Source: a virus (Duplodnaviria > Caudoviricetes). From it: a DNA stretch of 58,272 nucleotides. The stretch lies in IMG/VR virus record IMGVR_UViG_3300029448_000039, positions 1 to 58,272 of that record. The stretch is one strand, 5' to 3'. The notes below the pieces were generated by a model. It had not been told where the DNA came from and did no database searches. It saw only the letters and a program-made list of their open reading frames with translations. Made by a program: the position numbers and the translations under genes. Positions within the stretch are counted from its first letter, which is position 1. Every line of letters begins with the position of its first letter. Below, in pieces: positions 1-58,272 of the stretch.

Positions 1-385
1 AATTACGCTCAGAACAGTCAGGTTTAGTCGAAGAATTTGTTATTTTTAGATATGGAATACCACAATCTCTAGCTGGTGCAATGGATACAGAACAACTTGA
101 TTTAAATCAATCAGAACAATATATGATGCCTTTAAGTCAAGTTGGATTAGATAAAGATGAATTTTTATCTGCTGATGATGTATTTGAATTTGAAGATAGA
201 GGTGTTATTTATAATGGAAGAACAACTTTTCAAAAATTTATTGGGCAAGATATATCAGATTTTTTACAAGAAATATCATTGCAACAAGATGGAGTAGTGA
301 CAATAGAAGATTTACCTGAGGTTTTGAGAGAAGAATTTGATGGTAATTATACTGGTATAGATTTAGAAGGTAGAGTAGATATTCC
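1..385 (+). repeat. Terminal direct repeat, copy A (diverged)
   Basis: Matches 57885-58272. The first 68 nt and last 76 nt are identical; the middle has substitutions and a one-codon indel. Confidence 0.95.
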
Positions 386-3317
386 TGTAGGTTCTGATGC
401 GTTTAAACAGTATGACAGACAAATACCTCAAGCACTCGAAAAAGAAATGTTACAAAGTTTACCTGCTAATAAAAGAAAAGAATATCGACAAGATAGAAAA
501 TATTTATATTCTCGTGAATCTGGAGCTAAAATTATTAATGAAAATGAAATTTTAGATCAACCACAAGTAGAACCAACTGTAAGAGAGGCTCTTGGTAGTC
601 AAATTGAGAGTGGAAGAATAGCAGAAATTGACAGATTGACATCTAATGTTACTAATGCATTGAGATTTTTTCCTATAACAGAAGAAATGAGAAAAGAGTC
701 AACAAATTCTATGGCTTTAGGTTCTACTCAAGCTAGAAGAATGGCTGTAGTCAATTCTGGTAAAAAAGAAAGAGATAATTTATCTAGAAATATTAGAGAC
801 AGTATTTCTAATTTTGTTGGGAACAGTAAGATGTTTGATCCTTTATATGGTGTTCCTATGCAAAGAGATTACCTTTTGAATAGAGGTAGGGCACTAGGTA
901 TATTTAATCAAGCAGAACGCATAGCATTGAAGCTTAGAAAGGATATAGCACCTTATTTAGATAAAAATAATCCATTAAGAAAAAGCAACCATCAAGAAGT
1001 AAGAGCATTATTATTTAAATATTTAAGTACATCTCCTAAAAATGGAGAGTTGGCTTTGTATAAACAATTAAAAGATGTAAATCCTAGAATGGCAAAAACA
1101 GCTTTAGATGCTAAAGATATTATAGAAAGACTAGGACAACAGTTAGTAGAAGCTAATATTATTCCTGCCAGTTCTTTTGAGATAAATAAAAGATCTTATT
1201 TGCCTAGACTGTATATAGAGCATGTATTAAAAAATCCTGCTGGCGATGCTAGAAGTTATGCTAAGAAAAGAAAAGAAGATGCTTCAGATTCATTAACAGT
1301 AATTGATGAATTAGCTCCTGAGTTTTTGGTATCTAGAGCAATACAAAGACCAATGAGAGACTTAGCAATGCTAGAGTTTTATAACTCAATAGCAAAAAAT
1401 AGACAATGGACTCTTGATGGTGATTTGGCTGATGTTGAATATGATGGTAAAAAAGTTAGTTTTTTCTGGTTATATGAACAACAAAAACAATATAGAGAAA
1501 TAGCACAGTATTTAGATAGAGATCCTGAAAGAAAAGCAAAAATGCTAAAAGAAGCTGATGATATGTTAGTTGTTGCTAATCAAGCTAGAGATAGATATGC
1601 ACAAGAATATGATATTAGACCTGAAGATATATTTAACCAAGAACAAAGTGAATCTAGGTTTCAAGCACCTGAAGGATTTAAAAGAGTTCCTAATAACAGA
1701 TTGTATGGTCTTATGGCAGGTAAAGCAGTTAGGTCAGGTATATATGAAGATATAATATCATCTATAAGCTATACAGCTTGGGGTGATAATAATTATGTAA
1801 AAGCAGGTAAATTAGCTAGACAATTAACATCTACATGGAAGTTAATAAAAGTTCCATTGAATCCTCCAACAGTAGCAAGAAACGTGATGTCAAATGCAAT
1901 ACTAATGAATCTTTCTGGTATGCCTATAAGAAGAATAATGCCTAATTTTTATAAAGCTGTTAATGAAATGATAGCTTTTGGTAAAGGAGATATGGCTAAT
2001 TCTAAGCATTACAAAGCTTTGTTAGATAGAGGTGTAGCTGAAACTTCATTTACAGAAGCTGAATTGTTTAGATGGGCAGAAGATTTTAAAGAATTTACAA
2101 CAGAAAGATCAATAAATGAATTAGGTATTCTTTCTTGGTTGCATTTGAAAGGATGGAGAAGATTAGCTAACAAAGCTTCATTTTTATATCAAAACATAGA
2201 AGTTATGGGTAAAACTGCTATGGCAATAGAAATGATGGAAAATCAAAATAAAAATGCAGATGAAGCATATTTAATTGCTCAAGATGCATTGTTTGATTAT
2301 TCATTAGTATCTCCTACAGTTAGAGGATTAAGAACAAGTCCTATTGGTATTCCTTTCTTAACATTTATGTATAAAGTGACTCCTAAATTAATAGATGTTG
2401 CATTGAATAATCCATTTAGATTAGCACCTTACATGGCTATGGGATTAGCATTACCACACTTATTTATGCATATGTTTGATATTGATGATGATGATTATGA
2501 GAAGATAAAACAGTTATTACCATCTTATACAAATGACTTTGGAACTTTTCCTATACCTTATAGAGATGATGCAGGCAGAATGCAGTTTCTTGATTTAGGA
2601 TATATAATGCCACATGGTTTTATAACTCAACTTTTAGAACAAGCTTATAAAGCCAAAAAAACATTATCAGATGAGCCACAAGCAGAAGATTTTGATTTAG
2701 GAGAAATTTTAAGAACTTTAGGTTTATTTGGTGGCCCTGCATGGTCATTAGCAGGTTTATTTACTAATACAGATCCATTTTTGAAAAGAAATATAGCAAG
2801 AGAAGGTGAGCCTTTATTTATAGAAACTGATAAAGATTTTGATGTTTCGATACCCGGTATATTTAAGAAAGATGGTAAGGTAGTTAGTTATGTTCAATAT
2901 GCAATGAATCAGTTTTTCTTGCCTTCATTTTTACATACTGAGTATGGTGCAACAAATAGATTAATTAGTGCAGTGCAAGAATCTGGTGAAATAAATGATA
3001 AAAATAGACTTACTATTAATCAAGCACTTTTAAAGTTTATAGGTTTAAACATCTTTGCTATAGATCCTAAGCAAAATGAAATGGCAATAAAAATGCTAGA
3101 ACGAGAAGTTAATGATTTAAAGTCTGCTAGAAGAAGAATGGCAAGAGATAATAGTTTAAGTGTTCAGGATAGAAATACTAGAAAAAGTTCTTATGATGAA
3201 GCGATTTTAGATAGGAGAGAAAAAATATCATTCATGAAATCAAGATTAGAGTTATTTGATGCAGAAGATTCTGATTTAGTGGGTAAAGTAAAAAGCGATA
3301 AACAAAGGTCAAAATAA
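1..3317 (+). CDS. C-terminal part of giant virion/ejection (large polyvalent-like) protein, continuing in frame from 52499 across the circular junction
   Basis: The frame is open from position 3. Bases 1-385 correspond in frame to 57885-58272. The helical C-terminal region resembles the ends of large phage internal proteins. Confidence 0.8.
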   Translation, partial: LRSEQSGLVEEFVIFRYGIPQSLAGAMDTEQLDLNQSEQYMMPLSQVGLDKDEFLSADDVFEFEDRGVIYNGRTTFQKFIGQDISDFLQEISLQQDGVVTIEDLPEVLREEFDGNYTGIDLEGRVDIPVGSDAFKQYDRQIPQALEKEMLQSLPANKRKEYRQDRKYLYSRESGAKIINENEILDQPQVEPTVREALGSQIESGRIAEIDRLTSNVTNALRFFPITEEMRKESTNSMALGSTQARRMAVVNSGKKERDNLSRNIRDSISNFVGNSKMFDPLYGVPMQRDYLLNRGRALGIFNQAERIALKLRKDIAPYLDKNNPLRKSNHQEVRALLFKYLSTSPKNGELALYKQLKDVNPRMAKTALDAKDIIERLGQQLVEANIIPASSFEINKRSYLPRLYIEHVLKNPAGDARSYAKKRKEDASDSLTVIDELAPEFLVSRAIQRPMRDLAMLEFYNSIAKNRQWTLDGDLADVEYDGKKVSFFWLYEQQKQYREIAQYLDRDPERKAKMLKEADDMLVVANQARDRYAQEYDIRPEDIFNQEQSESRFQAPEGFKRVPNNRLYGLMAGKAVRSGIYEDIISSISYTAWGDNNYVKAGKLARQLTSTWKLIKVPLNPPTVARNVMSNAILMNLSGMPIRRIMPNFYKAVNEMIAFGKGDMANSKHYKALLDRGVAETSFTEAELFRWAEDFKEFTTERSINELGILSWLHLKGWRRLANKASFLYQNIEVMGKTAMAIEMMENQNKNADEAYLIAQDALFDYSLVSPTVRGLRTSPIGIPFLTFMYKVTPKLIDVALNNPFRLAPYMAMGLALPHLFMHMFDIDDDDYEKIKQLLPSYTNDFGTFPIPYRDDAGRMQFLDLGYIMPHGFITQLLEQAYKAKKTLSDEPQAEDFDLGEILRTLGLFGGPAWSLAGLFTNTDPFLKRNIAREGEPLFIETDKDFDVSIPGIFKKDGKVVSYVQYAMNQFFLPSFLHTEYGATNRLISAVQESGEINDKNRLTINQALLKFIGLNIFAIDPKQNEMAIKMLEREVNDLKSARRRMARDNSLSVQDRNTRKSSYDEAILDRREKISFMKSRLELFDAEDSDLVGKVKSDKQRSK

Positions 3318-3318
3318 A

Positions 3319-3753
3319 ATGAATATATCTCAAAATGGAATAGATTTAATAAAAGAGTTTGAAGGCTGTCGATTAGAGCCTTATTTGTGTGCAGCTAATG
3401 TTTTAACAATAGGATATGGTCATACGAAAGATGTTGTAGAAAATATGAGTATAACTGAGGATACAGCAGAAAGTCTTTTAAAAGATGATTTAAGAGTGTT
3501 TGAGGATGATGTTACTAGGTTAGTTGAAGTACCATTATTACAAAATCAATTTGATGCCCTCGTTTCATGGACATTTAATTTAGGTGCTGGCAACCTAAAA
3601 ACGAGTACAATGTTAAAAGTATTAAATGCTGGCGAATATAAAAATGTTCCAGAGCAAATGAAACGATGGAATAAAGCGAGTGGAAAAGTATTAGAAGGAT
3701 TGACTCGTAGGAGAGAAGCTGAAGCTTTATTATTTGAGAAAGGAGAAGCCTAA
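3319..3753 (+). CDS. Endolysin, GH24 lysozyme
   Basis: LIKEFEGCRLEPY..TIGYGHT, QNQFDALVSWTFNLG, GLTRRREAEA. Confidence 0.95.
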   Translation: MNISQNGIDLIKEFEGCRLEPYLCAANVLTIGYGHTKDVVENMSITEDTAESLLKDDLRVFEDDVTRLVEVPLLQNQFDALVSWTFNLGAGNLKTSTMLKVLNAGEYKNVPEQMKRWNKASGKVLEGLTRRREAEALLFEKGEA

Positions 3754-3754
3754 T

Positions 3755-3946
3755 ATGCAAAGGTCTACATTTAAAGAAGCATCCTTGATAAGAATAGAAG
3801 CACATGAAAAAGAATGCGCTATTCGATATGAATATATTGAAAGAAGATTAGAAGAAGGCGCACAAAGGTTTAAACGACTCGAAGCAATAATTTGGGGTGT
3901 ATATCCTTTTATTGTGGGTAGTATAATTTTGAGTAAATTTATATGA
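3755..3946 (+). CDS. Small coiled-coil protein with C-terminal TM helix (XhlA/holin-like)
   Basis: HEKECAIRY coiled coil plus a hydrophobic C-terminus; directly follows the endolysin. Confidence 0.6.
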   Translation: MQRSTFKEASLIRIEAHEKECAIRYEYIERRLEEGAQRFKRLEAIIWGVYPFIVGSIILSKFI

Positions 3947-4260
3947 GCCAAGAAAATATAAAAAAGAAAATAGAATTAGAAGTAGAAGTTGGTACTACAC
4001 ATGTTGAAAGAGGCATTAACCCATATCAAAAATGGATTCATTTAGCTAAAGCAGTAGATGCTTGGCGTATATTTCCTCGTATGTTTTTAAGTGTATATAT
4101 ATTTTTACTTTATTATTCAGTAATGTGGTTTATGGAATTACCAGAACCTAGTTTAGAACAATCTGGTTTAATTTCTATTATTGTTGGTGCAGGAGCAGCT
4201 TGGTTTGGTTTATACGCAGGTAGTTCTAGTTCTAGCAAGAACTTTAAAGGTGAAGAATGA
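3943..4260 (+). CDS. Putative holin, 2 TM
   Basis: DAWRIFPR followed by two hydrophobic segments; lysis context. Confidence 0.6.
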   Translation: MSQENIKKKIELEVEVGTTHVERGINPYQKWIHLAKAVDAWRIFPRMFLSVYIFLLYYSVMWFMELPEPSLEQSGLISIIVGAGAAWFGLYAGSSSSSKNFKGEE

Positions 4261-4463
4261 AGAAAATATTTCTTACTGAATTTACAAGTGATGGAAAAAG
4301 TTATGCAGGGCCAACTATATTGGCTGACAATTTTGCTGATGCTGAAAAAGAAGCAAAAAATTATGATGTAACTGTTGTTGGTTGTTTGGAAACAATAGTT
4401 GTTCCAGATAAAGAAGTTACTTCTTTTTATGAAGATGAAGAATGGAACAGGGTTTTACATTAA
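4257..4463 (+). CDS. Hypothetical protein
   Basis: ATGA-coupled to the upstream gene, 68 aa. Confidence 0.6.
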   Translation: MKKIFLTEFTSDGKSYAGPTILADNFADAEKEAKNYDVTVVGCLETIVVPDKEVTSFYEDEEWNRVLH

Positions 4464-4738
4464 TAGCTGAACTTGGTTTGCCTGTAGCAGGCGGTCTTGT
4501 TATGGCTTATTTTATATTTTTAATTATGAAACAATTAATGGATGGCTTAGTAAGCGAAATACAAACAGTACAAGCTATATCTAAAATGCTTATTACCAGA
4601 GCAGCAACAATGAATAATGACATGATACGCATTGATACAAGCGTTAGTAGTGCATTAGGTTTATCTCCTGATTTAGAAAGAATAGCTAGAAGTGAAAACT
4701 TTGTTGAAGATGGAAAGATAGATGCAAGACGAGATTAA
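4442..4738 (+). CDS. Single-pass membrane protein with coiled coil (paralog of 4904-5161)
   Basis: ELGLPV-TM...DMIR motif. Confidence 0.7.
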   Translation: MEQGFTLIAELGLPVAGGLVMAYFIFLIMKQLMDGLVSEIQTVQAISKMLITRAATMNNDMIRIDTSVSSALGLSPDLERIARSENFVEDGKIDARRD

Positions 4739-4904
4739 TTTACCTCCTATAGGCGATGCAGAAGCAGTTGTAGATGGTTTATTTGGTCTTATATACCTTT
4801 ACCCATCAGATTATTTAATTGTTTTTGGATCGTTAACTTTGTTTGCAGTTTATGGTTTATCAATTTATGCAGGAATAAAATATATACAAAAGAAGTTTAA
4901 GTAA
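4722..4904 (+). CDS. Small membrane protein
   Basis: Hydrophobic C-terminal half; TAATG-coupled to the next gene. Confidence 0.55.
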   Translation: MQDEINLPPIGDAEAVVDGLFGLIYLYPSDYLIVFGSLTLFAVYGLSIYAGIKYIQKKFK

Positions 4905-5161
4905 TGGATATTGTAAAGTTAGTTTCAGATTTTGGCTTTCCAATAGTTATGGTTGCAGGATTAGGTTACTTTGTTTATTTTGTGTGGCAAACAATTACTA
5001 ATAAAATAGATCCTGCTGTTCAAGAGATGAAGGTAACTATTATTAGACTTACCGATCAATTACGATTGCTTGATCAAGATATGATAAGGTTACAGCAAAA
5101 GGTAAATACAGTATTAGAACTAAAAGAAGAAAATAAACTTAAAGATGAGAATGAAAAGTAA
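4904..5161 (+). CDS. Single-pass membrane protein with coiled coil (YvrJ-like N-terminus)
   Basis: DFGFPIV-TM...DMIR motif. Confidence 0.7.
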   Translation: MDIVKLVSDFGFPIVMVAGLGYFVYFVWQTITNKIDPAVQEMKVTIIRLTDQLRLLDQDMIRLQQKVNTVLELKEENKLKDENEK

Positions 5162-5624
5162 TTGGCATTGGTTTTTTGGCATATATGTTTATGTAGCTTT
5201 GTTTTTATTGCTTCTTAACGTATACAGTAATGCAGATGAACTACTATTTAAATTTAAAAGTCCTAGCTTTTCAGGTCTTAACACTTCTTCACATTACTTA
5301 ACAATTGATTCACAAGAAGCAAGCAGAAGGCAAGCATTAAAAGATGAAATACAAGCATATCAAGATGATTTAGAAAGAGATGCTAGTAATACTACACTTG
5401 CCAGATTTATCAGAAACTTAGAATCTCGCATATATGCACAGTTATCTAGACAAATGGTAGAGCAACTATTCGGAGAAACACCACAAACATCAGGTAAACT
5501 AGAGCTAGAGGGAAATACAATAGAATATAATGTAGAGGAAGATGAACTTATTACACTTACGATTACATCAGAAGATGGTAGCCAAACTACTATATCCGTT
5601 CCTATTGGTGATTTTACTTTCTAG
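5145..5624 (+). CDS. csgF: Curli assembly protein CsgF-like
   Basis: Signal peptide then ELLFKFKSPSFSG (cf. CsgF MTFQFRNPNFGG), LARFIRNLESRI helix, C-terminal DGSQTTISVP. Confidence 0.85.
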   Translation: MRMKSNWHWFFGIYVYVALFLLLLNVYSNADELLFKFKSPSFSGLNTSSHYLTIDSQEASRRQALKDEIQAYQDDLERDASNTTLARFIRNLESRIYAQLSRQMVEQLFGETPQTSGKLELEGNTIEYNVEEDELITLTITSEDGSQTTISVPIGDFTF

Positions 5625-6375
5625 TTGTGCATCTAAAAATATGCTCGAAGGTGGCGGTGTACCAAACATTGTTATCAAAAATACATCTATATTAGAGTTG
5701 CAATCTGAAGAATTAAAAAATATAAAACCTGTAAAGCAAAAGCCTGTAGTAGCTATTTATCCTAATAGTTTTGTTGATTACACAGGACAGAGGAAAAGTA
5801 ATGGTCAATTTGCTTTATTTAGCACAGCAATAACACAAGCTCCAGATGCCTTTTTAATTCGCGCATTAAAGCATAGTGGAAATGGTAAGTTTTGGACAGT
5901 TGTAGAGCGTGTAGGATTAGATTCTTTGACTAAAGAAAGGCAAATTATAAGGTCAACAAGAGATTCTTTTGAAGAAGATAGCACTGTAAAACCTTTGATA
6001 TTTGCTGGACTTTTGATGCAAGGAGGTGTATTGAGTTATGATACTAATATATTATCTGGCGGTGCAGGTGCTAGATATTTAGGTATCGGCAGTAGTACAC
6101 AGTACCGAGAAGATCTAATAACAGTTAGTTTAAGATTAGTTTCTGTATCTACTGGTGAAATACTAATAGAAACTTCTGCACAAAAGAGTCTTTTGAGTGT
6201 TGCTATATCACAAGATATTTTTAGATTTTTGGATGAAGGACAAAGATTGATAGAGGTAGAAAATGGTAAAGCTCAAAATGAATCAACAAGTCTAGTATTA
6301 CAATTAGCAATAGAAGAATGTGTATTAGATATTATAAAACAAGGTATACAAAAAGGATACTGGAAATATGAATAA
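5575..6375 (+). CDS. csgG: Curli secretion channel CsgG-like outer-membrane lipoprotein
   Basis: Lipobox LLSSC; FVDYTGQRK, FSTAITQ, VVERVGLDSLTKERQIIR, GGAGARYLGIG, TVSLRLVSVSTGEIL. Confidence 0.92.
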   Translation: MVAKLLYPFLLVILLSSCASKNMLEGGGVPNIVIKNTSILELQSEELKNIKPVKQKPVVAIYPNSFVDYTGQRKSNGQFALFSTAITQAPDAFLIRALKHSGNGKFWTVVERVGLDSLTKERQIIRSTRDSFEEDSTVKPLIFAGLLMQGGVLSYDTNILSGGAGARYLGIGSSTQYREDLITVSLRLVSVSTGEILIETSAQKSLLSVAISQDIFRFLDEGQRLIEVENGKAQNESTSLVLQLAIEECVLDIIKQGIQKGYWKYE

Positions 6376-7102
6376 TAATTATAACAAAATGATTTATGGT
6401 ACTGTAATGCTTGCGTTTTTGTTTGCATATAGTTTGTCTTATTCTGATGATAATGAAATCTATGTAGATCAAGTAGGTGCAACAGCAAATATAGATTTAG
6501 AGCAGTTAGGTTCTGGAAACATTATAGGTGGTTTAAACAGTGCACATGGATCTATGAATCCATTTGATTTAGATGGTGCTACGATGACATTAGATGTCAA
6601 TCAAATTGGAAACAACAACAAAATGCTTGGTGACATTAATGCAGATACGTTTACTGGCATCTTTGACTTTGATGGTGATACTAACTCGTATACTATTCAA
6701 GTTGATCCCGGAAACGCTAATTCGGCAGACAACGCAAATGTAAATGTGAACGTGGATGGTAGTACAAATACCATGTCATTAGATTTGGCTACGAATGCTT
6801 TATCTAGTGGTGCAGATATAGACACTATAGTTCAAGGTTCAAGCAATACTGTTCATATTGATTTAGATGTAGATTCAGGTACAAATTATATTGATTTGGA
6901 CGGGGACAGTAACACTGTTGACTATAATGGAGATGGATATGCAGGTGTTTACTTTAAATTAGAACATGATGGATCAACAAGGAGTTTTGACATTGATCAA
7001 CAATCTACGCAAGACAATGATTGGCTGCGCGTACTTAGCAATGGTTCTGGTGGCAGCGTTTGCATTAATCAGTCGGACCAAGGTACTAGCACAAGTTGTT
7101 GA
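6368..7102 (+). CDS. Secreted curlin-like beta-solenoid protein (CsgA/CsgB-like)
   Basis: Signal peptide; repeated strand-(Q/D)-G-x-x-N arcs (DQVG, EQLGSGN, NQIGNNN, DGDTN, DGSTN, QGSSN, DGDSN); adjacent to csgG. Confidence 0.7.
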   Translation: MNNNYNKMIYGTVMLAFLFAYSLSYSDDNEIYVDQVGATANIDLEQLGSGNIIGGLNSAHGSMNPFDLDGATMTLDVNQIGNNNKMLGDINADTFTGIFDFDGDTNSYTIQVDPGNANSADNANVNVNVDGSTNTMSLDLATNALSSGADIDTIVQGSSNTVHIDLDVDSGTNYIDLDGDSNTVDYNGDGYAGVYFKLEHDGSTRSFDIDQQSTQDNDWLRVLSNGSGGSVCINQSDQGTSTSC

Positions 7103-8126
7103 TATAGGAAGCATTACAGAACTAAACGGAATTACTAGAGTTGTAAGAGATAAACCATACGAAAGTGCTATAGACTTTTCTTTGAACTCTATGGATCGCC
7201 TAGAAACTGCAAAAGGCAGAATGGGTGTTACATTTAGAGATGAAACTACAATACGACTTACAGAGCATTCTAATGTCATTATAGACGAGTTTGTTTTTGA
7301 TCCTAACCCTAGTAAGTCTAGTATGGCTTTAAACTTTGTAAAGGGCACCGGTAGGTTTATATCAAGCAAAAAGCCACGCATTCCTAAAGATAACATTACA
7401 ATTAGAACTCATTCTGCTGTAGTGGGCATAAGAGGCACAGACTTCACAATCACTGTAAAAGAAACAGGCGAGTCTTTAATAATTTTATTGCCTGACGAAA
7501 CAGGCGAAGCAAGTGGTGAAATTATAGTTTATACAGCTTTAGGTGAAGTAGTTCTTAACAAACCCTATGAGGCTACTACAGTATATAACTTAGAAAGTTC
7601 TCCAACTCCTTCGGTAATCTTAGATTTAACCTTAAATCAAATTGACAATATGCTTATAGTAAATCCTCCGCAAGAAAAAGAAACAGGAACCGATGAAGGA
7701 AATACATCTAGCTCTGCAAATATATTAGATACAGATTTTCTTGAGTTTGATGAACTAGAGCAAGATGCTTTAGATGCTGAATCGGAGCTTGAATATACTG
7801 AGCTTGACATTGATTATCTAGCAACTAATTTTTTAGAAGATTTACTTGATGTAATACAAGAAGTAGATGAATTAAGTAAAGCCTCTGGCTCTTTGGGTAA
7901 ACAAGGTGTAGAGGGAACAAGTATTGGTTACGATAGTAACACTCAGATATCTAGTTTTGTTAATGACTCTGAAGTTAAATTAATTAGACAAGTGCAAGAT
8001 AAGTTAGAGCTTAGAGTATCTAAAGATGCAAGCACAGCAATAAGAATTGATCAAGAAGGCAAAGTAAATCAGGTAAGAGTCAATGGAGGAACTGAGTCAT
8101 ATATCAATATTAAGCAAGGCACTTAA
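7017..8126 (+). CDS. FecR-domain protein with acidic linker (start uncertain, 7017 or 7041)
   Basis: DRLETAKGRMGVTFRDETTIRLTEHS, IRTHSAVVGIRGTDFTITV. Confidence 0.85.
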   Translation: MIGCAYLAMVLVAAFALISRTKVLAQVVDIGSITELNGITRVVRDKPYESAIDFSLNSMDRLETAKGRMGVTFRDETTIRLTEHSNVIIDEFVFDPNPSKSSMALNFVKGTGRFISSKKPRIPKDNITIRTHSAVVGIRGTDFTITVKETGESLIILLPDETGEASGEIIVYTALGEVVLNKPYEATTVYNLESSPTPSVILDLTLNQIDNMLIVNPPQEKETGTDEGNTSSSANILDTDFLEFDELEQDALDAESELEYTELDIDYLATNFLEDLLDVIQEVDELSKASGSLGKQGVEGTSIGYDSNTQISSFVNDSEVKLIRQVQDKLELRVSKDASTAIRIDQEGKVNQVRVNGGTESYINIKQGT

Positions 8127-8162
8127 TTTGATTAATTGTTTAAACATTATTAATATAAGAAG

Positions 8163-8387
8163 ATGAGAAACTATAGAAAAGAATACGATAATTATCAAAG
8201 TAGTTCTAAGCAAAAAAAAGATCGTGCAGGTCGGAATAAAGCTCGTAGAACTATGATAAAGGCAGGGAAGGTAAAGAAAGGTGATGGAAAAGACGTTCAT
8301 CACAAAGATCGCAATCCAAAAAACAACAACAAAAAAAATCTAAGAGTATTATCTAAATCTAAAAATAGGTCGTTTAAACGAAAATAG
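8163..8387 (+). CDS. Small basic HNH-like endonuclease
   Basis: GDGKDVHHKD.NP.NN...NLRVLSKSKNRS. Confidence 0.7.
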   Translation: MRNYRKEYDNYQSSSKQKKDRAGRNKARRTMIKAGKVKKGDGKDVHHKDRNPKNNNKKNLRVLSKSKNRSFKRK

Positions 8388-8395
8388 GTTATATA

Positions 8396-8575
8396 ATGGC
8401 TAAGAAAAAATCTACTGTAAACAAAGCAGGTAACTACACGAAACCGACAATGCGTAAACGTATCTTTAACAGGATAAAAGCAGGAACTAAAGGTGGAAAA
8501 GCAGGTCAATGGTCAGCAAGAAAAGCACAAATGTTGGCTAAAGCATATAAAAAAGCAGGAGGAGGCTACAAATAA
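8396..8575 (+). CDS. Small Lys-rich protein, 59 aa (DUF5872-like; below the ORF-track cutoff)
   Basis: Manual translation MAKKKSTVNKAGNYTKPTMRKR...KGGKAGQWSARKAQMLAKAYKKAGGGYK; TAATG coupling. Confidence 0.8.
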   Translation: MAKKKSTVNKAGNYTKPTMRKRIFNRIKAGTKGGKAGQWSARKAQMLAKAYKKAGGGYK

Positions 8576-8760
8576 TGGCTAAAGGTGTAAAACATTACAA
8601 AAAAGATGGAACTGAACATAAAGGTGGTATGCATAAAATGCCTAATGGTCAGCTTCATTCAAATAAATCTCATACTAAAACAAGTGTTAGACTTTTTCAT
8701 TTTGGAGAACTAAGTAAGAAAGCTAAGAAGAAGGCTATGACTCAAAGAAAGAAAGCATAA
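8575..8760 (+). CDS. Small Lys/His-rich protein
   Basis: HKMPNGQLHS motif; TAATG-coupled on both sides. Confidence 0.75.
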   Translation: MAKGVKHYKKDGTEHKGGMHKMPNGQLHSNKSHTKTSVRLFHFGELSKKAKKKAMTQRKKA

Positions 8761-9017
8761 TGGCACTCAAAAAGAGTCAAAAAAGCCTTAAAAAATGGAC
8801 AAAACAAAAATGGCGAACTCCAAGCGGAAAAAAATCATCTGAAACTGGAGAGGTTTATGCTCCTTCTGCAAAGATAAAAAAGCTTAAATCAACTCCTGCT
8901 GGCAGGAGAAAACTAGCACAAGCCAACAAAAAGAAGAGAGAGGCTACTAAAAAAGGCAAACAACACGCTAGACATGGCTTGCACAAGAAAAAAACCACTA
9001 GAAGGAAGAAGAGATAA
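8760..9017 (+). CDS. Small Lys-rich protein
   Basis: QKSLKKWTKQKWRT..GEVYAP; TAATG-coupled. Confidence 0.75.
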   Translation: MALKKSQKSLKKWTKQKWRTPSGKKSSETGEVYAPSAKIKKLKSTPAGRRKLAQANKKKREATKKGKQHARHGLHKKKTTRRKKR

Positions 9018-9328
9018 TGGCTAAAAAGAAAGATCCTAGACTCGCAAGAGCAGGTGTTTCAGGTTTTAACAAGCCTAAGCGTACTCCAAGTCATCCTAAA
9101 AAATCACACATTGTTGTAGCCAAAGAAGGCGATAAGGTAAAAACGATTCGCTTCGGACAACAAGGTGTTAAGACAAATCAAACAGCAGGGCAAAGAAAAG
9201 CGTTTAAATCTAGACACGCTAAAAACATAAAAAGAGGAAAAATGTCCGCAGCGTTTTGGGCGAATAAAGTAAAATGGAGTCCTAGTAAGACTAAATCTCC
9301 TTCAAAAAAATGGAAAAAAGGATCATGA
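9017..9328 (+). CDS. Small Lys-rich protein
   Basis: KTIRFGQQG...FKSRH...SAAFWANKVKW. Confidence 0.75.
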   Translation: MAKKKDPRLARAGVSGFNKPKRTPSHPKKSHIVVAKEGDKVKTIRFGQQGVKTNQTAGQRKAFKSRHAKNIKRGKMSAAFWANKVKWSPSKTKSPSKKWKKGS

Positions 9329-9364
9329 TAGTAGTCTTTAAGCTACTTCTGAAGCCAACTTGCA

Positions 9365-9817
9365 ATGTTTAAACAACCTATGTTTATTATTTGTGCTTCG
9401 CTGGCTGCCATGCTGCTAGCAACTTCAGGAGCGTTTAAACTTTATTACGATAAATCTGAAGCAGAAAAACAGAACTTAGTAACACAGTTACAACAATCAA
9501 TGAACAATCAATTGTTGTTGGAAAATTCAATAGAAGAGCAAAACAAAGAAATAGAAAAGCATTTATCTAGAGAAAAAGAATCGCAAGCACAGATAGCAGA
9601 TTTAACTGAGAAGAATAATCAAGCACAGGAACAAGTAAGTGATTTAAGGAGCAAGTTTGCTAAACATGATTTAAATATGCTCTCTATGGCTAAACCTGCT
9701 CTTATAGAAAGATTAATTAACAGAGGAACAGATAAAGTAGGCAAAGAGATAGAAGTGCTTACAAATCCAAATCAATTTAATGAAGAAATTATTTCTGACA
9801 CTAATAATACTGACTAG
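9365..9817 (+). CDS. Inner-membrane spanin (Rz-like)
   Basis: N-terminal TM helix plus long coiled coil; overlaps a lipoprotein gene. Confidence 0.75.
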   Translation: MFKQPMFIICASLAAMLLATSGAFKLYYDKSEAEKQNLVTQLQQSMNNQLLLENSIEEQNKEIEKHLSREKESQAQIADLTEKNNQAQEQVSDLRSKFAKHDLNMLSMAKPALIERLINRGTDKVGKEIEVLTNPNQFNEEIISDTNNTD

Positions 9818-10145
9818 CGGATGTTCTAGTTTAGGCTCTAGGTTTACACCTCCTGAGGTCAAGCCTGTTGAGGTTATAAGAGTAGAAAAGCCTGCACCCA
9901 TGTATCATCCCCCATTACCCAATAAAGTAATTTCTATGCCTGTAGAGTGGAAAGTTCTAACACCTGATACGATGGAAGAATACTTAGCAGATTTAAAAAA
10001 AGGTGAAGCACCATCTCAAGCATACTATGGTTTAACAAACAAAGGTTATGAAAATCTTTCTAATAACATTGCCGAAGTGAAGCGATACATCAGGCAAACA
10101 TTATCCATCATAGAATATTATCGTGAGCTAGACAAAGAGAATTAA
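9780..10145 (+). CDS. Outer-membrane spanin (Rz1-like lipoprotein)
   Basis: Lipobox LTSGC and a Pro-rich segment; overlaps the i-spanin. Confidence 0.75.
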   Translation: MKKLFLTLIILTSGCSSLGSRFTPPEVKPVEVIRVEKPAPMYHPPLPNKVISMPVEWKVLTPDTMEEYLADLKKGEAPSQAYYGLTNKGYENLSNNIAEVKRYIRQTLSIIEYYRELDKEN

Positions 10146-10213
10146 GAGTGCTTTTCGCTACTTAACTAGCACCAAAGTATTAAAGGTCGGCTATGAAATT
10201 ACCGATGTAGCTT

Positions 10214-10849
10214 TTATCTAACGACATATCCCATAAAGTTATAGCTTTGCCATACTTTAGAGACCTTACCTATCTTTTTTAGTTCTTTTTCTAATTCAGA
10301 TTCTGTCTTACAAAACATAGAATGAGATAATTGTAAGTCTTTGTCTAAAATTTGTTTACTACTAAAGCCTTTTCTTTTTTCCTGTATGTGCAATCTATGT
10401 ATAGCTTGTTGTAAAACAGGATCGTTTAAATATACTTTTTCTGCAATCAACAAGACAGCACCTTCATCTATTTGTTGTTTAAACAGTTTCAAAACTCTTT
10501 TTCTTTTGACATTTCCAAGAAATTGCAGGAAAAACATGCTAATCATCACAGAAATATTGCCATTCCATACAGCACAACTAAAAAAATCTTCAATATCTCC
10601 CTTCCAAAATTTAAAATAATCTTGTTTTTTCATGTCAATTTCATCGACACCGACATAATCGCACTCATTTATCTTAGTCAAGGAGTCCAAAAACCTACCT
10701 GTCGAACATCCAAAGTCTATAACTCTCGACTCAGGATGAGCATATTGATGAGTTATTTGTCTAAATATAGAGTCTAGTGTTGATAAATTAGGTATAGAAA
10801 GTTCTATATGCTTATCAAAGTCTTTAATTTTACTAAAATCAAATTTCAT
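10214..10849 (-). CDS. cmoA: CmoA-like (carboxy-SAM synthase family) SAM-binding protein
   Basis: FDKHIELSIP, DFGCSTG, FFLQFL, LLIAEKV, KRKGFS..QI..K, WQSYNF match CmoA hallmarks. Confidence 0.8.
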   Translation of the reverse strand: MKFDFSKIKDFDKHIELSIPNLSTLDSIFRQITHQYAHPESRVIDFGCSTGRFLDSLTKINECDYVGVDEIDMKKQDYFKFWKGDIEDFFSCAVWNGNISVMISMFFLQFLGNVKRKRVLKLFKQQIDEGAVLLIAEKVYLNDPVLQQAIHRLHIQEKRKGFSSKQILDKDLQLSHSMFCKTESELEKELKKIGKVSKVWQSYNFMGYVVR

Positions 10850-12002
10850 TATTATTTACCTTTTGTATTCTTGTTCCTAACCATTCCATGACATTTATTG
10901 ACATTGCGCGACCAACTGCTTCATATCTTTTGGATTTTGGAGCTTGTTCTTTCGGCTTATTTCGATATGGAATTTGCGTATAGTTATCGCTAAACCCTTG
11001 TAATCTCTCGCATTCTACGATTGTGAGCCTTCTGATTCTGTTTTTTGCCATAACACAAGGCTGTCTATTACCTCCTGTCATAGCGTTTAACGTAGGAGAT
11101 ATATTGTTTTTTGTTATTCTGGCATGACCATCTGGTGTATTAGGCTCAAAACACATGACTGCATGTCTATCTCCTGCGGTTAATGAATACATAGCACCAT
11201 CATCTTTTATGCCTGAGCCATTAGATTTTGTATGCGCAGTTTGTAAGGCAATTGGATCTTCAATGCATAACATTGAGTTCTCAGGAGGAGAAAACCTACC
11301 TCTTGCAGGTATAGTTCCAGAAGTTTCATTCTCTTCTAAAAAAGTACCATTCCTATCTAGCTTTCTATAAAGCTCTCTATGCATTTCCTCAGGCTTTCTG
11401 GGATCTTTGCTCCTTTCTTTTCTGCGCGGAGGAGGATTCCCTGACATTGTTTCTTGGTCAAATAATACTTTTGCGCTACTTTTCCAGTCTCCAAGACATC
11501 CGACAACGAAGATACGTCTCCTTCTTTGTGGGATTGCTCTTGGAAATCGTTGTGTTCTGATGTATTGAGTGTCAAGAACCCTGTATGCGAACCCATACCT
11601 GAGTTCTGCCAATGCTCCGAAGAAGGTAGCAAGATCTTTTCCATCGTTAGATGACAAGATTCCGGGGACATTTTCCCAGAGTATCCATTTCGGCTTAATT
11701 CTTTGAGCCAAGCGAATAAACTCAAGTGCGAGATTCCCTCTATCTTCTCCCATGCCTCCTCTAAGTCCTGCGATTGAGAAGGTAGCGCATGGTGTTCCTC
11801 CAACAAGGATGTCTGGTGTGGCTCGCAAGTCTGATCTTTCGATTTGTGTGAAGTCCCCATAATTTTTTACCTCAGGATAATGATAATCAAGCACAGCCGA
11901 TCTAAATGGATCAATCTCAGCTAAACCGAGACATTCAAAACCAAGCGGATGCCATGCAACTCCTACTGATTCTATTCCACTACATATGGATAAATATTTC
12001 AT
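10839..12002 (-). CDS. C5-cytosine DNA transferase (Dcm family) with atypical cofactor-pocket residues
   Basis: Motifs I (SICSGI), IV (GGTPCATFS), VI (WENVPG), VIII (PQRRRRIF), IX (RRLTIVECERLQGF), X (RYEAVGRAM). Confidence 0.92.
   Translation of the reverse strand: MKYLSICSGIESVGVAWHPLGFECLGLAEIDPFRSAVLDYHYPEVKNYGDFTQIERSDLRATPDILVGGTPCATFSIAGLRGGMGEDRGNLALEFIRLAQRIKPKWILWENVPGILSSNDGKDLATFFGALAELRYGFAYRVLDTQYIRTQRFPRAIPQRRRRIFVVGCLGDWKSSAKVLFDQETMSGNPPPRRKERSKDPRKPEEMHRELYRKLDRNGTFLEENETSGTIPARGRFSPPENSMLCIEDPIALQTAHTKSNGSGIKDDGAMYSLTAGDRHAVMCFEPNTPDGHARITKNNISPTLNAMTGGNRQPCVMAKNRIRRLTIVECERLQGFSDNYTQIPYRNKPKEQAPKSKRYEAVGRAMSINVMEWLGTRIQKVNNNEI
11357..11860 (-). CDS. Nested alternative-frame ORF inside the MTase gene (possible second subunit)
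   Basis: 167 aa on the same strand; SD GAGGT 8 nt before the ATG; SSLSDVLE...KYYL motif. Confidence 0.6.
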   Translation of the reverse strand: MGTSHKSKDQTCEPHQTSLLEEHHALPSQSQDLEEAWEKIEGISHLSLFAWLKELSRNGYSGKMSPESCHLTMEKILLPSSEHWQNSGMGSHTGFLTLNTSEHNDFQEQSHKEGDVSSLSDVLETGKVAQKYYLTKKQCQGILLRAEKKGAKIPESLRKCIESFIES

Positions 12003-12200
12003 TTATTTTTGTTTTTTTATAACTAAATCATATTCTAAGGCATTAAAAACCTTCTCTAGAGTGCTAATTTTAGGCTCATGTATTCCTCTTTCCATGCATG
12101 AGAGATAATGTTTAGACATTCCTATAATTTCTCCTAATTGTTCTAAAGTTAATTTTCTATTATGTCTAGCTTCTCTAAGCTCACTACTCCAATTAGTCAT
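12003..12200 (-). CDS. XRE-family HTH regulator
   Basis: LREARHNRKLTLEQLGEIIGMSKHYLSCMERG..EPKISTLEKVFNAL. Confidence 0.9.
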   Translation of the reverse strand: MTNWSSELREARHNRKLTLEQLGEIIGMSKHYLSCMERGIHEPKISTLEKVFNALEYDLVIKKQK

Positions 12201-12658
12201 ACGACACCTTTATCTCTTTTTAAAAAATCTTGTAAATGTAAGTTTAAACGCTGTTGTGCAGATGGAGATGTCTTGATTTCTGACCTGCTACCGACACGAC
12301 AAACATTTCTAATTACATGAGCACAAAGCTCTTCATCTTCTAGATCCAACTGTTTAATATTCCATTTCTCTGCGTTTAAACGAACCCAAGTTTGATAATC
12401 AGCATCTTTACAGATTAAACATGCTCTTGATAAAGCTCTTTCTCCTTCATTTTTAGCTTTAGCTTGCATCGGTTCTTCTTGATCATTTATCTGAACACAA
12501 GCAACCATGTATCTTGAGCCTATTGCAGATACAGCCATATCAGGAGGAATATCATCAGGATGTAAAACAAAAGATAGAACAACTCCATCTTTAGTTTGTC
12601 TATAGGCATACTTCTTGCATTCAAAATGCTCTGCCATATTTTCTATCTCATTTTTCAT
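12197..12658 (-). CDS. Hypothetical phage protein
   Basis: 153 aa; ATGA-coupled. Confidence 0.7.
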   Translation of the reverse strand: MKNEIENMAEHFECKKYAYRQTKDGVVLSFVLHPDDIPPDMAVSAIGSRYMVACVQINDQEEPMQAKAKNEGERALSRACLICKDADYQTWVRLNAEKWNIKQLDLEDEELCAHVIRNVCRVGSRSEIKTSPSAQQRLNLHLQDFLKRDKGVV

Positions 12659-12885
12659 TTGTCTATTCTCCTCAATAAACTTCTAATATGTTTTCTTTCT
12701 AAATGATCTATATCAAAATCATATGCAGAAAATTCATAGCCTCTAGGTGTGATTTTATATGGTTTAGGTATATCACCTGTTTTGATTACATATGCAGATA
12801 ACAATAAATACCAGATTAAAGATTGGTCATCTTCATGTAATTGAGCTAATATTTTTCTTGCGCTAGGTCTTGGAATTGTTGACAT
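12655..12885 (-). CDS. Hypothetical protein
   Basis: 76 aa in an operon. Confidence 0.6.
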   Translation of the reverse strand: MSTIPRPSARKILAQLHEDDQSLIWYLLLSAYVIKTGDIPKPYKITPRGYEFSAYDFDIDHLERKHIRSLLRRIDK

Positions 12886-12888
12886 AAT

Positions 12889-13179
12889 TTATCCTTTTTC
12901 ATTGTTGAATATTTTCCAATTATTTTCTGCCCATTTAATAGGATCAATGCCTTGCAATGCCCACCATTGCGATTCATTGCCATAAGCATGTAAGTTAAAA
13001 TGATGTTCTTGACACAATGGTACTGCCCATTGATCTCCTGTCCTTCTCATGCCTCTAAGACCTTGTGCATGAGTTAAATGATGTGCCTGAGGAGGTCTAT
13101 GACAGATTAGACAACCATGCTCACGCACGTTTTGTAAATACTTTTGACTTCTTACTTTGTCTGCCCAATCTTTATTCAT
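12889..13179 (-). CDS. DUF968-like HNH-type zinc-binding protein
   Basis: CLIC...AHH...D.WAVPLC..HH...H. Confidence 0.75.
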   Translation of the reverse strand: MNKDWADKVRSQKYLQNVREHGCLICHRPPQAHHLTHAQGLRGMRRTGDQWAVPLCQEHHFNLHAYGNESQWWALQGIDPIKWAENNWKIFNNEKG

Positions 13180-13534
13180 AATCTCTTGGTGTCAACTCTG
13201 AATACTTAGAAGCATCATCATATTTGCTAGTTTGTGTTCTTGTTCTAAAAAATCCATCGTATTGTGAATACATTTTCATGAATCTTCTTGCATAGAATGC
13301 ACGATAATTATTATTTAACTTAAAAGAATGGTTAGAATCGCCACCTACATCGTCTTTTTCCCATCTTATTCTTTCAAAAATAGCATTTACACTGTAATTC
13401 TTGAATCCTCTATGCACTCTATCTAATGTAAATTGAACAAATAAATCCCAAACCTCAGGATTATCTCGATGAAAATCGCTTACTTGTTCTCTCATTTGAT
13501 CATGCCTTGATTTACCATTTGGTTTTATTTCCAT
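13172..13534 (-). CDS. Conserved hypothetical phage protein
   Basis: AIFERIRWE...FKLNNNYRAFYAR; SD GGAGG. Confidence 0.75.
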   Translation of the reverse strand: MEIKPNGKSRHDQMREQVSDFHRDNPEVWDLFVQFTLDRVHRGFKNYSVNAIFERIRWEKDDVGGDSNHSFKLNNNYRAFYARRFMKMYSQYDGFFRTRTQTSKYDDASKYSELTPRDYE

Positions 13535-13554
13535 ATTGCCTCCACAAGTTAGGT

Positions 13555-13684
13555 GAATATTGTGGCGATGAGGACTGGGTGCTTTTCATCTAGACTTACG
13601 TTATCCTCTCACTTAGCGCGACCTGATATCTCAAATGTTCTCAGGCTTTTTCCCTTTAACCCTACTGGACGTACCACAATATTC
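13555..13684 (-). ncRNA. Candidate structured RNA element
   Basis: Perfect 11-bp closing stem GAATATTGTGG/CCACAATATTC with internal hairpins, filling an intergenic gap. Confidence 0.45.
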
Positions 13685-13699
13685 GTTTAAACACTCAAA

Positions 13700-13951
13700 T
13701 CAAAAAGGTATATCATCGTATGTAATATCACTAGGTGATGATTCTTTTTGTGTTTGATTCTCTTTCTTTTTAAATCTCAAACCTTGCCATTTTTCCTCGC
13801 TATCGTTTTTAGTTCCAGTATTAGTGTATGCATCAACCCAATACTCAACACCATCAACTAAAGCACTACCTCTCATATGTGCATGCCAATCTTCTGTTTT
13901 ATTTTTATTTTTAAAAATACTACCACTATTATCTTTTCTTTCGTAAGCCAT
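13700..13951 (-). CDS. Small SSB-like protein
   Basis: Acidic DDIPF C-terminus; follows the recombinase. Confidence 0.65.
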   Translation of the reverse strand: MAYERKDNSGSIFKNKNKTEDWHAHMRGSALVDGVEYWVDAYTNTGTKNDSEEKWQGLRFKKKENQTQKESSPSDITYDDIPF

Positions 13952-14739
13952 TATTTCTTTTCCTTTTTAATCATTTCTTCACGCATTTTTGACATTTCTC
14001 CTAACCACACTTGCCATGCAGTTTGAGACACCTCTCCTTTTACATCTTTCAAGGATTCTATTGAGTCTTTCCATATTTGTTCAATCTCCTGTGAATTTAC
14101 TGCTACATCCATATCAGCAATTGCTTTTTCGGATACGCTTGTAAATTTTTCAGTAGGATCTTTCAAATCGAAAATTTCTTTAATCGTTTCTTCTACTTCT
14201 TCGTCTGGGATCTTTTTTGCTAAACCTTTCTCTTCCATAGACTCTTTCATTTCCTCAGCAGTCTGTGCTTTTTTAGGCTCTTTTTTCTTAGGTTTATCTT
14301 TGGTTACAGCATCTTGAGGAATTTCAGCTTTTTCATTGATAGCATGATCAACCTCTTCAAATGAGGCATAGTTTCCTCCGCTCAAGCCACACGCTGAAAG
14401 CGCACGCCCGATTGATGACGTAAGGCAGTTCTCGACTGCACTTGTCTTATTAACCATACCTGAGCCTCTAAATTCTTCGGCAAAGTCATTGGCTATTTCT
14501 CTCCATGATCCATCTTTATGAACATGAACAGTAGTCTCAGTCATAACTCTGTTTGCATCTGCTACATGCACCTTACTAATTATCTTTCCATCCACACCGA
14601 ATGCCTCACGAAATGCTTGCACTCTCGTATGTACTTCGGCATACATCTTGCCTTTTATTGAAACTTTGTCTTTGTCAGGCAAATCTGCCATCTGTTTTAC
14701 TGCAAGTATTAATTTGTCTTTCTCATTTTGTTTGCTCAT
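13951..14739 (-). CDS. Single-strand annealing recombinase (Rad52/Sak-like)
   Basis: IKGKMYAEVHTRV..FRE, SAVENCLTSSIGRAL; lies between exonuclease and SSB. Confidence 0.65.
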   Translation of the reverse strand: MSKQNEKDKLILAVKQMADLPDKDKVSIKGKMYAEVHTRVQAFREAFGVDGKIISKVHVADANRVMTETTVHVHKDGSWREIANDFAEEFRGSGMVNKTSAVENCLTSSIGRALSACGLSGGNYASFEEVDHAINEKAEIPQDAVTKDKPKKKEPKKAQTAEEMKESMEEKGLAKKIPDEEVEETIKEIFDLKDPTEKFTSVSEKAIADMDVAVNSQEIEQIWKDSIESLKDVKGEVSQTAWQVWLGEMSKMREEMIKKEKK

Positions 14740-15598
14740 TTTGCACCTTTAATGATTGATATTGAAAACAAAACTCAGCGACATCACAAAAGTTATCACA
14801 TCTCATATTGATACCTTTTCTATGCTCTATGCTGTGTTTGTCTTTATCTTTTAATGCCGATATGAATGTCTCGGCTTCCTCTTCTAAATCGAAAACCCTA
14901 ACAGCAGTTTTCCTTCCTTCTTTGCGTACAGCAAATTTCTCTCCACGCAACCATCTTTCATCCTCTGTGCACTCAGGTAAATCGCCTTCTCTGGCTTTTT
15001 TATGTATGAGTACACGTTCACGAACAAAATCATCGGCATCCTGCTCACTCCACATATTTATATTCTGTATATGGACATCTCTCTCAGGATAACCTTTTAC
15101 TCTATCTACTTGATGTTTCGACCAATCTTTAATTAGGTTTATTATCTGCAAACCAGATATCTCTATGCCATTTTGACGAGCTAACCAAGCATATATATTT
15201 AGCTGTTGTTCATCGCTTATGCCTCCATTCATGACACCATAAACTTTCCTTGTTTTATAATCTTGTATAACACGAGAGCCATCCTCCTGTACCTCTTGGA
15301 CATCTAATTGTCCAGATACCCTCCAACCATCACAATTAGCGAAAAGTCTCTCTTCGGTGATATAACCATCTGTCTCGCCTTGTTCTAATATCCAATGTAC
15401 TGCCCTTCCAAACAATGACCACACTTCCGATGTGACATCTCTCTGTATTTGGTCATCATAGTGGTCAAACAAAGCAGACATACGAGCAGGGCGCATAAGA
15501 CCTGTTGCCGAAATAACAGCATCTCCCTTGCTATAACTGTCTCTTTTGATAGCATTAGCTAAGGGTGCAGGCAAATTGTGAGTGTTAATATACTCCAT
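14723..15598 (-). CDS. PD-(D/E)XK exonuclease (Cas4/RecB-like fold)
   Basis: G.AVH..LE, SGQLD, IQDYKT, QLNIY, C-terminal CDNFCDVAEFC; SD GGAG at the 15598 start. Confidence 0.85.
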   Translation of the reverse strand: MEYINTHNLPAPLANAIKRDSYSKGDAVISATGLMRPARMSALFDHYDDQIQRDVTSEVWSLFGRAVHWILEQGETDGYITEERLFANCDGWRVSGQLDVQEVQEDGSRVIQDYKTRKVYGVMNGGISDEQQLNIYAWLARQNGIEISGLQIINLIKDWSKHQVDRVKGYPERDVHIQNINMWSEQDADDFVRERVLIHKKAREGDLPECTEDERWLRGEKFAVRKEGRKTAVRVFDLEEEAETFISALKDKDKHSIEHRKGINMRCDNFCDVAEFCFQYQSLKVQNEQTK

Positions 15599-15628
15599 GA
15601 TTCTCCATTGTTGCGATAAAACATAACC

Positions 15629-15657
15629 ATTATGAAGAAAGAAAAACGACAAGTCAA
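15629..15657 (-). promoter_or_regulatory. Sigma70-type promoter of the recombination/modification operon
   Basis: TTGACT-17nt-CATAAT on the minus strand. Confidence 0.75.
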
Positions 15658-16030
15658 CCAGATAATTTATGGAGAATGTTGCTCCAAAGCAAACTCTCGT
15701 AGATTGGTGCATTTTGGAGGTAAACCTAGATTCATCAAAAGCAAAAAAGCATTAGTTTTTGAGCGTGATGTGCAACTGCAAGCTAAAAAAATAAAACCGA
15801 TGCTCGAAGGCGATCTCATGATTGAAGCCGATATATATTACTCGTCTCGCAGACCAGATCTAGATGAAAGTATCCTTCTGGATGCTTTGCAAGGCATCTG
15901 GTATCAAAACGATAGAGCGTTTAAACATAAAGTTATACGAAAGTTTCTAGACAAGAAAAATCCGAGATGTGAAGTAACAGTAACCGAAATTGATTGGGAT
16001 GAAAAAAAACCTCCTACAACCATAAATTGA
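15632..16030 (+). CDS. RusA-like Holliday junction resolvase
   Basis: SKANSRR, RRPDLDES.LLDALQG.WYQNDR, DKKNPRCEVTV. Confidence 0.85.
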   Translation: MKKEKRQVNQIIYGECCSKANSRRLVHFGGKPRFIKSKKALVFERDVQLQAKKIKPMLEGDLMIEADIYYSSRRPDLDESILLDALQGIWYQNDRAFKHKVIRKFLDKKNPRCEVTVTEIDWDEKKPPTTIN

Positions 16031-16319
16031 GGAGGTCTTTAGTTCTTCATCGCAACATGAAGGGCAAATCAGTTCGGTGGAGGTGAGAACAGTTTGCAAG
16101 ATGAATTTTACTATGGTATTTTTATTTTGCAAGCTGATCACAGCTAAATGTGGTGGGGGCACGACTGACGACTAATCCGCAAGTCTAATACCTTCAAACT
16201 CTCATTTTTTTACAATGGGGGGTTTGGGGGGCATACCTCAGACTTTCCGAAGTCTAATACAGACATACTGTAACATGTTGATTTACTTAGTTAATTTTAT
16301 CGCAAATGGAGAATATAAT

Positions 16320-16604
16320 ATGGAAAGATACAGATTTAAAGGTAATGTAATAAAGCTTACCGAATCAGATTTTGAAAGATGGCAAAAAGCCTACAAAAAC
16401 ATTCCTAACCTACAAGCACATCTATTTTCAAGAGATGAATGGTTTCACAAAAAAGCAGAATATGCGCAGAAAACAAGATGGTATCTTTCAACAGCTTCAT
16501 ATCTGGCAAAATTAGACGCGCAATACGCTAAAGATAACGCAACAGATGAAATGGGCAGGAAAATAGATGCGAATGGCAAAAAAGTATTTAGGACATTGCC
16601 ATGA
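16320..16604 (+). CDS. Hypothetical replication-module protein
   Basis: SD GGAG; ATGA-coupled to the primase-helicase. Confidence 0.65.
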   Translation: MERYRFKGNVIKLTESDFERWQKAYKNIPNLQAHLFSRDEWFHKKAEYAQKTRWYLSTASYLAKLDAQYAKDNATDEMGRKIDANGKKVFRTLP

Positions 16605-18313
16605 AATCATTCTCAGAAAAATTAATTAACGAAGGTTTTAACATATCATCTTTAAAAGAAGGGCAATCAAAAATGAAATGCCCATCTTGCAGTCACACAA
16701 GAAAGAAAAATAAGAGTGATACTTGTCTATCATTTTCTTTGGACAGTCAAGGTGCTAAATGGAATTGTCATCATTGTGATTGGACAGGGAATGTCTGGAG
16801 GAATGATGATAGTAGTTACCCTGAATCGTTTAAACAAACAAAACCGAAGTTCAACGATGATATTGAGACTTATCCTCTCACCGAAGAATTCTTAGATTGG
16901 TTCATCAATGAAAGAAAAATAGAAAAAAGAGTGTTAGATATAGCGGAAGTTCGATGTGCAAACACCTTTATCGGTGGAAAAAAACAAAAAGCAATCGCTT
17001 TTTTACATAGAAACAATGGACAAACTACTAATATCAAGTTCAGGACACTAGATAAATCCTTCTCACAGACACCAAATGGCACAAGACTACCTTATTTATG
17101 GAGTTTAGTTGACCAAAATGACGATAAATTGATCATAGTAGAGGGAGAAATGGATGCTCTAGCTTGTATGTCAGCAGGTCTTAACAATGTCATTTCAGTC
17201 CCAGATGGGGCAGGTGACAAGAAAATGTCTTGGTTAGAATCCTTGCATGATGAGCTTAAATCGTTTAAACAGATAATATTATTTACAGATGATGACAAGC
17301 AAGGTATTGAATTAAGAGAAGAATTAGCTCGAAGGCTTGGAAAAGTGAGATGTTGGAAAGTGTCTTTACCGAGTGGTCATAAGGATGCGAATGATATGTT
17401 AAACAATGGAGAGGTAGCTTTGTTGGATGTTGTCGATAATGCGACTCCATATCCATTGAAAGATCTTCGAGAAACGCATGACTTTCTCGAAAATGCTTTG
17501 CGCCTGTTACATGGAGATGTTCGCACAGGATTATCTACTGGTATAAAAGCAATGGATGGTAACGCAGATGGCAGTTCAGGCGCGTATCGTGTTCGTGCAG
17601 GAGAGTTAACACTCGTATCAGGAGTACCTAATGGCGGTAAATCAGAGCTTTTAGATGCAATCATTCTCAGCTTGGCAAAGAGTCACGCTCATAGATTTGC
17701 CATATGTAGCTTTGAAAACCCTGTCGATGAACATATAAATAAATTGGTAGCCAAATTAGTTGGTAAACCGACTTGGGATGTAGCTTCTGGTAACAAAGTA
17801 AGAGATGACGAATGGTATCCTGCGGTTGAATTTATTCAAGAACATTTCTATTGGATTCGTAGTGAGGACGAGCCTCCGACTATTGAATGGTGTTTAAACA
17901 CAGCATCGAATGCAGTACAGAGGTATCCGAATCTTCGTGGTTTGGTTTTAGATCCTTACAATGAATTTGAGCATAAAAGACCTACTGGATATACCGAAAC
18001 CGAATATGTGTCATTGATGTTAGCGCAGATAAAAAGATGGGCATCGACACATGGTGTTCATGTATGGCTTGTCGCGCATCCGACTAAACTTAGGAGAAAC
18101 ATGGATGGAAGTTTTCCGACTCCGACAGCGCAGGACATATCAGGCTCGGCTAATTTCTACAACAAATGTGACAATCTATTGATTGTTGAGAGAGATTTCA
18201 CTCCAAACTCTAACGATGTAAGAGTTCATGTGAAGAAGATTAGATTCAGACAATCAGGAAGATTGGGTGTTATTGAATTGAAATATGATGCGAACACAGG
18301 AAGATACAGTTAA
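16601..18313 (+). CDS. Primase-helicase (T7 gp4/Twinkle-like)
   Basis: Zn finger CPSC..CHHC, TOPRIM VEGEMDAL/DDDKQG, Walker A GVPNGGKS, LVAHPTK, DISGS. Confidence 0.95.
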   Translation: MKSFSEKLINEGFNISSLKEGQSKMKCPSCSHTRKKNKSDTCLSFSLDSQGAKWNCHHCDWTGNVWRNDDSSYPESFKQTKPKFNDDIETYPLTEEFLDWFINERKIEKRVLDIAEVRCANTFIGGKKQKAIAFLHRNNGQTTNIKFRTLDKSFSQTPNGTRLPYLWSLVDQNDDKLIIVEGEMDALACMSAGLNNVISVPDGAGDKKMSWLESLHDELKSFKQIILFTDDDKQGIELREELARRLGKVRCWKVSLPSGHKDANDMLNNGEVALLDVVDNATPYPLKDLRETHDFLENALRLLHGDVRTGLSTGIKAMDGNADGSSGAYRVRAGELTLVSGVPNGGKSELLDAIILSLAKSHAHRFAICSFENPVDEHINKLVAKLVGKPTWDVASGNKVRDDEWYPAVEFIQEHFYWIRSEDEPPTIEWCLNTASNAVQRYPNLRGLVLDPYNEFEHKRPTGYTETEYVSLMLAQIKRWASTHGVHVWLVAHPTKLRRNMDGSFPTPTAQDISGSANFYNKCDNLLIVERDFTPNSNDVRVHVKKIRFRQSGRLGVIELKYDANTGRYS

Positions 18314-18501
18314 TCTGTATCCTCCTGTTTTTGTTGCTCTTCTTCTTGTTGCTTTTGAAACCAAGAATCATCTTGATCTTGTTCTTCCCACCAGCTTTCT
18401 TCGCTGGGAGTATCAAAACTGTTTAAACGATCTCTGAAGCACCCGTGTCGATTGCTGCCTGAAACTGAAGCAGCATGATTTATGTCAATGTTTAAACACA
18501 T
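18310..18501 (-). CDS. Small acidic hypothetical protein (start uncertain)
   Basis: Acidic WWEEQ tail; last gene of the early operon. Confidence 0.45.
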   Translation of the reverse strand: MCLNIDINHAASVSGSNRHGCFRDRLNSFDTPSEESWWEEQDQDDSWFQKQQEEEQQKQEDTD

Positions 18502-18695
18502 TTTAAATTACCTTTGATGAATGTCCTGACCTGACTCGGAGTTTTAAATCTTTTCGTTCTTTTTAGGTTTATATGAGATTCATCTTTAGGTCTAAAGAAA
18601 TAACCTTGCCTACATTTTTCAATGTAACCGATGATAATCATCTTGCGAGTACCCATGCTTGCCCTGACAATCTCTTTATATTCAAAGTCAATCAT
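18492..18695 (-). CDS. Hypothetical protein
   Basis: Operon context. Confidence 0.55.
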   Translation of the reverse strand: MIDFEYKEIVRASMGTRKMIIIGYIEKCRQGYFFRPKDESHINLKRTKRFKTPSQVRTFIKGNLKCV

Positions 18696-18843
18696 CAGTC
18701 TCAAACTCCCAACCAAGCTTCAAACATAATTCTTTGTATGTTTCTTGTCCTGATGTGCTCATCCTGTCGTAATCCCAACCTAAATCATCTACCAAATCTT
18801 TAACCTTTTCTGATGTCAATGAAATATGTTTAGTGTCTGTCAT
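18688..18843 (-). CDS. Hypothetical protein, 51 aa (not in ORF track)
   Basis: SD GGAGGT; MTDTKHISL...DLGWDYDRMSTSGQETY. Confidence 0.7.
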   Translation of the reverse strand: MTDTKHISLTSEKVKDLVDDLGWDYDRMSTSGQETYKELCLKLGWEFETDD

Positions 18844-18851
18844 GTCACCTC

Positions 18852-19076
18852 CTAGTGTAAAACACGATTATTGTTTAATGGTTTTGCTTGTTTGTGCCTG
18901 CTCAGATATTGGTCATGCAATGCCCTCATGACTTGAGTCCAATGCTTTTTTGCCCATACCGAGTTAGATCTTCTGATTGCGCCTATGCAAGATTTCAATC
19001 TTATAGTAAGCACATTCATATCATCCAATGCATGCATATACTTAGCCAATTCCTTAATTTGCTTTTCATCATTCAT
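18852..19076 (-). CDS. Hypothetical protein
   Basis: 74 aa in an operon. Confidence 0.6.
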   Translation of the reverse strand: MNDEKQIKELAKYMHALDDMNVLTIRLKSCIGAIRRSNSVWAKKHWTQVMRALHDQYLSRHKQAKPLNNNRVLH

Positions 19077-19440
19077 AACTGTAACCCTCGAATTTCTTCT
19101 CTAATTGTTTTCTTTTAAACTCTTCTTTAACAAATCTGTTAATCTTTTCTTCTCGCCTTTTCAATAGCTTGTATATCCATTGCCGAGAAACATTTTCTTC
19201 TCTTGCGATTTTAGAAATAGATTCTTTTGCATCGACTGCCTCCAATATTCTCAAGCTCCTTTGTCTTGCTTCATTGTTTGCAGTAGGCTGTTTAAACGAA
19301 TCATAATCTTTCATTCGCAACAATAGCTGAGTCCTGAGAGTAGGTATAGCTACTCCCAAGAGATCAGATATTTGTTGAAGTGTTTGATTTTCTCGCCTGA
19401 ACTTCTCTGCGAGATTGTACCAATGCGGAGGTGCTCTCAT
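19069..19440 (-). CDS. Tandem HTH DNA-binding protein
   Basis: TLQQISDLLGVAIPTLR and SISKIAREENVSRQWIYKLL. Confidence 0.75.
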   Translation of the reverse strand: MRAPPHWYNLAEKFRRENQTLQQISDLLGVAIPTLRTQLLLRMKDYDSFKQPTANNEARQRSLRILEAVDAKESISKIAREENVSRQWIYKLLKRREEKINRFVKEEFKRKQLEKKFEGYSYE

Positions 19441-19928
19441 GACATAATCTCCGATTCCAAGCACACAAAGATTTCTTCTCTATGATCAGGTATTGTGACC
19501 ACTATGATGTCCTCGCTTGTAAGTTCCTTCTTAGGAATTGTTTCATCATAAGGAAACTTAGCGAATACTGTTTCTTTGTTCGCAATAGCTTTCATATTCC
19601 ATGCATCTTCTACATAACTTGTTATGCCGAAAGTTCCAACACTGATTAGATGAAGTAAATAGCTCATATAATTTTGAGCCTCCTGTTCGCTACCATGAGC
19701 CTTGAATAGTTTTTTACTGACCTTACCTGTTATGTTTACACCACCTGTGTCTTGATTTTCAAACCAAAATCCAAAGTTTTCGTCATGACTTGCGTCCTTT
19801 AAGCTTTGCTCAATACGCAATGACATCTCTTGTCTTGCTTTACTCTGTTTAAACGAATCTTTTCTATCAGATAACAATACAACATTGTCATTAAAAAGCT
19901 TTTCTTCTTCTTTTGTCATTTTACTCAT
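19437..19928 (-). CDS. Hypothetical protein
   Basis: 163 aa; ATGA-coupled; SD GGAGG. Confidence 0.7.
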   Translation of the reverse strand: MSKMTKEEEKLFNDNVVLLSDRKDSFKQSKARQEMSLRIEQSLKDASHDENFGFWFENQDTGGVNITGKVSKKLFKAHGSEQEAQNYMSYLLHLISVGTFGITSYVEDAWNMKAIANKETVFAKFPYDETIPKKELTSEDIIVVTIPDHREEIFVCLESEIMS

Positions 19929-20446
19929 GTGCCCTCCTTAGTTGGCAATAAATCAGATCTTTCTTCTATTTTAATCTCAAACTCTTCATACTCGTCATAC
20001 CATATAGCATCTGCATGACAGATTATGTACTCGACTTCACGCTGTAACAGCACCGCATCTATGTTGCCCTTGCCTATTGTCATGCTTGCAAGCATTGGCA
20101 TGATTTCTTTAGTGCGATTTGAATCACCATTTCTCCTGAAACATTCTTCATATATGGCTGTTCTTTGTGCAAAGAATTCAGCTTCACGCTTGTTTGGAGT
20201 CCATGACATACGATAAGGCGAGCCACTTGTGAATTCATACCCACGATATACTTTGATACCTATATCAGGCAAAGCCTTATAATGCTCTTTCTCTTCTTTG
20301 GTTTGAGGACAATATCCCTCGCTAAAGAAGTTTAAAAACACATCATAGTCATCCGCATCATCGACACCGAATTCTGTGGTTATCCAAAAATCTTTTAGAT
20401 ACTCTTGATCGTTGTCGTATGCCTCTCTTGGTGCAGGGGTAGCCAT
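19925..20446 (-). CDS. Putative ADP-ribosyltransferase-fold protein (R-S-E)
   Basis: VYRG...MSWTP..EAEFFA...REVEYII. Confidence 0.55.
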   Translation of the reverse strand: MATPAPREAYDNDQEYLKDFWITTEFGVDDADDYDVFLNFFSEGYCPQTKEEKEHYKALPDIGIKVYRGYEFTSGSPYRMSWTPNKREAEFFAQRTAIYEECFRRNGDSNRTKEIMPMLASMTIGKGNIDAVLLQREVEYIICHADAIWYDEYEEFEIKIEERSDLLPTKEGT

Positions 20447-20625
20447 TAGCTACCACCTGCATCTGCTTGTTTAAACGAGTCAGACTTGAAGTGCTTGAGT
20501 ACACCTTGCACATGCTTTTTGACATCCGCAGGTATTGCATCTTTCTCAATGGTAGACTCAATCATTTTGATGATTTTGTTTTGACCAATTTCTTTTGCTA
20601 GTTTTTTTAGTTCAGTGATTTTCAT
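20446..20625 (-). CDS. Hypothetical protein, 59 aa (not in ORF track)
   Basis: MKITELKKLAKEIG...; TAATG-coupled on both sides. Confidence 0.7.
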   Translation of the reverse strand: MKITELKKLAKEIGQNKIIKMIESTIEKDAIPADVKKHVQGVLKHFKSDSFKQADAGGS

Positions 20626-21032
20626 TATTTGCCCTCCTTAGAGCTTTTGTTTTCGCCAGTGTAAATATCTAAATCCAGTTCTTCTTCCATGTGCAAGAGT
20701 CCATCCACAAGCTCATTGAACGCTAGTGATACACCCTCGTTATGCTCATTGATCTCGTCAAGTGTTTTTCTTGGATCAATTTTCCTTATGTCATCGAATA
20801 TTTGATTGATCACATCCGATGTTTCAAAACCCACATAATCGAAATCGTCTATGTGCTTGCTATCTATCAGTAGTGCAATGGGGATGAAACGAGTGCCTTG
20901 ATTGAGTGCCAATGCACCTCTAGGCTTTCCCTTGTATGAGCAAGGAACAATAACCAAATCATCCTTGAATAAACGAATAAGGTTGAGTTTTTCATAGTGC
21001 TTTTGAATCAAAGGCTTTTTAGTCTTTTGCAT
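20625..21032 (-). CDS. Hypothetical protein
   Basis: SD GGAGGT; first gene after a promoter. Confidence 0.7.
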   Translation of the reverse strand: MQKTKKPLIQKHYEKLNLIRLFKDDLVIVPCSYKGKPRGALALNQGTRFIPIALLIDSKHIDDFDYVGFETSDVINQIFDDIRKIDPRKTLDEINEHNEGVSLAFNELVDGLLHMEEELDLDIYTGENKSSKEGK

Positions 21033-21070
21033 ATCGACCTCCACAGTCAGTTGCGATTTATTGAAACCCC

Positions 21071-21099
21071 ATTATGAGGCTTGTGTTTTTTTGTGTCAA
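21071..21099 (-). promoter_or_regulatory. Sigma70-type promoter
   Basis: TTGACA-17nt-CATAAT. Confidence 0.8.
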
Positions 21100-21131
21100 G
21101 AACTTTTTATATCATAAGGTTTACAGAGTAA

Positions 21132-21530
21132 CTAATCTATATCAAAGTTGATCGGAATGAACATCGTTCCTGCAATCCAATCTCCATCCTCAGGCATTCC
21201 TTTTAATCGTTTAAACGCATCATAAAGCTCAGTAGCTATTGGATTAGGCTCAGAGCCATTTATCTTTCCTTCTTCATTAATGACACCTGACATCTCTGCA
21301 CCTGCATATTTTTCCAGTTGTTCATCTGTAAACTCAAGCAAACTGGATACTTTTTGCATAATAAAATTGCTTTCAGCAAGAGCCTTGTGCATGAAGATAG
21401 GCACGAACTCTATGTATCCACCCACCATCTCTTGCATCTCCTTGAGCGTAGGCTTTTCATCAAAAGATCTTACCTCTAAATCTAAGCCACTCTTTTCATC
21501 ACCGATGATTAATACTTTGTATTCACTCAT
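21132..21530 (-). CDS. DUF3846-like protein
   Basis: TLKEMQEMVGGYIE, INEEGK, NPIAT, DWIAG. Confidence 0.75.
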   Translation of the reverse strand: MSEYKVLIIGDEKSGLDLEVRSFDEKPTLKEMQEMVGGYIEFVPIFMHKALAESNFIMQKVSSLLEFTDEQLEKYAGAEMSGVINEEGKINGSEPNPIATELYDAFKRLKGMPEDGDWIAGTMFIPINFDID

Positions 21531-21741
21531 TGTCAGACTCCTCCACCCTTTTTGTTGTTGCTAACATTACTTCAATACGAATTGTTTCTTCACTCTCGCC
21601 CAATTCAGAATGCGTAACATCAACATCTTCATCTTTCTTGAATTTTCTCATTGCCTCTGTGAAAGAATCAGCCTCGCATTCAACCCATTGTTCATCCCAT
21701 ATTGGTATAAGAACATATCTTTTTGTTTTATATCTAGCCAT
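21523..21741 (-). CDS. Small hypothetical protein (VEAxS..EA type)
   Basis: WVECEADSFTEA; SD GGGAG. Confidence 0.6.
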   Translation of the reverse strand: MARYKTKRYVLIPIWDEQWVECEADSFTEAMRKFKKDEDVDVTHSELGESEETIRIEVMLATTKRVEESDNE

Positions 21742-21743
21742 TG

Positions 21744-21986
21744 TCACTCCCATGTATATTTTTTCTCACCATGCACAAACCTGAACATCTTCATGTTATG
21801 CATCCCTGTTGATGCTTGTGTAAGCAGGTCATAATCGTTTTGTAATAACAACCTAATAGAAACACAAGGTTTCTTTATTGTTGCGTTACTAGGATTAATC
21901 CTTGCTTTAGCATCCCTCAAATACTCTCTAGCATCTTCAATGCCAGAGAGATTCAAGGTCAAACCTCTCGGATAATCATTCATCAT
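21744..21986 (-). CDS. Hypothetical protein
   Basis: Operon context; start uncertain. Confidence 0.5.
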   Translation of the reverse strand: MMNDYPRGLTLNLSGIEDAREYLRDAKARINPSNATIKKPCVSIRLLLQNDYDLLTQASTGMHNMKMFRFVHGEKKYTWE

Positions 21987-22254
21987 CTGATACCCCCATG
22001 TAATGATCATCTATCGCTTGAGGCTCTACTACGTTTAAACGACTTGTTTCGCCCTTTGCAACCGACATGACATCTGTCATTTGAAGTATCAAACCTTCCA
22101 AATCAATGTCATTCTTGTGCAAACCATCTGTGCAACACACACACTTTGCATCTTTTAATGCATCTATTGCATTGCTCAAGGCATCTACCTTTGCCTGTGC
22201 ATTTAACCTGAGCAGGTTTTTCTTAGCAATCAAGAATTCTTTCGATGAACTCAT
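21976..22254 (-). CDS. Hypothetical protein
   Basis: SD AGGAGG. Confidence 0.65.
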   Translation of the reverse strand: MSSSKEFLIAKKNLLRLNAQAKVDALSNAIDALKDAKCVCCTDGLHKNDIDLEGLILQMTDVMSVAKGETSRLNVVEPQAIDDHYMGVSDDE

Positions 22255-22411
22255 ATGAGCCTCCTGTAAATTTTTCGTGAATTTGAATACACGCTGACAA
22301 AACAATCATCATGAGTATTGGTGCACCTACCCAAAACATAGCATCCATGATGATAGTATGTTGCGCTTCTTGCATGATTAGCTCGTTGAAATACAATTCT
22401 TCTTGAATCAT
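22223..22411 (-). CDS. Small membrane protein
   Basis: One hydrophobic segment; SD GGAGGT. Confidence 0.6.
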   Translation of the reverse strand: MIQEELYFNELIMQEAQHTIIMDAMFWVGAPILMMIVLSACIQIHEKFTGGSYEFIERILDC

Positions 22412-22608
22412 GCTACCTCCACTGCATCAACCATTAACACATTTGAGAAGTCTATATCACCCCCATTATGCACAATATCCGATACCGATAAATACTCAGC
22501 TGTGCTTTCTGCATCATTAAGACTCTGCGCCTCTACATATGCTTCACCTTCAACATAACCAGACAAACGCACTCTGTATTCTTTTATTTCATTTTCTTGA
22601 TCAGTCAT
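22408..22608 (-). CDS. Small acidic protein (VEAxS..A type)
   Basis: YVEAQSLNDAE; SD GGAGGG. Confidence 0.7.
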   Translation of the reverse strand: MTDQENEIKEYRVRLSGYVEGEAYVEAQSLNDAESTAEYLSVSDIVHNGGDIDFSNVLMVDAVEVA

Positions 22609-22665
22609 AATCTGCCCTCCTTTAGGACATTGTTAATGTGTTTAAACGTACTTACCTGCTGATGT

Positions 22666-23016
22666 TTAGGATTCATACTCCAATAGCTCTTGCATTTTGT
22701 GATACCAATGCTCGCTTTTGCTATAGTTTTCCTGTCTCTCTTTTATCATATAAGTAATTGAATTTAGACCAGTAGATCGTTCTATCTCAAGATACTTTGG
22801 ATTAGGCAACTTGCCTTCCTCATGTCGCTTAGGATGTAACATGTCTATGATCTTCTGCTCAAGTGTCACAAGCTTATTGAATGTATCCACAAGCTCTCTT
22901 TGCTCAGGTGTAGCCAGACAATCATCCCTGTCTATATTCGTGTATATGTTAGTGACAGCACTGTTAATGTGAGTCAGTGTATCTGTCAGCAAGCTTTCGT
23001 CTTTTTGTTTTCTCAT
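22666..23016 (-). CDS. Hypothetical protein
   Basis: SD GGAGGG. Confidence 0.7.
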   Translation of the reverse strand: MRKQKDESLLTDTLTHINSAVTNIYTNIDRDDCLATPEQRELVDTFNKLVTLEQKIIDMLHPKRHEEGKLPNPKYLEIERSTGLNSITYMIKERQENYSKSEHWYHKMQELLEYES

Positions 23017-23103
23017 ATGCCCTCCTCAGGGATTGTTGGCAGTTAGATAACTTTCATAAATATTCAAGTTATTTAACTACCATGTTGCGATTAATAATAA
23101 CCT

Positions 23104-23133
23104 ACCTTACCTGTGTGTCTATGTATGTGTCAA
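23104..23133 (-). promoter_or_regulatory. Sigma70-type promoter
   Basis: TTGACA-18nt-TAAGGT. Confidence 0.55.
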
Positions 23134-23266
23134 CATCTTTTTTCCAAACCGACCAGACCGACATGCGCGAATATACGCGCGTGTGTGTATGTGTGTCTGC
23201 CTGTGTGCATGCATACATACATATATAAGTATGTGTGAGTGTGAACCCTTTTTTCTAATAAACTGT

Positions 23267-24091
23267 TTAAACATCTTTTTCCAATACCTTCTCCCATTGC
23301 TTGCGTATGTATTCGTTGGCATCCTGAGCATTATTGTATTTGAATCGATCATGATGATTTATTTCTTTCATGTAAAACACATCACTTGCATCATCGCCAG
23401 TGAGTAGGCTTCCATATCCACCCATGTGCTCATGTGCTACACACTCAAGCATCTTGAAGCATACTCGTCTTGAGAATGATGGATTGCCGATAGCGAATGC
23501 CACCCTGCTCATGTCCATATGTTCGTGTGAGTCTTTGACCATGATCATGAATTCATAGCCGAATTTGTTCTGCTTAGTGCACCATCTCGCTTGTAATCTG
23601 ACACGCTTGCCTGATTGCTCAATGTGATTGATAAGGCTTGCGATAGCGATACCGCGATTCATCATCGCTTTGCTCTTCACGAATGCAGGACAAGCAACGT
23701 CCACAATCATATTCACAATAGGCTCGTCATGCTCCTCACTAGGCAATAGCATGTGTTCATCAACACCTGCATTGTATAGAGGTATGATCGGGAACGCTCC
23801 AACTGGCGCAGTCTCCCACACTTCCGCTTGTTCTACACCTGAGTTATCTATCTCATGGGTTAAGCCATGCTCAAGCATATCAACACCTGCCTGCCATCCA
23901 TCTCGCATAAGGTCTCTGGATACTTGCAATGATTTTGAGCCAGTCCATCCTGATGAATCTTTTTTATCTGATGATGTCATGTGCTTTTGAATACGCTTCG
24001 CATTCATCCATGTCTCAAGCTCATGCCATTCTACATTGTATGTATCAACCCTACGTCCATTACGCTTCGTTGTGATTGCTAGATTTTGCAT
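23267..24091 (-). CDS. VWA-like partner of MoxR ATPase
   Basis: VNMIVDVAC..VKSKAMMNRG..IASLINHIEQSGKRV, VKDSHE, AFAIGNPSFSRR; follows the AAA gene; SD AGGAG. Confidence 0.65.
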   Translation of the reverse strand: MQNLAITTKRNGRRVDTYNVEWHELETWMNAKRIQKHMTSSDKKDSSGWTGSKSLQVSRDLMRDGWQAGVDMLEHGLTHEIDNSGVEQAEVWETAPVGAFPIIPLYNAGVDEHMLLPSEEHDEPIVNMIVDVACPAFVKSKAMMNRGIAIASLINHIEQSGKRVRLQARWCTKQNKFGYEFMIMVKDSHEHMDMSRVAFAIGNPSFSRRVCFKMLECVAHEHMGGYGSLLTGDDASDVFYMKEINHHDRFKYNNAQDANEYIRKQWEKVLEKDV

Positions 24092-24120
24092 ATCGTTTGC
24101 TCCTATGTTTAAACAGTTAA

Positions 24121-25341
24121 TTACTTGGATTCCTGAGTGGCTTTCATGCGAGCCTTGCATTCCTTGCGGAGTATGTTCGCATCAGCATCAGTCATACCCT
24201 TGTAAAGCCTCATGTTACGCACCTTGTCAATGTTCATACCTGCCCTGAGTAACATTGCACCCTTGATACTGGCTCGTGGTGAGATGATGTAAGCCATTTT
24301 TTTCTCTTCTGCAATAGCTCGAACAGTGCGCACCTCAGTCACCCACTTGTCATTCTGTGCAATGGCTCGCTCAATCTTCTCGTCATACCGCATGTCAATC
24401 TCAGCGAATCTATCGAGCGTAGCCCCATCGAGCTTGTTTCGCCCAATGTATTGTCTGCTTGCACCATGACCAACAGTGTTGGCTGATGCAATCGCCTTGA
24501 AGTTTTTGTGCTTACGCACCATGCCACAAGGGAATGGAGCTTCCATACCTACTTGAATATCCAATGCCTGATTGAATGACACAAGTGCATTAGGATGTGA
24601 TGCATCCATTTCATCGAATAGGAATACCCCACCATCCTTGAAAGCGCGGTAGAAGTCGGTAGGCTTGTATTCGCCAGTAGCTGTAAGTTGCCCCATCAAT
24701 TGATGCTCCCACTTGACTGCGGATGCTGAGTAGAATGGAAGCTTAAAAGCTTTAGCTATCTGATAGCCGAGTGTAGTTTTACCTGCTCCTGCTCCACCCA
24801 CCAGATACACATTGTCACATGTCATCGTTGTGAGTACATCCTCGAATATCTCATGTGTGATCTCACCAGTGAAGTCCACCTTGCCTGCCTCAGTTTTTAC
24901 CTCAATGGTTCGCATTGATTGCGCCAATTGCTTGAGCTTGCTAATTTGCCTACTAGCTTCACCCATGAATTCCTCTGTCTGACGATCATGTTTACGCTGA
25001 TATTCTCGAATATCTGCTGACATATCCGAAGTGATGTTAGACACAGCCGAAGTGAACGAAGTATCAACATCATTTTTGAATGTCTCAAATTGGTTGTTTA
25101 AACGCTTTTCAGCATCCGATGTATCAACCACTACTTTAGTAGTCTGCACATCACCATCATTCCACAAAGTGACAAGGTCACTAATCGGAGTTGACATTGG
25201 CTTGTTGTACGCTATTGCCAATTGCTTGAGCCTAAGTTCCTGCTCTGCACTGACATTGTCAGCGTTGAGGTTATCACCCAACACTCGTTGTAATTCGCTC
25301 AACGTAGTGCTATTAGTGATTTGAGTTGAATGATTATACAT
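24121..25341 (-). CDS. MoxR/CobS-like AAA+ ATPase
   Basis: GGAGAGKT, FLFDEMDA, ASANT, LDGATLDRF, SPRA. Confidence 0.9.
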   Translation of the reverse strand: MYNHSTQITNSTTLSELQRVLGDNLNADNVSAEQELRLKQLAIAYNKPMSTPISDLVTLWNDGDVQTTKVVVDTSDAEKRLNNQFETFKNDVDTSFTSAVSNITSDMSADIREYQRKHDRQTEEFMGEASRQISKLKQLAQSMRTIEVKTEAGKVDFTGEITHEIFEDVLTTMTCDNVYLVGGAGAGKTTLGYQIAKAFKLPFYSASAVKWEHQLMGQLTATGEYKPTDFYRAFKDGGVFLFDEMDASHPNALVSFNQALDIQVGMEAPFPCGMVRKHKNFKAIASANTVGHGASRQYIGRNKLDGATLDRFAEIDMRYDEKIERAIAQNDKWVTEVRTVRAIAEEKKMAYIISPRASIKGAMLLRAGMNIDKVRNMRLYKGMTDADANILRKECKARMKATQESK

Positions 25342-25369
25342 AGTATAATTCTCCTGTAGTTGCGATTAA

Positions 25370-25969
25370 TTAAAGGGACTCAAACATTGAGTCACCACAA
25401 GTGCCACATACCAAACCATGGGTTTGATAAGCGGTGCGAGATTGCCTAGCAATGTTATTGCATGGGATGCATTCCACCTTTACCATTCTGGTAGATTGCT
25501 TTTTCCTAGCGTTGATATCTACTGCTCCATGAGGATATGCTCCGAGTTGGTCAGCGATTGCTTGCAATTGAGGACGTAGTGCATCACTCATTGGTGTTGA
25601 TGTCATGGGAGCAAGAAAGCCACATAGCTTCGCTATTCTGGCAAATTCGCCTCGATGACCACACTCAATGTTCAGTATGAACATAAGAGCATGAATAAGC
25701 TCATGGTAAGTGTCAGAGACAACCTCAAGAGGTTTGTCTCTGGCAGGGGATATGTTGATACCGATGTGACCATCAGTAGCGCAGGATGCTTTGACACACT
25801 GAGCGACAGCTTTCTTTGTGCGTTGACCTCCAAGCCATGAACATGAGATACGAATTTTTGCTTGTGAGAATACAGCAGGATCAGTGCCAGTTTTTTCACA
25901 TAAGTGAATGATGCATAGAGCCATACAAGCCTCAAGCCATGTTTCTCGTTGGTGATATTTTGTTTCCAT
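25370..25969 (-). CDS. SprT-like zinc metalloprotease with C-terminal Zn ribbon
   Basis: HELIH...GHRGEF; CIPC/CGTC. Confidence 0.8.
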   Translation of the reverse strand: METKYHQRETWLEACMALCIIHLCEKTGTDPAVFSQAKIRISCSWLGGQRTKKAVAQCVKASCATDGHIGINISPARDKPLEVVSDTYHELIHALMFILNIECGHRGEFARIAKLCGFLAPMTSTPMSDALRPQLQAIADQLGAYPHGAVDINARKKQSTRMVKVECIPCNNIARQSRTAYQTHGLVCGTCGDSMFESL

Positions 25970-26052
25970 AATTCAGCCCTCCAGAGCCAGTTGCGATTGT
26001 AGTGGTAGTTTAAACACCTTTCATTACATTCAAGGTGTTATAAACAACCAAT

Positions 26053-26235
26053 TTATTTAAAATTCCTATCCATGTAATTGTCTAACCTATGCTCATCCTG
26101 CACCTCATTTGCATGAAGCATATCCGACAGGTCATCACATGACATGTATTTAACACACATGATTGCAGTGGCTCTCGCACTGAGTGAGCCATCGTCAATC
26201 ATTCCAATTATCATATCTCTGATATCATTTTCCAT
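26053..26235 (-). CDS. Small hypothetical protein
   Basis: SD AGGAG before MENDIRD; CVKYMSCDDL.DML.ANE. Confidence 0.65.
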   Translation of the reverse strand: MENDIRDMIIGMIDDGSLSARATAIMCVKYMSCDDLSDMLHANEVQDEHRLDNYMDRNFK

Positions 26236-26486
26236 TTTTGATCTCCTTTGATCGTTTATGTTAACTATGTTAAAATTGCACTTGGCATCCTTTCGGTTTA
26301 TAGCCTTACGCTGTGACTCACTGCGTACCACCTGTAAGCATGTTGATTTTTTCGGTTGCTTTGCAAACTCGTGGAATCGTAACCTCATAACGTCTCTACC
26401 CTCAACTAGGCTCTGGAGGCTATGCCTGCTCCAGATCAGGCTACCGCATATTGATATCATCTCAGCTCTTACTGCTACGCAGTCAA

Positions 26487-26744
26487 TTAAAACTGCCACC
26501 ATAACTGTGTGTTTTCAGGTAGGTTAGCCATTCTTTCAGAATGCATAGCGTGATCCATCTCATTCAGTTCGTCATCATCCATATCTGTTAACAGATCACC
26601 ATGCCATGCAAGTACATGTGAATCATGCAGATCAGGTGAGCCTACAAGCCTCACGTCATCGAACGAATCCGAATCACACACATCTTCACAGTGTGCTAAT
26701 ATCTGCTCGATTTCGTCATTGAGTATGTCAGTCATTCTAATCAT
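26487..26744 (-). CDS. Small acidic protein, first early gene
   Basis: SD GGAGGG; Asp/Glu-rich; TTGACA upstream at about 26809-26814. Confidence 0.65.
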   Translation of the reverse strand: MIRMTDILNDEIEQILAHCEDVCDSDSFDDVRLVGSPDLHDSHVLAWHGDLLTDMDDDELNEMDHAMHSERMANLPENTQLWWQF

Positions 26745-26898
26745 GTTGTTACCCTCCATTGGGTTAGTTGCGAAAAGTCATTACACAACTACTGGCTTGT
26801 TTAAACCATGTCAACCTTTATTTTCAAATTGGGTTGATATAACCTTTTTACCCTATGGGTAATATTTTTTGTTTAAACAGTTTTTATGGGGTGTAATC

Positions 26899-27309
26899 AT
26901 GAGCAAATCCGCATCAAATTTATCGGTTAGACAACGCATGTTTTGTAGGCATGTAGCGCAGGGTATGTCTCAGCGTATGAGTGCAATTGAGGCAGGTTAT
27001 GCGGATAGTGTGAGTACATCTGATACAGCGTATAAGCTCATGAAAAAACCAGACATACAGCAGGAAATACAGCGTGTATCCAAAGAGATCGAGCGCGAAC
27101 AACGTGTGTCTCTTGCGCATCATGTCACACGCATGCAAGATCTATCGCAAAAGGCTGAGGATGCAGGACAATATGGGAGCGCGATACAAGCCGAGCATTA
27201 TGCAGGCAAGGTATCACGCCTGTATGTAGATCAAGCGCATGTCATAAGCGAAAAGCGTGAGTCTCCTGAGGTGATCATAGAACGTTTAAACAAGTTAATT
27301 GAGTCCTGA
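26899..27309 (+). CDS. terS: Terminase small subunit
   Basis: LSVRQRMFC...SAIEAGY...AYKLMKKPDIQQEI; upstream of terL. Confidence 0.85.
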   Translation: MSKSASNLSVRQRMFCRHVAQGMSQRMSAIEAGYADSVSTSDTAYKLMKKPDIQQEIQRVSKEIEREQRVSLAHHVTRMQDLSQKAEDAGQYGSAIQAEHYAGKVSRLYVDQAHVISEKRESPEVIIERLNKLIES

Positions 27310-27537
27310 GGTATGCGTGTATGTGTAGGCAGGCATTATGCACCCCCACACCCCCCTGTGCGCAGGCGCGGAGTCCCACATGTACACATATATATGAATT
27401 CAAATAAACAGGCAGGTTAATTTATGATTTGATGAACAATGGGTTTACACATACCTACCCCTTTGTTTTGAAAAAAAGAGTTGACAATATTTTATGAAAA
27501 ATTTTATACCAAAAAAAACGAGCATGTTGTAAACCCC

Positions 27538-29061
27538 ATGTTAGTTTCTGATAAATACAATGAGATAAAAAAGAAGTTGACACCTGATGTCATGGCTAAT
27601 CTGTCTGGTACTGAGAGAGATGAGATATCTTCTATGTTATCTGCATTGGAGACTGAGGTTAGACGTGAGAAAACACATGAATCCTTTTTAGCTTTCGCTA
27701 AAGAGGTATGGGAGCCTTTTATATGTGGTAGACATCATGAGAAGATGGCTGATGCGTTTGAGAGAGTCGCTAAAGGCGATTTAAAGAGACTTATGATTAA
27801 CATGCCTCCTCGTATGGGTAAGTCTCAATTAACCTCGTGGTTGCTCCCTGCGTGGATTATGGGACGTTCTCCTGAGAAGAAGATCATTATGGCATCTCAC
27901 ACTGCCGAACTTGCCCTGCGTTTTGGTCGTATGGTGAGAAACCTGATTGGAAGTGAAGAGTTTACTAATCTATTTCCTAAAGTGTCTCTTACAGCAGACT
28001 CAAAAGCAGCTGGTCGTTTCGATGTGTCTGGTGGTGGTGAATACTTCTCAGTTGGTGTCGGTGGTGCAGTAACTGGTCGTGGTGCGGATCTACTTGTTAT
28101 TGATGATCCTCATTCCGAACAGCAGGGACAGCAAGCTGATCCTAAAATCTTTGACAGCACATTCGATTGGTTTACATCGGGTCCCAGACAGCGTTTACAA
28201 CCCGGTGGTGCAATCATCATCGTAATGACTCGCTGGAGCATGAAGGACTTATGTGGTCACATTATGCGTGACAGTCTCATGCGCGAAGGTTCAGATGAGT
28301 GGGAAGTCATTGAATTCCCTGCTATTTTACCATCTGGCAATAGTCTTTGGCAAGAGTTTTGGCCCATAGAAGAACTAGAAAAGATCAAAGCAACACTGCC
28401 TATTAGTAAGTGGGAAGCTCAGTATCAACAGAAACCTACATCAGAAGAAAGCGCAATAATTAAACGTGAGTGGTGGAAAAAATGGGAACACAATAATCCT
28501 CCTGCTGTTTCTTTTGTTATTCAATCATGGGATACAGCATTCTTAAAACATGAACAGGCAGACTATTCAGCTTGCACAACATGGGGTGTTTTTTATGCTG
28601 ATAATGAAGAAGGGTATTCAGCACCTCAGATTATATTGCTTGATGCAATACAAGAACGATTAGAGTTTCCTGAATTAAAAGCAAGAGCGTTAGAGATGTA
28701 TAAATATTGGAATCCAGACAGTTGTGTTATAGAAGCAAAAGCAGCTGGTGCTCCATTAGTACAAGAGCTAAGAAGGGCAGGGATCTTAGTAACTGAGTAC
28801 ACTCCGACTCGTGGCAATGATAAAATATCAAGAGTCAATGCTGTTTCTGATTTTTTTGCATCAGGTGTAGTATGGTGTCCTCAAACAAGATGGGCAGAAG
28901 AAGTTGTAGAACAATTTGCAGCTTTTCCTGTTGGAGATCATGATGATTTGGTAGACTCATCTACACAAGCTTTGTTAAGGTTTAGGCAGGGTGGGTTTAT
29001 TTCACTTGACCATGATGAAGAAATGGGTAGTGATGTACCAGTTATTGCTAACTATTATTAA
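27538..29061 (+). CDS. terL: Terminase large subunit (start uncertain)
   Basis: MPPRMGKS, GRGADLLVIDDP, VMTRW, SWDTA, IEAKAAG, HDDLVDS. Confidence 0.95.
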   Translation: MLVSDKYNEIKKKLTPDVMANLSGTERDEISSMLSALETEVRREKTHESFLAFAKEVWEPFICGRHHEKMADAFERVAKGDLKRLMINMPPRMGKSQLTSWLLPAWIMGRSPEKKIIMASHTAELALRFGRMVRNLIGSEEFTNLFPKVSLTADSKAAGRFDVSGGGEYFSVGVGGAVTGRGADLLVIDDPHSEQQGQQADPKIFDSTFDWFTSGPRQRLQPGGAIIIVMTRWSMKDLCGHIMRDSLMREGSDEWEVIEFPAILPSGNSLWQEFWPIEELEKIKATLPISKWEAQYQQKPTSEESAIIKREWWKKWEHNNPPAVSFVIQSWDTAFLKHEQADYSACTTWGVFYADNEEGYSAPQIILLDAIQERLEFPELKARALEMYKYWNPDSCVIEAKAAGAPLVQELRRAGILVTEYTPTRGNDKISRVNAVSDFFASGVVWCPQTRWAEEVVEQFAAFPVGDHDDLVDSSTQALLRFRQGGFISLDHDEEMGSDVPVIANYY

Positions 29062-29095
29062 GTTGTTTAAACTATAATATTCTATAGGAAAATAT

Positions 29096-31615
29096 ATGGC
29101 TGTCGATAAAGCACTTACAGGTTTAGAAATGTCAGACATGCAACAACGCATGAAGGACAATGAAGAAACAGTAGAAATAAGCATTGAAAATCCAGATTCA
29201 GTTGCTATTGAAACAGAAGATGGTGGATTGTTAATTGATTTTGATCCAGATTCTATGAATGAAGAGTTAGAGTTTGGTTCAAATTTAGCTGATTTTGTAG
29301 ATGAAGATGTTTTATCTGCATTAGGTACTGAGTTAGTTAGTGCATATGAAAGTGATAAATCTTCTCGTAAGGATTGGGAAAAGTCTTACATGAAAGGTTT
29401 AGAGCAACTTGGATTAAAAGCTGAAGATAGAACAACACCATGGCCCGGAGCTTGCGGTGTTCATCATCCTTTACTGTCTGAAGCTGTAGTAAGATTTCAA
29501 TCTCAAGCAATTACAGAAATATTTCCAGCATCAGGACCTGCAAAAACTAAAATTGTAGGCAAAATTACTCCAGAAAAAGAAAAACAATCACATAGAATTC
29601 AAGATTACATGAATTATCTGCTTACTGATCGCATGACAGAGTATAGAAGCGAGATGGAAAGGCTTTTATTTTCTCTTCCTTTAGCTGGTAGTGCATTCAA
29701 AAAGATTTATTATGATCAAGCAATGCAAAGACCTTGTGCAATGTTTATTCCATCAGAAGATATGGTAGTTTTTAATGGTGCATCAGACATAACATCAGTA
29801 ACAAGACTCACTCATGTCATGAGAAAAAGTAAAAATGAGATTAGGAAACTACAAGTCAATGGTTTTTATCGTGATATTGAATTAATTAGTTATGATTTAG
29901 ACTTAGATGATGTAAGAGAAAAGTATGGAGATCTAACTGGAGACAAAATTTCTAAATCTAGCTCAGGTGGGACATATTTATCAGGCGATTCTATACATAC
30001 TTTGTTAGAAATGCATGTAGAACTAGACTTAGATGGCTTTGAAGATGAAAAAGATGGAGAAGTTACAGGTATTGCATTGCCTTATGTGGTTACTGTAGAT
30101 AGAGATACCTCAGCAATCCTTTCTATACGAAGAAATTGGTTTGAAGATGATGAAGAGCATATGAGAAGAGATCATTTTGTTCATTATGAGTATTTACCCG
30201 GTTTAGGATTCTATGGTTTAGGTTTAATACACCTAATTGGTGGCTTAGTTAAGTCTGCAACAAGCTTGCTTAGGCAATTAGTTGATGCAGGTACACTTGC
30301 TAACTTACCCGGTGGTTTAAAAACTAGAGGCATGAGAGTAAAAGGTGATGATACACCTATTATGCCCGGTGAATTTAGAGATGTAGACGTTCCGGGTGGA
30401 ACTATTAGAGAAAATATTTCATTTTTACCACACAAAGAGCCATCGCCTACATTATTTCAGTTATTAGGCAATATAGTTGAAGAAGGTAGAAGGTTTGCTG
30501 CTATTACTGATGTAAAAGCTTCTGATATGAACTCACAAGCACCAGTAGGAACTACTTTGGCTATTTTAGAAAAGAATATGAAGGTTATGTCTGCTATACA
30601 ATCTAGATTGCATGCTTCTATGAAAAAAGAATTAGCTATATTAGTAAATGTAATTAAAGACTTTGGTCCTACATCATATCCATATGAATTAGATGATGAT
30701 GAAAAGAGTAGTTTAGAAAAAGATTTTGATGAAAGAGTAGATGTAATACCAGTTTCTAATCCAAATGCTGCTACTATGGGGCAAAGAATAATGCAATATC
30801 AATCAGCATTACAACTTTCTGCACAAGCACCACAACTATATAATATGCCTACTTTACATAGGCAAATGTTAGAAGTGTTAGGTATAAGTGATGTAGAGCA
30901 AATAGTTCCAATGACTGATGAGATTAAACCTAAAGATCCAGTTCAAGAAAATATGGATATTCTAAATGGTAAACCTGTTAAAGCATTCGAGTATCAAGAT
31001 CATGATGCTCATATCAAAGCACATATGACAATAATGCAAGATCCTGAAATGATACAAATGATGGAAGCTTCACCAATGGCACAATCAATACAAGGAGCGT
31101 TCCAAGCACATATAACAGAACACTTAGCATTTAAGTATCGCAAAGAAATAGAACAAGAGTTAGGAATAGAGTTACCTCCAATAGGTATGGAGCTACCTCC
31201 AGAAATAGAAAATAGATTATCAGCATTGATAGCTGAAGCATCTGAACAATTACTTGGTAAACAACAACAAGAACAACAACAACAAATGAATGAACAAGCT
31301 ATGCAAGATCCTGTAGTTCAAATGCAAAGAGAAGAAATAGAAATAGAGAAACAAAAAGCACAATCTAAAGCACAAACAGATCAAGCTAAATTATTACTCG
31401 ATGCTAGAAAAGAAGAAATGAGAAATGAAATAGAAAAACTTAAAATTGAAACAACTGAAAGAATCGAGGGTGCAAAAATTGGAGCTAAGATTGCTGAAAG
31501 ACAAGCTGACTTAAATGTAAAAGAGCAAAAAATTTCAGCAGATCAAGAAACAAAAGGCGCAGAGATTGGAAGTAGAATTGCAGATCAATTATTAAAAGGT
31601 GATAATAATGGTTGA
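29096..31615 (+). CDS. Portal protein
   Basis: 839 aa after terL; PWPGACGVHHPLL, RQLVDAGTLANLPGG; coiled-coil C-terminus. Confidence 0.9.
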   Translation: MAVDKALTGLEMSDMQQRMKDNEETVEISIENPDSVAIETEDGGLLIDFDPDSMNEELEFGSNLADFVDEDVLSALGTELVSAYESDKSSRKDWEKSYMKGLEQLGLKAEDRTTPWPGACGVHHPLLSEAVVRFQSQAITEIFPASGPAKTKIVGKITPEKEKQSHRIQDYMNYLLTDRMTEYRSEMERLLFSLPLAGSAFKKIYYDQAMQRPCAMFIPSEDMVVFNGASDITSVTRLTHVMRKSKNEIRKLQVNGFYRDIELISYDLDLDDVREKYGDLTGDKISKSSSGGTYLSGDSIHTLLEMHVELDLDGFEDEKDGEVTGIALPYVVTVDRDTSAILSIRRNWFEDDEEHMRRDHFVHYEYLPGLGFYGLGLIHLIGGLVKSATSLLRQLVDAGTLANLPGGLKTRGMRVKGDDTPIMPGEFRDVDVPGGTIRENISFLPHKEPSPTLFQLLGNIVEEGRRFAAITDVKASDMNSQAPVGTTLAILEKNMKVMSAIQSRLHASMKKELAILVNVIKDFGPTSYPYELDDDEKSSLEKDFDERVDVIPVSNPNAATMGQRIMQYQSALQLSAQAPQLYNMPTLHRQMLEVLGISDVEQIVPMTDEIKPKDPVQENMDILNGKPVKAFEYQDHDAHIKAHMTIMQDPEMIQMMEASPMAQSIQGAFQAHITEHLAFKYRKEIEQELGIELPPIGMELPPEIENRLSALIAEASEQLLGKQQQEQQQQMNEQAMQDPVVQMQREEIEIEKQKAQSKAQTDQAKLLLDARKEEMRNEIEKLKIETTERIEGAKIGAKIAERQADLNVKEQKISADQETKGAEIGSRIADQLLKGDNNG

Positions 31616-31802
31616 CACAAGATTCGCTGATTTGTTAATCTCACGTTTAAACGAGACAGAAGATTTATTACAAGAAAGTATTTTATCAGGTTCTATAAAA
31701 AACTTTGAAGAATACAACCTTAATAGAGGAAAGCTCGAAGGTATAAAACTAGCAAAACGAGATATTGAAGAAATAATGAATCAAGTTTTGATAGAAGATT
31801 GA
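31608..31802 (+). CDS. Small conserved protein after portal
   Basis: NFEEYNLNRGKLEGIKLA. Confidence 0.7.
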   Translation: MVDTRFADLLISRLNETEDLLQESILSGSIKNFEEYNLNRGKLEGIKLAKRDIEEIMNQVLIED

Positions 31803-31868
31803 TTTCGCCCGAAGGGTGCAAGGAGTTCTCCACTTCTCCTTTTAAGTGGTGCAATGAGGACATCAGAA

Positions 31869-32243
31869 ATGGCATTAGCAGAAGCTACTGATATAAAACA
31901 AAGCAAGAAAGGACTACAGTTACCAGTTCCTACTGGTTACAGAATTTTAATAGGATTACCAGATGTTGAAGAAAAAACAGATGGTGGAATATTAAAAGCA
32001 TCACAAACATTAGAAAATGAACATGTATCTTCTATTGTTGGTTTTGTTCTAGATATGGGTCCTGACTGCTATAAAGATAAACAAAGATTCCCTGATGGTG
32101 CTTGGTGTAAGGAAGGTGATTTTATAATCATGAGAGCTTACAGTGGCACTAGATTTAAAATTCATGGAAAAGAGTTTAGACTTATCAATGACGATACTGT
32201 TGAAGCTGTGGTAGATGATCCGAGAGGAATTACTCGTGGATAA
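31869..32243 (+). CDS. GroES-like co-chaperonin
   Basis: PTGYRILI, EEKTDGGI, VLDMGPDCY, KEGD, EFRLINDD. Confidence 0.85.
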   Translation: MALAEATDIKQSKKGLQLPVPTGYRILIGLPDVEEKTDGGILKASQTLENEHVSSIVGFVLDMGPDCYKDKQRFPDGAWCKEGDFIIMRAYSGTRFKIHGKEFRLINDDTVEAVVDDPRGITRG

Positions 32244-33171
32244 TCAAGAAGCACAAATTCTGCCTGATGAAGCAGATGTAATGAAAGTCGATAGCGATAT
32301 TGATCTAGAAATAGTTGATGATCGACCAGAAGAAGATCAAAGACCTGCTAGACAAGCTACTGATGATGATAATTTTGATATTAATGAAGAAATTGATGGT
32401 GTAGATGATCGTGTTAAAAAACGTATTAATCGTTTGAAATACGAATATCATGAGCAAAGAAGAGCTAAAGAAGAAAACGAAAGAATTCGTGACGAAGCTG
32501 TTCAATATGCCAAAAAGATTCAAGAAGAAAACGCTAAGTTATCAGATATTGTTAATCGCAGTGAAGAAGCTTTAATTAAAAGTGTGTCTACTAAAGCTGA
32601 TGCTGAAATAGAAGCAGCTAAACAAGCTTACAAAAAAGCTTATGATGAAGGCGATTCTGAAGCATTAGTAAAAGCACAAGAGCAATTAACTAGAGCACAG
32701 ACTGACAAAACATATTTAAATAATTATCAACCTCAACCACAAAAAGTTGAGCCAGCTCAGTCTTTTGATCAGCAACCACCTAATGTTGATCAAAAAACTA
32801 AAGATTGGATGGCAAAGAATGTATGGTTTGGTAGTCCCGGTTATGAAAAGATTACTGGATTTACTCTTGGTATTCATGAAGATTTAAAAAATAAAGGCAT
32901 AACTTCAGCAGATAATGTTTATTTTGAAACAATTAACTCTGAGTTAAGTCAAACTTTTCCGCAAGTTTTTAATGCACAAAACATAGAAAACACTGCGCAA
33001 CCACAAAGCAATAAAAAAAGAACTAACACGGTAGTAGCCTCAGCACAAAGAGATGGCAAAAATCCGCGCAAAATACAGCTTACACAGACTCAATTAAAAC
33101 TCGCTAAAAGATTGGGAATTACCCCTTTAGACTATGCCAAACAAATTGCTAAGGAGAAAAGACGTGGCTGA
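32236..33171 (+). CDS. Capsid scaffolding protein
   Basis: Acidic N-terminus, coiled coil, C-terminal LTQTQLKLAKRLGITPLDYAK. Confidence 0.75.
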   Translation: MDNQEAQILPDEADVMKVDSDIDLEIVDDRPEEDQRPARQATDDDNFDINEEIDGVDDRVKKRINRLKYEYHEQRRAKEENERIRDEAVQYAKKIQEENAKLSDIVNRSEEALIKSVSTKADAEIEAAKQAYKKAYDEGDSEALVKAQEQLTRAQTDKTYLNNYQPQPQKVEPAQSFDQQPPNVDQKTKDWMAKNVWFGSPGYEKITGFTLGIHEDLKNKGITSADNVYFETINSELSQTFPQVFNAQNIENTAQPQSNKKRTNTVVASAQRDGKNPRKIQLTQTQLKLAKRLGITPLDYAKQIAKEKRRG

Positions 33172-33640
33172 TATTAAACAAAACCAAAAAGACGAGCGCA
33201 ACTCACGCGACTTGGAAACAAGAAGCGAAACAACAAGACCTGAAACTTGGACACCTCCTCCATTGTTACCAGATCCAACACCACAAAAAGGTTGGGCATT
33301 TAGATGGATTAGAACAAGTATGGTTGGCAAAGCTGACAATACTAATGTTTCTATGAGATTTAGAGAAGGCTGGGAAGCAGTGAAAGCTGAGGATCATCCT
33401 GAACTTTCTGTGATTTCTGATCACGAATCTAAGTTCCCCGGATGTGTCGAAGTAGGTGGATTGTTATTATGTAAAGCTCCAGAAGAAATGGCTGTGCAAA
33501 GACAAGCTCATTATGAGAATAAAGCACAGCAACAGATGGAGAGTGTTGATCATCAGTATATGAGAGAAAATGATCCACGGATGCCTGTATTGCGCCCTGA
33601 TCGTAAATCTCGGACTACTTTTGGTCGTGGCGGTTCGTAA
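33164..33640 (+). CDS. Conserved head-module protein
   Basis: WTPPPLLP, FRWIR, REGWE, GGLLLCK. Confidence 0.7.
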   Translation: MADIKQNQKDERNSRDLETRSETTRPETWTPPPLLPDPTPQKGWAFRWIRTSMVGKADNTNVSMRFREGWEAVKAEDHPELSVISDHESKFPGCVEVGGLLLCKAPEEMAVQRQAHYENKAQQQMESVDHQYMRENDPRMPVLRPDRKSRTTFGRGGS

Positions 33641-33670
33641 GAACTTAAACTATTATTAGAGGAAGATAAC

Positions 33671-34249
33671 ATGGCTACAACAGCAGCTCCTTATGGTGCT
33701 AGACCAGTTGGTACTCTTTCTGCTAGTGGTTCTTTTACTGGAAAAACAACGCAGATTAAAGTTGCATCAGGCTATGCTACATCTATTTTTCATGGTGATT
33801 TTGTGAAAATGGTGTCAGCAGGTACAGTCGAAAAAGATGCAGGTACTACCGCTCTAACATGCATAGGTATATTTTTAGGATGCAAGTACACTGATCCTAA
33901 TACAAATCAAATGACATTCAATCAATACTGGCCCGCTAGTACAGTGGCTTCAGATGCGGTTGCTTATGTCTTAACCGATCCAAATGCAACATTTATGATG
34001 CAAGGTGATGCTACAATCGCACAGACAGCACTTGGTGCTAACTTTGCAGTTGTGCAAACTGCTGGATCTACTTCAATCGGCAAAAGTAAAAATGCTTGTG
34101 ATGCTTCAACAGTCGCAACCACTAATACTTTGCCACTTAGAATTGTCGATTTCGTTGACGGACCGACTTCATCTATAGGTGATGCTTTTACAGACGCTAT
34201 ATATAAAGTCAATGTTGGTCATCAACTCGTCAATACCACTGGCGTATAG
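33671..34249 (+). CDS. Putative capsid decoration/cement protein
   Basis: Beta-rich, Ala/Thr/Gly-rich; immediately precedes the MCP. Confidence 0.65.
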   Translation: MATTAAPYGARPVGTLSASGSFTGKTTQIKVASGYATSIFHGDFVKMVSAGTVEKDAGTTALTCIGIFLGCKYTDPNTNQMTFNQYWPASTVASDAVAYVLTDPNATFMMQGDATIAQTALGANFAVVQTAGSTSIGKSKNACDASTVATTNTLPLRIVDFVDGPTSSIGDAFTDAIYKVNVGHQLVNTTGV

Positions 34250-34262
34250 GAGGATTTAAACT

Positions 34263-35201
34263 ATGGCTATTTCAAGAGCGCAAATGCTTAAAGAACTCCT
34301 ACCGGGGCTTAATGCCTTGTTTGGTTTGGAGTATGAAAAATACGAAGATGAGCACACAGCCATCTATGAAACTGAAGCTTCTGATCGTTCATTCGAGGAA
34401 GAAGTAAAGCTCAGTGGATTTGCTGCAGCTCCTGTTAAAGATGAAGGCAATGCAATCAGTTATGATTCAGCGCAAGAAGCTTTTACAGCAAGATACAACC
34501 ACGAAACTATTGCAATGGGATTCGCAATTACAGAAGAGGCTATGGAAGATAATCTATATGACTCTTTGTCAGCGCGATATACTAAAGCTCTAGCTCGTGC
34601 AATGGCTTATACTAAACAGGTTAAAGCCGCTAACCCACTTAACAATGGATTTTCTAACAGTTTCCAAACTGGTGATGGTGTAAACTTGTTTACAACTTCT
34701 GGTGATGGAGTAACTGGTGGTGATGGACACCCATTAGTAAGTGGTGGAAAAAATGGTAATAGACCTGCAACTGGTGCTGATCTTAATGAGACTTCACTAG
34801 AAGCAGCTGTTATTCAAATAGCAGGATGGACTGATGAGAGAGGACTACTAATTGCAGCTAGACCTCGTAGACTTATTGTTCCACCTAATCTAATGTTTGT
34901 TGCAACTCGTGTCCTAGAGACAGAAGGTCGTACAGCAACTGCTGACAACGATCTTAATGCGATTCGCGCAAATGGTACTATTCCTGAAGGATATTCAGTA
35001 AACCACTACTTAACAGATACTAATGCGTGGTTCCTTACTACTGACATTCCTAATGGTCTAAAGCACTTTGAGCGTACACCATTAGATACAAGTATGGATG
35101 GAGACTTTGATACAGGTAATGTTCGCTATAAAGCTAGAGAGCGTTACTCATTCGGAGTATCAGATCCACTAGGTTTATTCGGTTCCCCCGGATCGTCATA
35201 A
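34263..35201 (+). CDS. Major capsid protein
   Basis: MAISRAQMLKELLPGLNALFGLEY...DFDTGNVRYKARERYSFG; followed by a terminator. Confidence 0.92.
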   Translation: MAISRAQMLKELLPGLNALFGLEYEKYEDEHTAIYETEASDRSFEEEVKLSGFAAAPVKDEGNAISYDSAQEAFTARYNHETIAMGFAITEEAMEDNLYDSLSARYTKALARAMAYTKQVKAANPLNNGFSNSFQTGDGVNLFTTSGDGVTGGDGHPLVSGGKNGNRPATGADLNETSLEAAVIQIAGWTDERGLLIAARPRRLIVPPNLMFVATRVLETEGRTATADNDLNAIRANGTIPEGYSVNHYLTDTNAWFLTTDIPNGLKHFERTPLDTSMDGDFDTGNVRYKARERYSFGVSDPLGLFGSPGSS

Positions 35202-35212
35202 GCTGACTCATG

Positions 35213-35238
35213 AGGGGGGAAGTAATTCCCCCTTTTTT
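35213..35238 (+). terminator. Intrinsic terminator after MCP
   Basis: GGGGGAA-GTAA-TTCCCCC followed by T6. Confidence 0.85.
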
Positions 35239-35293
35239 ATTAATCCTGACTACTATATGATGTAGTAGACAATTGCCAAGACAGGAGAATTAA

Positions 35294-35842
35294 ATGGCTA
35301 ACACAACTTTTAACGGACCAGTTCGGTCAAAAAATGGCTTCAAAGTCATTTCAGAAAATTCCAGTACAGGAGCTATAACTGATGTAGTAGATATTGCTTC
35401 AACTGGTATTGTTACAAATAAATATGTAAAACACGTTGGTTTTGCAACAGGTGTAACAGTAAATACTACAGCAGGAGATAGTCCAGCTATAGGTGAATTC
35501 ACACAACCAGCTAATACAATTATTACAGATATTAAAATATTCTGTGATACTGCTCCAGTAATAGGAACAGGAGATATTGGTTACGAAGTGGGAACAAGTA
35601 GTTCTGGTGCACAAATAGTAGCAGCTCAGACTGATGAAATACTTGATGGTGGTACAACTGTTGTCGAGCATAATGTAACTGTGACCAGTTTAGTTCTACA
35701 AACTCAAGATGGAACAACAGCTCCAGCTTCAGTACAGTATACTTCTGCTGCAAGAACTATTTACTGCAACATTACTAATACAGTAGATGCTACAACTGCT
35801 GGTTCATTTACATTTATAATAGAATACGTTCAAATAGCGTAA
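35294..35842 (+). CDS. Virion structural protein
   Basis: MANTTFNGPVRS.NGF N-terminus; Thr-rich. Confidence 0.7.
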   Translation: MANTTFNGPVRSKNGFKVISENSSTGAITDVVDIASTGIVTNKYVKHVGFATGVTVNTTAGDSPAIGEFTQPANTIITDIKIFCDTAPVIGTGDIGYEVGTSSSGAQIVAAQTDEILDGGTTVVEHNVTVTSLVLQTQDGTTAPASVQYTSAARTIYCNITNTVDATTAGSFTFIIEYVQIA

Positions 35843-35854
35843 TAGGAGTAAATT

Positions 35855-36472
35855 ATGGGAACTAGCTCAGATATAAAAGCTACAACCATTACAGCAGACA
35901 CTGTAGCTCTAGATGCTGATGGTATAAGCACAGCTGCCTCAGTTGGAAATAACGCAGCACTTACTATAGGTGGTGCATTAGCTGATAGCGGTTCTGTTAC
36001 TCTTAGTCATGGTAGAATTGTAACTATTCTATCTGCTGGTGACGATTCTGGTATTTCTTTTACAGTAGTTGGAACTGATGTAAATGGAGATGCTCAAACA
36101 GAAACAATCACTGGTGCTAATGCTGGCACAGCAACTGGAAGTAAATATTTTCTAACAATAACAAGCATTACAGCAGTAGGTAATCCAGCAGGTAATGTAT
36201 CTGCTGGCATAAATGCCTCTGCTTCAGATGTTATTTTTGCAGGAAGATCTAGACTTAGAGGTGCTTATTACACGAGTACAGCGACAGCAGGGACAGTAGA
36301 TTTACTTAATACATCCCCTACTGGCTCAAGTATTATGAAGATAAGCTCAGTTGCTTCAGCTACAGCTACTAGAAACATTACAGTGCCTTCTGATGGTGTA
36401 TTATTCGATAGTGGTATATATATTCAATATACTGTTTCTACATTTTTAACTCTTACAATATTTCATGCTTAG
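35855..36472 (+). CDS. Virion structural protein
   Basis: Ala/Thr/Gly-rich beta protein. Confidence 0.7.
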   Translation: MGTSSDIKATTITADTVALDADGISTAASVGNNAALTIGGALADSGSVTLSHGRIVTILSAGDDSGISFTVVGTDVNGDAQTETITGANAGTATGSKYFLTITSITAVGNPAGNVSAGINASASDVIFAGRSRLRGAYYTSTATAGTVDLLNTSPTGSSIMKISSVASATATRNITVPSDGVLFDSGIYIQYTVSTFLTLTIFHA

Positions 36473-36773
36473 TATGAATGCTGATTCAAAAGAGTTAATA
36501 AGAAGAATAGAAACTAAAATAGTAGGTTGTTTATTTTTACTAACTGATCCAATAAAGGGTTCTCCAATTTCTTTATCTTATGATGAAAAAGATAAAAATA
36601 TTATATTTGAAGTTATTGGAGAATCTATATCTATTTCAAACAAAATAAGCGTTGATGTGTTTATGAATTTAAAACCAAAAGATATAACTGAATTAGGTAA
36701 CTCTATGAGTTCTGAATTTGTAAAAGATCAAGAAAAACAAAATAAACCAATATTAAAATTAGTAGGAGGCTAA
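36465..36773 (+). CDS. Hypothetical protein
   Basis: Very AT-rich ORF in the late operon. Confidence 0.6.
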   Translation: MLSMNADSKELIRRIETKIVGCLFLLTDPIKGSPISLSYDEKDKNIIFEVIGESISISNKISVDVFMNLKPKDITELGNSMSSEFVKDQEKQNKPILKLVGG

Positions 36774-36774
36774 A

Positions 36775-37026
36775 ATGCCAAATTTAATGGGAAAAGAATT
36801 TTCATACGATAAAAAAGGTATGAGTGAGTTTCAAAAAGCAAAGAAGAAAATGGACATGATGGGTAAGAAGAATGGCGGTCTTATGAAATATAGAGATGGT
36901 GGTGTCATCGAATATAAAGGTGGCGGTGCTATTCCTGAGCAAGATAGAGTTATGAAAAAATTTGCTATGGGTGGTATGCTCGATAAAGATAAGATGGACA
37001 TGCAAAAAATGGCTAAAATAAAATAA
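36775..37026 (+). CDS. Small Lys/Met-rich protein with repeated xxxGG motifs
   Basis: KKNGG, YRDGG, YKGGG, FAMGG. Confidence 0.7.
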   Translation: MPNLMGKEFSYDKKGMSEFQKAKKKMDMMGKKNGGLMKYRDGGVIEYKGGGAIPEQDRVMKKFAMGGMLDKDKMDMQKMAKIK

Positions 37027-37037
37027 CTGGAGCAACT

Positions 37038-37235
37038 ATGGCTAATAAATATAAAGTTATAGAAAATGGAGTTAGTTTACTTACAGGCAATACGATATAT
37101 CAGATCGCAAATGCAGATGATGAAGTTGTAGATGTAGGACCTTACAACAAAAAAGAAGCAGAATCTGCTTTAAAAGTATTGCAACCAAAAAAAGTAGCTA
37201 AAAAAGTTTCTAAGAAAAAAGCTACTAAGAAGTAA
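37038..37235 (+). CDS. Small protein with Lys-rich tail
   Basis: SD GGAG. Confidence 0.65.
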   Translation: MANKYKVIENGVSLLTGNTIYQIANADDEVVDVGPYNKKEAESALKVLQPKKVAKKVSKKKATKK

Positions 37236-37238
37236 ATA

Positions 37239-37928
37239 ATGGCTACAAGTGGAACATATAACTTCAACTTAGACTTGAGTGACATTGTTGAAGAAGCATT
37301 TGAACGAGCAGGTTTAGAGGCTAGGTCAGGTTATGACTATAGAACAGCAAGAAGAAGTTTAGACTTGATGTTTTTAGAGTGGCAAAATCGTGGTCTTAAT
37401 CTTTGGACAATACAAGAAGGTACTCAAGCACTTACATCTGGCACTTCAAGATATACTTTATCTGGAGATGAGCTAGATATTATTGAAGCATTTGTAAGAG
37501 TTGATGCAGGCAATACTTCAAAACAAACAGATCAAATGTTGACTAGAATATCTATTAGTCAGTTTTCTCATTTAAGTAATAAGTTAGAATCTAGTAAACC
37601 TTTACAATATTGGGTAGAAAGAGATCCTAGTGCAATATCTATAAATTTATGGCCCGTTCCTGATGATGCTCAGACATATACATTGGTTTACTATTATATG
37701 CAAAGAATAGAAGATACAGGCTCAGTAGGCTCAAATAATACTGATGTACCTGTAAGGTTTTTGCCATGTTTGACTGCTGGGTTAGCTTACTATATTAGTC
37801 TAAAAAAACCTGAAGCAACTGAAAGAGCACCTTTGTTGAAGCAAATATATGAAGAGCAATGGAGTTTAGCTTCAGATTCAGATAGAGAAAAAGCATCATT
37901 ATATATGATTCCCGGAGGATATTCTTAA
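37239..37928 (+). CDS. Head-tail adaptor / tail tubular-type protein
   Basis: EEAFERAG..RSGYDYRTARRSL, WQNRGLNLWT, NLWPVPD, RFLPCL.AGLAY. Confidence 0.7.
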   Translation: MATSGTYNFNLDLSDIVEEAFERAGLEARSGYDYRTARRSLDLMFLEWQNRGLNLWTIQEGTQALTSGTSRYTLSGDELDIIEAFVRVDAGNTSKQTDQMLTRISISQFSHLSNKLESSKPLQYWVERDPSAISINLWPVPDDAQTYTLVYYYMQRIEDTGSVGSNNTDVPVRFLPCLTAGLAYYISLKKPEATERAPLLKQIYEEQWSLASDSDREKASLYMIPGGYS

Positions 37929-38272
37929 TGGCTAGTTATGCTAAGGGTAAGTTTGCTTTTGGTTTTTGCGATAGAACTGGATTTAGATATCCATTAAAAG
38001 ATTTAGTAAATCAAATAGAAAATAATAGACCTACAGGAAAAATGATTGGCAGAGATATGATTGATGAAGATCAACCACAATTACAATTAGGTAGAATTAG
38101 AACTTTAGATCCTCAAGCTTTAAGAAATGCAAGACCAGATACAGCACAAGGTGAAAGCAGAAAGTTTTTTGCTTTTGATCCTGTAGGAGGAGGTAATAGT
38201 GCTTTAGGTAGTAAAACTGTAGGTCTTGATATAAAAGGCAAAATTGGTAATGTAAAAGTGAGTACAAGCTAA
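37928..38272 (+). CDS. Conserved virion-module protein
   Basis: GFCDRTGFRY, QPQLQLG, DPQALRNARPD. Confidence 0.7.
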   Translation: MASYAKGKFAFGFCDRTGFRYPLKDLVNQIENNRPTGKMIGRDMIDEDQPQLQLGRIRTLDPQALRNARPDTAQGESRKFFAFDPVGGGNSALGSKTVGLDIKGKIGNVKVSTS

Positions 38273-38916
38273 TGGCATGGACATATACAACTTTAACTCA
38301 GGCAATTAAAGATTATACAGAAAATACTGAAACAACCTTTAATAACAATATTGCTATATTTATTACTAGTGCAGAAGAAAAAATACTAAGAAGTGTAGAG
38401 TTACCAGTATTTAGGAAAAATGTAACAGGCTCAATAACTAGCGGTAATCAATATTTATCAACACCAAGTGATTTTTTAAGACCTTATTCTTTGGCATTAG
38501 TAAATAGCAGTTCACATGAATATTTAGTTAATAAGGATGTAAATTATATAAGAGAGCTATACCCAGCTCCTGCGACTACAGGTGTGCCTAAATATTATGC
38601 TTTATTTGATAATAATACATTTATTTTAGGACCGACACCTAATGCTAGTTTTACGAGTGAATTGCATTATTTTTATGAACCAACATCTATAACAGCAAGT
38701 GGTGATGGAACAAGTTGGTTAGGAACTAATGCTGAAAACGCATTATTATATGGAGCTTTAGTTGAAGCTTATATATTTATGAAAGGTGAGCCAGACATAA
38801 TACAAAATTATAATGAACAGTTTCAAATTGCTATGGGTCTATTAAAATTAGAAGGTGATGGATACGATAGAACAGATGCTTATAGAACTGGACAAAAAAA
38901 AATTAAGGTTAGTTGA
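38272..38916 (+). CDS. Tail adaptor / head completion protein
   Basis: GVPKYYA, LGPTP, ALLYGALVEAYIFMKG. Confidence 0.7.
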   Translation: MAWTYTTLTQAIKDYTENTETTFNNNIAIFITSAEEKILRSVELPVFRKNVTGSITSGNQYLSTPSDFLRPYSLALVNSSSHEYLVNKDVNYIRELYPAPATTGVPKYYALFDNNTFILGPTPNASFTSELHYFYEPTSITASGDGTSWLGTNAENALLYGALVEAYIFMKGEPDIIQNYNEQFQIAMGLLKLEGDGYDRTDAYRTGQKKIKVS

Positions 38917-39206
38917 TGTTTAACGTAGAAGTAAAAGCAGATATAAGTAATGTAAGCGTACACACTACTAAAAATAGGGGTTTTTCCCCAGAAGAAATTG
39001 CTGCAAGAGCTGTAGAAAAAATAATTTCTGTCGCAGAAGGAGCTAATCCTGAAGTAAAAGCGCAAGCAGAAGCTTTCAAAAGTAGGGTGTATCATGTTAT
39101 TGTATTAGCTTGTAAAGATGCAATAAATAGCGATAGGACTACAATGCACAATCTTTTAACTAAACAAGGTCATAAAGATATGGCTGATATTTTAAGGAGA
39201 CTATAA
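38916..39206 (+). CDS. Conserved hypothetical protein
   Basis: TTKNRGFSPEEIA..AVEKIISV. Confidence 0.7.
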   Translation: MFNVEVKADISNVSVHTTKNRGFSPEEIAARAVEKIISVAEGANPEVKAQAEAFKSRVYHVIVLACKDAINSDRTTMHNLLTKQGHKDMADILRRL

Positions 39207-39637
39207 TGGCTATATCGCAAGCTATGTGTACTTCGTTCAAGCAAGAACTTCTTGAGGGGGTCCATAATTTTAAAAACTCAGGCGGTAGCACTTTTAATTT
39301 AGCGTTATATACAAGTTCGGCTTCATTAGGGGCTGCAACAACTGCATATACAACTTCTAACGAAGTTAGCGGAACTAATTATAGTGCTAAAGGCGGTTCA
39401 CTAACTAGAGTAGATCCATCTACTTCTGGAACAACAGCATTAACTGATTTTGCAGATTTAACTTTTAGTTCTGCAACAATTACTGCTAATGGTGCAATGA
39501 TATTTAATGATTCAGCTTCTGGAGATCCAGCAGTTTGTATTTTAGCATTTGGAGGGGATAAAACTTCTACAAACGGAGATTTTACAATACAGTTTCCAAC
39601 AGCCGATGCTTCAAACGCAATTATTAGAATAGCTTAA
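39206..39637 (+). CDS. Tail-associated structural protein
   Basis: MAISQAMCTSFKQELL...FGGDKTST.GDFTIQFP..AIIRIA. Confidence 0.7.
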   Translation: MAISQAMCTSFKQELLEGVHNFKNSGGSTFNLALYTSSASLGAATTAYTTSNEVSGTNYSAKGGSLTRVDPSTSGTTALTDFADLTFSSATITANGAMIFNDSASGDPAVCILAFGGDKTSTNGDFTIQFPTADASNAIIRIA

Positions 39638-40332
39638 TGGCTAATGTAGCAGGTTGGGGTAGAGGCACTTGGAATGCTGGAAGTTGGGGATCTCACACAC
39701 CTGTAGAAGTTACTGGTAATGTTGGTACTACTGCACTAGGTTCAGAAACAGTAGTTGCAAAATCATTAGTTGTAGTTTCAGGAAATGTAGGAACAACAGC
39801 ACTAGGAAATTCTGTTGTAATAGGTAAGGCAGTACAGGGATTATCTGCTGTCACATCGACATCAGGTCTCGGAGATGAAAGTGTTATATGTGCTGCAAAT
39901 ATAGCTGTAACAGGAAATGTAGGAACAACAGCATTAGGTGCTGAGACTGTAATAGCAAAAGCGTTAACAGAAGTTACTGGTAATGCTGGAACAACACAAC
40001 AAGGCGAAGTTGTAGTACAGGCTGTAGCTGTAGTTGGTGTAACTGCTGTAGCATCAACAAGTGGACTTGGTGATGAAAGTTTAATAACGAACAATAATTT
40101 AGCGGTTACAGGTTTTGCAGGAACTACTGCTACTGGAAATGTAACTAATATAAGTAAGGCTTTAGTAGAACCAACAGGAGTAGAAGGGGAAGGACAAACA
40201 ACAATAGTTAATGTTTGGGGTTTAATAGATGATTCACAAACACCTAATTGGAGTCAAGTAGATGATTCACAAACAGATAATTGGAGTTCTATAGATGATT
40301 CACAAACACCAACTTGGAAAGAAGTAGCATAA
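39637..40332 (+). CDS. Tail-associated repetitive beta protein
   Basis: GWGRGTW, VTGNVGTTALG repeats, C-terminal DDSQT.NW repeats. Confidence 0.7.
   Translation: MANVAGWGRGTWNAGSWGSHTPVEVTGNVGTTALGSETVVAKSLVVVSGNVGTTALGNSVVIGKAVQGLSAVTSTSGLGDESVICAANIAVTGNVGTTALGAETVIAKALTEVTGNAGTTQQGEVVVQAVAVVGVTAVASTSGLGDESLITNNNLAVTGFAGTTATGNVTNISKALVEPTGVEGEGQTTIVNVWGLIDDSQTPNWSQVDDSQTDNWSSIDDSQTPTWKEVA
40225..40317 (+). repeat. 33-bp coding tandem repeat x3 (IDDSQTPNWSQ)
   Basis: GATGATTCACAAACA occurs three times at 33-nt spacing. Confidence 0.8.
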
Positions 40333-40344
40333 GAGGAATAAAAT

Positions 40345-42831
40345 ATGGCAAGTACATATGTAAACGATTTAAGATTAGAAGAAATAACCACAGGTGAACA
40401 GTCAGGAACTTGGGGCGATACCACTAATACAAATTTAGAACTTATTGCAGAAGGATTAAGTTTTGGCACAGAAGCAATAACAACAAATGCAGACACACAC
40501 ACTTCAACTGTAGCTGATGGTGCAACAGACCCTGCTAGGTCAATCTATATTAAATACACTGGAACACTCGATTCAGCTTGTACTATTACAATAGCACCAA
40601 ACACACTTAGTCGTTTGCACTTTATCGAGAATGGCACAAGTGGTTCGCAAAACATTATTATTTCACAAGGTAGTGGGGCCAACGTAACCATACCTGCTGG
40701 TGATACTAAAGCAGTTTACCTAGATGGTGCTGGTTCAGGAGCTGCGGTTGTTGATGCTTTTGCCAGTTTAAACGTAGTAGATTTAAAAGTACAAGATGAT
40801 CTAACAGTTACAGATGATGCGACTATAGGTGGCACTTTAGGTGTTACAGGTATAGTCACACTAACTGATGATTTGATTATTGGTGATGGCAAAACAATTG
40901 GTTCTGCTTCAGACGTAGATGCTATGACTATTGCTTCTAATGGACAAGTAACATTTACACAAACACTTATTGGTACAGCTTTAGATATTTCAGGTGATGC
41001 AGACATTGATGGAACTTTAGAAACTGATGCACTAACTATTAATGGTTCAGCAGTAAATTATAAAGCTTTTGGTACTGCTTCAATTATGCTTGGAGACAAT
41101 GCTACAGGAACTATTGATGCTGCTAACAACAATACTGGTGTAGGTGTTGATGTTTTTGCAGCTTTAACATCTGGTGATGATAACGTAGCCATCGGTAGAC
41201 TAGCGTTAACAGCAAACACAACAGGTTCAGCTAATGTTGCGGTTGGTAGAGATTCTATGGAAGCAAATACGACTGCAAGTAATAATACTGCTGTCGGTAC
41301 TGATTCTTTAAAAGCAAACACTACAGGACATTCAAATGTAGCAGTTGGTAAAGAAGCTCTATTATCTAACACAACAGCAAACTTTAATGTTGCGGTAGGT
41401 GTAGAGGCTTTAGAAGCAAATACAACTGGAAGTGAAAATACTGCTATGGGTATTCACGCTATGAAAGCAAATACTACAGGCAGTACAAATGTAGCTATTG
41501 GTACTTCTGCTTTAGATGCAAACACAACAGCTAGTAATAACACAGCGATTGGTGGTAGTTCTTTAGGATTAAACACAACAGGAACTGAGAACACAGCAGT
41601 CGGATCAGGTTCTTTAAGAACAAACTCTACTGGAGATTATAATACTGCGGTGGGTTATGAATGTTTAAGATTAAGCACTACATCAGATGAAAACACAGCA
41701 ATGGGTTATTATGCTTTAGGTGCGAATACAACAGGAACATTAAATACTGCGGTGGGATCTCAGGCTTTAGATGCAAATACAACAGGAAACAATCTCACTG
41801 CTATTGGTCAGTTGTCTTTATCAGGTAACACTACAGCAAATAACAATACTGCAGTTGGTACATCTTCTTTACAAGCAAACACAACAGGTTCTGAGAATCA
41901 AGCATTAGGAACTTATGCTTTAACATCAAACACCACAGGACATTCTAACACATCAGTAGGTTACAACTCTCTAGGAGCTAATACTACAGGCGCTCAAAGC
42001 ACATCTATGGGTTTTAGAGCTGCACAAGCAGTTACAACAGGAAGTGGACATACAGTTTTTGGTTTTAGTGCATTAAAAGCTGCGACAACAATAGATTATG
42101 GGTTTGCAATAGGTTATGAAGCTGGTGTAGCTAATACAAGTGGTGCGCAAAATACTTATGTTGGAAACTTTTCTGGAGATTCTGTAACTACTGGTGGTGA
42201 TAACACTATGTTAGGTTTCGCAGCTGGTGCTGGTGTTACAACTGGTGGTCAAAACACTTGTTTAGGACATAGAGCTGGAGATGCGATAACAACAGGATTA
42301 AAAAATGTAATGGTTGGTGCTTCAGCTTCTGTAAGTGCTGTTGACGCATCAGGTCAATTAGTTCTTGGATATAATGTTACGAGTGCTGGTAATAATTATT
42401 TTTCTTTTGGACAAAACGCAGAAGGTGTGGTTTCTAATCAATATTCTGCTAATGCTTCTTGGGCAAGAGGTTCGGATGAAAGATTAAAAACAAATATAAC
42501 AAACGATGCATTGGGTTTAGATTTTATAAAAGATTTAAGAACAGTCACCTTTAAGTGGAAACCTAATAACGAACATCCAAAAACTTTTAACTCTTATCAA
42601 GAACAAAATGTAAAAGATACTTCAACTGTAATGCACGGAATGATTGCACAAGAAGTTAAAACAGCTTTGGATACTGCTGGTGTAAGTACATTTGGTGGTT
42701 GGGTAGAAGGACAAGATGGAACACAATTAATATCTCAAGAGATGTTTATATATCCATTAATCAAAGCAGTACAAGAACTTAGTACAAAACTAGAAGCAGC
42801 AGAAGCTAGAATTTCTGCATTAGAATCTTAA
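40345..42831 (+). CDS. Tail fibre with 14-aa repeats and C-terminal peptidase S74 chaperone
   Basis: NTAVG..AL.ANTTG repeats; SDERLKTNI, GMIAQEV, LIKAVQEL coiled coil. Confidence 0.9.
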   Translation: MASTYVNDLRLEEITTGEQSGTWGDTTNTNLELIAEGLSFGTEAITTNADTHTSTVADGATDPARSIYIKYTGTLDSACTITIAPNTLSRLHFIENGTSGSQNIIISQGSGANVTIPAGDTKAVYLDGAGSGAAVVDAFASLNVVDLKVQDDLTVTDDATIGGTLGVTGIVTLTDDLIIGDGKTIGSASDVDAMTIASNGQVTFTQTLIGTALDISGDADIDGTLETDALTINGSAVNYKAFGTASIMLGDNATGTIDAANNNTGVGVDVFAALTSGDDNVAIGRLALTANTTGSANVAVGRDSMEANTTASNNTAVGTDSLKANTTGHSNVAVGKEALLSNTTANFNVAVGVEALEANTTGSENTAMGIHAMKANTTGSTNVAIGTSALDANTTASNNTAIGGSSLGLNTTGTENTAVGSGSLRTNSTGDYNTAVGYECLRLSTTSDENTAMGYYALGANTTGTLNTAVGSQALDANTTGNNLTAIGQLSLSGNTTANNNTAVGTSSLQANTTGSENQALGTYALTSNTTGHSNTSVGYNSLGANTTGAQSTSMGFRAAQAVTTGSGHTVFGFSALKAATTIDYGFAIGYEAGVANTSGAQNTYVGNFSGDSVTTGGDNTMLGFAAGAGVTTGGQNTCLGHRAGDAITTGLKNVMVGASASVSAVDASGQLVLGYNVTSAGNNYFSFGQNAEGVVSNQYSANASWARGSDERLKTNITNDALGLDFIKDLRTVTFKWKPNNEHPKTFNSYQEQNVKDTSTVMHGMIAQEVKTALDTAGVSTFGGWVEGQDGTQLISQEMFIYPLIKAVQELSTKLEAAEARISALES

Positions 42832-42852
42832 AGTAAAACGAGGAAAAATAAA

Positions 42853-43170
42853 ATGGCAGTAACTAAAACAATGACGAAAGCTACACCTTATGAAAAGTCA
42901 AGCAAAGCGCAAGAATGGCACTTAGAGATGAAGTACGAAAACGATAGCGAAGGTGATGCTACTTACTATACTTCTACTTTTAGCCACAGGGCAGTAGCAG
43001 CCGATGGTGATTTTACCGCAGCCGCTAAAGGCACGTTTAACTTAGCTGCTTTGACAGCACTTTGTCCTGTTTCACACTGGGATACAGTTTTTGCTAGTCA
43101 AGTAGACTCAGTTATTACTAATCCAAATACAAATCCTGTAGCAGACGAATCATTTTCAGTACCTAGTTAA
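42853..43170 (+). CDS. Hypothetical protein (possible fibre accessory)
   Basis: SD GAGG; follows the fibre gene. Confidence 0.65.
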   Translation: MAVTKTMTKATPYEKSSKAQEWHLEMKYENDSEGDATYYTSTFSHRAVAADGDFTAAAKGTFNLAALTALCPVSHWDTVFASQVDSVITNPNTNPVADESFSVPS

Positions 43171-43171
43171 T

Positions 43172-43858
43172 ATGGCTACTCAAATTCACAGTATGCCTAG
43201 TGTTTTTGTACTAGAACACGACATACCAAAAGAGATGGTGACAGATCTTAATATCTACTTAGATGCTTATCTAAAAGAAAAAGGTCGTAAGTCACTAGCA
43301 AGTACACTTGTTGGACAGATACAACATGGACAACAACTGTTAATGGATCATGAAGATGAAAAGATTGTAGAGTTTACTAACATGTTATGTGGACTAGGAG
43401 CTGAGTATATTAATAGATTTTCTCAAGCTACTGGTGCAACTTACAAGACTAACAAGCGTGTAGAAATAGATGAACTTTGGTCAGTACATAGCTATGAAAG
43501 AGACTACAACCCAATACATAGTCACGGAACTAAAACACTAATGGGTATCTCTTGCACAACTTGGACTAAAGTACCACAGCAAATATTAGATCAACCTACA
43601 GCAGGTACATCCGAATATAATCTATACAACGCTAGTGGAGATTGTGACGGCTACTTAGCTTTTCAGTATGGACAAAATCACGTTACAGATGTAGAGATTT
43701 TAAAACCTCCACAAAGCTTTGTAATACAACCACAAGTAGGAAAGCTTTATCTATTCCCAAGCTGGTTGCAACACATGGTTTACCCCTTTCAGGGTAAAGG
43801 TGAACGTAGAACAGTCGCTGCTAATCTCAACTGTTGGGATATGCAGGAGGCAACTTGA
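43172..43858 (+). CDS. 2OG-Fe(II) oxygenase-like protein
   Basis: DYNPIHSH, LFPSWLQHMVYP, ERRTVAAN. Confidence 0.8.
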   Translation: MATQIHSMPSVFVLEHDIPKEMVTDLNIYLDAYLKEKGRKSLASTLVGQIQHGQQLLMDHEDEKIVEFTNMLCGLGAEYINRFSQATGATYKTNKRVEIDELWSVHSYERDYNPIHSHGTKTLMGISCTTWTKVPQQILDQPTAGTSEYNLYNASGDCDGYLAFQYGQNHVTDVEILKPPQSFVIQPQVGKLYLFPSWLQHMVYPFQGKGERRTVAANLNCWDMQEAT

Positions 43859-44238
43859 TGAGTAAATCTCCAGATGCTTTTGTATACAGAGCAACGCTTG
43901 ATCGCGTTGTAGATGGCGATACATTTGATTGTATACTAGATCTAGGTTTCGATGTAAAACTGCATAAACAGCGCGTTAGACTGCATGGGATCGACACACC
44001 TGAATCTAGGACTAGAGATTTAGCTGAAAAAAAACTAGGATTAAAAGCAAAAGAACGATTAAAAGAGCTTTGTGTAGGATCTTTTAAAATTAAATCTCAC
44101 GGGAAAGGAAAATACGGAAGAATTTTGGGTACACCCTACACAGAAGATGGCAAAGATATTTGTAAAATTTTAATAGAAGAAGGACACGCTGTAGAATATT
44201 ATGGTGGCACTAAAACAAAAGTATGGGGAGATTATTAA
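43858..44238 (+). CDS. Thermonuclease (SNase-like)
   Basis: RVVDGDT, RVRLHGIDTPE, GKYGRILG. Confidence 0.9.
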   Translation: MSKSPDAFVYRATLDRVVDGDTFDCILDLGFDVKLHKQRVRLHGIDTPESRTRDLAEKKLGLKAKERLKELCVGSFKIKSHGKGKYGRILGTPYTEDGKDICKILIEEGHAVEYYGGTKTKVWGDY

Positions 44239-44402
44239 TGTTTAACCTTTGGAATAAAGTAAAATCTTTATTTGTTAAAGATAATTCAGAATATAAAGTT
44301 GTACGAGCTAGAACAAAAAAAGGTAGATTTGTTGCTGATGATCCATCTACTAAAAAAAATGAAGCTTATACAAAAGTAAAAGTAAAAAAAAGTAAAAAAT
44401 AA
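44238..44402 (+). CDS. Small basic protein, 54 aa (not in ORF track)
   Basis: RARTKKGRFVADDPST..NEAY; TAATG-coupled on both sides. Confidence 0.7.
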   Translation: MFNLWNKVKSLFVKDNSEYKVVRARTKKGRFVADDPSTKKNEAYTKVKVKKSKK

Positions 44403-46231
44403 TGCCTTTAGTTCGTTACACTTTTAATCCGGGAATTAATAAGGAAGGTACTGACTATAGTAATGAAGGTGGATGGAATGATTCTAACTTTATTAGATTT
44501 AGAGCAGGTAGACCTGAAAAAATTGGTGGATGGGAAAAAAGAACTTCTAATACATTTATTGGTACAGCTAGAAAATTACTTCAATGGTCATCATTAGATA
44601 GTGATAAATTTATAGCAATAGGCACTAATAAAAAATTATATATTTTACAAGGTAATGCATATTACGATGTTACTCCTATAAGAAAAACATCTACTAACAG
44701 TATTACATTTTCTGCAACAAATGGTAGTTCTACAATTACTGCTACTGATTCATCTCATGGTGCTGTAATAGGTGATTTTGTTACTATTTCAGGTGCAGTC
44801 AGTCTTGGCGGTAATATTACTGCTACTGTTTTAAATCAAGAATATGAAATAGCAACTGTTCCTACTGCAAACACATACACTTTTGTAGCTAAAGATACTT
44901 CTAGTTCTACTGTAACTGCTAATAGTAGCGATAGTGGTAATGGTGGTTCTGGTGTTGATGGTAGTTATCAGATTAATGTTGGATTAGATACTTTTGTTGA
45001 TGGTGTAGGTTTTGGCTCTGGAACTTGGTCTGAAGGTTCTTGGGGTAGTAGTGCTACTGGATTTTCTTCTCAATTAAGAATATGGTCTTTAGATAATTAT
45101 GGAGAAGATTTAGTGTCATGTGGTAGATTTGATGCTATTTATTATTGGGATAAATCTGATGGATTAAATACAAGAGCTATACCATTAGCTTCTATTTCAG
45201 GTGCTTCCAATCCTCCAAGCAAAGCATTACAAGTAATAGTTTCAGAAAAAGATAAACATTTAATAGCATTAGGATGTACTCCTTTTGGTTCTACTGATAT
45301 AGATTTTATGCAGATCAGATGGTCAGATCAGGCAAATGCTGCTGATTGGACACCAAAAACGACTAATACTGCTGGTGATGTTAGATTATCTTCAGGTTCA
45401 ACAATTATTACTGGATTAAAAACTAGACAAGAAATTATTATTTGGACAGATACTTCTATATATAGTATGAGATTTATAGGCGATCCATATGTATTTTCAG
45501 TAGATTTGATTACTGAAGGTATAAGTATAATGTCACCAAATGCAATGATAAATGCTAACAATATTGTTTATTTTATGGATCAAGATAATTTTTATATATA
45601 TAGCGGAGGCATACAAACTATGCCTTGTTCTGTTAGAGCTTATGTTTTTGAAGATTTTAATAATGGTCAAGCATATAAAGTATTTGCCACAAGGAATGCA
45701 CAATTTAATGAAGTTTCTTGGTTTTATTGCTCATCATCTTCAAATGAAATAGATCGTTATGTTACTTATAACTATTTAGAAAAGAATTGGACAATAGGTC
45801 AATTATCAAGAACAGCATGGATAGATTCTGGTGTAACAAGTAGAAATCCAATAGCAACTTCTAATAACTATATTTATAACCATGAAATAGGATATAACGA
45901 TGATGGAAATGCATTAGTAGCTTATGTAGAAACTGCTGATTTTGATATTGATGATGGAGATCATTTTTCTTTTATCAGAAGATTAATACCAGATATAAAA
46001 TTTATTGGTTCTTCTACAGATCCAGAAGTTACTTATACAATAAAAACTAGATCATCTGGTTCAGGAACTTTAGTTTCGGCAACATCAGCATCTATTGGTA
46101 ATACAACAGGAATGACTAATATTAGAGCTAGAGGTAGACAAATAAGATTAAGAATAGAAAATAGTGATTCAAATAATGGATGGAGATTAGGCGATGTCAG
46201 ACTTGATGTTAGACCTGATGGATTAAGATGA
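44402..46231 (+). CDS. Tail nozzle / DNA-stabilisation protein (P22 gp10 / tubular B-like)
   Basis: PEKIGGW, IRWSDQ, TNTAGD.RL, RARGRQ, WRLG..RLD..PDG.R. Confidence 0.75.
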   Translation: MPLVRYTFNPGINKEGTDYSNEGGWNDSNFIRFRAGRPEKIGGWEKRTSNTFIGTARKLLQWSSLDSDKFIAIGTNKKLYILQGNAYYDVTPIRKTSTNSITFSATNGSSTITATDSSHGAVIGDFVTISGAVSLGGNITATVLNQEYEIATVPTANTYTFVAKDTSSSTVTANSSDSGNGGSGVDGSYQINVGLDTFVDGVGFGSGTWSEGSWGSSATGFSSQLRIWSLDNYGEDLVSCGRFDAIYYWDKSDGLNTRAIPLASISGASNPPSKALQVIVSEKDKHLIALGCTPFGSTDIDFMQIRWSDQANAADWTPKTTNTAGDVRLSSGSTIITGLKTRQEIIIWTDTSIYSMRFIGDPYVFSVDLITEGISIMSPNAMINANNIVYFMDQDNFYIYSGGIQTMPCSVRAYVFEDFNNGQAYKVFATRNAQFNEVSWFYCSSSSNEIDRYVTYNYLEKNWTIGQLSRTAWIDSGVTSRNPIATSNNYIYNHEIGYNDDGNALVAYVETADFDIDDGDHFSFIRRLIPDIKFIGSSTDPEVTYTIKTRSSGSGTLVSATSASIGNTTGMTNIRARGRQIRLRIENSDSNNGWRLGDVRLDVRPDGLR

Positions 46232-46398
46232 GTGATAATTCAGCATTTAGAATACCTTTAGAAATACCTATTTCAGATGATTATGATAAAGATTATATGA
46301 TTCGTTTATTAAATCAATTAAGACTTAATTTTAATACAATACAAACACAAGCAGAAACTAATGAGCCTGTAGAGGCTTTTCAATGGTATTTATTATAA
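46228..46398 (+). CDS. Small protein, 56 aa (not in ORF track)
   Basis: YDKDYMIRLLNQLRLNFN; ATGA and TAATG coupling. Confidence 0.65.
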   Translation: MSDNSAFRIPLEIPISDDYDKDYMIRLLNQLRLNFNTIQTQAETNEPVEAFQWYLL

Positions 46399-46730
46399 TG
46401 GCTAATATTTATAAAAATGCAATAACATCTTTAAGCACAACAAACTCAACTACGATATATACTGTGCCGACAGCAACTGTAGCTATTATAAAAACTATTA
46501 GTGCTTATAACTCAAATGGTTCAAATGCTGCTACCCTAACTATACAAATAACAGATACTTCTGAGTCAGTAACAAAAACTTTTGATATTGTAGATGTAGC
46601 TGCTGCTACAAAAAAAGGTTTCTTATTGAATGGAGAAAATATAATATTAGACGAAGCAGATATACTAAAGATGACAGCAGAAACTGCAAATTATTTTGAT
46701 ATATATGTTTCGATACTTGAGATATCATAG
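46398..46730 (+). CDS. Small beta-rich virion protein
   Basis: MANIYKN...TTIYTVP...SILEI. Confidence 0.7.
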   Translation: MANIYKNAITSLSTTNSTTIYTVPTATVAIIKTISAYNSNGSNAATLTIQITDTSESVTKTFDIVDVAAATKKGFLLNGENIILDEADILKMTAETANYFDIYVSILEIS

Positions 46731-46742
46731 TGTTTAAACAGA

Positions 46743-48704
46743 GTGAGACTTAATATGCCAATGGAAGATTTTAGAAAACTTATAAATTCTAACAAAGATA
46801 TGAGAAATATGAACGATGGTGGCATGATGAGACCAATGCAACCTATGGCTGAAGCATTAGCAGAGAAAGGTCGCTTTGGTGATACTATGCTTGTTCATAT
46901 GAATCCAGCAGAAGTGCAAGGATTAGCATCGCTAGTTCCTAATGGGCAATTAACTATAAATCCAGATACAGGTCAACCTGAAGCATTTTTACCATTATTA
47001 TTAGGTTTATTAGGTTCTGGTTTAGGTGCAGCAGGAGTGGGTAATGCATTACTTTTAGGTTCATTAGGCTCAGGTATAGGAACTGCTATTGAATCAGGAA
47101 GCCTTAAAAAAGGCATACAAGCAGGATTGTTGAGTGGTTTAATGGGTGGTCTAGCTGGAAAAATGTTTACAGGTGCTAAAGCTGCAACAGATGTTGCAAC
47201 ACAAGCTGGAACAAAAGCTGTAACAGATGCTGCAACACAAAGTGTTACTGAATCAATAGCAAATCAAGCTCTTAGTTCAGCTACAGCAGGTACTACAGAA
47301 GCTGCAAAACAAGGAATTATGGGTAGCATAGGTCAAGCAGGTCAAGCACTTATGGATCCTTCAAATTTACTTGGTGCACAAGGAACACTTGCTACTGGTT
47401 TAACTCCCGGTTTAGTTGGAGAAGCACAATCGTTTCCAGAGTATGACTTTAGCCAAGTAAACGAACAAAACAAAGAAGATCCTTACCGAAGAGCAGTATT
47501 AAGAGATAGAGGATTTACACCTGCTCCTGAAGGTTATCGTCCGGGTATTGATCCAGAGCATAACTATTTTCAGAATCCATTTGCATTTGATTTATTAACA
47601 CCAGAACAATCAGAAATGTATCCTTACCCTATGGATCCAATTAGAACAATGGCAGGAGGAGGCTCATTAAAAGAAATTCCTGAAGGTAATAAAGGATTAG
47701 CAAAATTACCAACAGATGTTAGAAATGAAATAGGCTTTATGGCAGATGGTGGTTTAGTTGATGATGAGAAAAAGCCTAAAGGTTATTTTATGGGTGGTCA
47801 GTTTAGTTCTACACCTTTTGGAATAAGAGGCATGACAAACGCACCGATGAATTCATATTCATTTTCACAACCTTCTTATCAACCAATGAATCCTTTTAAT
47901 CAACCACAATATATGTATGGTGGATTAAATCAAAGACCTATGGGAGCTTCAAGAGGCGGTAAAAATAGAATGCAAATGCAACCTGTTCCACCTCCTCCTA
48001 GACCTAGTAGACCATCTAAAGGTGCTAGTAATTTTAATTTCACACCTACACACTTACTACCACAACCTGCTCCAGAAGGAACAATGTATGATCGTGGTGA
48101 TCCATTTGAAAGAGATATGTATGAAACAGCACCTGATCAATTCCAACGTGAGGTGTATACTCCTCCAGAAGATATATCAGCAAATCCAGATTTAGCTATA
48201 CCAACTAGAAATTTATTTGAACCTGCTTCTGCTCAACAAAATGTTGTAGATAATCCTTTTGAAAGAGTTCCTTTAACAAGAGGTACACCACAAGAAAACT
48301 TTGCTAATTTTTTTAAAAGAGCTTCTTTAGGACAGCTTAGACAAGCACCTAATCCTAGTCCATTTTCTTCAGGATTTGGTGGTATGAGAAGAAGAATAGG
48401 AAGAAGAAGAGCAGAGGGAGGTCGTTTAAACATGCCATTTGAAGGTTTACTTCAAGGAGAGGGTGGTGGTATGGATGATATAATACCAGCAGTTATTGAT
48501 GGCAAAGAGCCAATTTTGGTATCTAGAAATGAATATGTAGTTCCTGCTGATGTAGTTTCTTCTTTAGGAGATGGTAGCACTAATGAAGGTGCTGACATGT
48601 TAGATTCATTAGTAGCTAATACTAGAATAGAAAAAAATGGCAGTCCAATACAGCCTAAGCCTTTACAAAGTAGTATGCTAGATCTTATGGATAGGAGAGT
48701 TTAG
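46743..48704 (+). CDS. Internal virion/ejection protein
   Basis: GRFGDTMLVHM, TINPDTGQPEAF, Gly/Ala hydrophobic segment, G.GGGMDD.IPA, EYVVPADVVS.LGDG. Confidence 0.75.
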   Translation: MRLNMPMEDFRKLINSNKDMRNMNDGGMMRPMQPMAEALAEKGRFGDTMLVHMNPAEVQGLASLVPNGQLTINPDTGQPEAFLPLLLGLLGSGLGAAGVGNALLLGSLGSGIGTAIESGSLKKGIQAGLLSGLMGGLAGKMFTGAKAATDVATQAGTKAVTDAATQSVTESIANQALSSATAGTTEAAKQGIMGSIGQAGQALMDPSNLLGAQGTLATGLTPGLVGEAQSFPEYDFSQVNEQNKEDPYRRAVLRDRGFTPAPEGYRPGIDPEHNYFQNPFAFDLLTPEQSEMYPYPMDPIRTMAGGGSLKEIPEGNKGLAKLPTDVRNEIGFMADGGLVDDEKKPKGYFMGGQFSSTPFGIRGMTNAPMNSYSFSQPSYQPMNPFNQPQYMYGGLNQRPMGASRGGKNRMQMQPVPPPPRPSRPSKGASNFNFTPTHLLPQPAPEGTMYDRGDPFERDMYETAPDQFQREVYTPPEDISANPDLAIPTRNLFEPASAQQNVVDNPFERVPLTRGTPQENFANFFKRASLGQLRQAPNPSPFSSGFGGMRRRIGRRRAEGGRLNMPFEGLLQGEGGGMDDIIPAVIDGKEPILVSRNEYVVPADVVSSLGDGSTNEGADMLDSLVANTRIEKNGSPIQPKPLQSSMLDLMDRRV

Positions 48705-49171
48705 TGCTAGTTTCTTCAATGGTTCCAAATAATTTTGTTGGTCCTATATGGTCACAAGTAGAGCCATTGTTAAGTAAATTAATAGATAGAAGTCATGAAA
48801 GATTTCAATCAATAGATATATTACATGATTTATTAATTAACAAACAACAATTATGGATTGTTTGGGATACTGAACAAGACTATAAAATAGTTGCAATGTT
48901 AACGACTGAGGTATTTAGATATCCTCGTAAAAATTATTTAGTTGCTCAAAACTGTGCAGGAACACGCATGAAAGAATGGTTTGATGATATTTACGAGAAC
49001 ATTACAAAATATGCAAAATCAATAAATTGTGATGGTGTTGAAGTAATAGGAAGAAAAGGTTGGATTAGTAATTTTAAAAAGAAAGACTGGAAAGAAGAAT
49101 TTGTTATAATGTCAAAAGAGTTTAAACAAAATAAGGTTAATAAAACAAACCTTAAAGTAGTAAATAATTAA
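48704..49171 (+). CDS. GNAT-like protein of the ejection module
   Basis: QLWIV, YPRK, CAG..MKEW, CDGVEVIGRKGW. Confidence 0.6.
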   Translation: MLVSSMVPNNFVGPIWSQVEPLLSKLIDRSHERFQSIDILHDLLINKQQLWIVWDTEQDYKIVAMLTTEVFRYPRKNYLVAQNCAGTRMKEWFDDIYENITKYAKSINCDGVEVIGRKGWISNFKKKDWKEEFVIMSKEFKQNKVNKTNLKVVNN

Positions 49172-49182
49172 GGAGATAAAGC

Positions 49183-50376
49183 ATGGGTGGTCGTAGTAGC
49201 GCACCTCAGGGTACACAACAAGTATCATCTACTGTTACTCAAAACAGATTAGATCCATACGCTAAACCTTATTATATGAATATGATGAGAAGTGCAGAAG
49301 CACTTCTTGGTGAGGGTTATACTCCATATCAAGGTCAAAGAATAGCAGAGTTTACACCTGATCAATTAGGTGCTTATCAAGGTATTAGAGCAGTAGCAGG
49401 TAGACAAATGCCCGGTTTAGGTCAAGCTAGAGATACAGCTATGGGTTTAGCTCAAGGTGTAAATGTACCTCAAGTCACTTCTGCATATCAAGGAAGAGAA
49501 GTAGCACCTACTTATCAAGGAAGAGAGGTATCACCTGTTTATCAAGGCAATCAATTTCAAGAAGAACGCATTTTAGATAGAATGCAGGATTATCAAAATC
49601 CATATACAGAAAATGTATTGGATAGATTGCAACAAAGAGCAATAGATAGATTTGATGAACAACAATCAAGAAGAGGCTTACAACAAGCACAAAGAGGTGC
49701 TTTTGGTGGTAGTAGAGCTGCGTTACAAGATATGCAAGCAGAAAGAGATCTAGAAGATAGATTAGGTGATATAGAAGCACAACAGTTACAAAAAGGATTT
49801 ACACAAGCTTCAGGACTAGCAGCTAGAGATATAGATCAAGCTATGAAAGCAAGACAGCTAGGAGATCTTTCACAAAGGGCTGCTGGACAACAATTTTTAG
49901 CATCACAACAATTATCTGATCAAGCACAAAGAGCAGCTGGTACACAGTTCTTAACATCACAACAACTTTCTGACCAAGCTATGAGAGCAGCTGGTACACA
50001 AGGCTTACAAGCTGATATGGCTAATCAGAGAGGATTTTTTGGAGGATTGGATGCACAAATGAGAGCAGCTGGTATGTTACCGGGAATCGAATCTAGAGAA
50101 CAACAGTTAGATTTAGCTCGTTTAAACGCTTTAAGAGGTATTGGTGTAGATCAACAAACTATGCAACAGTCATTTTTAGATCAAGCTTATCAAGACTTTG
50201 TAAATCAAAGAGATGCACCAAGACAGTCACTTTCATTCTACAACTCACTGTTACAAGGATTGTCGAATGCTCCTGTATCTTCTAATGTTATGCAATTTCA
50301 GCCTAGACCTAATCCATATGCACAAGCATTAAACATGGGATTGGGTGCGTTTAATATGTATCAAGGTATGGGTTAA
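49183..50376 (+). CDS. Internal virion/ejection protein
   Basis: Gln-rich; YQNPY, GAFGGSR; internal 9-aa and 18-aa repeats. Confidence 0.75.
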   Translation: MGGRSSAPQGTQQVSSTVTQNRLDPYAKPYYMNMMRSAEALLGEGYTPYQGQRIAEFTPDQLGAYQGIRAVAGRQMPGLGQARDTAMGLAQGVNVPQVTSAYQGREVAPTYQGREVSPVYQGNQFQEERILDRMQDYQNPYTENVLDRLQQRAIDRFDEQQSRRGLQQAQRGAFGGSRAALQDMQAERDLEDRLGDIEAQQLQKGFTQASGLAARDIDQAMKARQLGDLSQRAAGQQFLASQQLSDQAQRAAGTQFLTSQQLSDQAMRAAGTQGLQADMANQRGFFGGLDAQMRAAGMLPGIESREQQLDLARLNALRGIGVDQQTMQQSFLDQAYQDFVNQRDAPRQSLSFYNSLLQGLSNAPVSSNVMQFQPRPNPYAQALNMGLGAFNMYQGMG

Positions 50377-52496
50377 TGGCTATTGAAAATCTAATAAAAA
50401 TGGCAGAACAAGTGTCTCGTCTAGGAGATCAGGATTTAGCTATGCTAACTAAAGAAGAAGGCATACAGTCAGTGTTAGCTGCTACCGAGATGAAAGATAG
50501 GGAAAGAGTTCGTAGTGAAGTACCTGTCATGAATATGAATCAACCTACTGTTATAGATAACTTAATAAACAGAACATTAGGTATGAATAGACAAGTCGAT
50601 CCTACAGCAATGCCTATGCCAAGTCCTGATATGATGGGCAATATGCCTATGGAAGCTCCTAATATGCCTCCTATGCAACAAACTATGCCAAATGGTGTAG
50701 ATCCTAGAATGTTGGCACAACAGCCTCCTATGGCTCGTATGGGCGGTTTATTGAGAAGATTTGCTCCCGGTGGTCTTTTTAATGAAGAATATGTAAAAGC
50801 TGTAGGCGAAGATTCAGACATTTCTATGGCAAAATATAATCAAATAATAAGTCCAAGATTCCAAGATAAACAACTTGGTTTGTACGATAGTGATACATCT
50901 CGTCAACTTAGACTAGCAGAAAATGAGCTTACTGATTTTAATATAACAAATTCTATCTTAAATAATCCTGCAAAAGAAACTTTTGAAAATAGACAAGCAT
51001 TAGAAACAAAAATTTCAAGTTTAGATGATAAATTGAAAGATGAAACTAAAGCTGTATCTGAACTACAAAGTTTGAGAGATCAAGGATTTTTTATAAGTAA
51101 TCCACAATATTTTGATCTTAAAAACGAAGCAGGAGGTGATCCTTCTAAATTACTTGAACTAATTAGATTAGCTGAAACTGATAAGAAAATAGATAAAGAT
51201 TCAGAGATTGACGAAAATACACGAGCTAGTACAGATGGTGATGGTGTAAGTGATATTTTACCAAATCAAGTTAATCAAAGTTCAGATGATCAAGGTTCAG
51301 ATGATCAAGGTTCAGATGATCAAGATAATACTCAAACTACAGGAGGTCAAGTAACTATTGATAAAAATCGTTATGGAGATCAAACAAGAGATGTTGACAA
51401 TTCAATAGAAAATGAAATGCGAAATAAGATTGTTGGTGCTCTAGGGGAAAACTTAGGAACTACTTTGTCTGGATATACTAATGATGTTACGAGAAAGTCT
51501 GCTCTAACTAAGTCAATAGAAGAAAAAGATAAAGTAGATATGGAGCTTCTTGGAACATATCAAAAAAATATGGATGCTGCAGAAAAAGCTTTGAATGATA
51601 TAAGTGAAACAGATTTCCCAAGTAGAAAAGAAATAATTGATAGAAACAAACAACAAGTTAAGTTAGGTATTGCATCAGCATTCTTTAATGCTGCCGCTAC
51701 TGGTAAGCCTTCATTTATGGAATCTATGGGACAAGCATTTGGTGATGCTTCTGCTGTTATGGCAAAAGGCACAGCTAAAGAGCAAAAAGATTTAATGCAA
51801 CTTGCAATAGCTGATTACAATAGAGCATCTAAGAAATTTGATATAGCTCAAGGCAGAAGAGATAAATTATCATCAGAAATAAACACTAGATTAACAAATA
51901 GAGCTACGCTAGAACAAAGTAATCGTGATTTTAGATTTGAATTAGAAAAAGAAGAAACTCGCAAACTAGAAAAAATAACTGAGTTAATGGGTAATAATAT
52001 TCAAGAAGCAGAAGCAAGACGACAATTTACCGAAGATATGTCATTTAAAGTAGATGCTCAGTTTGTTAAGAATGTAGAAGAGTTAAGGTCAGATGAATTT
52101 GCAAAAGTAAATATGCCTAAGAAAGAAATAGAAGGTGTAGCTGCTATTCAATTAGGAGACACAGGAGTTAAATATTCTGCTAGAGCACAAAGTGTAATCA
52201 ATGATGGTATTCAAAGATTCCAAAGAGAAATAGATGCAAATATTAAAAAATTAAGTGGTCTTGTAGAAAACGCTTCTTTATCAGAAGAACAAATACTTGA
52301 AAAAGCAAAAGAGGCTTATTCAGATAAATTAAGAGACAATGAAGAGCATGGAAGTCTTGATATATATGAAACTTACTATCCATTAATAGAATCATATGTA
52401 GAGAAAAAAGCAACTGAGCCTCAAAATAGAGAAGCAAATATAGCATTTATGCAAGATAAATACCCGTGGATGTCTCCTAGTATATATGGCGAATAA
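50376..52496 (+). CDS. Internal virion/ejection protein
   Basis: 706 aa; Met/Pro-rich N-terminus, coiled coils. Confidence 0.7.
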   Translation: MAIENLIKMAEQVSRLGDQDLAMLTKEEGIQSVLAATEMKDRERVRSEVPVMNMNQPTVIDNLINRTLGMNRQVDPTAMPMPSPDMMGNMPMEAPNMPPMQQTMPNGVDPRMLAQQPPMARMGGLLRRFAPGGLFNEEYVKAVGEDSDISMAKYNQIISPRFQDKQLGLYDSDTSRQLRLAENELTDFNITNSILNNPAKETFENRQALETKISSLDDKLKDETKAVSELQSLRDQGFFISNPQYFDLKNEAGGDPSKLLELIRLAETDKKIDKDSEIDENTRASTDGDGVSDILPNQVNQSSDDQGSDDQGSDDQDNTQTTGGQVTIDKNRYGDQTRDVDNSIENEMRNKIVGALGENLGTTLSGYTNDVTRKSALTKSIEEKDKVDMELLGTYQKNMDAAEKALNDISETDFPSRKEIIDRNKQQVKLGIASAFFNAAATGKPSFMESMGQAFGDASAVMAKGTAKEQKDLMQLAIADYNRASKKFDIAQGRRDKLSSEINTRLTNRATLEQSNRDFRFELEKEETRKLEKITELMGNNIQEAEARRQFTEDMSFKVDAQFVKNVEELRSDEFAKVNMPKKEIEGVAAIQLGDTGVKYSARAQSVINDGIQRFQREIDANIKKLSGLVENASLSEEQILEKAKEAYSDKLRDNEEHGSLDIYETYYPLIESYVEKKATEPQNREANIAFMQDKYPWMSPSIYGE
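51276..51324 (+). repeat. 15-bp coding tandem repeat x3 (QGSDD)
   Basis: CAA(A/G)GTTCAGATGAT three times. Confidence 0.85.
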
Positions 52497-52498
52497 CA

Positions 52499-55400
52499 AT
52501 GGCTACTTCAGAAGAGGAACTTAGAAAAGCCTTATTAGCAAGAAGATTTTCTAAAGAAACGAAATCTAGTGGCAGAGTAAATCCTTTTATTCAAACTTTA
52601 GAGTCAGCTAAGTTTGGTATAAAACCTCCTGAACCTGTATTACAAGAACCAGTTGAGCCACAACCAAGAGAAGATATTTCTGGATTTTCTTTAAATGAAC
52701 TAATAGAAAGAAGGGCAAAAAGAAATCCTAACTATATTGATGCTTTAGATAATGAATATATAGGGCAAGATGTAGTAATAGAAGAAGAGAAAACACCAGA
52801 CAGTGACAATCCATTTGTAACTGCAATTCGTGGTATTAGTAGAGGTGGTGCACAAACAGCACTAACAGCAGGTCAAGGTATATTAGCTTTAGCTGATGCA
52901 GTAACAGATGCTGTAGGCTTTGAAGAGCTTATAGATAGCGAAGATGGTGAAATGATAAGGCTTCTAAATGAAGCTAGAGAATATGTAGGCTATGAAGAAG
53001 GAGCAGGTGGTAAATTAGCTGAAGCTATTGGCTCTATGTTGATATTTGCAGTACCGGGTATGGCTCAAGCAGGTTTTTCAGCAAGAGCAGCAACTGCTGC
53101 TATGAAAGGTCAGCAGGGTTTACAGATAGCACAGCAAGCAAATAGATATGCAAAAGGTATGCAAGCCTTAAAATTTACTACAGCAGGTGGTGTAGGTGCA
53201 GGTACATCAGATCAAATGATGAAAGCCTACAAAGAAGCAGGCGGTGAATACACAACAGGTCAAAAGAATTTAGCACTAGCAATGGGTGTTGGTATTGGTT
53301 TTACAGAACTATTACCAATAGAAATGATATTGAAAGGTTTACCTAGAGCTTTAGATAGGAATGTTAAAAACTCAATAGTAAAAAGAATAGCAAATGCTGT
53401 TGCTGATGGAGGTATGGAGGGTGTGCAAGAAGTAGGTGCATCATTAGCTCAAGAGTATTCAGCACAGATGATTTACAATCCTGATCAAGAAATAGGCGAA
53501 AGTATGCTATCTGACTTTGGTTATGGTGGTGGTGCAGGTGCTATATTCAGTTTATTCTTGCGTGGCAAAGGTAGAAAGATTGGAAGAACACAAGCAGATC
53601 AACAAGCATTAGCTGATGATTATGAACAAACTCAACCATCTCCAGCATTCACAGATAAAGAGTTACCTGTAGATAAGAAAATTGCAATATATGATACTAA
53701 TGGCAAAGAAATAGAAGGTAAGGTTATTAGTGTTAATCCTGATGATAATACTTCAACGATTGAAATAGAAGATGGTGACATAAAAAGAAAAATAAATGTT
53801 CCATTGAGAGCAGAAATAAATAATGAAGGATACTCTTTATTTTCTGATGAAGAGTTATTTAATCCTAAAAACTCACTAGACATTGCCGACAAAGATGGAA
53901 ATGTTATCAATTACCCTGTTGGTAATCCTGAAAAAACAACAAATGAAATTTTAGAAAAAGAAGAAACTAGACTAAGTAAATTAGCTGCTCAGGTAAAAAT
54001 ATCTGAACAAGATGTATTTAAATTAAAAGTAATAAGAACAGAGCTTGCTAGAAGAGAAGCATTAACAAGCGATACATTGATTGATCCTGAACAAATAGAT
54101 GTTGAAAAAAGTCAACAGGATTCTCTTGAAGAAGAAGCACAAACAGGTAGCTCTAAGTTTATTAGAGATGTAGATGATTTAACTAGACGAACTACTCAAG
54201 AAGCAGAGGCTGAAGCAGAAGCAAGAGCTAGACAAGAAGGTATAGATGTAGAAACAGATCAATTTGTACCTGTTCCTAATAAGTTTAGTAATACTACATT
54301 TGATTTACCTGATCCTGATAGCAGTATTGCATATAATTTAGGCAGAAGAGGTAAAGATCCTAGCGAAGAATCAATAGAAAGAACTGCTATAGATTTAGAT
54401 TTAAGTGTAAATGAACTAAGAACTTTGTCAAAAAGCTATGCTAGTGATGTTCAAGCAGAAATAAAAAAACAGAAAAAAGGTGCACCTAGATATACAGCTA
54501 CATCGTTTAAACAGTATGCCGAACAAAATAAACCTTATGATATTCGTGATAAGCAGATAGCTAGACAAAGAAAAGAATTAAAAATAGCTAATCCAAGATT
54601 TAGACAATTAATTAATCAAGTTACTGATTTAACAGGTGTAAATGTAGAAGATTTAAATTCATTACAAAGAGCAGAGCTTGTAGATTTAATGTCTAAAGAA
54701 AAACAAGCACAAGATGCTATAAAAAATCAAGAACAAGTAAAACTAGAAACTTCTTTAAATGATGATGGTAACTTAGAAATAAAAGTCAAAAGTAGAGCAG
54801 ATACTAAAAAAGCCGAGCCATTAGAAACAATAGTTATTGAATCAAGTGAAGATGGTATAAATAGATTACTTGAAATGGGGCAAAAATATAATCTTTCAGA
54901 AAATGATACTGATAATGTATTACAGTCTGCAACAGCGTTAGATCAAAACATTAAAGCATCTCAATTAACTAATGATTACTTTAGAGCATTAGATTTAGCT
55001 ACTAAGAATAAAACTGTGACTGTAAAAGGTTTACAAAAGAAATTGTATGGTACTGATATTGATAATCTTGAGGATTTTAGAAAGACACAAGAAATACTTT
55101 TAGCTATGCAAGAACAAGGATATGTATCAGAACCTACTGCAAATAAACCTACATCTAAAAGACAAGTATTACAAAAGTTTACTGCTATAGATACAGCAGG
55201 AGAAATATTAGTACAAGATGTAGATCAAGAAGGTAATAGAATTTTAGATATAACTCAAGAACAAGAAGAAGTAGCTAACAAAGTTAAAAATATTATTGAA
55301 GGTGTAGCTCCGGGAAGTCAATTAAAGCTAGCACATGTAATAAGAGATAGAGTTACTGGTAATAAATTATTAGGTGCACAATTTAAAAATATTATTGCAG

Positions 55401-58272
55401 TTACTTTAGATGGCAGAGAAAAAGATATAACAAGTCCAGCTTATCATGAAGCCACACATTATCTTTGGAACAATGGATTTTTTAATGAACAGCAAAGAAA
55501 AACTATACTAGATAATAGAGATTATTTAAGACAAATAGTTAAAAACAACATTATTACTAATGAAACACAATATAATTCTATCTTTTCTCCTTTAGACGAA
55601 GCAGGTGAAATGGATGAACTATTAGCTTATACATCAGGTTATTACAATGCTTCTATGGATCTTAACAATACACCTCCTACATTCTTAACTGATGAAGTAA
55701 ATGGAATATTAAATAACTTATATGAGATGTTTAAACAGTTAGCCAGATATGTAAGTGGCAATAACACACTGTTTACACCTACTGAACAACAAGCTATTAC
55801 TCAGATACTAGATGATGTTCGTTCAGGAGCTATTGGTAGACAAGACATGTTTTTTAACACTGATGGTACTGATCCAGTTGCCAGAAGGGCTGCTATTATT
55901 ACAGGGTATCCTGATGGGCGAATGCCAAGTTCTTTTCAATTACAAGCACCATTAAAAGACTATATAAAACAAACTCAATTAAAACAAAAAAAGAAAGGCT
56001 CTGAATGGTTATTTAGGAATGATAAAGGTCAAATTGATGGTGTTTTAAAGAAAGCTAAATTTAAAACAAAGTTTAGAACCAGTGCAATAACTGATACTGA
56101 GTTAAAGAATGTAGGTTTATATCAAGAATTAACAAATAATCCTGACAAAATATATAGCGGTCAAGAGTTACTCAATATAATTCAACGTAATGAGAATATG
56201 TTAGTTATTACGAGTTTTGGAGAAAATACTAACGAAGCTAGTTATGGTGTAATTAGTCAAAAAAGAGATGAGTTGAGACAAAGAAAAAGAACTTTATTTG
56301 ACACAATGATTCAAAGAAATCCAGTAGACATATTATGGAGTCTTAGTGAAGCAAATAAACAACAATATTTTGCACAAGATTCAGGTTTGATAACTAATTT
56401 TTTAAGTAAGTATGTAGATAGTGAAGGTAATTTAAAACTAGGTCGAAAAGTAGAAGGTTATAATCAGGAAGAAGTATCTAGGGAGATATTAGATCTTACT
56501 ACAAAGCTTACAGATACACCTGTAGATTCATTAGTTGATATTTATTTAAATGCTAATCCAAATATTAATAAAGCAATTTCTGATTTTCCAAGTTTTAGAT
56601 TAAATTACAAGCAATATATGAGTGAATTGGGAGATACTCCAGAAGCACTATTTAGAAATAGACAAAAAAACACTAGGATTATGGCAATAAAATTATTGCA
56701 CAATCCAGAGGGAATAAACCCAATGATGAATACAGGAATTTCTCTTGCACAAATTAAAGAAAGTGTTGATAAAGTTAGAACAGATGCTATTACTACAGCA
56801 AATACATTAGTAAAAGAATATGGATACACAGATGAATTTTTAACATCATTTGTTGATTTAATAGAAAACTTATCTACACAAAAAAGACTTGAGCTTGAAC
56901 ATAAAAGAAATACAGGTGGATATAACACTGAATCTAGTGTTGAAGATTCTAATAATTTACAAAGAAGATTAGGTAGTCAGTCTCAAGAATTTCAAAATTG
57001 GACATTTCCTTCAACAAGAGGGCAAGATGTCAACAACTATGGGTTATATGTTTTTAGTATGCCTAATTTAAATTTAGAAGATTTAGAAATTGTTAGACAA
57101 GAAATAGATCCAGATCTAGAAGTACAACCAAGTTTAAATAAATTTGGTAAAGGAAAAAATATAATTAGTTTTCCTGCTTATATAAAAACAAAAAGAGATA
57201 CAGGTTTTGGCACAGAAATTTTAGAAGTTTTTCAAAATGATAGATTAAGTAGTATAAATCATTTTAATAATATAGCTAATCCATTTGCTCATTTTAGATC
57301 TACTGACTTTATTACAGTTGATGGTGAAAAAGTTTTAGTAGTAGAAGAAATACAAGCTGATTACTTAAACTACTTAGAAGATGCTTTAAATATATATATA
57401 ACTTATCAGATGAGAGAAAAGACTAATGTTAATTATCTTAGTTTTTTAAAAGATATGAGAACTTTAGTGCCAAATAATCTTCTTGATAGATATGATGCTT
57501 ATGTTGAATTAGAAAGAACTTTAGAAGAAAGAACACTACAGACTTTACAAAAAATTCCTAGTATAGGAATATTAGATGAAGAGGCTGCATTAAGACTTGA
57601 TAATTTAGCTTCAGAAAGAAAAGAATTTTCTAGATTATTAGCTAGACAAGATATTAGGTCTCCTGAACAAACTCAATACAAAGAAATGATTGAAATAAAT
57701 CAACTACCTGATATTCCTTACAAAACACAAAACGAAATGATTGAATTTGTAAGTAATTTTGCAATACAAAAAGCCGCATCAGAAGCATACGATGGTATTG
57801 CTATAGTTAATAGTGAGTTACAAAACGAAAGATATAGACATAATTTTAAAAATTCTATTAGCAGTATCGAAGCTGAATTTATTGAATTACGCTCAGAACA
57901 GTCAGGTTTAGTCGAAGAATTTGTTATTTTTAGATATGGAATACCACAATCTGAATTTGCTTTATCAATGGGTACAGAACAACTTAGTTTAGATCAATCA
58001 GAACAATATATGATGCCTTTAAGTCAAGTTGGATTAGATAAAGATGAATTTTTATCTGCTAATGATGTAATGGAATTTGAAGAAAGAGGTGTTGTTTATA
58101 ATGGAAAAACAACTTTTCAAAAATTTATTGGACAAGATATATCAGATTTTTTAGAAGAAATATCATCGCAAGAAAATGGAGTAGTGACAATAGAAAATTT
58201 ACCTGAGGTTTTGAGAGAAGAATTTGATGGTAATTATACTGGTATAGATTTAGAAGGTAGAGTAGATATTCC
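52499..58272 (+). CDS. N-terminal part of giant ejection / large polyvalent protein (runs off the window end, so absent from the ORF track)
   Basis: ATG at 52499; no stop in the stretches I translated; EGVQEV..S.AQ motif, YHEATH at about 55442, AHFR...VEEIQAD at about 57290-57362; frame continues at position 3. Confidence 0.8.
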   Translation, partial: MATSEEELRKALLARRFSKETKSSGRVNPFIQTLESAKFGIKPPEPVLQEPVEPQPREDISGFSLNELIERRAKRNPNYIDALDNEYIGQDVVIEEEKTPDSDNPFVTAIRGISRGGAQTALTAGQGILALADAVTDAVGFEELIDSEDGEMIRLLNEAREYVGYEEGAGGKLAEAIGSMLIFAVPGMAQAGFSARAATAAMKGQQGLQIAQQANRYAKGMQALKFTTAGGVGAGTSDQMMKAYKEAGGEYTTGQKNLALAMGVGIGFTELLPIEMILKGLPRALDRNVKNSIVKRIANAVADGGMEGVQEVGASLAQEYSAQMIYNPDQEIGESMLSDFGYGGGAGAIFSLFLRGKGRKIGRTQADQQALADDYEQTQPSPAFTDKELPVDKKIAIYDTNGKEIEGKVISVNPDDNTSTIEIEDGDIKRKINVPLRAEINNEGYSLFSDEELFNPKNSLDIADKDGNVINYPVGNPEKTTNEILEKEETRLSKLAAQVKISEQDVFKLKVIRTELARREALTSDTLIDPEQIDVEKSQQDSLEEEAQTGSSKFIRDVDDLTRRTTQEAEAEAEARARQEGIDVETDQFVPVPNKFSNTTFDLPDPDSSIAYNLGRRGKDPSEESIERTAIDLDLSVNELRTLSKSYASDVQAEIKKQKKGAPRYTATSFKQYAEQNKPYDIRDKQIARQRKELKIANPRFRQLINQVTDLTGVNVEDLNSLQRAELVDLMSKEKQAQDAIKNQEQVKLETSLNDDGNLEIKVKSRADTKKAEPLETIVIESSEDGINRLLEMGQKYNLSENDTDNVLQSATALDQNIKASQLTNDYFRALDLATKNKTVTVKGLQKKLYGTDIDNLEDFRKTQEILLAMQEQGYVSEPTANKPTSKRQVLQKFTAIDTAGEILVQDVDQEGNRILDITQEQEEVANKVKNIIEGVAPGSQLKLAHVIRDRVTGNKLLGAQFKNIIAVTLDGREKDITSPAYHEATHYLWNNGFFNEQQRKTILDNRDYLRQIVKNNIITNETQYNSIFSPLDEAGEMDELLAYTSGYYNASMDLNNTPPTFLTDEVNGILNNLYEMFKQLARYVSGNNTLFTPTEQQAITQILDDVRSGAIGRQDMFFNTDGTDPVARRAAIITGYPDGRMPSSFQLQAPLKDYIKQTQLKQKKKGSEWLFRNDKGQIDGVLKKAKFKTKFRTSAITDTELKNVGLYQELTNNPDKIYSGQELLNIIQRNENMLVITSFGENTNEASYGVISQKRDELRQRKRTLFDTMIQRNPVDILWSLSEANKQQYFAQDSGLITNFLSKYVDSEGNLKLGRKVEGYNQEEVSREILDLTTKLTDTPVDSLVDIYLNANPNINKAISDFPSFRLNYKQYMSELGDTPEALFRNRQKNTRIMAIKLLHNPEGINPMMNTGISLAQIKESVDKVRTDAITTANTLVKEYGYTDEFLTSFVDLIENLSTQKRLELEHKRNTGGYNTESSVEDSNNLQRRLGSQSQEFQNWTFPSTRGQDVNNYGLYVFSMPNLNLEDLEIVRQEIDPDLEVQPSLNKFGKGKNIISFPAYIKTKRDTGFGTEILEVFQNDRLSSINHFNNIANPFAHFRSTDFITVDGEKVLVVEEIQADYLNYLEDALNIYITYQMREKTNVNYLSFLKDMRTLVPNNLLDRYDAYVELERTLEERTLQTLQKIPSIGILDEEAALRLDNLASERKEFSRLLARQDIRSPEQTQYKEMIEINQLPDIPYKTQNEMIEFVSNFAIQKAASEAYDGIAIVNSELQNERYRHNFKNSISSIEAEFIELRSEQSGLVEEFVIFRYGIPQSEFALSMGTEQLSLDQSEQYMMPLSQVGLDKDEFLSANDVMEFEERGVVYNGKTTFQKFIGQDISDFLEEISSQENGVVTIENLPEVLREEFDGNYTGIDLEGRVDI
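57885..58272 (+). repeat. Terminal direct repeat, copy B (diverged)
   Basis: 388 nt matching 1-385. Confidence 0.95.

Follow-up and report, generated by a model that had tools for sequence, protein, structure and literature searches.

An evenly spaced and polar array of the palindrome GTTTAAAC in a marine phage and its clade: candidate sites for a phage-encoded DNA-binding protein

Introduction

What does an 8-bp palindrome do when it recurs dozens of times in one phage genome, and which protein would read it? The question is raised by GTTTAAAC in a marine phage, IMG/VR record IMGVR_UViG_3300029448_000039, which was analyzed over its whole length of 58,272 nt (hereafter, the window). A sequence-only reading of this DNA had concluded that the motif is under selection at the DNA level and had proposed that it is a docking site for a dimeric protein coating the first-injected DNA, a HIP1-like element or the target of a phage DNA transferase.

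Results

All 40 positions given in the sequence-only reading are exact matches to GTTTAAAC, and the record contains zero further copies (Table 1). The expectation of about 2 copies stated there agrees with dinucleotide shuffles (n = 100; mean 1.69, maximum 5), and Markov models of order 0-4 predict 1.6-3.7 copies. The motif is the top-ranking 8-mer of the whole record, over-represented about 20-fold. Many 6-bp palindromes are avoided by the same phage, for example with TGTACA found once (14.4 expected) and CTGCAG three times (17.3 expected). The first 385 bases of the record repeat the last 388 with 93.6% identity; the map is therefore circular, with a true length of ~57.9 kb, and the duplicated end part carries zero sites.

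Table 1. Positions of GTTTAAAC sites and associated features in the window
Feature	Position	Strand	Context
Site	401-408		inside giant virion ORF, frame 2, A-F-K-Q
Site	3043-3050		inside giant virion ORF; position retained in G003, G005
Site	3868-3875		non-coding, between lysozyme gene (end 3753) and ORF 3943
Site	6531-6538		CsgG-like/FecR-like intergene; within alternative ORF 6368-7102
Site	8138-8145		non-coding, 12 nt beyond FecR-like gene stop
Site	8372-8379		small HNH_3 ORF 8163-8387, 8 nt ahead of stop
Site	9367-9374		overlaps start codon of ORF 9365-9817; first of 66-bp pair
Site	9433-9440		within ORF 9365-9817; second of 66-bp pair
Site	10477-10484		within FtsJ/SAM-methyltransferase-like ORF 10214-10849 (-)
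Cro/CI-type HTH_3 gene	12003-12200	-	Pfam E = 4.5e-10; candidate dimeric reader
153-aa ORF, unknown fold	12197-12658	-	coupled to HTH_3 gene
Site	12242-12249		ORF 12197-12658 (-), ~40 bp upstream of HTH_3 gene start; retained in G003-G005
Site	12374-12381		within ORF 12197-12658 (-)
Site	13685-13692		non-coding, 8 nt beyond stop of ORF 13700-13951 (-)
Site	15919-15926		RusA gene 15632-16030; position retained in G003-G005
Site	16828-16835		primase-helicase gene, 1 of 3
Site	17263-17270		primase-helicase gene, 2 of 3
Site	17892-17899		primase-helicase gene, 3 of 3
Site	18421-18428		non-coding, after primase-helicase gene; first of 69-bp pair
Site	18490-18497		second of 69-bp pair
HTH_23 gene	19069-19464	-	Pfam; candidate reader
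Site	19290-19297		within HTH_23 gene 19069-19464 (-)
Site	19847-19854		within ORF 19437-19928 (-)
Site	20469-20476		small ORF 20446-20625 (-), 23 nt ahead of stop
Site	21209-21216		within DUF3846 ORF 21132-21530 (-)
Site	22033-22040		ORF 21976-22305 (-), 57 nt ahead of stop
Site	22640-22647		non-coding, 19 nt beyond stop of ORF 22666-23016 (-)
Site	23265-23272		its TAA is the stop codon of DUF7192 gene 23267-24160 (-)
Site	24107-24114		7 nt beyond AAA_5 stop, within DUF7192 gene start
Site	25096-25103		within AAA_5 (MoxR/CobS-like) gene 24121-25341 (-)
Site	26008-26015		non-coding, between ORF 26053-26502 and SprT-like gene 25370-25969 (-)
Site	26799-26806		distal of pair upstream of terS; adjoins conserved TGTCAAC
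Hairpin/palindrome, 15 bp	26848-26862	+	between the two control-region sites; stem covaries in G008, G002
Site	26871-26878		proximal of pair, 72 bp from distal, ~20 nt ahead of terS ATG (26899)
Small terminase gene terS	26899-27309	+	Pfam Terminase_2; PHROG terS; candidate reader of GTTTAAAC
Site	27284-27291		terS 3' end; codons for invariant R-L-N
Site	29065-29072		non-coding, 4 nt beyond terL stop; same place in L019, L020, L021, L026, L029
Site	31645-31652		small ORF 31599-31802 after portal gene; position retained in G002-G005
Site	40766-40773		tail-spike-like ORF 40345-42831; sole site in 31.7-46.7 kb
Site	46732-46739		non-coding, 2 nt beyond stop of ORF 46383-46730
Site	48424-48431		within ORF 46743-48704
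Site	49120-49127		ORF 48704-49171; position retained in G004, G005
Site	50120-50127		within ejection-protein-like ORF 49183-50376
Site	54505-54512		within giant virion ORF
Site	55729-55736		giant virion ORF; exact 8-mer retained in G002-G005, protein only 26-32% identical

The enrichment survives shuffling of synonymous codons within genes: 28 coding sites are observed in the window versus 4.89 +/- 1.69 in 300 shuffles (maximum 10). Expected and observed coding sites are 1.9 and 25 in G004, 2.4 and 35 in G007, 4.0 and 35 in G008, and 1.3 and 11 in G006. Variants of GTTTAAAC with one mismatch are not enriched (28 observed versus 43.6 expected in the window, 14 versus 21.3 in G004). The flank counts made from the sequence alone were confirmed, with a pyrimidine at position -1 in 33 and a purine at +8 in 37 of the 40 sites; by the site listing, the full form YGTTTAAACR is present at 30. 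Alignment of 399 non-identical site contexts yields the symmetric consensus YR-N3-Y-GTTTAAAC-R-N3-YR, in which -1 is Y in 85%, -5 is R in 78% and -6 is Y in 68% of contexts. Judging from this consensus, the putative recogniser is probably two-fold symmetric, in line with the dimeric protein proposed earlier.

Seventy percent of the sites (28/40) are intragenic. The other 12 fall in non-coding DNA, which makes up 5.3% of the record and in which sites are ~8-fold denser than in coding DNA. Seventeen of the 40 are located at most 60 bp from a stop codon (7.7 expected), and the same proximity is seen in G004, G007 and G008.

The sites are also spaced more evenly than expected under the null. Gaps in the 10-kb stretch upstream of terS have a coefficient of variation of 0.40 versus 0.91 (P = 0.0004), the largest being 989 bp versus ~2100 bp expected; under-dispersed spacing of about 0.6-1 kb is found in 7/7 genomes. 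As had been noticed before, 19 sites fall within 15.9-27.3 kb and a single one between 31.7 and 46.7 kb, and gaps of 6-9 kb separate sites of the structural half. Going upstream from terS, successive 10-kb intervals of the window contain 16, 10, 5, 5, 1 and 3 sites (density versus distance, Spearman rho 0.51, P = 0.0008), those of G001 15, 12, 5, 3, 1 and 2, and those of G003-G005 14-16, 8-10, 6-7 and 2-5. The gradient continues smoothly through gene blocks of opposing orientation, and on the terL side site density falls sharply. The earlier description of the site-rich part as first-injected DNA is consistent with this gradient, which would fit the last-packaged, first-ejected end if packaging goes from terS to terL.

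The GTTTAAAC array is a clade trait. All IMG/VR relatives with a TerS identity of at least 41% carry the enrichment, over a GC range of 36-57%, and GTTTAAAC is the top 8-mer in relatives spanning this range; the number of sites per genome is 36-48 in G003-G008. Sister lineages, among them the Pelagibacter phages HTVC023P and HTVC027P, show no enrichment (0-3 copies per ~60 kb in five named phages), G009 and G010 have 0 sites, and 32/34 loci with a TerS identity of at most 38% are without any site. The search for a bacterial genome carrying a close relative gave no hit.

Individual sites are retained far beyond background. G000 and G001 (90% identity) share 34/37 aligned sites versus 53% of all 8-mers, G003 and G004 (74% identity) 19/25 sites versus 15%, and G007 and G008 8/10 sites versus 8%; in protein-aligned codons, 25/70 sites are retained versus 3.0%. 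In the primase-helicase gene, number is retained and positions are lost, with three sites in the window and three, elsewhere in the gene, in G004 and G005. The codon shuffles, together with codon-aligned and 8-mer retention, bear out selection at the DNA level.

The terS gene is bracketed by a triad of sites, two of them 60-73 bp apart upstream and one at its 3' end. Of the 34 motif-bearing sequences that have a TerS match, essentially all contain the triad, with the outermost site missing in a few, and the diverged terS candidate of G006/L053 (ORF 8404-9105) is likewise bracketed (sites 8379, 8495 and 9137). Profile comparison of TerS gives hits to small terminases of solved structure, 21di (E = 2e-6) and 3zqp (E = 1.6e-4); we take the latter to be from the SPP1-like phage SF6, which uses pac and headful packaging. 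A TTGACA previously noted near 26810 occupies 26809-26814 of the minus strand, at a distance of two bases from the distal site, and the TGTCAAC adjoining this site is conserved in 6/6 aligned lineages. Matches to σ70-type promoters are rarer than in shuffles (39 versus 53), which makes TTGACA a weak candidate for a promoter element.

Several proteins are candidate readers. Both HTH genes singled out from the sequence alone are real by Pfam (HTH_3 and HTH_23); they are present in 7/7 motif-bearing genomes that cover the region and missing from motif-free G009. The product of ORF 12197-12658 is the only small non-enzymatic protein also encoded by G006 (42% complete), the most divergent motif-bearing lineage, where an RHH-like ORF (RHH_3, below the Pfam cut-off) and not the HTH_3 gene stands beside its homologue. 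ORF 16215-16604 bears a weak likeness to HTH_36-type proteins (Atlas structure search, TM 0.51). Since the TerS subfamily, the SprT-like/AAA_5/vWA genes, the primase-helicase and the HTH genes all co-vary with the motif, phyletic patterns cannot single out the reader.

A C5-methyltransferase is encoded at 10839-12002 (Pfam E = 2e-47); the gene was found in the window and in G001, its near twin, only, and is missing from G003-G008. We rejected it as the cause of the array because the gene is not conserved in the clade, and with it the phage DNA transferase suggested earlier. A host factor, another early suggestion, is unlikely because the motif is retained at 36-57% GC and missing from sister phages. 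The Pfam scan covered 50 window ORFs, including a minority of the structural ORFs of 31.8-46.7 kb; within this set there was no match to an integrase, a ParB/KorB-family protein or a DNA polymerase gene. No clear immunity repressor was found, and HTH_3 and HTH_23 genes are conserved. Given the lack of an integrase among the 50 scanned ORFs, a lysogenic silencer is unlikely.

Discussion

Our best explanation, which we put forward tentatively, is that the GTTTAAAC array consists of the sites of a clade-specific, phage-encoded symmetric DNA-binding protein, most likely forming an operator and roadblock array. The recognition unit would be ~20 bp long, with the GTTTAAAC core and the weaker symmetric flanks YR-N3-Y and R-N3-YR. 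The early and replication half has a site every ~0.6-1 kb, with a preference for short gaps between genes and for gene ends, and sites thin out away from a control region that lies immediately upstream of terS. Of the paired sites there, one abuts the TTGACA promoter-like element, which may head the leftward early genes. The reader, probably a conserved small HTH protein, could act as an operator-binding repressor at the control region, and protein bound to dispersed sites could block elongating RNA polymerase arriving from either direction. As an outcome, early and middle genes would be shut down as a block; a role in lytic shut-off is only a guess. The array itself is shown, along with its symmetry, spacing, polarity, selection and confinement to one clade; binding by a protein, the identity of that protein and an effect on transcription are inferred.

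The intergenic and stop-proximal bias, the TGTCAAC beside the distal site and the co-occurrence of HTH_3 and HTH_23 speak for a regulatory role, and the presence of the motif at 36-57% GC together with its absence from sister lineages was counted for a phage-encoded reader. On the other side, only 30% of sites are intergenic, a gradient across oppositely oriented gene blocks is not predicted by a purely transcriptional model, and the palindromic sites differ from mycobacteriophage stoperators, which are asymmetric and oriented.

The main rival is a packaging or ejection signal. In packaging, TerS would read GTTTAAAC, the triad would be pac and dispersed sites would serve the headful series through re-engagement or cutting, with site density tracking how often each region is used. 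We consider this unlikely, even though the triad accompanies the motif as far as the diverged G006/L053 candidate, the motif goes with TerS identities of at least 41% and not with those of at most 38%, density in every genome falls upstream of terS and drops sharply on the terL side, and the TerS profile matches 21di and 3zqp. The 0.6-1 kb spacing also corresponds to about 1-2% of the genome, which is the order of headful imprecision, as in P22. However, known pac phages have one pac site, and with forty strong TerS sites initiation would be scattered; a TerS ring does not read DNA with two-fold symmetry; and the ends of contigs and loci do not lie nearer to sites than expected by chance (4/208 within 30 bp). 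P22 and SPP1 package from terS towards terL, and if this direction holds here, headful cuts land on the sparse side. The terS-anchored gradient, moreover, coincides with the early/late gene boundary and hence is not specific to packaging.

It is conceivable, though doubtful, that the array is a sequence-encoded ruler for packaging or ejection polarity, with exact GTTTAAAC read by the terminase or by a virion/ejection protein and site density rising steadily to a maximum at the last-packaged, first-ejected end. If so, headful termination or re-engagement, or handling of the incoming end, would follow the sequence and not be sequence-blind, a mode of packaging or delivery undescribed for any pac-type phage.

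An improbable explanation is that the sites, concentrated in the last-packaged, first-ejected DNA, bind a virion-delivered or very early protein, or attenuate an end-entering nuclease as a two-way counterpart of Chi, in both cases to guard or handle the end that comes in. The polar gradient does peak beside terS, on what should be the last side to be packaged, and even coverage, a capped gap and waning density are what an attenuator or a coating protein predicts. The clade has large virion/ejection proteins of unknown function (an ORF of ~2,900 aa that matches no family, and ejection-protein-like ORF 49183-50376), and the exactness of the motif resembles Chi- or uptake-type signals. Yet the map is circular, and headful packaging with permuted ends, which TerS suggests, would make the sparse terL side the very first DNA to enter; in addition, Chi is an asymmetric site tied to its host, whereas this clade covers 36-57% GC, and no candidate reader emerged.

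Quite improbable is a function in replication, in which the clade's T7-gp4-like primase-helicase, or the small winged-helix-like protein encoded just upstream, would load or prime at the sites, the palindrome serving either strand. The primase-helicase goes together with the motif (1.2-1.6 sites per kb in loci with at least 83% identity) and is present in G006 at 30% identity, the spacing is of the order of Okazaki fragment length, ORF 16215-16604 is weakly HTH_36-like, and the scanned ORFs lack a DNA polymerase gene. Against this, known T7-gp4-type primases recognize trinucleotides, the 6-9 kb gaps of the structural half would leave the lagging strand unprimed, the density gradient has no replication rationale, and phages whose primase-helicase is 27-34% identical have no dispersed motif.

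We find it very improbable that the array is a HIP1-like by-product or host signature of biased repair, methylation-linked conversion or a motif-rich host, with no site-by-site phage function. One-off variants of HIP1 are depleted, as are those of the hyper-abundant 8-bp palindrome described here, and the window does encode a C5-methyltransferase; but a neutral process would not give even spacing, a terS-anchored gradient and a conserved triad, the enzyme is missing from G003-G008, the motif is unlinked to GC content and missing from sister phages of the same waters, and the search for a close relative in bacterial genomes gave no hit. Finally, that GTTTAAAC, presumably the PmeI site, is a restriction-modification or modification target methylated by the phage enzyme is barely credible despite the exact palindrome and the methyltransferase gene, since phages normally avoid restriction targets whereas this one is enriched, and the phyletic pattern of the enzyme largely refutes it.

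Comparison with known systems

HIP1 (GCGATCGC) of cyanobacteria is described as a palindrome of 8 bp, over-represented 15- to 300-fold, conserved beyond background and of unknown function (PMC5861425). The HIP1 likeness proposed from the sequence alone holds statistically, GTTTAAAC being an 8-bp palindrome enriched at least 15-fold (40 versus 1.6-3.7) and conserved beyond background, and does not extend further: HIP1 belongs to cellular chromosomes, has the sequence GCGATCGC and shows periodicity at 10-90 kb, whereas GTTTAAAC is confined to one phage clade, with even sub-kilobase spacing and a gradient anchored at terS. Elhai is said to have reported in 2015 that HIP1 co-occurs with a cognate DNA methyltransferase; no such co-occurrence is seen here, the C5-methyltransferase being confined to the window and G001. 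Nor does the array look like a type II restriction-modification target, as GTTTAAAC is enriched and the methyltransferase is not conserved.

Chi is likewise a short, exact, over-represented motif whose value is set by coverage. It differs in being asymmetric, strand-oriented and specific to the host RecBCD/AddAB, and the clade's GC range of 36-57% argues against one such host system. Palindromic sites of global regulators are dispersed over plasmids and phages too: operators of RK2 KorB and P1 C1 and the SopB sites of N15 number about 4-17 over a 50-100 kb replicon, and some act at a distance. GTTTAAAC sites are far more numerous and regularly spaced, and no ParB/KorB-type protein was found among the 50 scanned ORFs. 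The pac sites of the SPP1/SF6 G1P type and the P1 pac hexamers are repeated short elements in or just upstream of terS. The GTTTAAAC triad in and beside terS resembles them, and its TerS is of the same structural family, but pac is a single locus per genome and GTTTAAAC has 37 further dispersed copies.

The Cluster A mycobacteriophage stoperators of the L5 gp71 type share with the array dozens of short-site copies over a ~50-60 kb genome and lineage specificity (PMC9283540). More than 20 sites are bound by the L5 repressor, located in promoters and in the short spaces between genes (PMC9283540); the window has 40 dispersed copies. Stoperators are asymmetric 13-mers, monomer-bound and oriented with transcription, whereas GTTTAAAC and its flanks are palindromic, 70% of sites are intragenic, the spacing is even and polar, and neither an integrase, among the 50 scanned ORFs, nor a clear immunity repressor was found. 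By this analogy, the GTTTAAAC array would be the palindromic counterpart of the Cluster A operator/stoperator arrays.

Enrichment of the palindrome in the window

The sequence-only reading had listed 40 copies of the 8-bp palindrome GTTTAAAC by eye. A search of the window returned 40 exact matches, all at those positions, and GTTTAAAC is the most frequent 8-mer of the record. The flank counts of that reading were reproduced: a pyrimidine precedes the core (position -1) at 33/40 sites and a purine follows it (+8) at 37/40, while 30/40 carry both, that is, the full YGTTTAAACR form. Dinucleotide shuffles of the window contained 1.69 sites on average and 5 at most, and Markov models of orders 0-4 predicted 1.6-3.7. 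Protein-preserving shuffling of synonymous codons gave 4.9 +/- 1.7 coding sites (maximum 10, n = 300 shuffles) against 28 observed, so the enrichment persists under both kinds of null. Codon shuffles of four related IMG/VR records (G004, G006, G007 and G008) gave 1.3-4.0 expected coding sites, compared to the 11-35 observed. The 12 non-coding sites of the window (12/40) are confined to the 5.3% that falls outside our ORF set, a simple longest-ORF call made for this analysis, and gene-boundary statistics are therefore approximate.

Phages usually shed palindromes. Unlike the enriched 8-mer, many 6-bp palindromes are strongly depleted in the window, among them TGTACA (1 copy, 14.4 expected), ACTAGT (1, 11.4 expected), CTGCAG (3, 17.3 expected), ATCGAT, AACGTT, GCTAGC and CCATGG, which is the usual restriction-avoidance signature.

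The phage and its relatives

The window is a marine tailed phage. Its record is classed as linear and 100% complete by CheckV; since the record ends repeat each other (1-385 and the last 388 bases, 57885-58272, at 93.6% identity), the map is taken to be circular, ca. 57.9 kb. The ends of the related record G001 overlap likewise (94.5% identity). The giant ORF of ca. 2,900 aa that spans the record junction matched no Pfam or PHROG family. Of 50 window ORFs scanned with Pfam, none matched a DNA polymerase, an integrase or a ParB-like protein.

Features of the window
Feature	Position	Strand	Remark
Lysozyme	3319-3753		
CsgF-, CsgG-, FecR-like genes	5145-8126		partial curli (type VIII secretion) module
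FtsJ/SAM-methyltransferase-like ORF, C5 DNA methyltransferase, Cro/CI-type HTH gene	10214-12200	-	three genes in a row
C5-methyltransferase	10839-12002	-	
HTH_3	12003-12200	-	Cro/CI-type
Small ORF	12197-12658		
HNH	12889-13179		
PD-(D/E)XK exonuclease	14723-15712		
RusA	15632-16030		
Primase-helicase	16601-18313		
HTH_23	19069-19464		
DUF7192 / vWA	23267-24160	-	CobT-like
AAA_5	24121-25341	-	MoxR/CobS-like ATPase
SprT-like	25370-25969	-	protease
Hairpin	26848-26862		15 bp, between the sites upstream of terS
terS	26899-27309		small terminase
terL	27481-29061		large terminase
Portal	29096-31615		
Major head protein	34263-35201		
Ejection-protein-like ORF	49183-50376		
Giant ORF	52499-58270, continuing to 3317		

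The leftward early block comprises the SprT-like, AAA_5 and DUF7192 genes. In all motif-bearing lineages this SprT-like/AAA_5/DUF7192-or-vWA trio comes first among the conserved genes of the block (2109-5754, minus strand, in the related locus L053); SprT-like homologues are common in actinophages too.

By terL, the closest named phages are DSL-LC04, 023Pt_psg01 and the Pelagibacter phages HTVC027P and HTVC023P (52-57% identity). Each of the five named relatives contains 0-3 sites in its 58-65 kb. The curli module agrees with the curli gene set reported in PMC9599517 for uncultured HTVC023P-type pelagiphages. In the search for a host, terL had only three matches among genome contigs, all MAG contigs at no more than 57% identity. 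At least half of the sampled words from a 10-kb stretch are contained in 17 marine or seawater public runs, and runs with the whole or part of that stretch come from 13 studies. The 24 runs listed all consist of contigs. Aligning four of them to the window yielded no start or end information, and 0 of 40 variant positions examined (141 in total) fell within a site against ca. 0.5 expected, numbers too few to discriminate.

Enrichment was also found in the related records G001-G008 and not in G009 or G010. These genomes are non-independent, the window and G001 being one species and G004 and G005 being close, and we count about five lineages.

Sites in related IMG/VR records
Record	Sites	Length and remarks
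G001	38	59.9 kb
G002	21	48.9 kb
G003	36	42.5 kb
G004	38	42.5 kb
G005	40	45.6 kb
G006	17	24.8 kb, GC 55%
G007	48	54.4 kb
G008	47	57.3 kb
G009	0	motif-free
G010	0	motif-free

Among 80 IMG/VR terL loci, those of at least 61% identity have the motif as their top or near-top 8-mer (ca. 0.4-1.7 sites per kb) across GC contents of 36-57%. L050, at 63% identity, departs from this with 0 sites over 11 kb, as do three loci restricted to the sparse structural side. Loci at 59% identity or less have essentially no sites. A TerS profile search gave a sharp boundary: 11/11 new loci with TerS 41-47% identical carry 1.0-1.7 sites per kb, and 32/34 loci with TerS 32-38% identical carry none. The motif is a clade trait that does not track base composition.

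Sister lineages yielded no similar arrays, only a local CCCGACCC cluster in L089 and coding repeats elsewhere. The L089 cluster (4729-7831, a motif-free relative) consists of 17 copies on one strand within ca. 3 kb and is iteron-like in appearance. In loci with primase-helicases 26-34% identical, different 8-bp palindromes cluster locally close to the replication genes (L118, L120, L121, L123, L124; L149, L151, L156, L171, L177, L179, L181; L134, L136, L144). With 5-9 copies of TACTAGTA, 4-8 of AAAGCTTT and 4-5 of CTTTAAAG, these look more like origin or operator repeats than dispersed arrays.

Spacing and gradient of the sites

The quasi-periodicity noted by eye proved to be even spacing in 7/7 genomes: within 10 kb upstream of terS, gaps had a coefficient of variation of 0.34-0.46, compared to 0.91 when sites are placed at random (P <= 0.0026), and the largest gaps were ca. 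1.0-1.35 kb against ca. 1.8-2.3 kb expected. Counted per 10 kb upstream from terS, the window has 16, 10, 5, 5, 1 and 3 sites (rho 0.51, P = 0.0008), G001 has 15, 12, 5, 3, 1 and 2, and G003-G005 have 14-16, 8-10, 6-7 and 2-5; just 4 sites lie in the first 6-10 kb downstream. The gradient spans gene blocks of both orientations. Protein constraint was rejected as its cause, since sites are dense in the well-conserved primase-helicase gene (3 sites/1.7 kb) and sparse in the giant ORF, which is poorly conserved.

A stop codon lies no more than 60 bp away at 17/40 sites (7.7 expected), with the same bias in G004, G007 and G008, and the site at 23265 itself provides a stop codon. A recombination or module-boundary signal was rejected: homology-block ends (blastn, 7 genome pairs) were no nearer to sites than other gene boundaries (P = 0.17-0.99). 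They were nearer than jittered positions in some of the 7 pairs. Locus or record ends lay within 30 bp of a site in 4/208 cases, about chance.

The terS triad and the control region

A conserved triad brackets terS: upstream lies a pair of sites separated by 60-73 bp, and at the 3' end of the gene a third site, encoded by invariant R-L-N codons. Further conserved sites lie at the terL-portal junction and just past the portal gene. The control region around the pair has an architecture common to six lineages, in the order distal site, 1-4 nt, TGTCAAC (TTGACA on the early-gene strand), T-rich stretch, hairpin, proximal site and terS. The 6-bp stem of the hairpin covaries (TTACCC/GGGTAA, TTATAC/GTATAA, TGACC/GGTCA). 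In the window, this stem with its 3-nt loop and following T-run occurs once; the hairpin is kept in G003, G004 and G007, and in G008 and G002 both arms are changed with pairing preserved. It may act as a terminator, as the site of pac cleavage or as a hairpin promoter. A terminator scan of 15-32 kb gave terminator-like matches at chance level. In L053 the candidate TerS is an ORF at 8404-9105 whose profile match is weak (E = 0.09).

Other close pairs and triplets, 30-70 bp apart, occur away from terS (9367/9433 and 18421/18490 in the window, 31424/31494/31535 in G001, 33099/33142/33172 in G002). In contrast to the terS pair, they are unconserved across lineages.

Selection on the sites and their consensus sequence

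In nucleotide alignments, the window and G001 (90% identity) share 34/37 sites, compared to 53% of all 8-mers and 50% of 8-mers 12-20 nt beside sites; G003 and G004 (74% identity) share 19/25, compared to 15% and 9%; and G007 and G008 (70% identity) share 8/10, compared to 8% of all 8-mers. Protein-guided alignments of the window with six relatives kept 25/70 sites against 3.0% of random 8-mers, and one site persists in a protein just 26-32% identical. Between the window and G006, 0/6 aligned sites are kept, yet G006 retains the site density, a pattern of sites turning over while selection preserves their number. In the primase-helicase gene there are 3 sites in the window and 3, at different positions, in G004 and G005.

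One-mismatch variants are unenriched (window: 28 observed, 43.6 expected; G004: 14 observed, 21.3 expected), and recognition is therefore likely to be near all-or-none. Pooling 399 non-identical contexts, read in both orientations, revealed a symmetric extension, YR-N3-Y-core-R-N3-YR, giving a consensus of ca. 20 bp whose outer signal sits one helical turn off centre. The flank preference is weak in G006 (6/17 full 10-mers, against 36/48 in G007 and 31/47 in G008).

Candidate readers

Genome comparison points firmly to a putative reader encoded by the clade itself. The TerS subfamily, primase-helicase, RusA, exonuclease, HNH at 12889, both HTH genes and ORFs 12197, 13700, 16215 and 8396 co-vary with the motif, as does the SprT-like/AAA_5/vWA (DUF7192) trio, found in L053/G006 too. 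Motif-free relatives with distant TerS are without all those clade-specific genes, and no recombinant separating the candidates was found among the compared genomes. HTH_3 proteins are the textbook kind of dimeric palindrome reader; in G006 the HTH_3 slot is occupied by a weak RHH-like ORF. The small ORF 12197-12658 is the sole small protein of unknown function common to the window and G006. Its 2,690 relatives are all hypothetical proteins, its Atlas matches are unnamed viral clusters, and it had no Pfam or NCBIfam family and no significant PDB sequence match.

Possible roles of the array

The site comparisons argue firmly for a set of near-exact symmetric sites that is selected for coverage and anchored at terS and the early control region. 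As to their role, we tentatively favour an operator-plus-roadblock array, which seems possible rather than probable. We do so because the sites are placed like operators where the early genes begin, are biased to intergenic gaps and gene ends, and are dense over early/middle genes and sparse over the most expressed late genes; because the HTH genes are conserved; and because stoperator arrays give a precedent. Successive blocks would bring diminishing returns, so that site density would fall both ways from the control region, and the observed fall-off could come from this. Against such a role, the phage is seemingly virulent, the promoter reading is weak (in a sigma-70 scan of 15-32 kb promoter-like matches fell below shuffles), the majority of sites are intragenic, and the gradient disregards transcription-unit boundaries.

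Use of dispersed sites by the terminase in packaging would be the best account of the terS triad and the polarity, but it requires forty terminase-used sites, for which we know of no precedent, and fits the usual packaging direction poorly; we consider it unlikely. The entry or protection signal proposed in the sequence-only reading, with the sites docking a protein that coats the first-injected DNA, is rather improbable; the polarity would fit only with the dense side leading at ejection. A replication signal fits less well and is slightly more doubtful still, and a neutral HIP1-like process, which also fits less, is very unlikely. Least credible is a modification target: both methyltransferases (FtsJ/SAM-like and C5) were seen in the window and G001 only, so the C5 enzyme, the phage DNA transferase suggested in the sequence-only reading, was ruled out as acting on the motif.

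Comparison with known systems

A widespread marine phage clade thus retains about forty exact palindrome copies, regularly spaced and in a density gradient that starts at the terminase gene, a clean and strongly selected DNA-level signal with a short list of candidate readers. Any of the models, if true, would bring a new organising principle for phage genomes: a stoperator-like but palindromic silencer in a phage that seems virulent, a terminase signal spread over many sites, or a signal for entry. The motif is also a simple sequence marker for spotting the clade in metagenomes.

A full-text literature search returned nothing relevant on the motif in phages or on dispersed, evenly spaced phage palindromic sites, and in PMC9599517, the principal publication on the broader HTVC023P-type group, the word stem "palindrom" is absent from the main text. 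The nearest known counterparts would be stoperator arrays and HIP1. The array described here differs from both in combining a palindromic site and phage carriage with regular sub-kilobase spacing and a terminase-anchored gradient.
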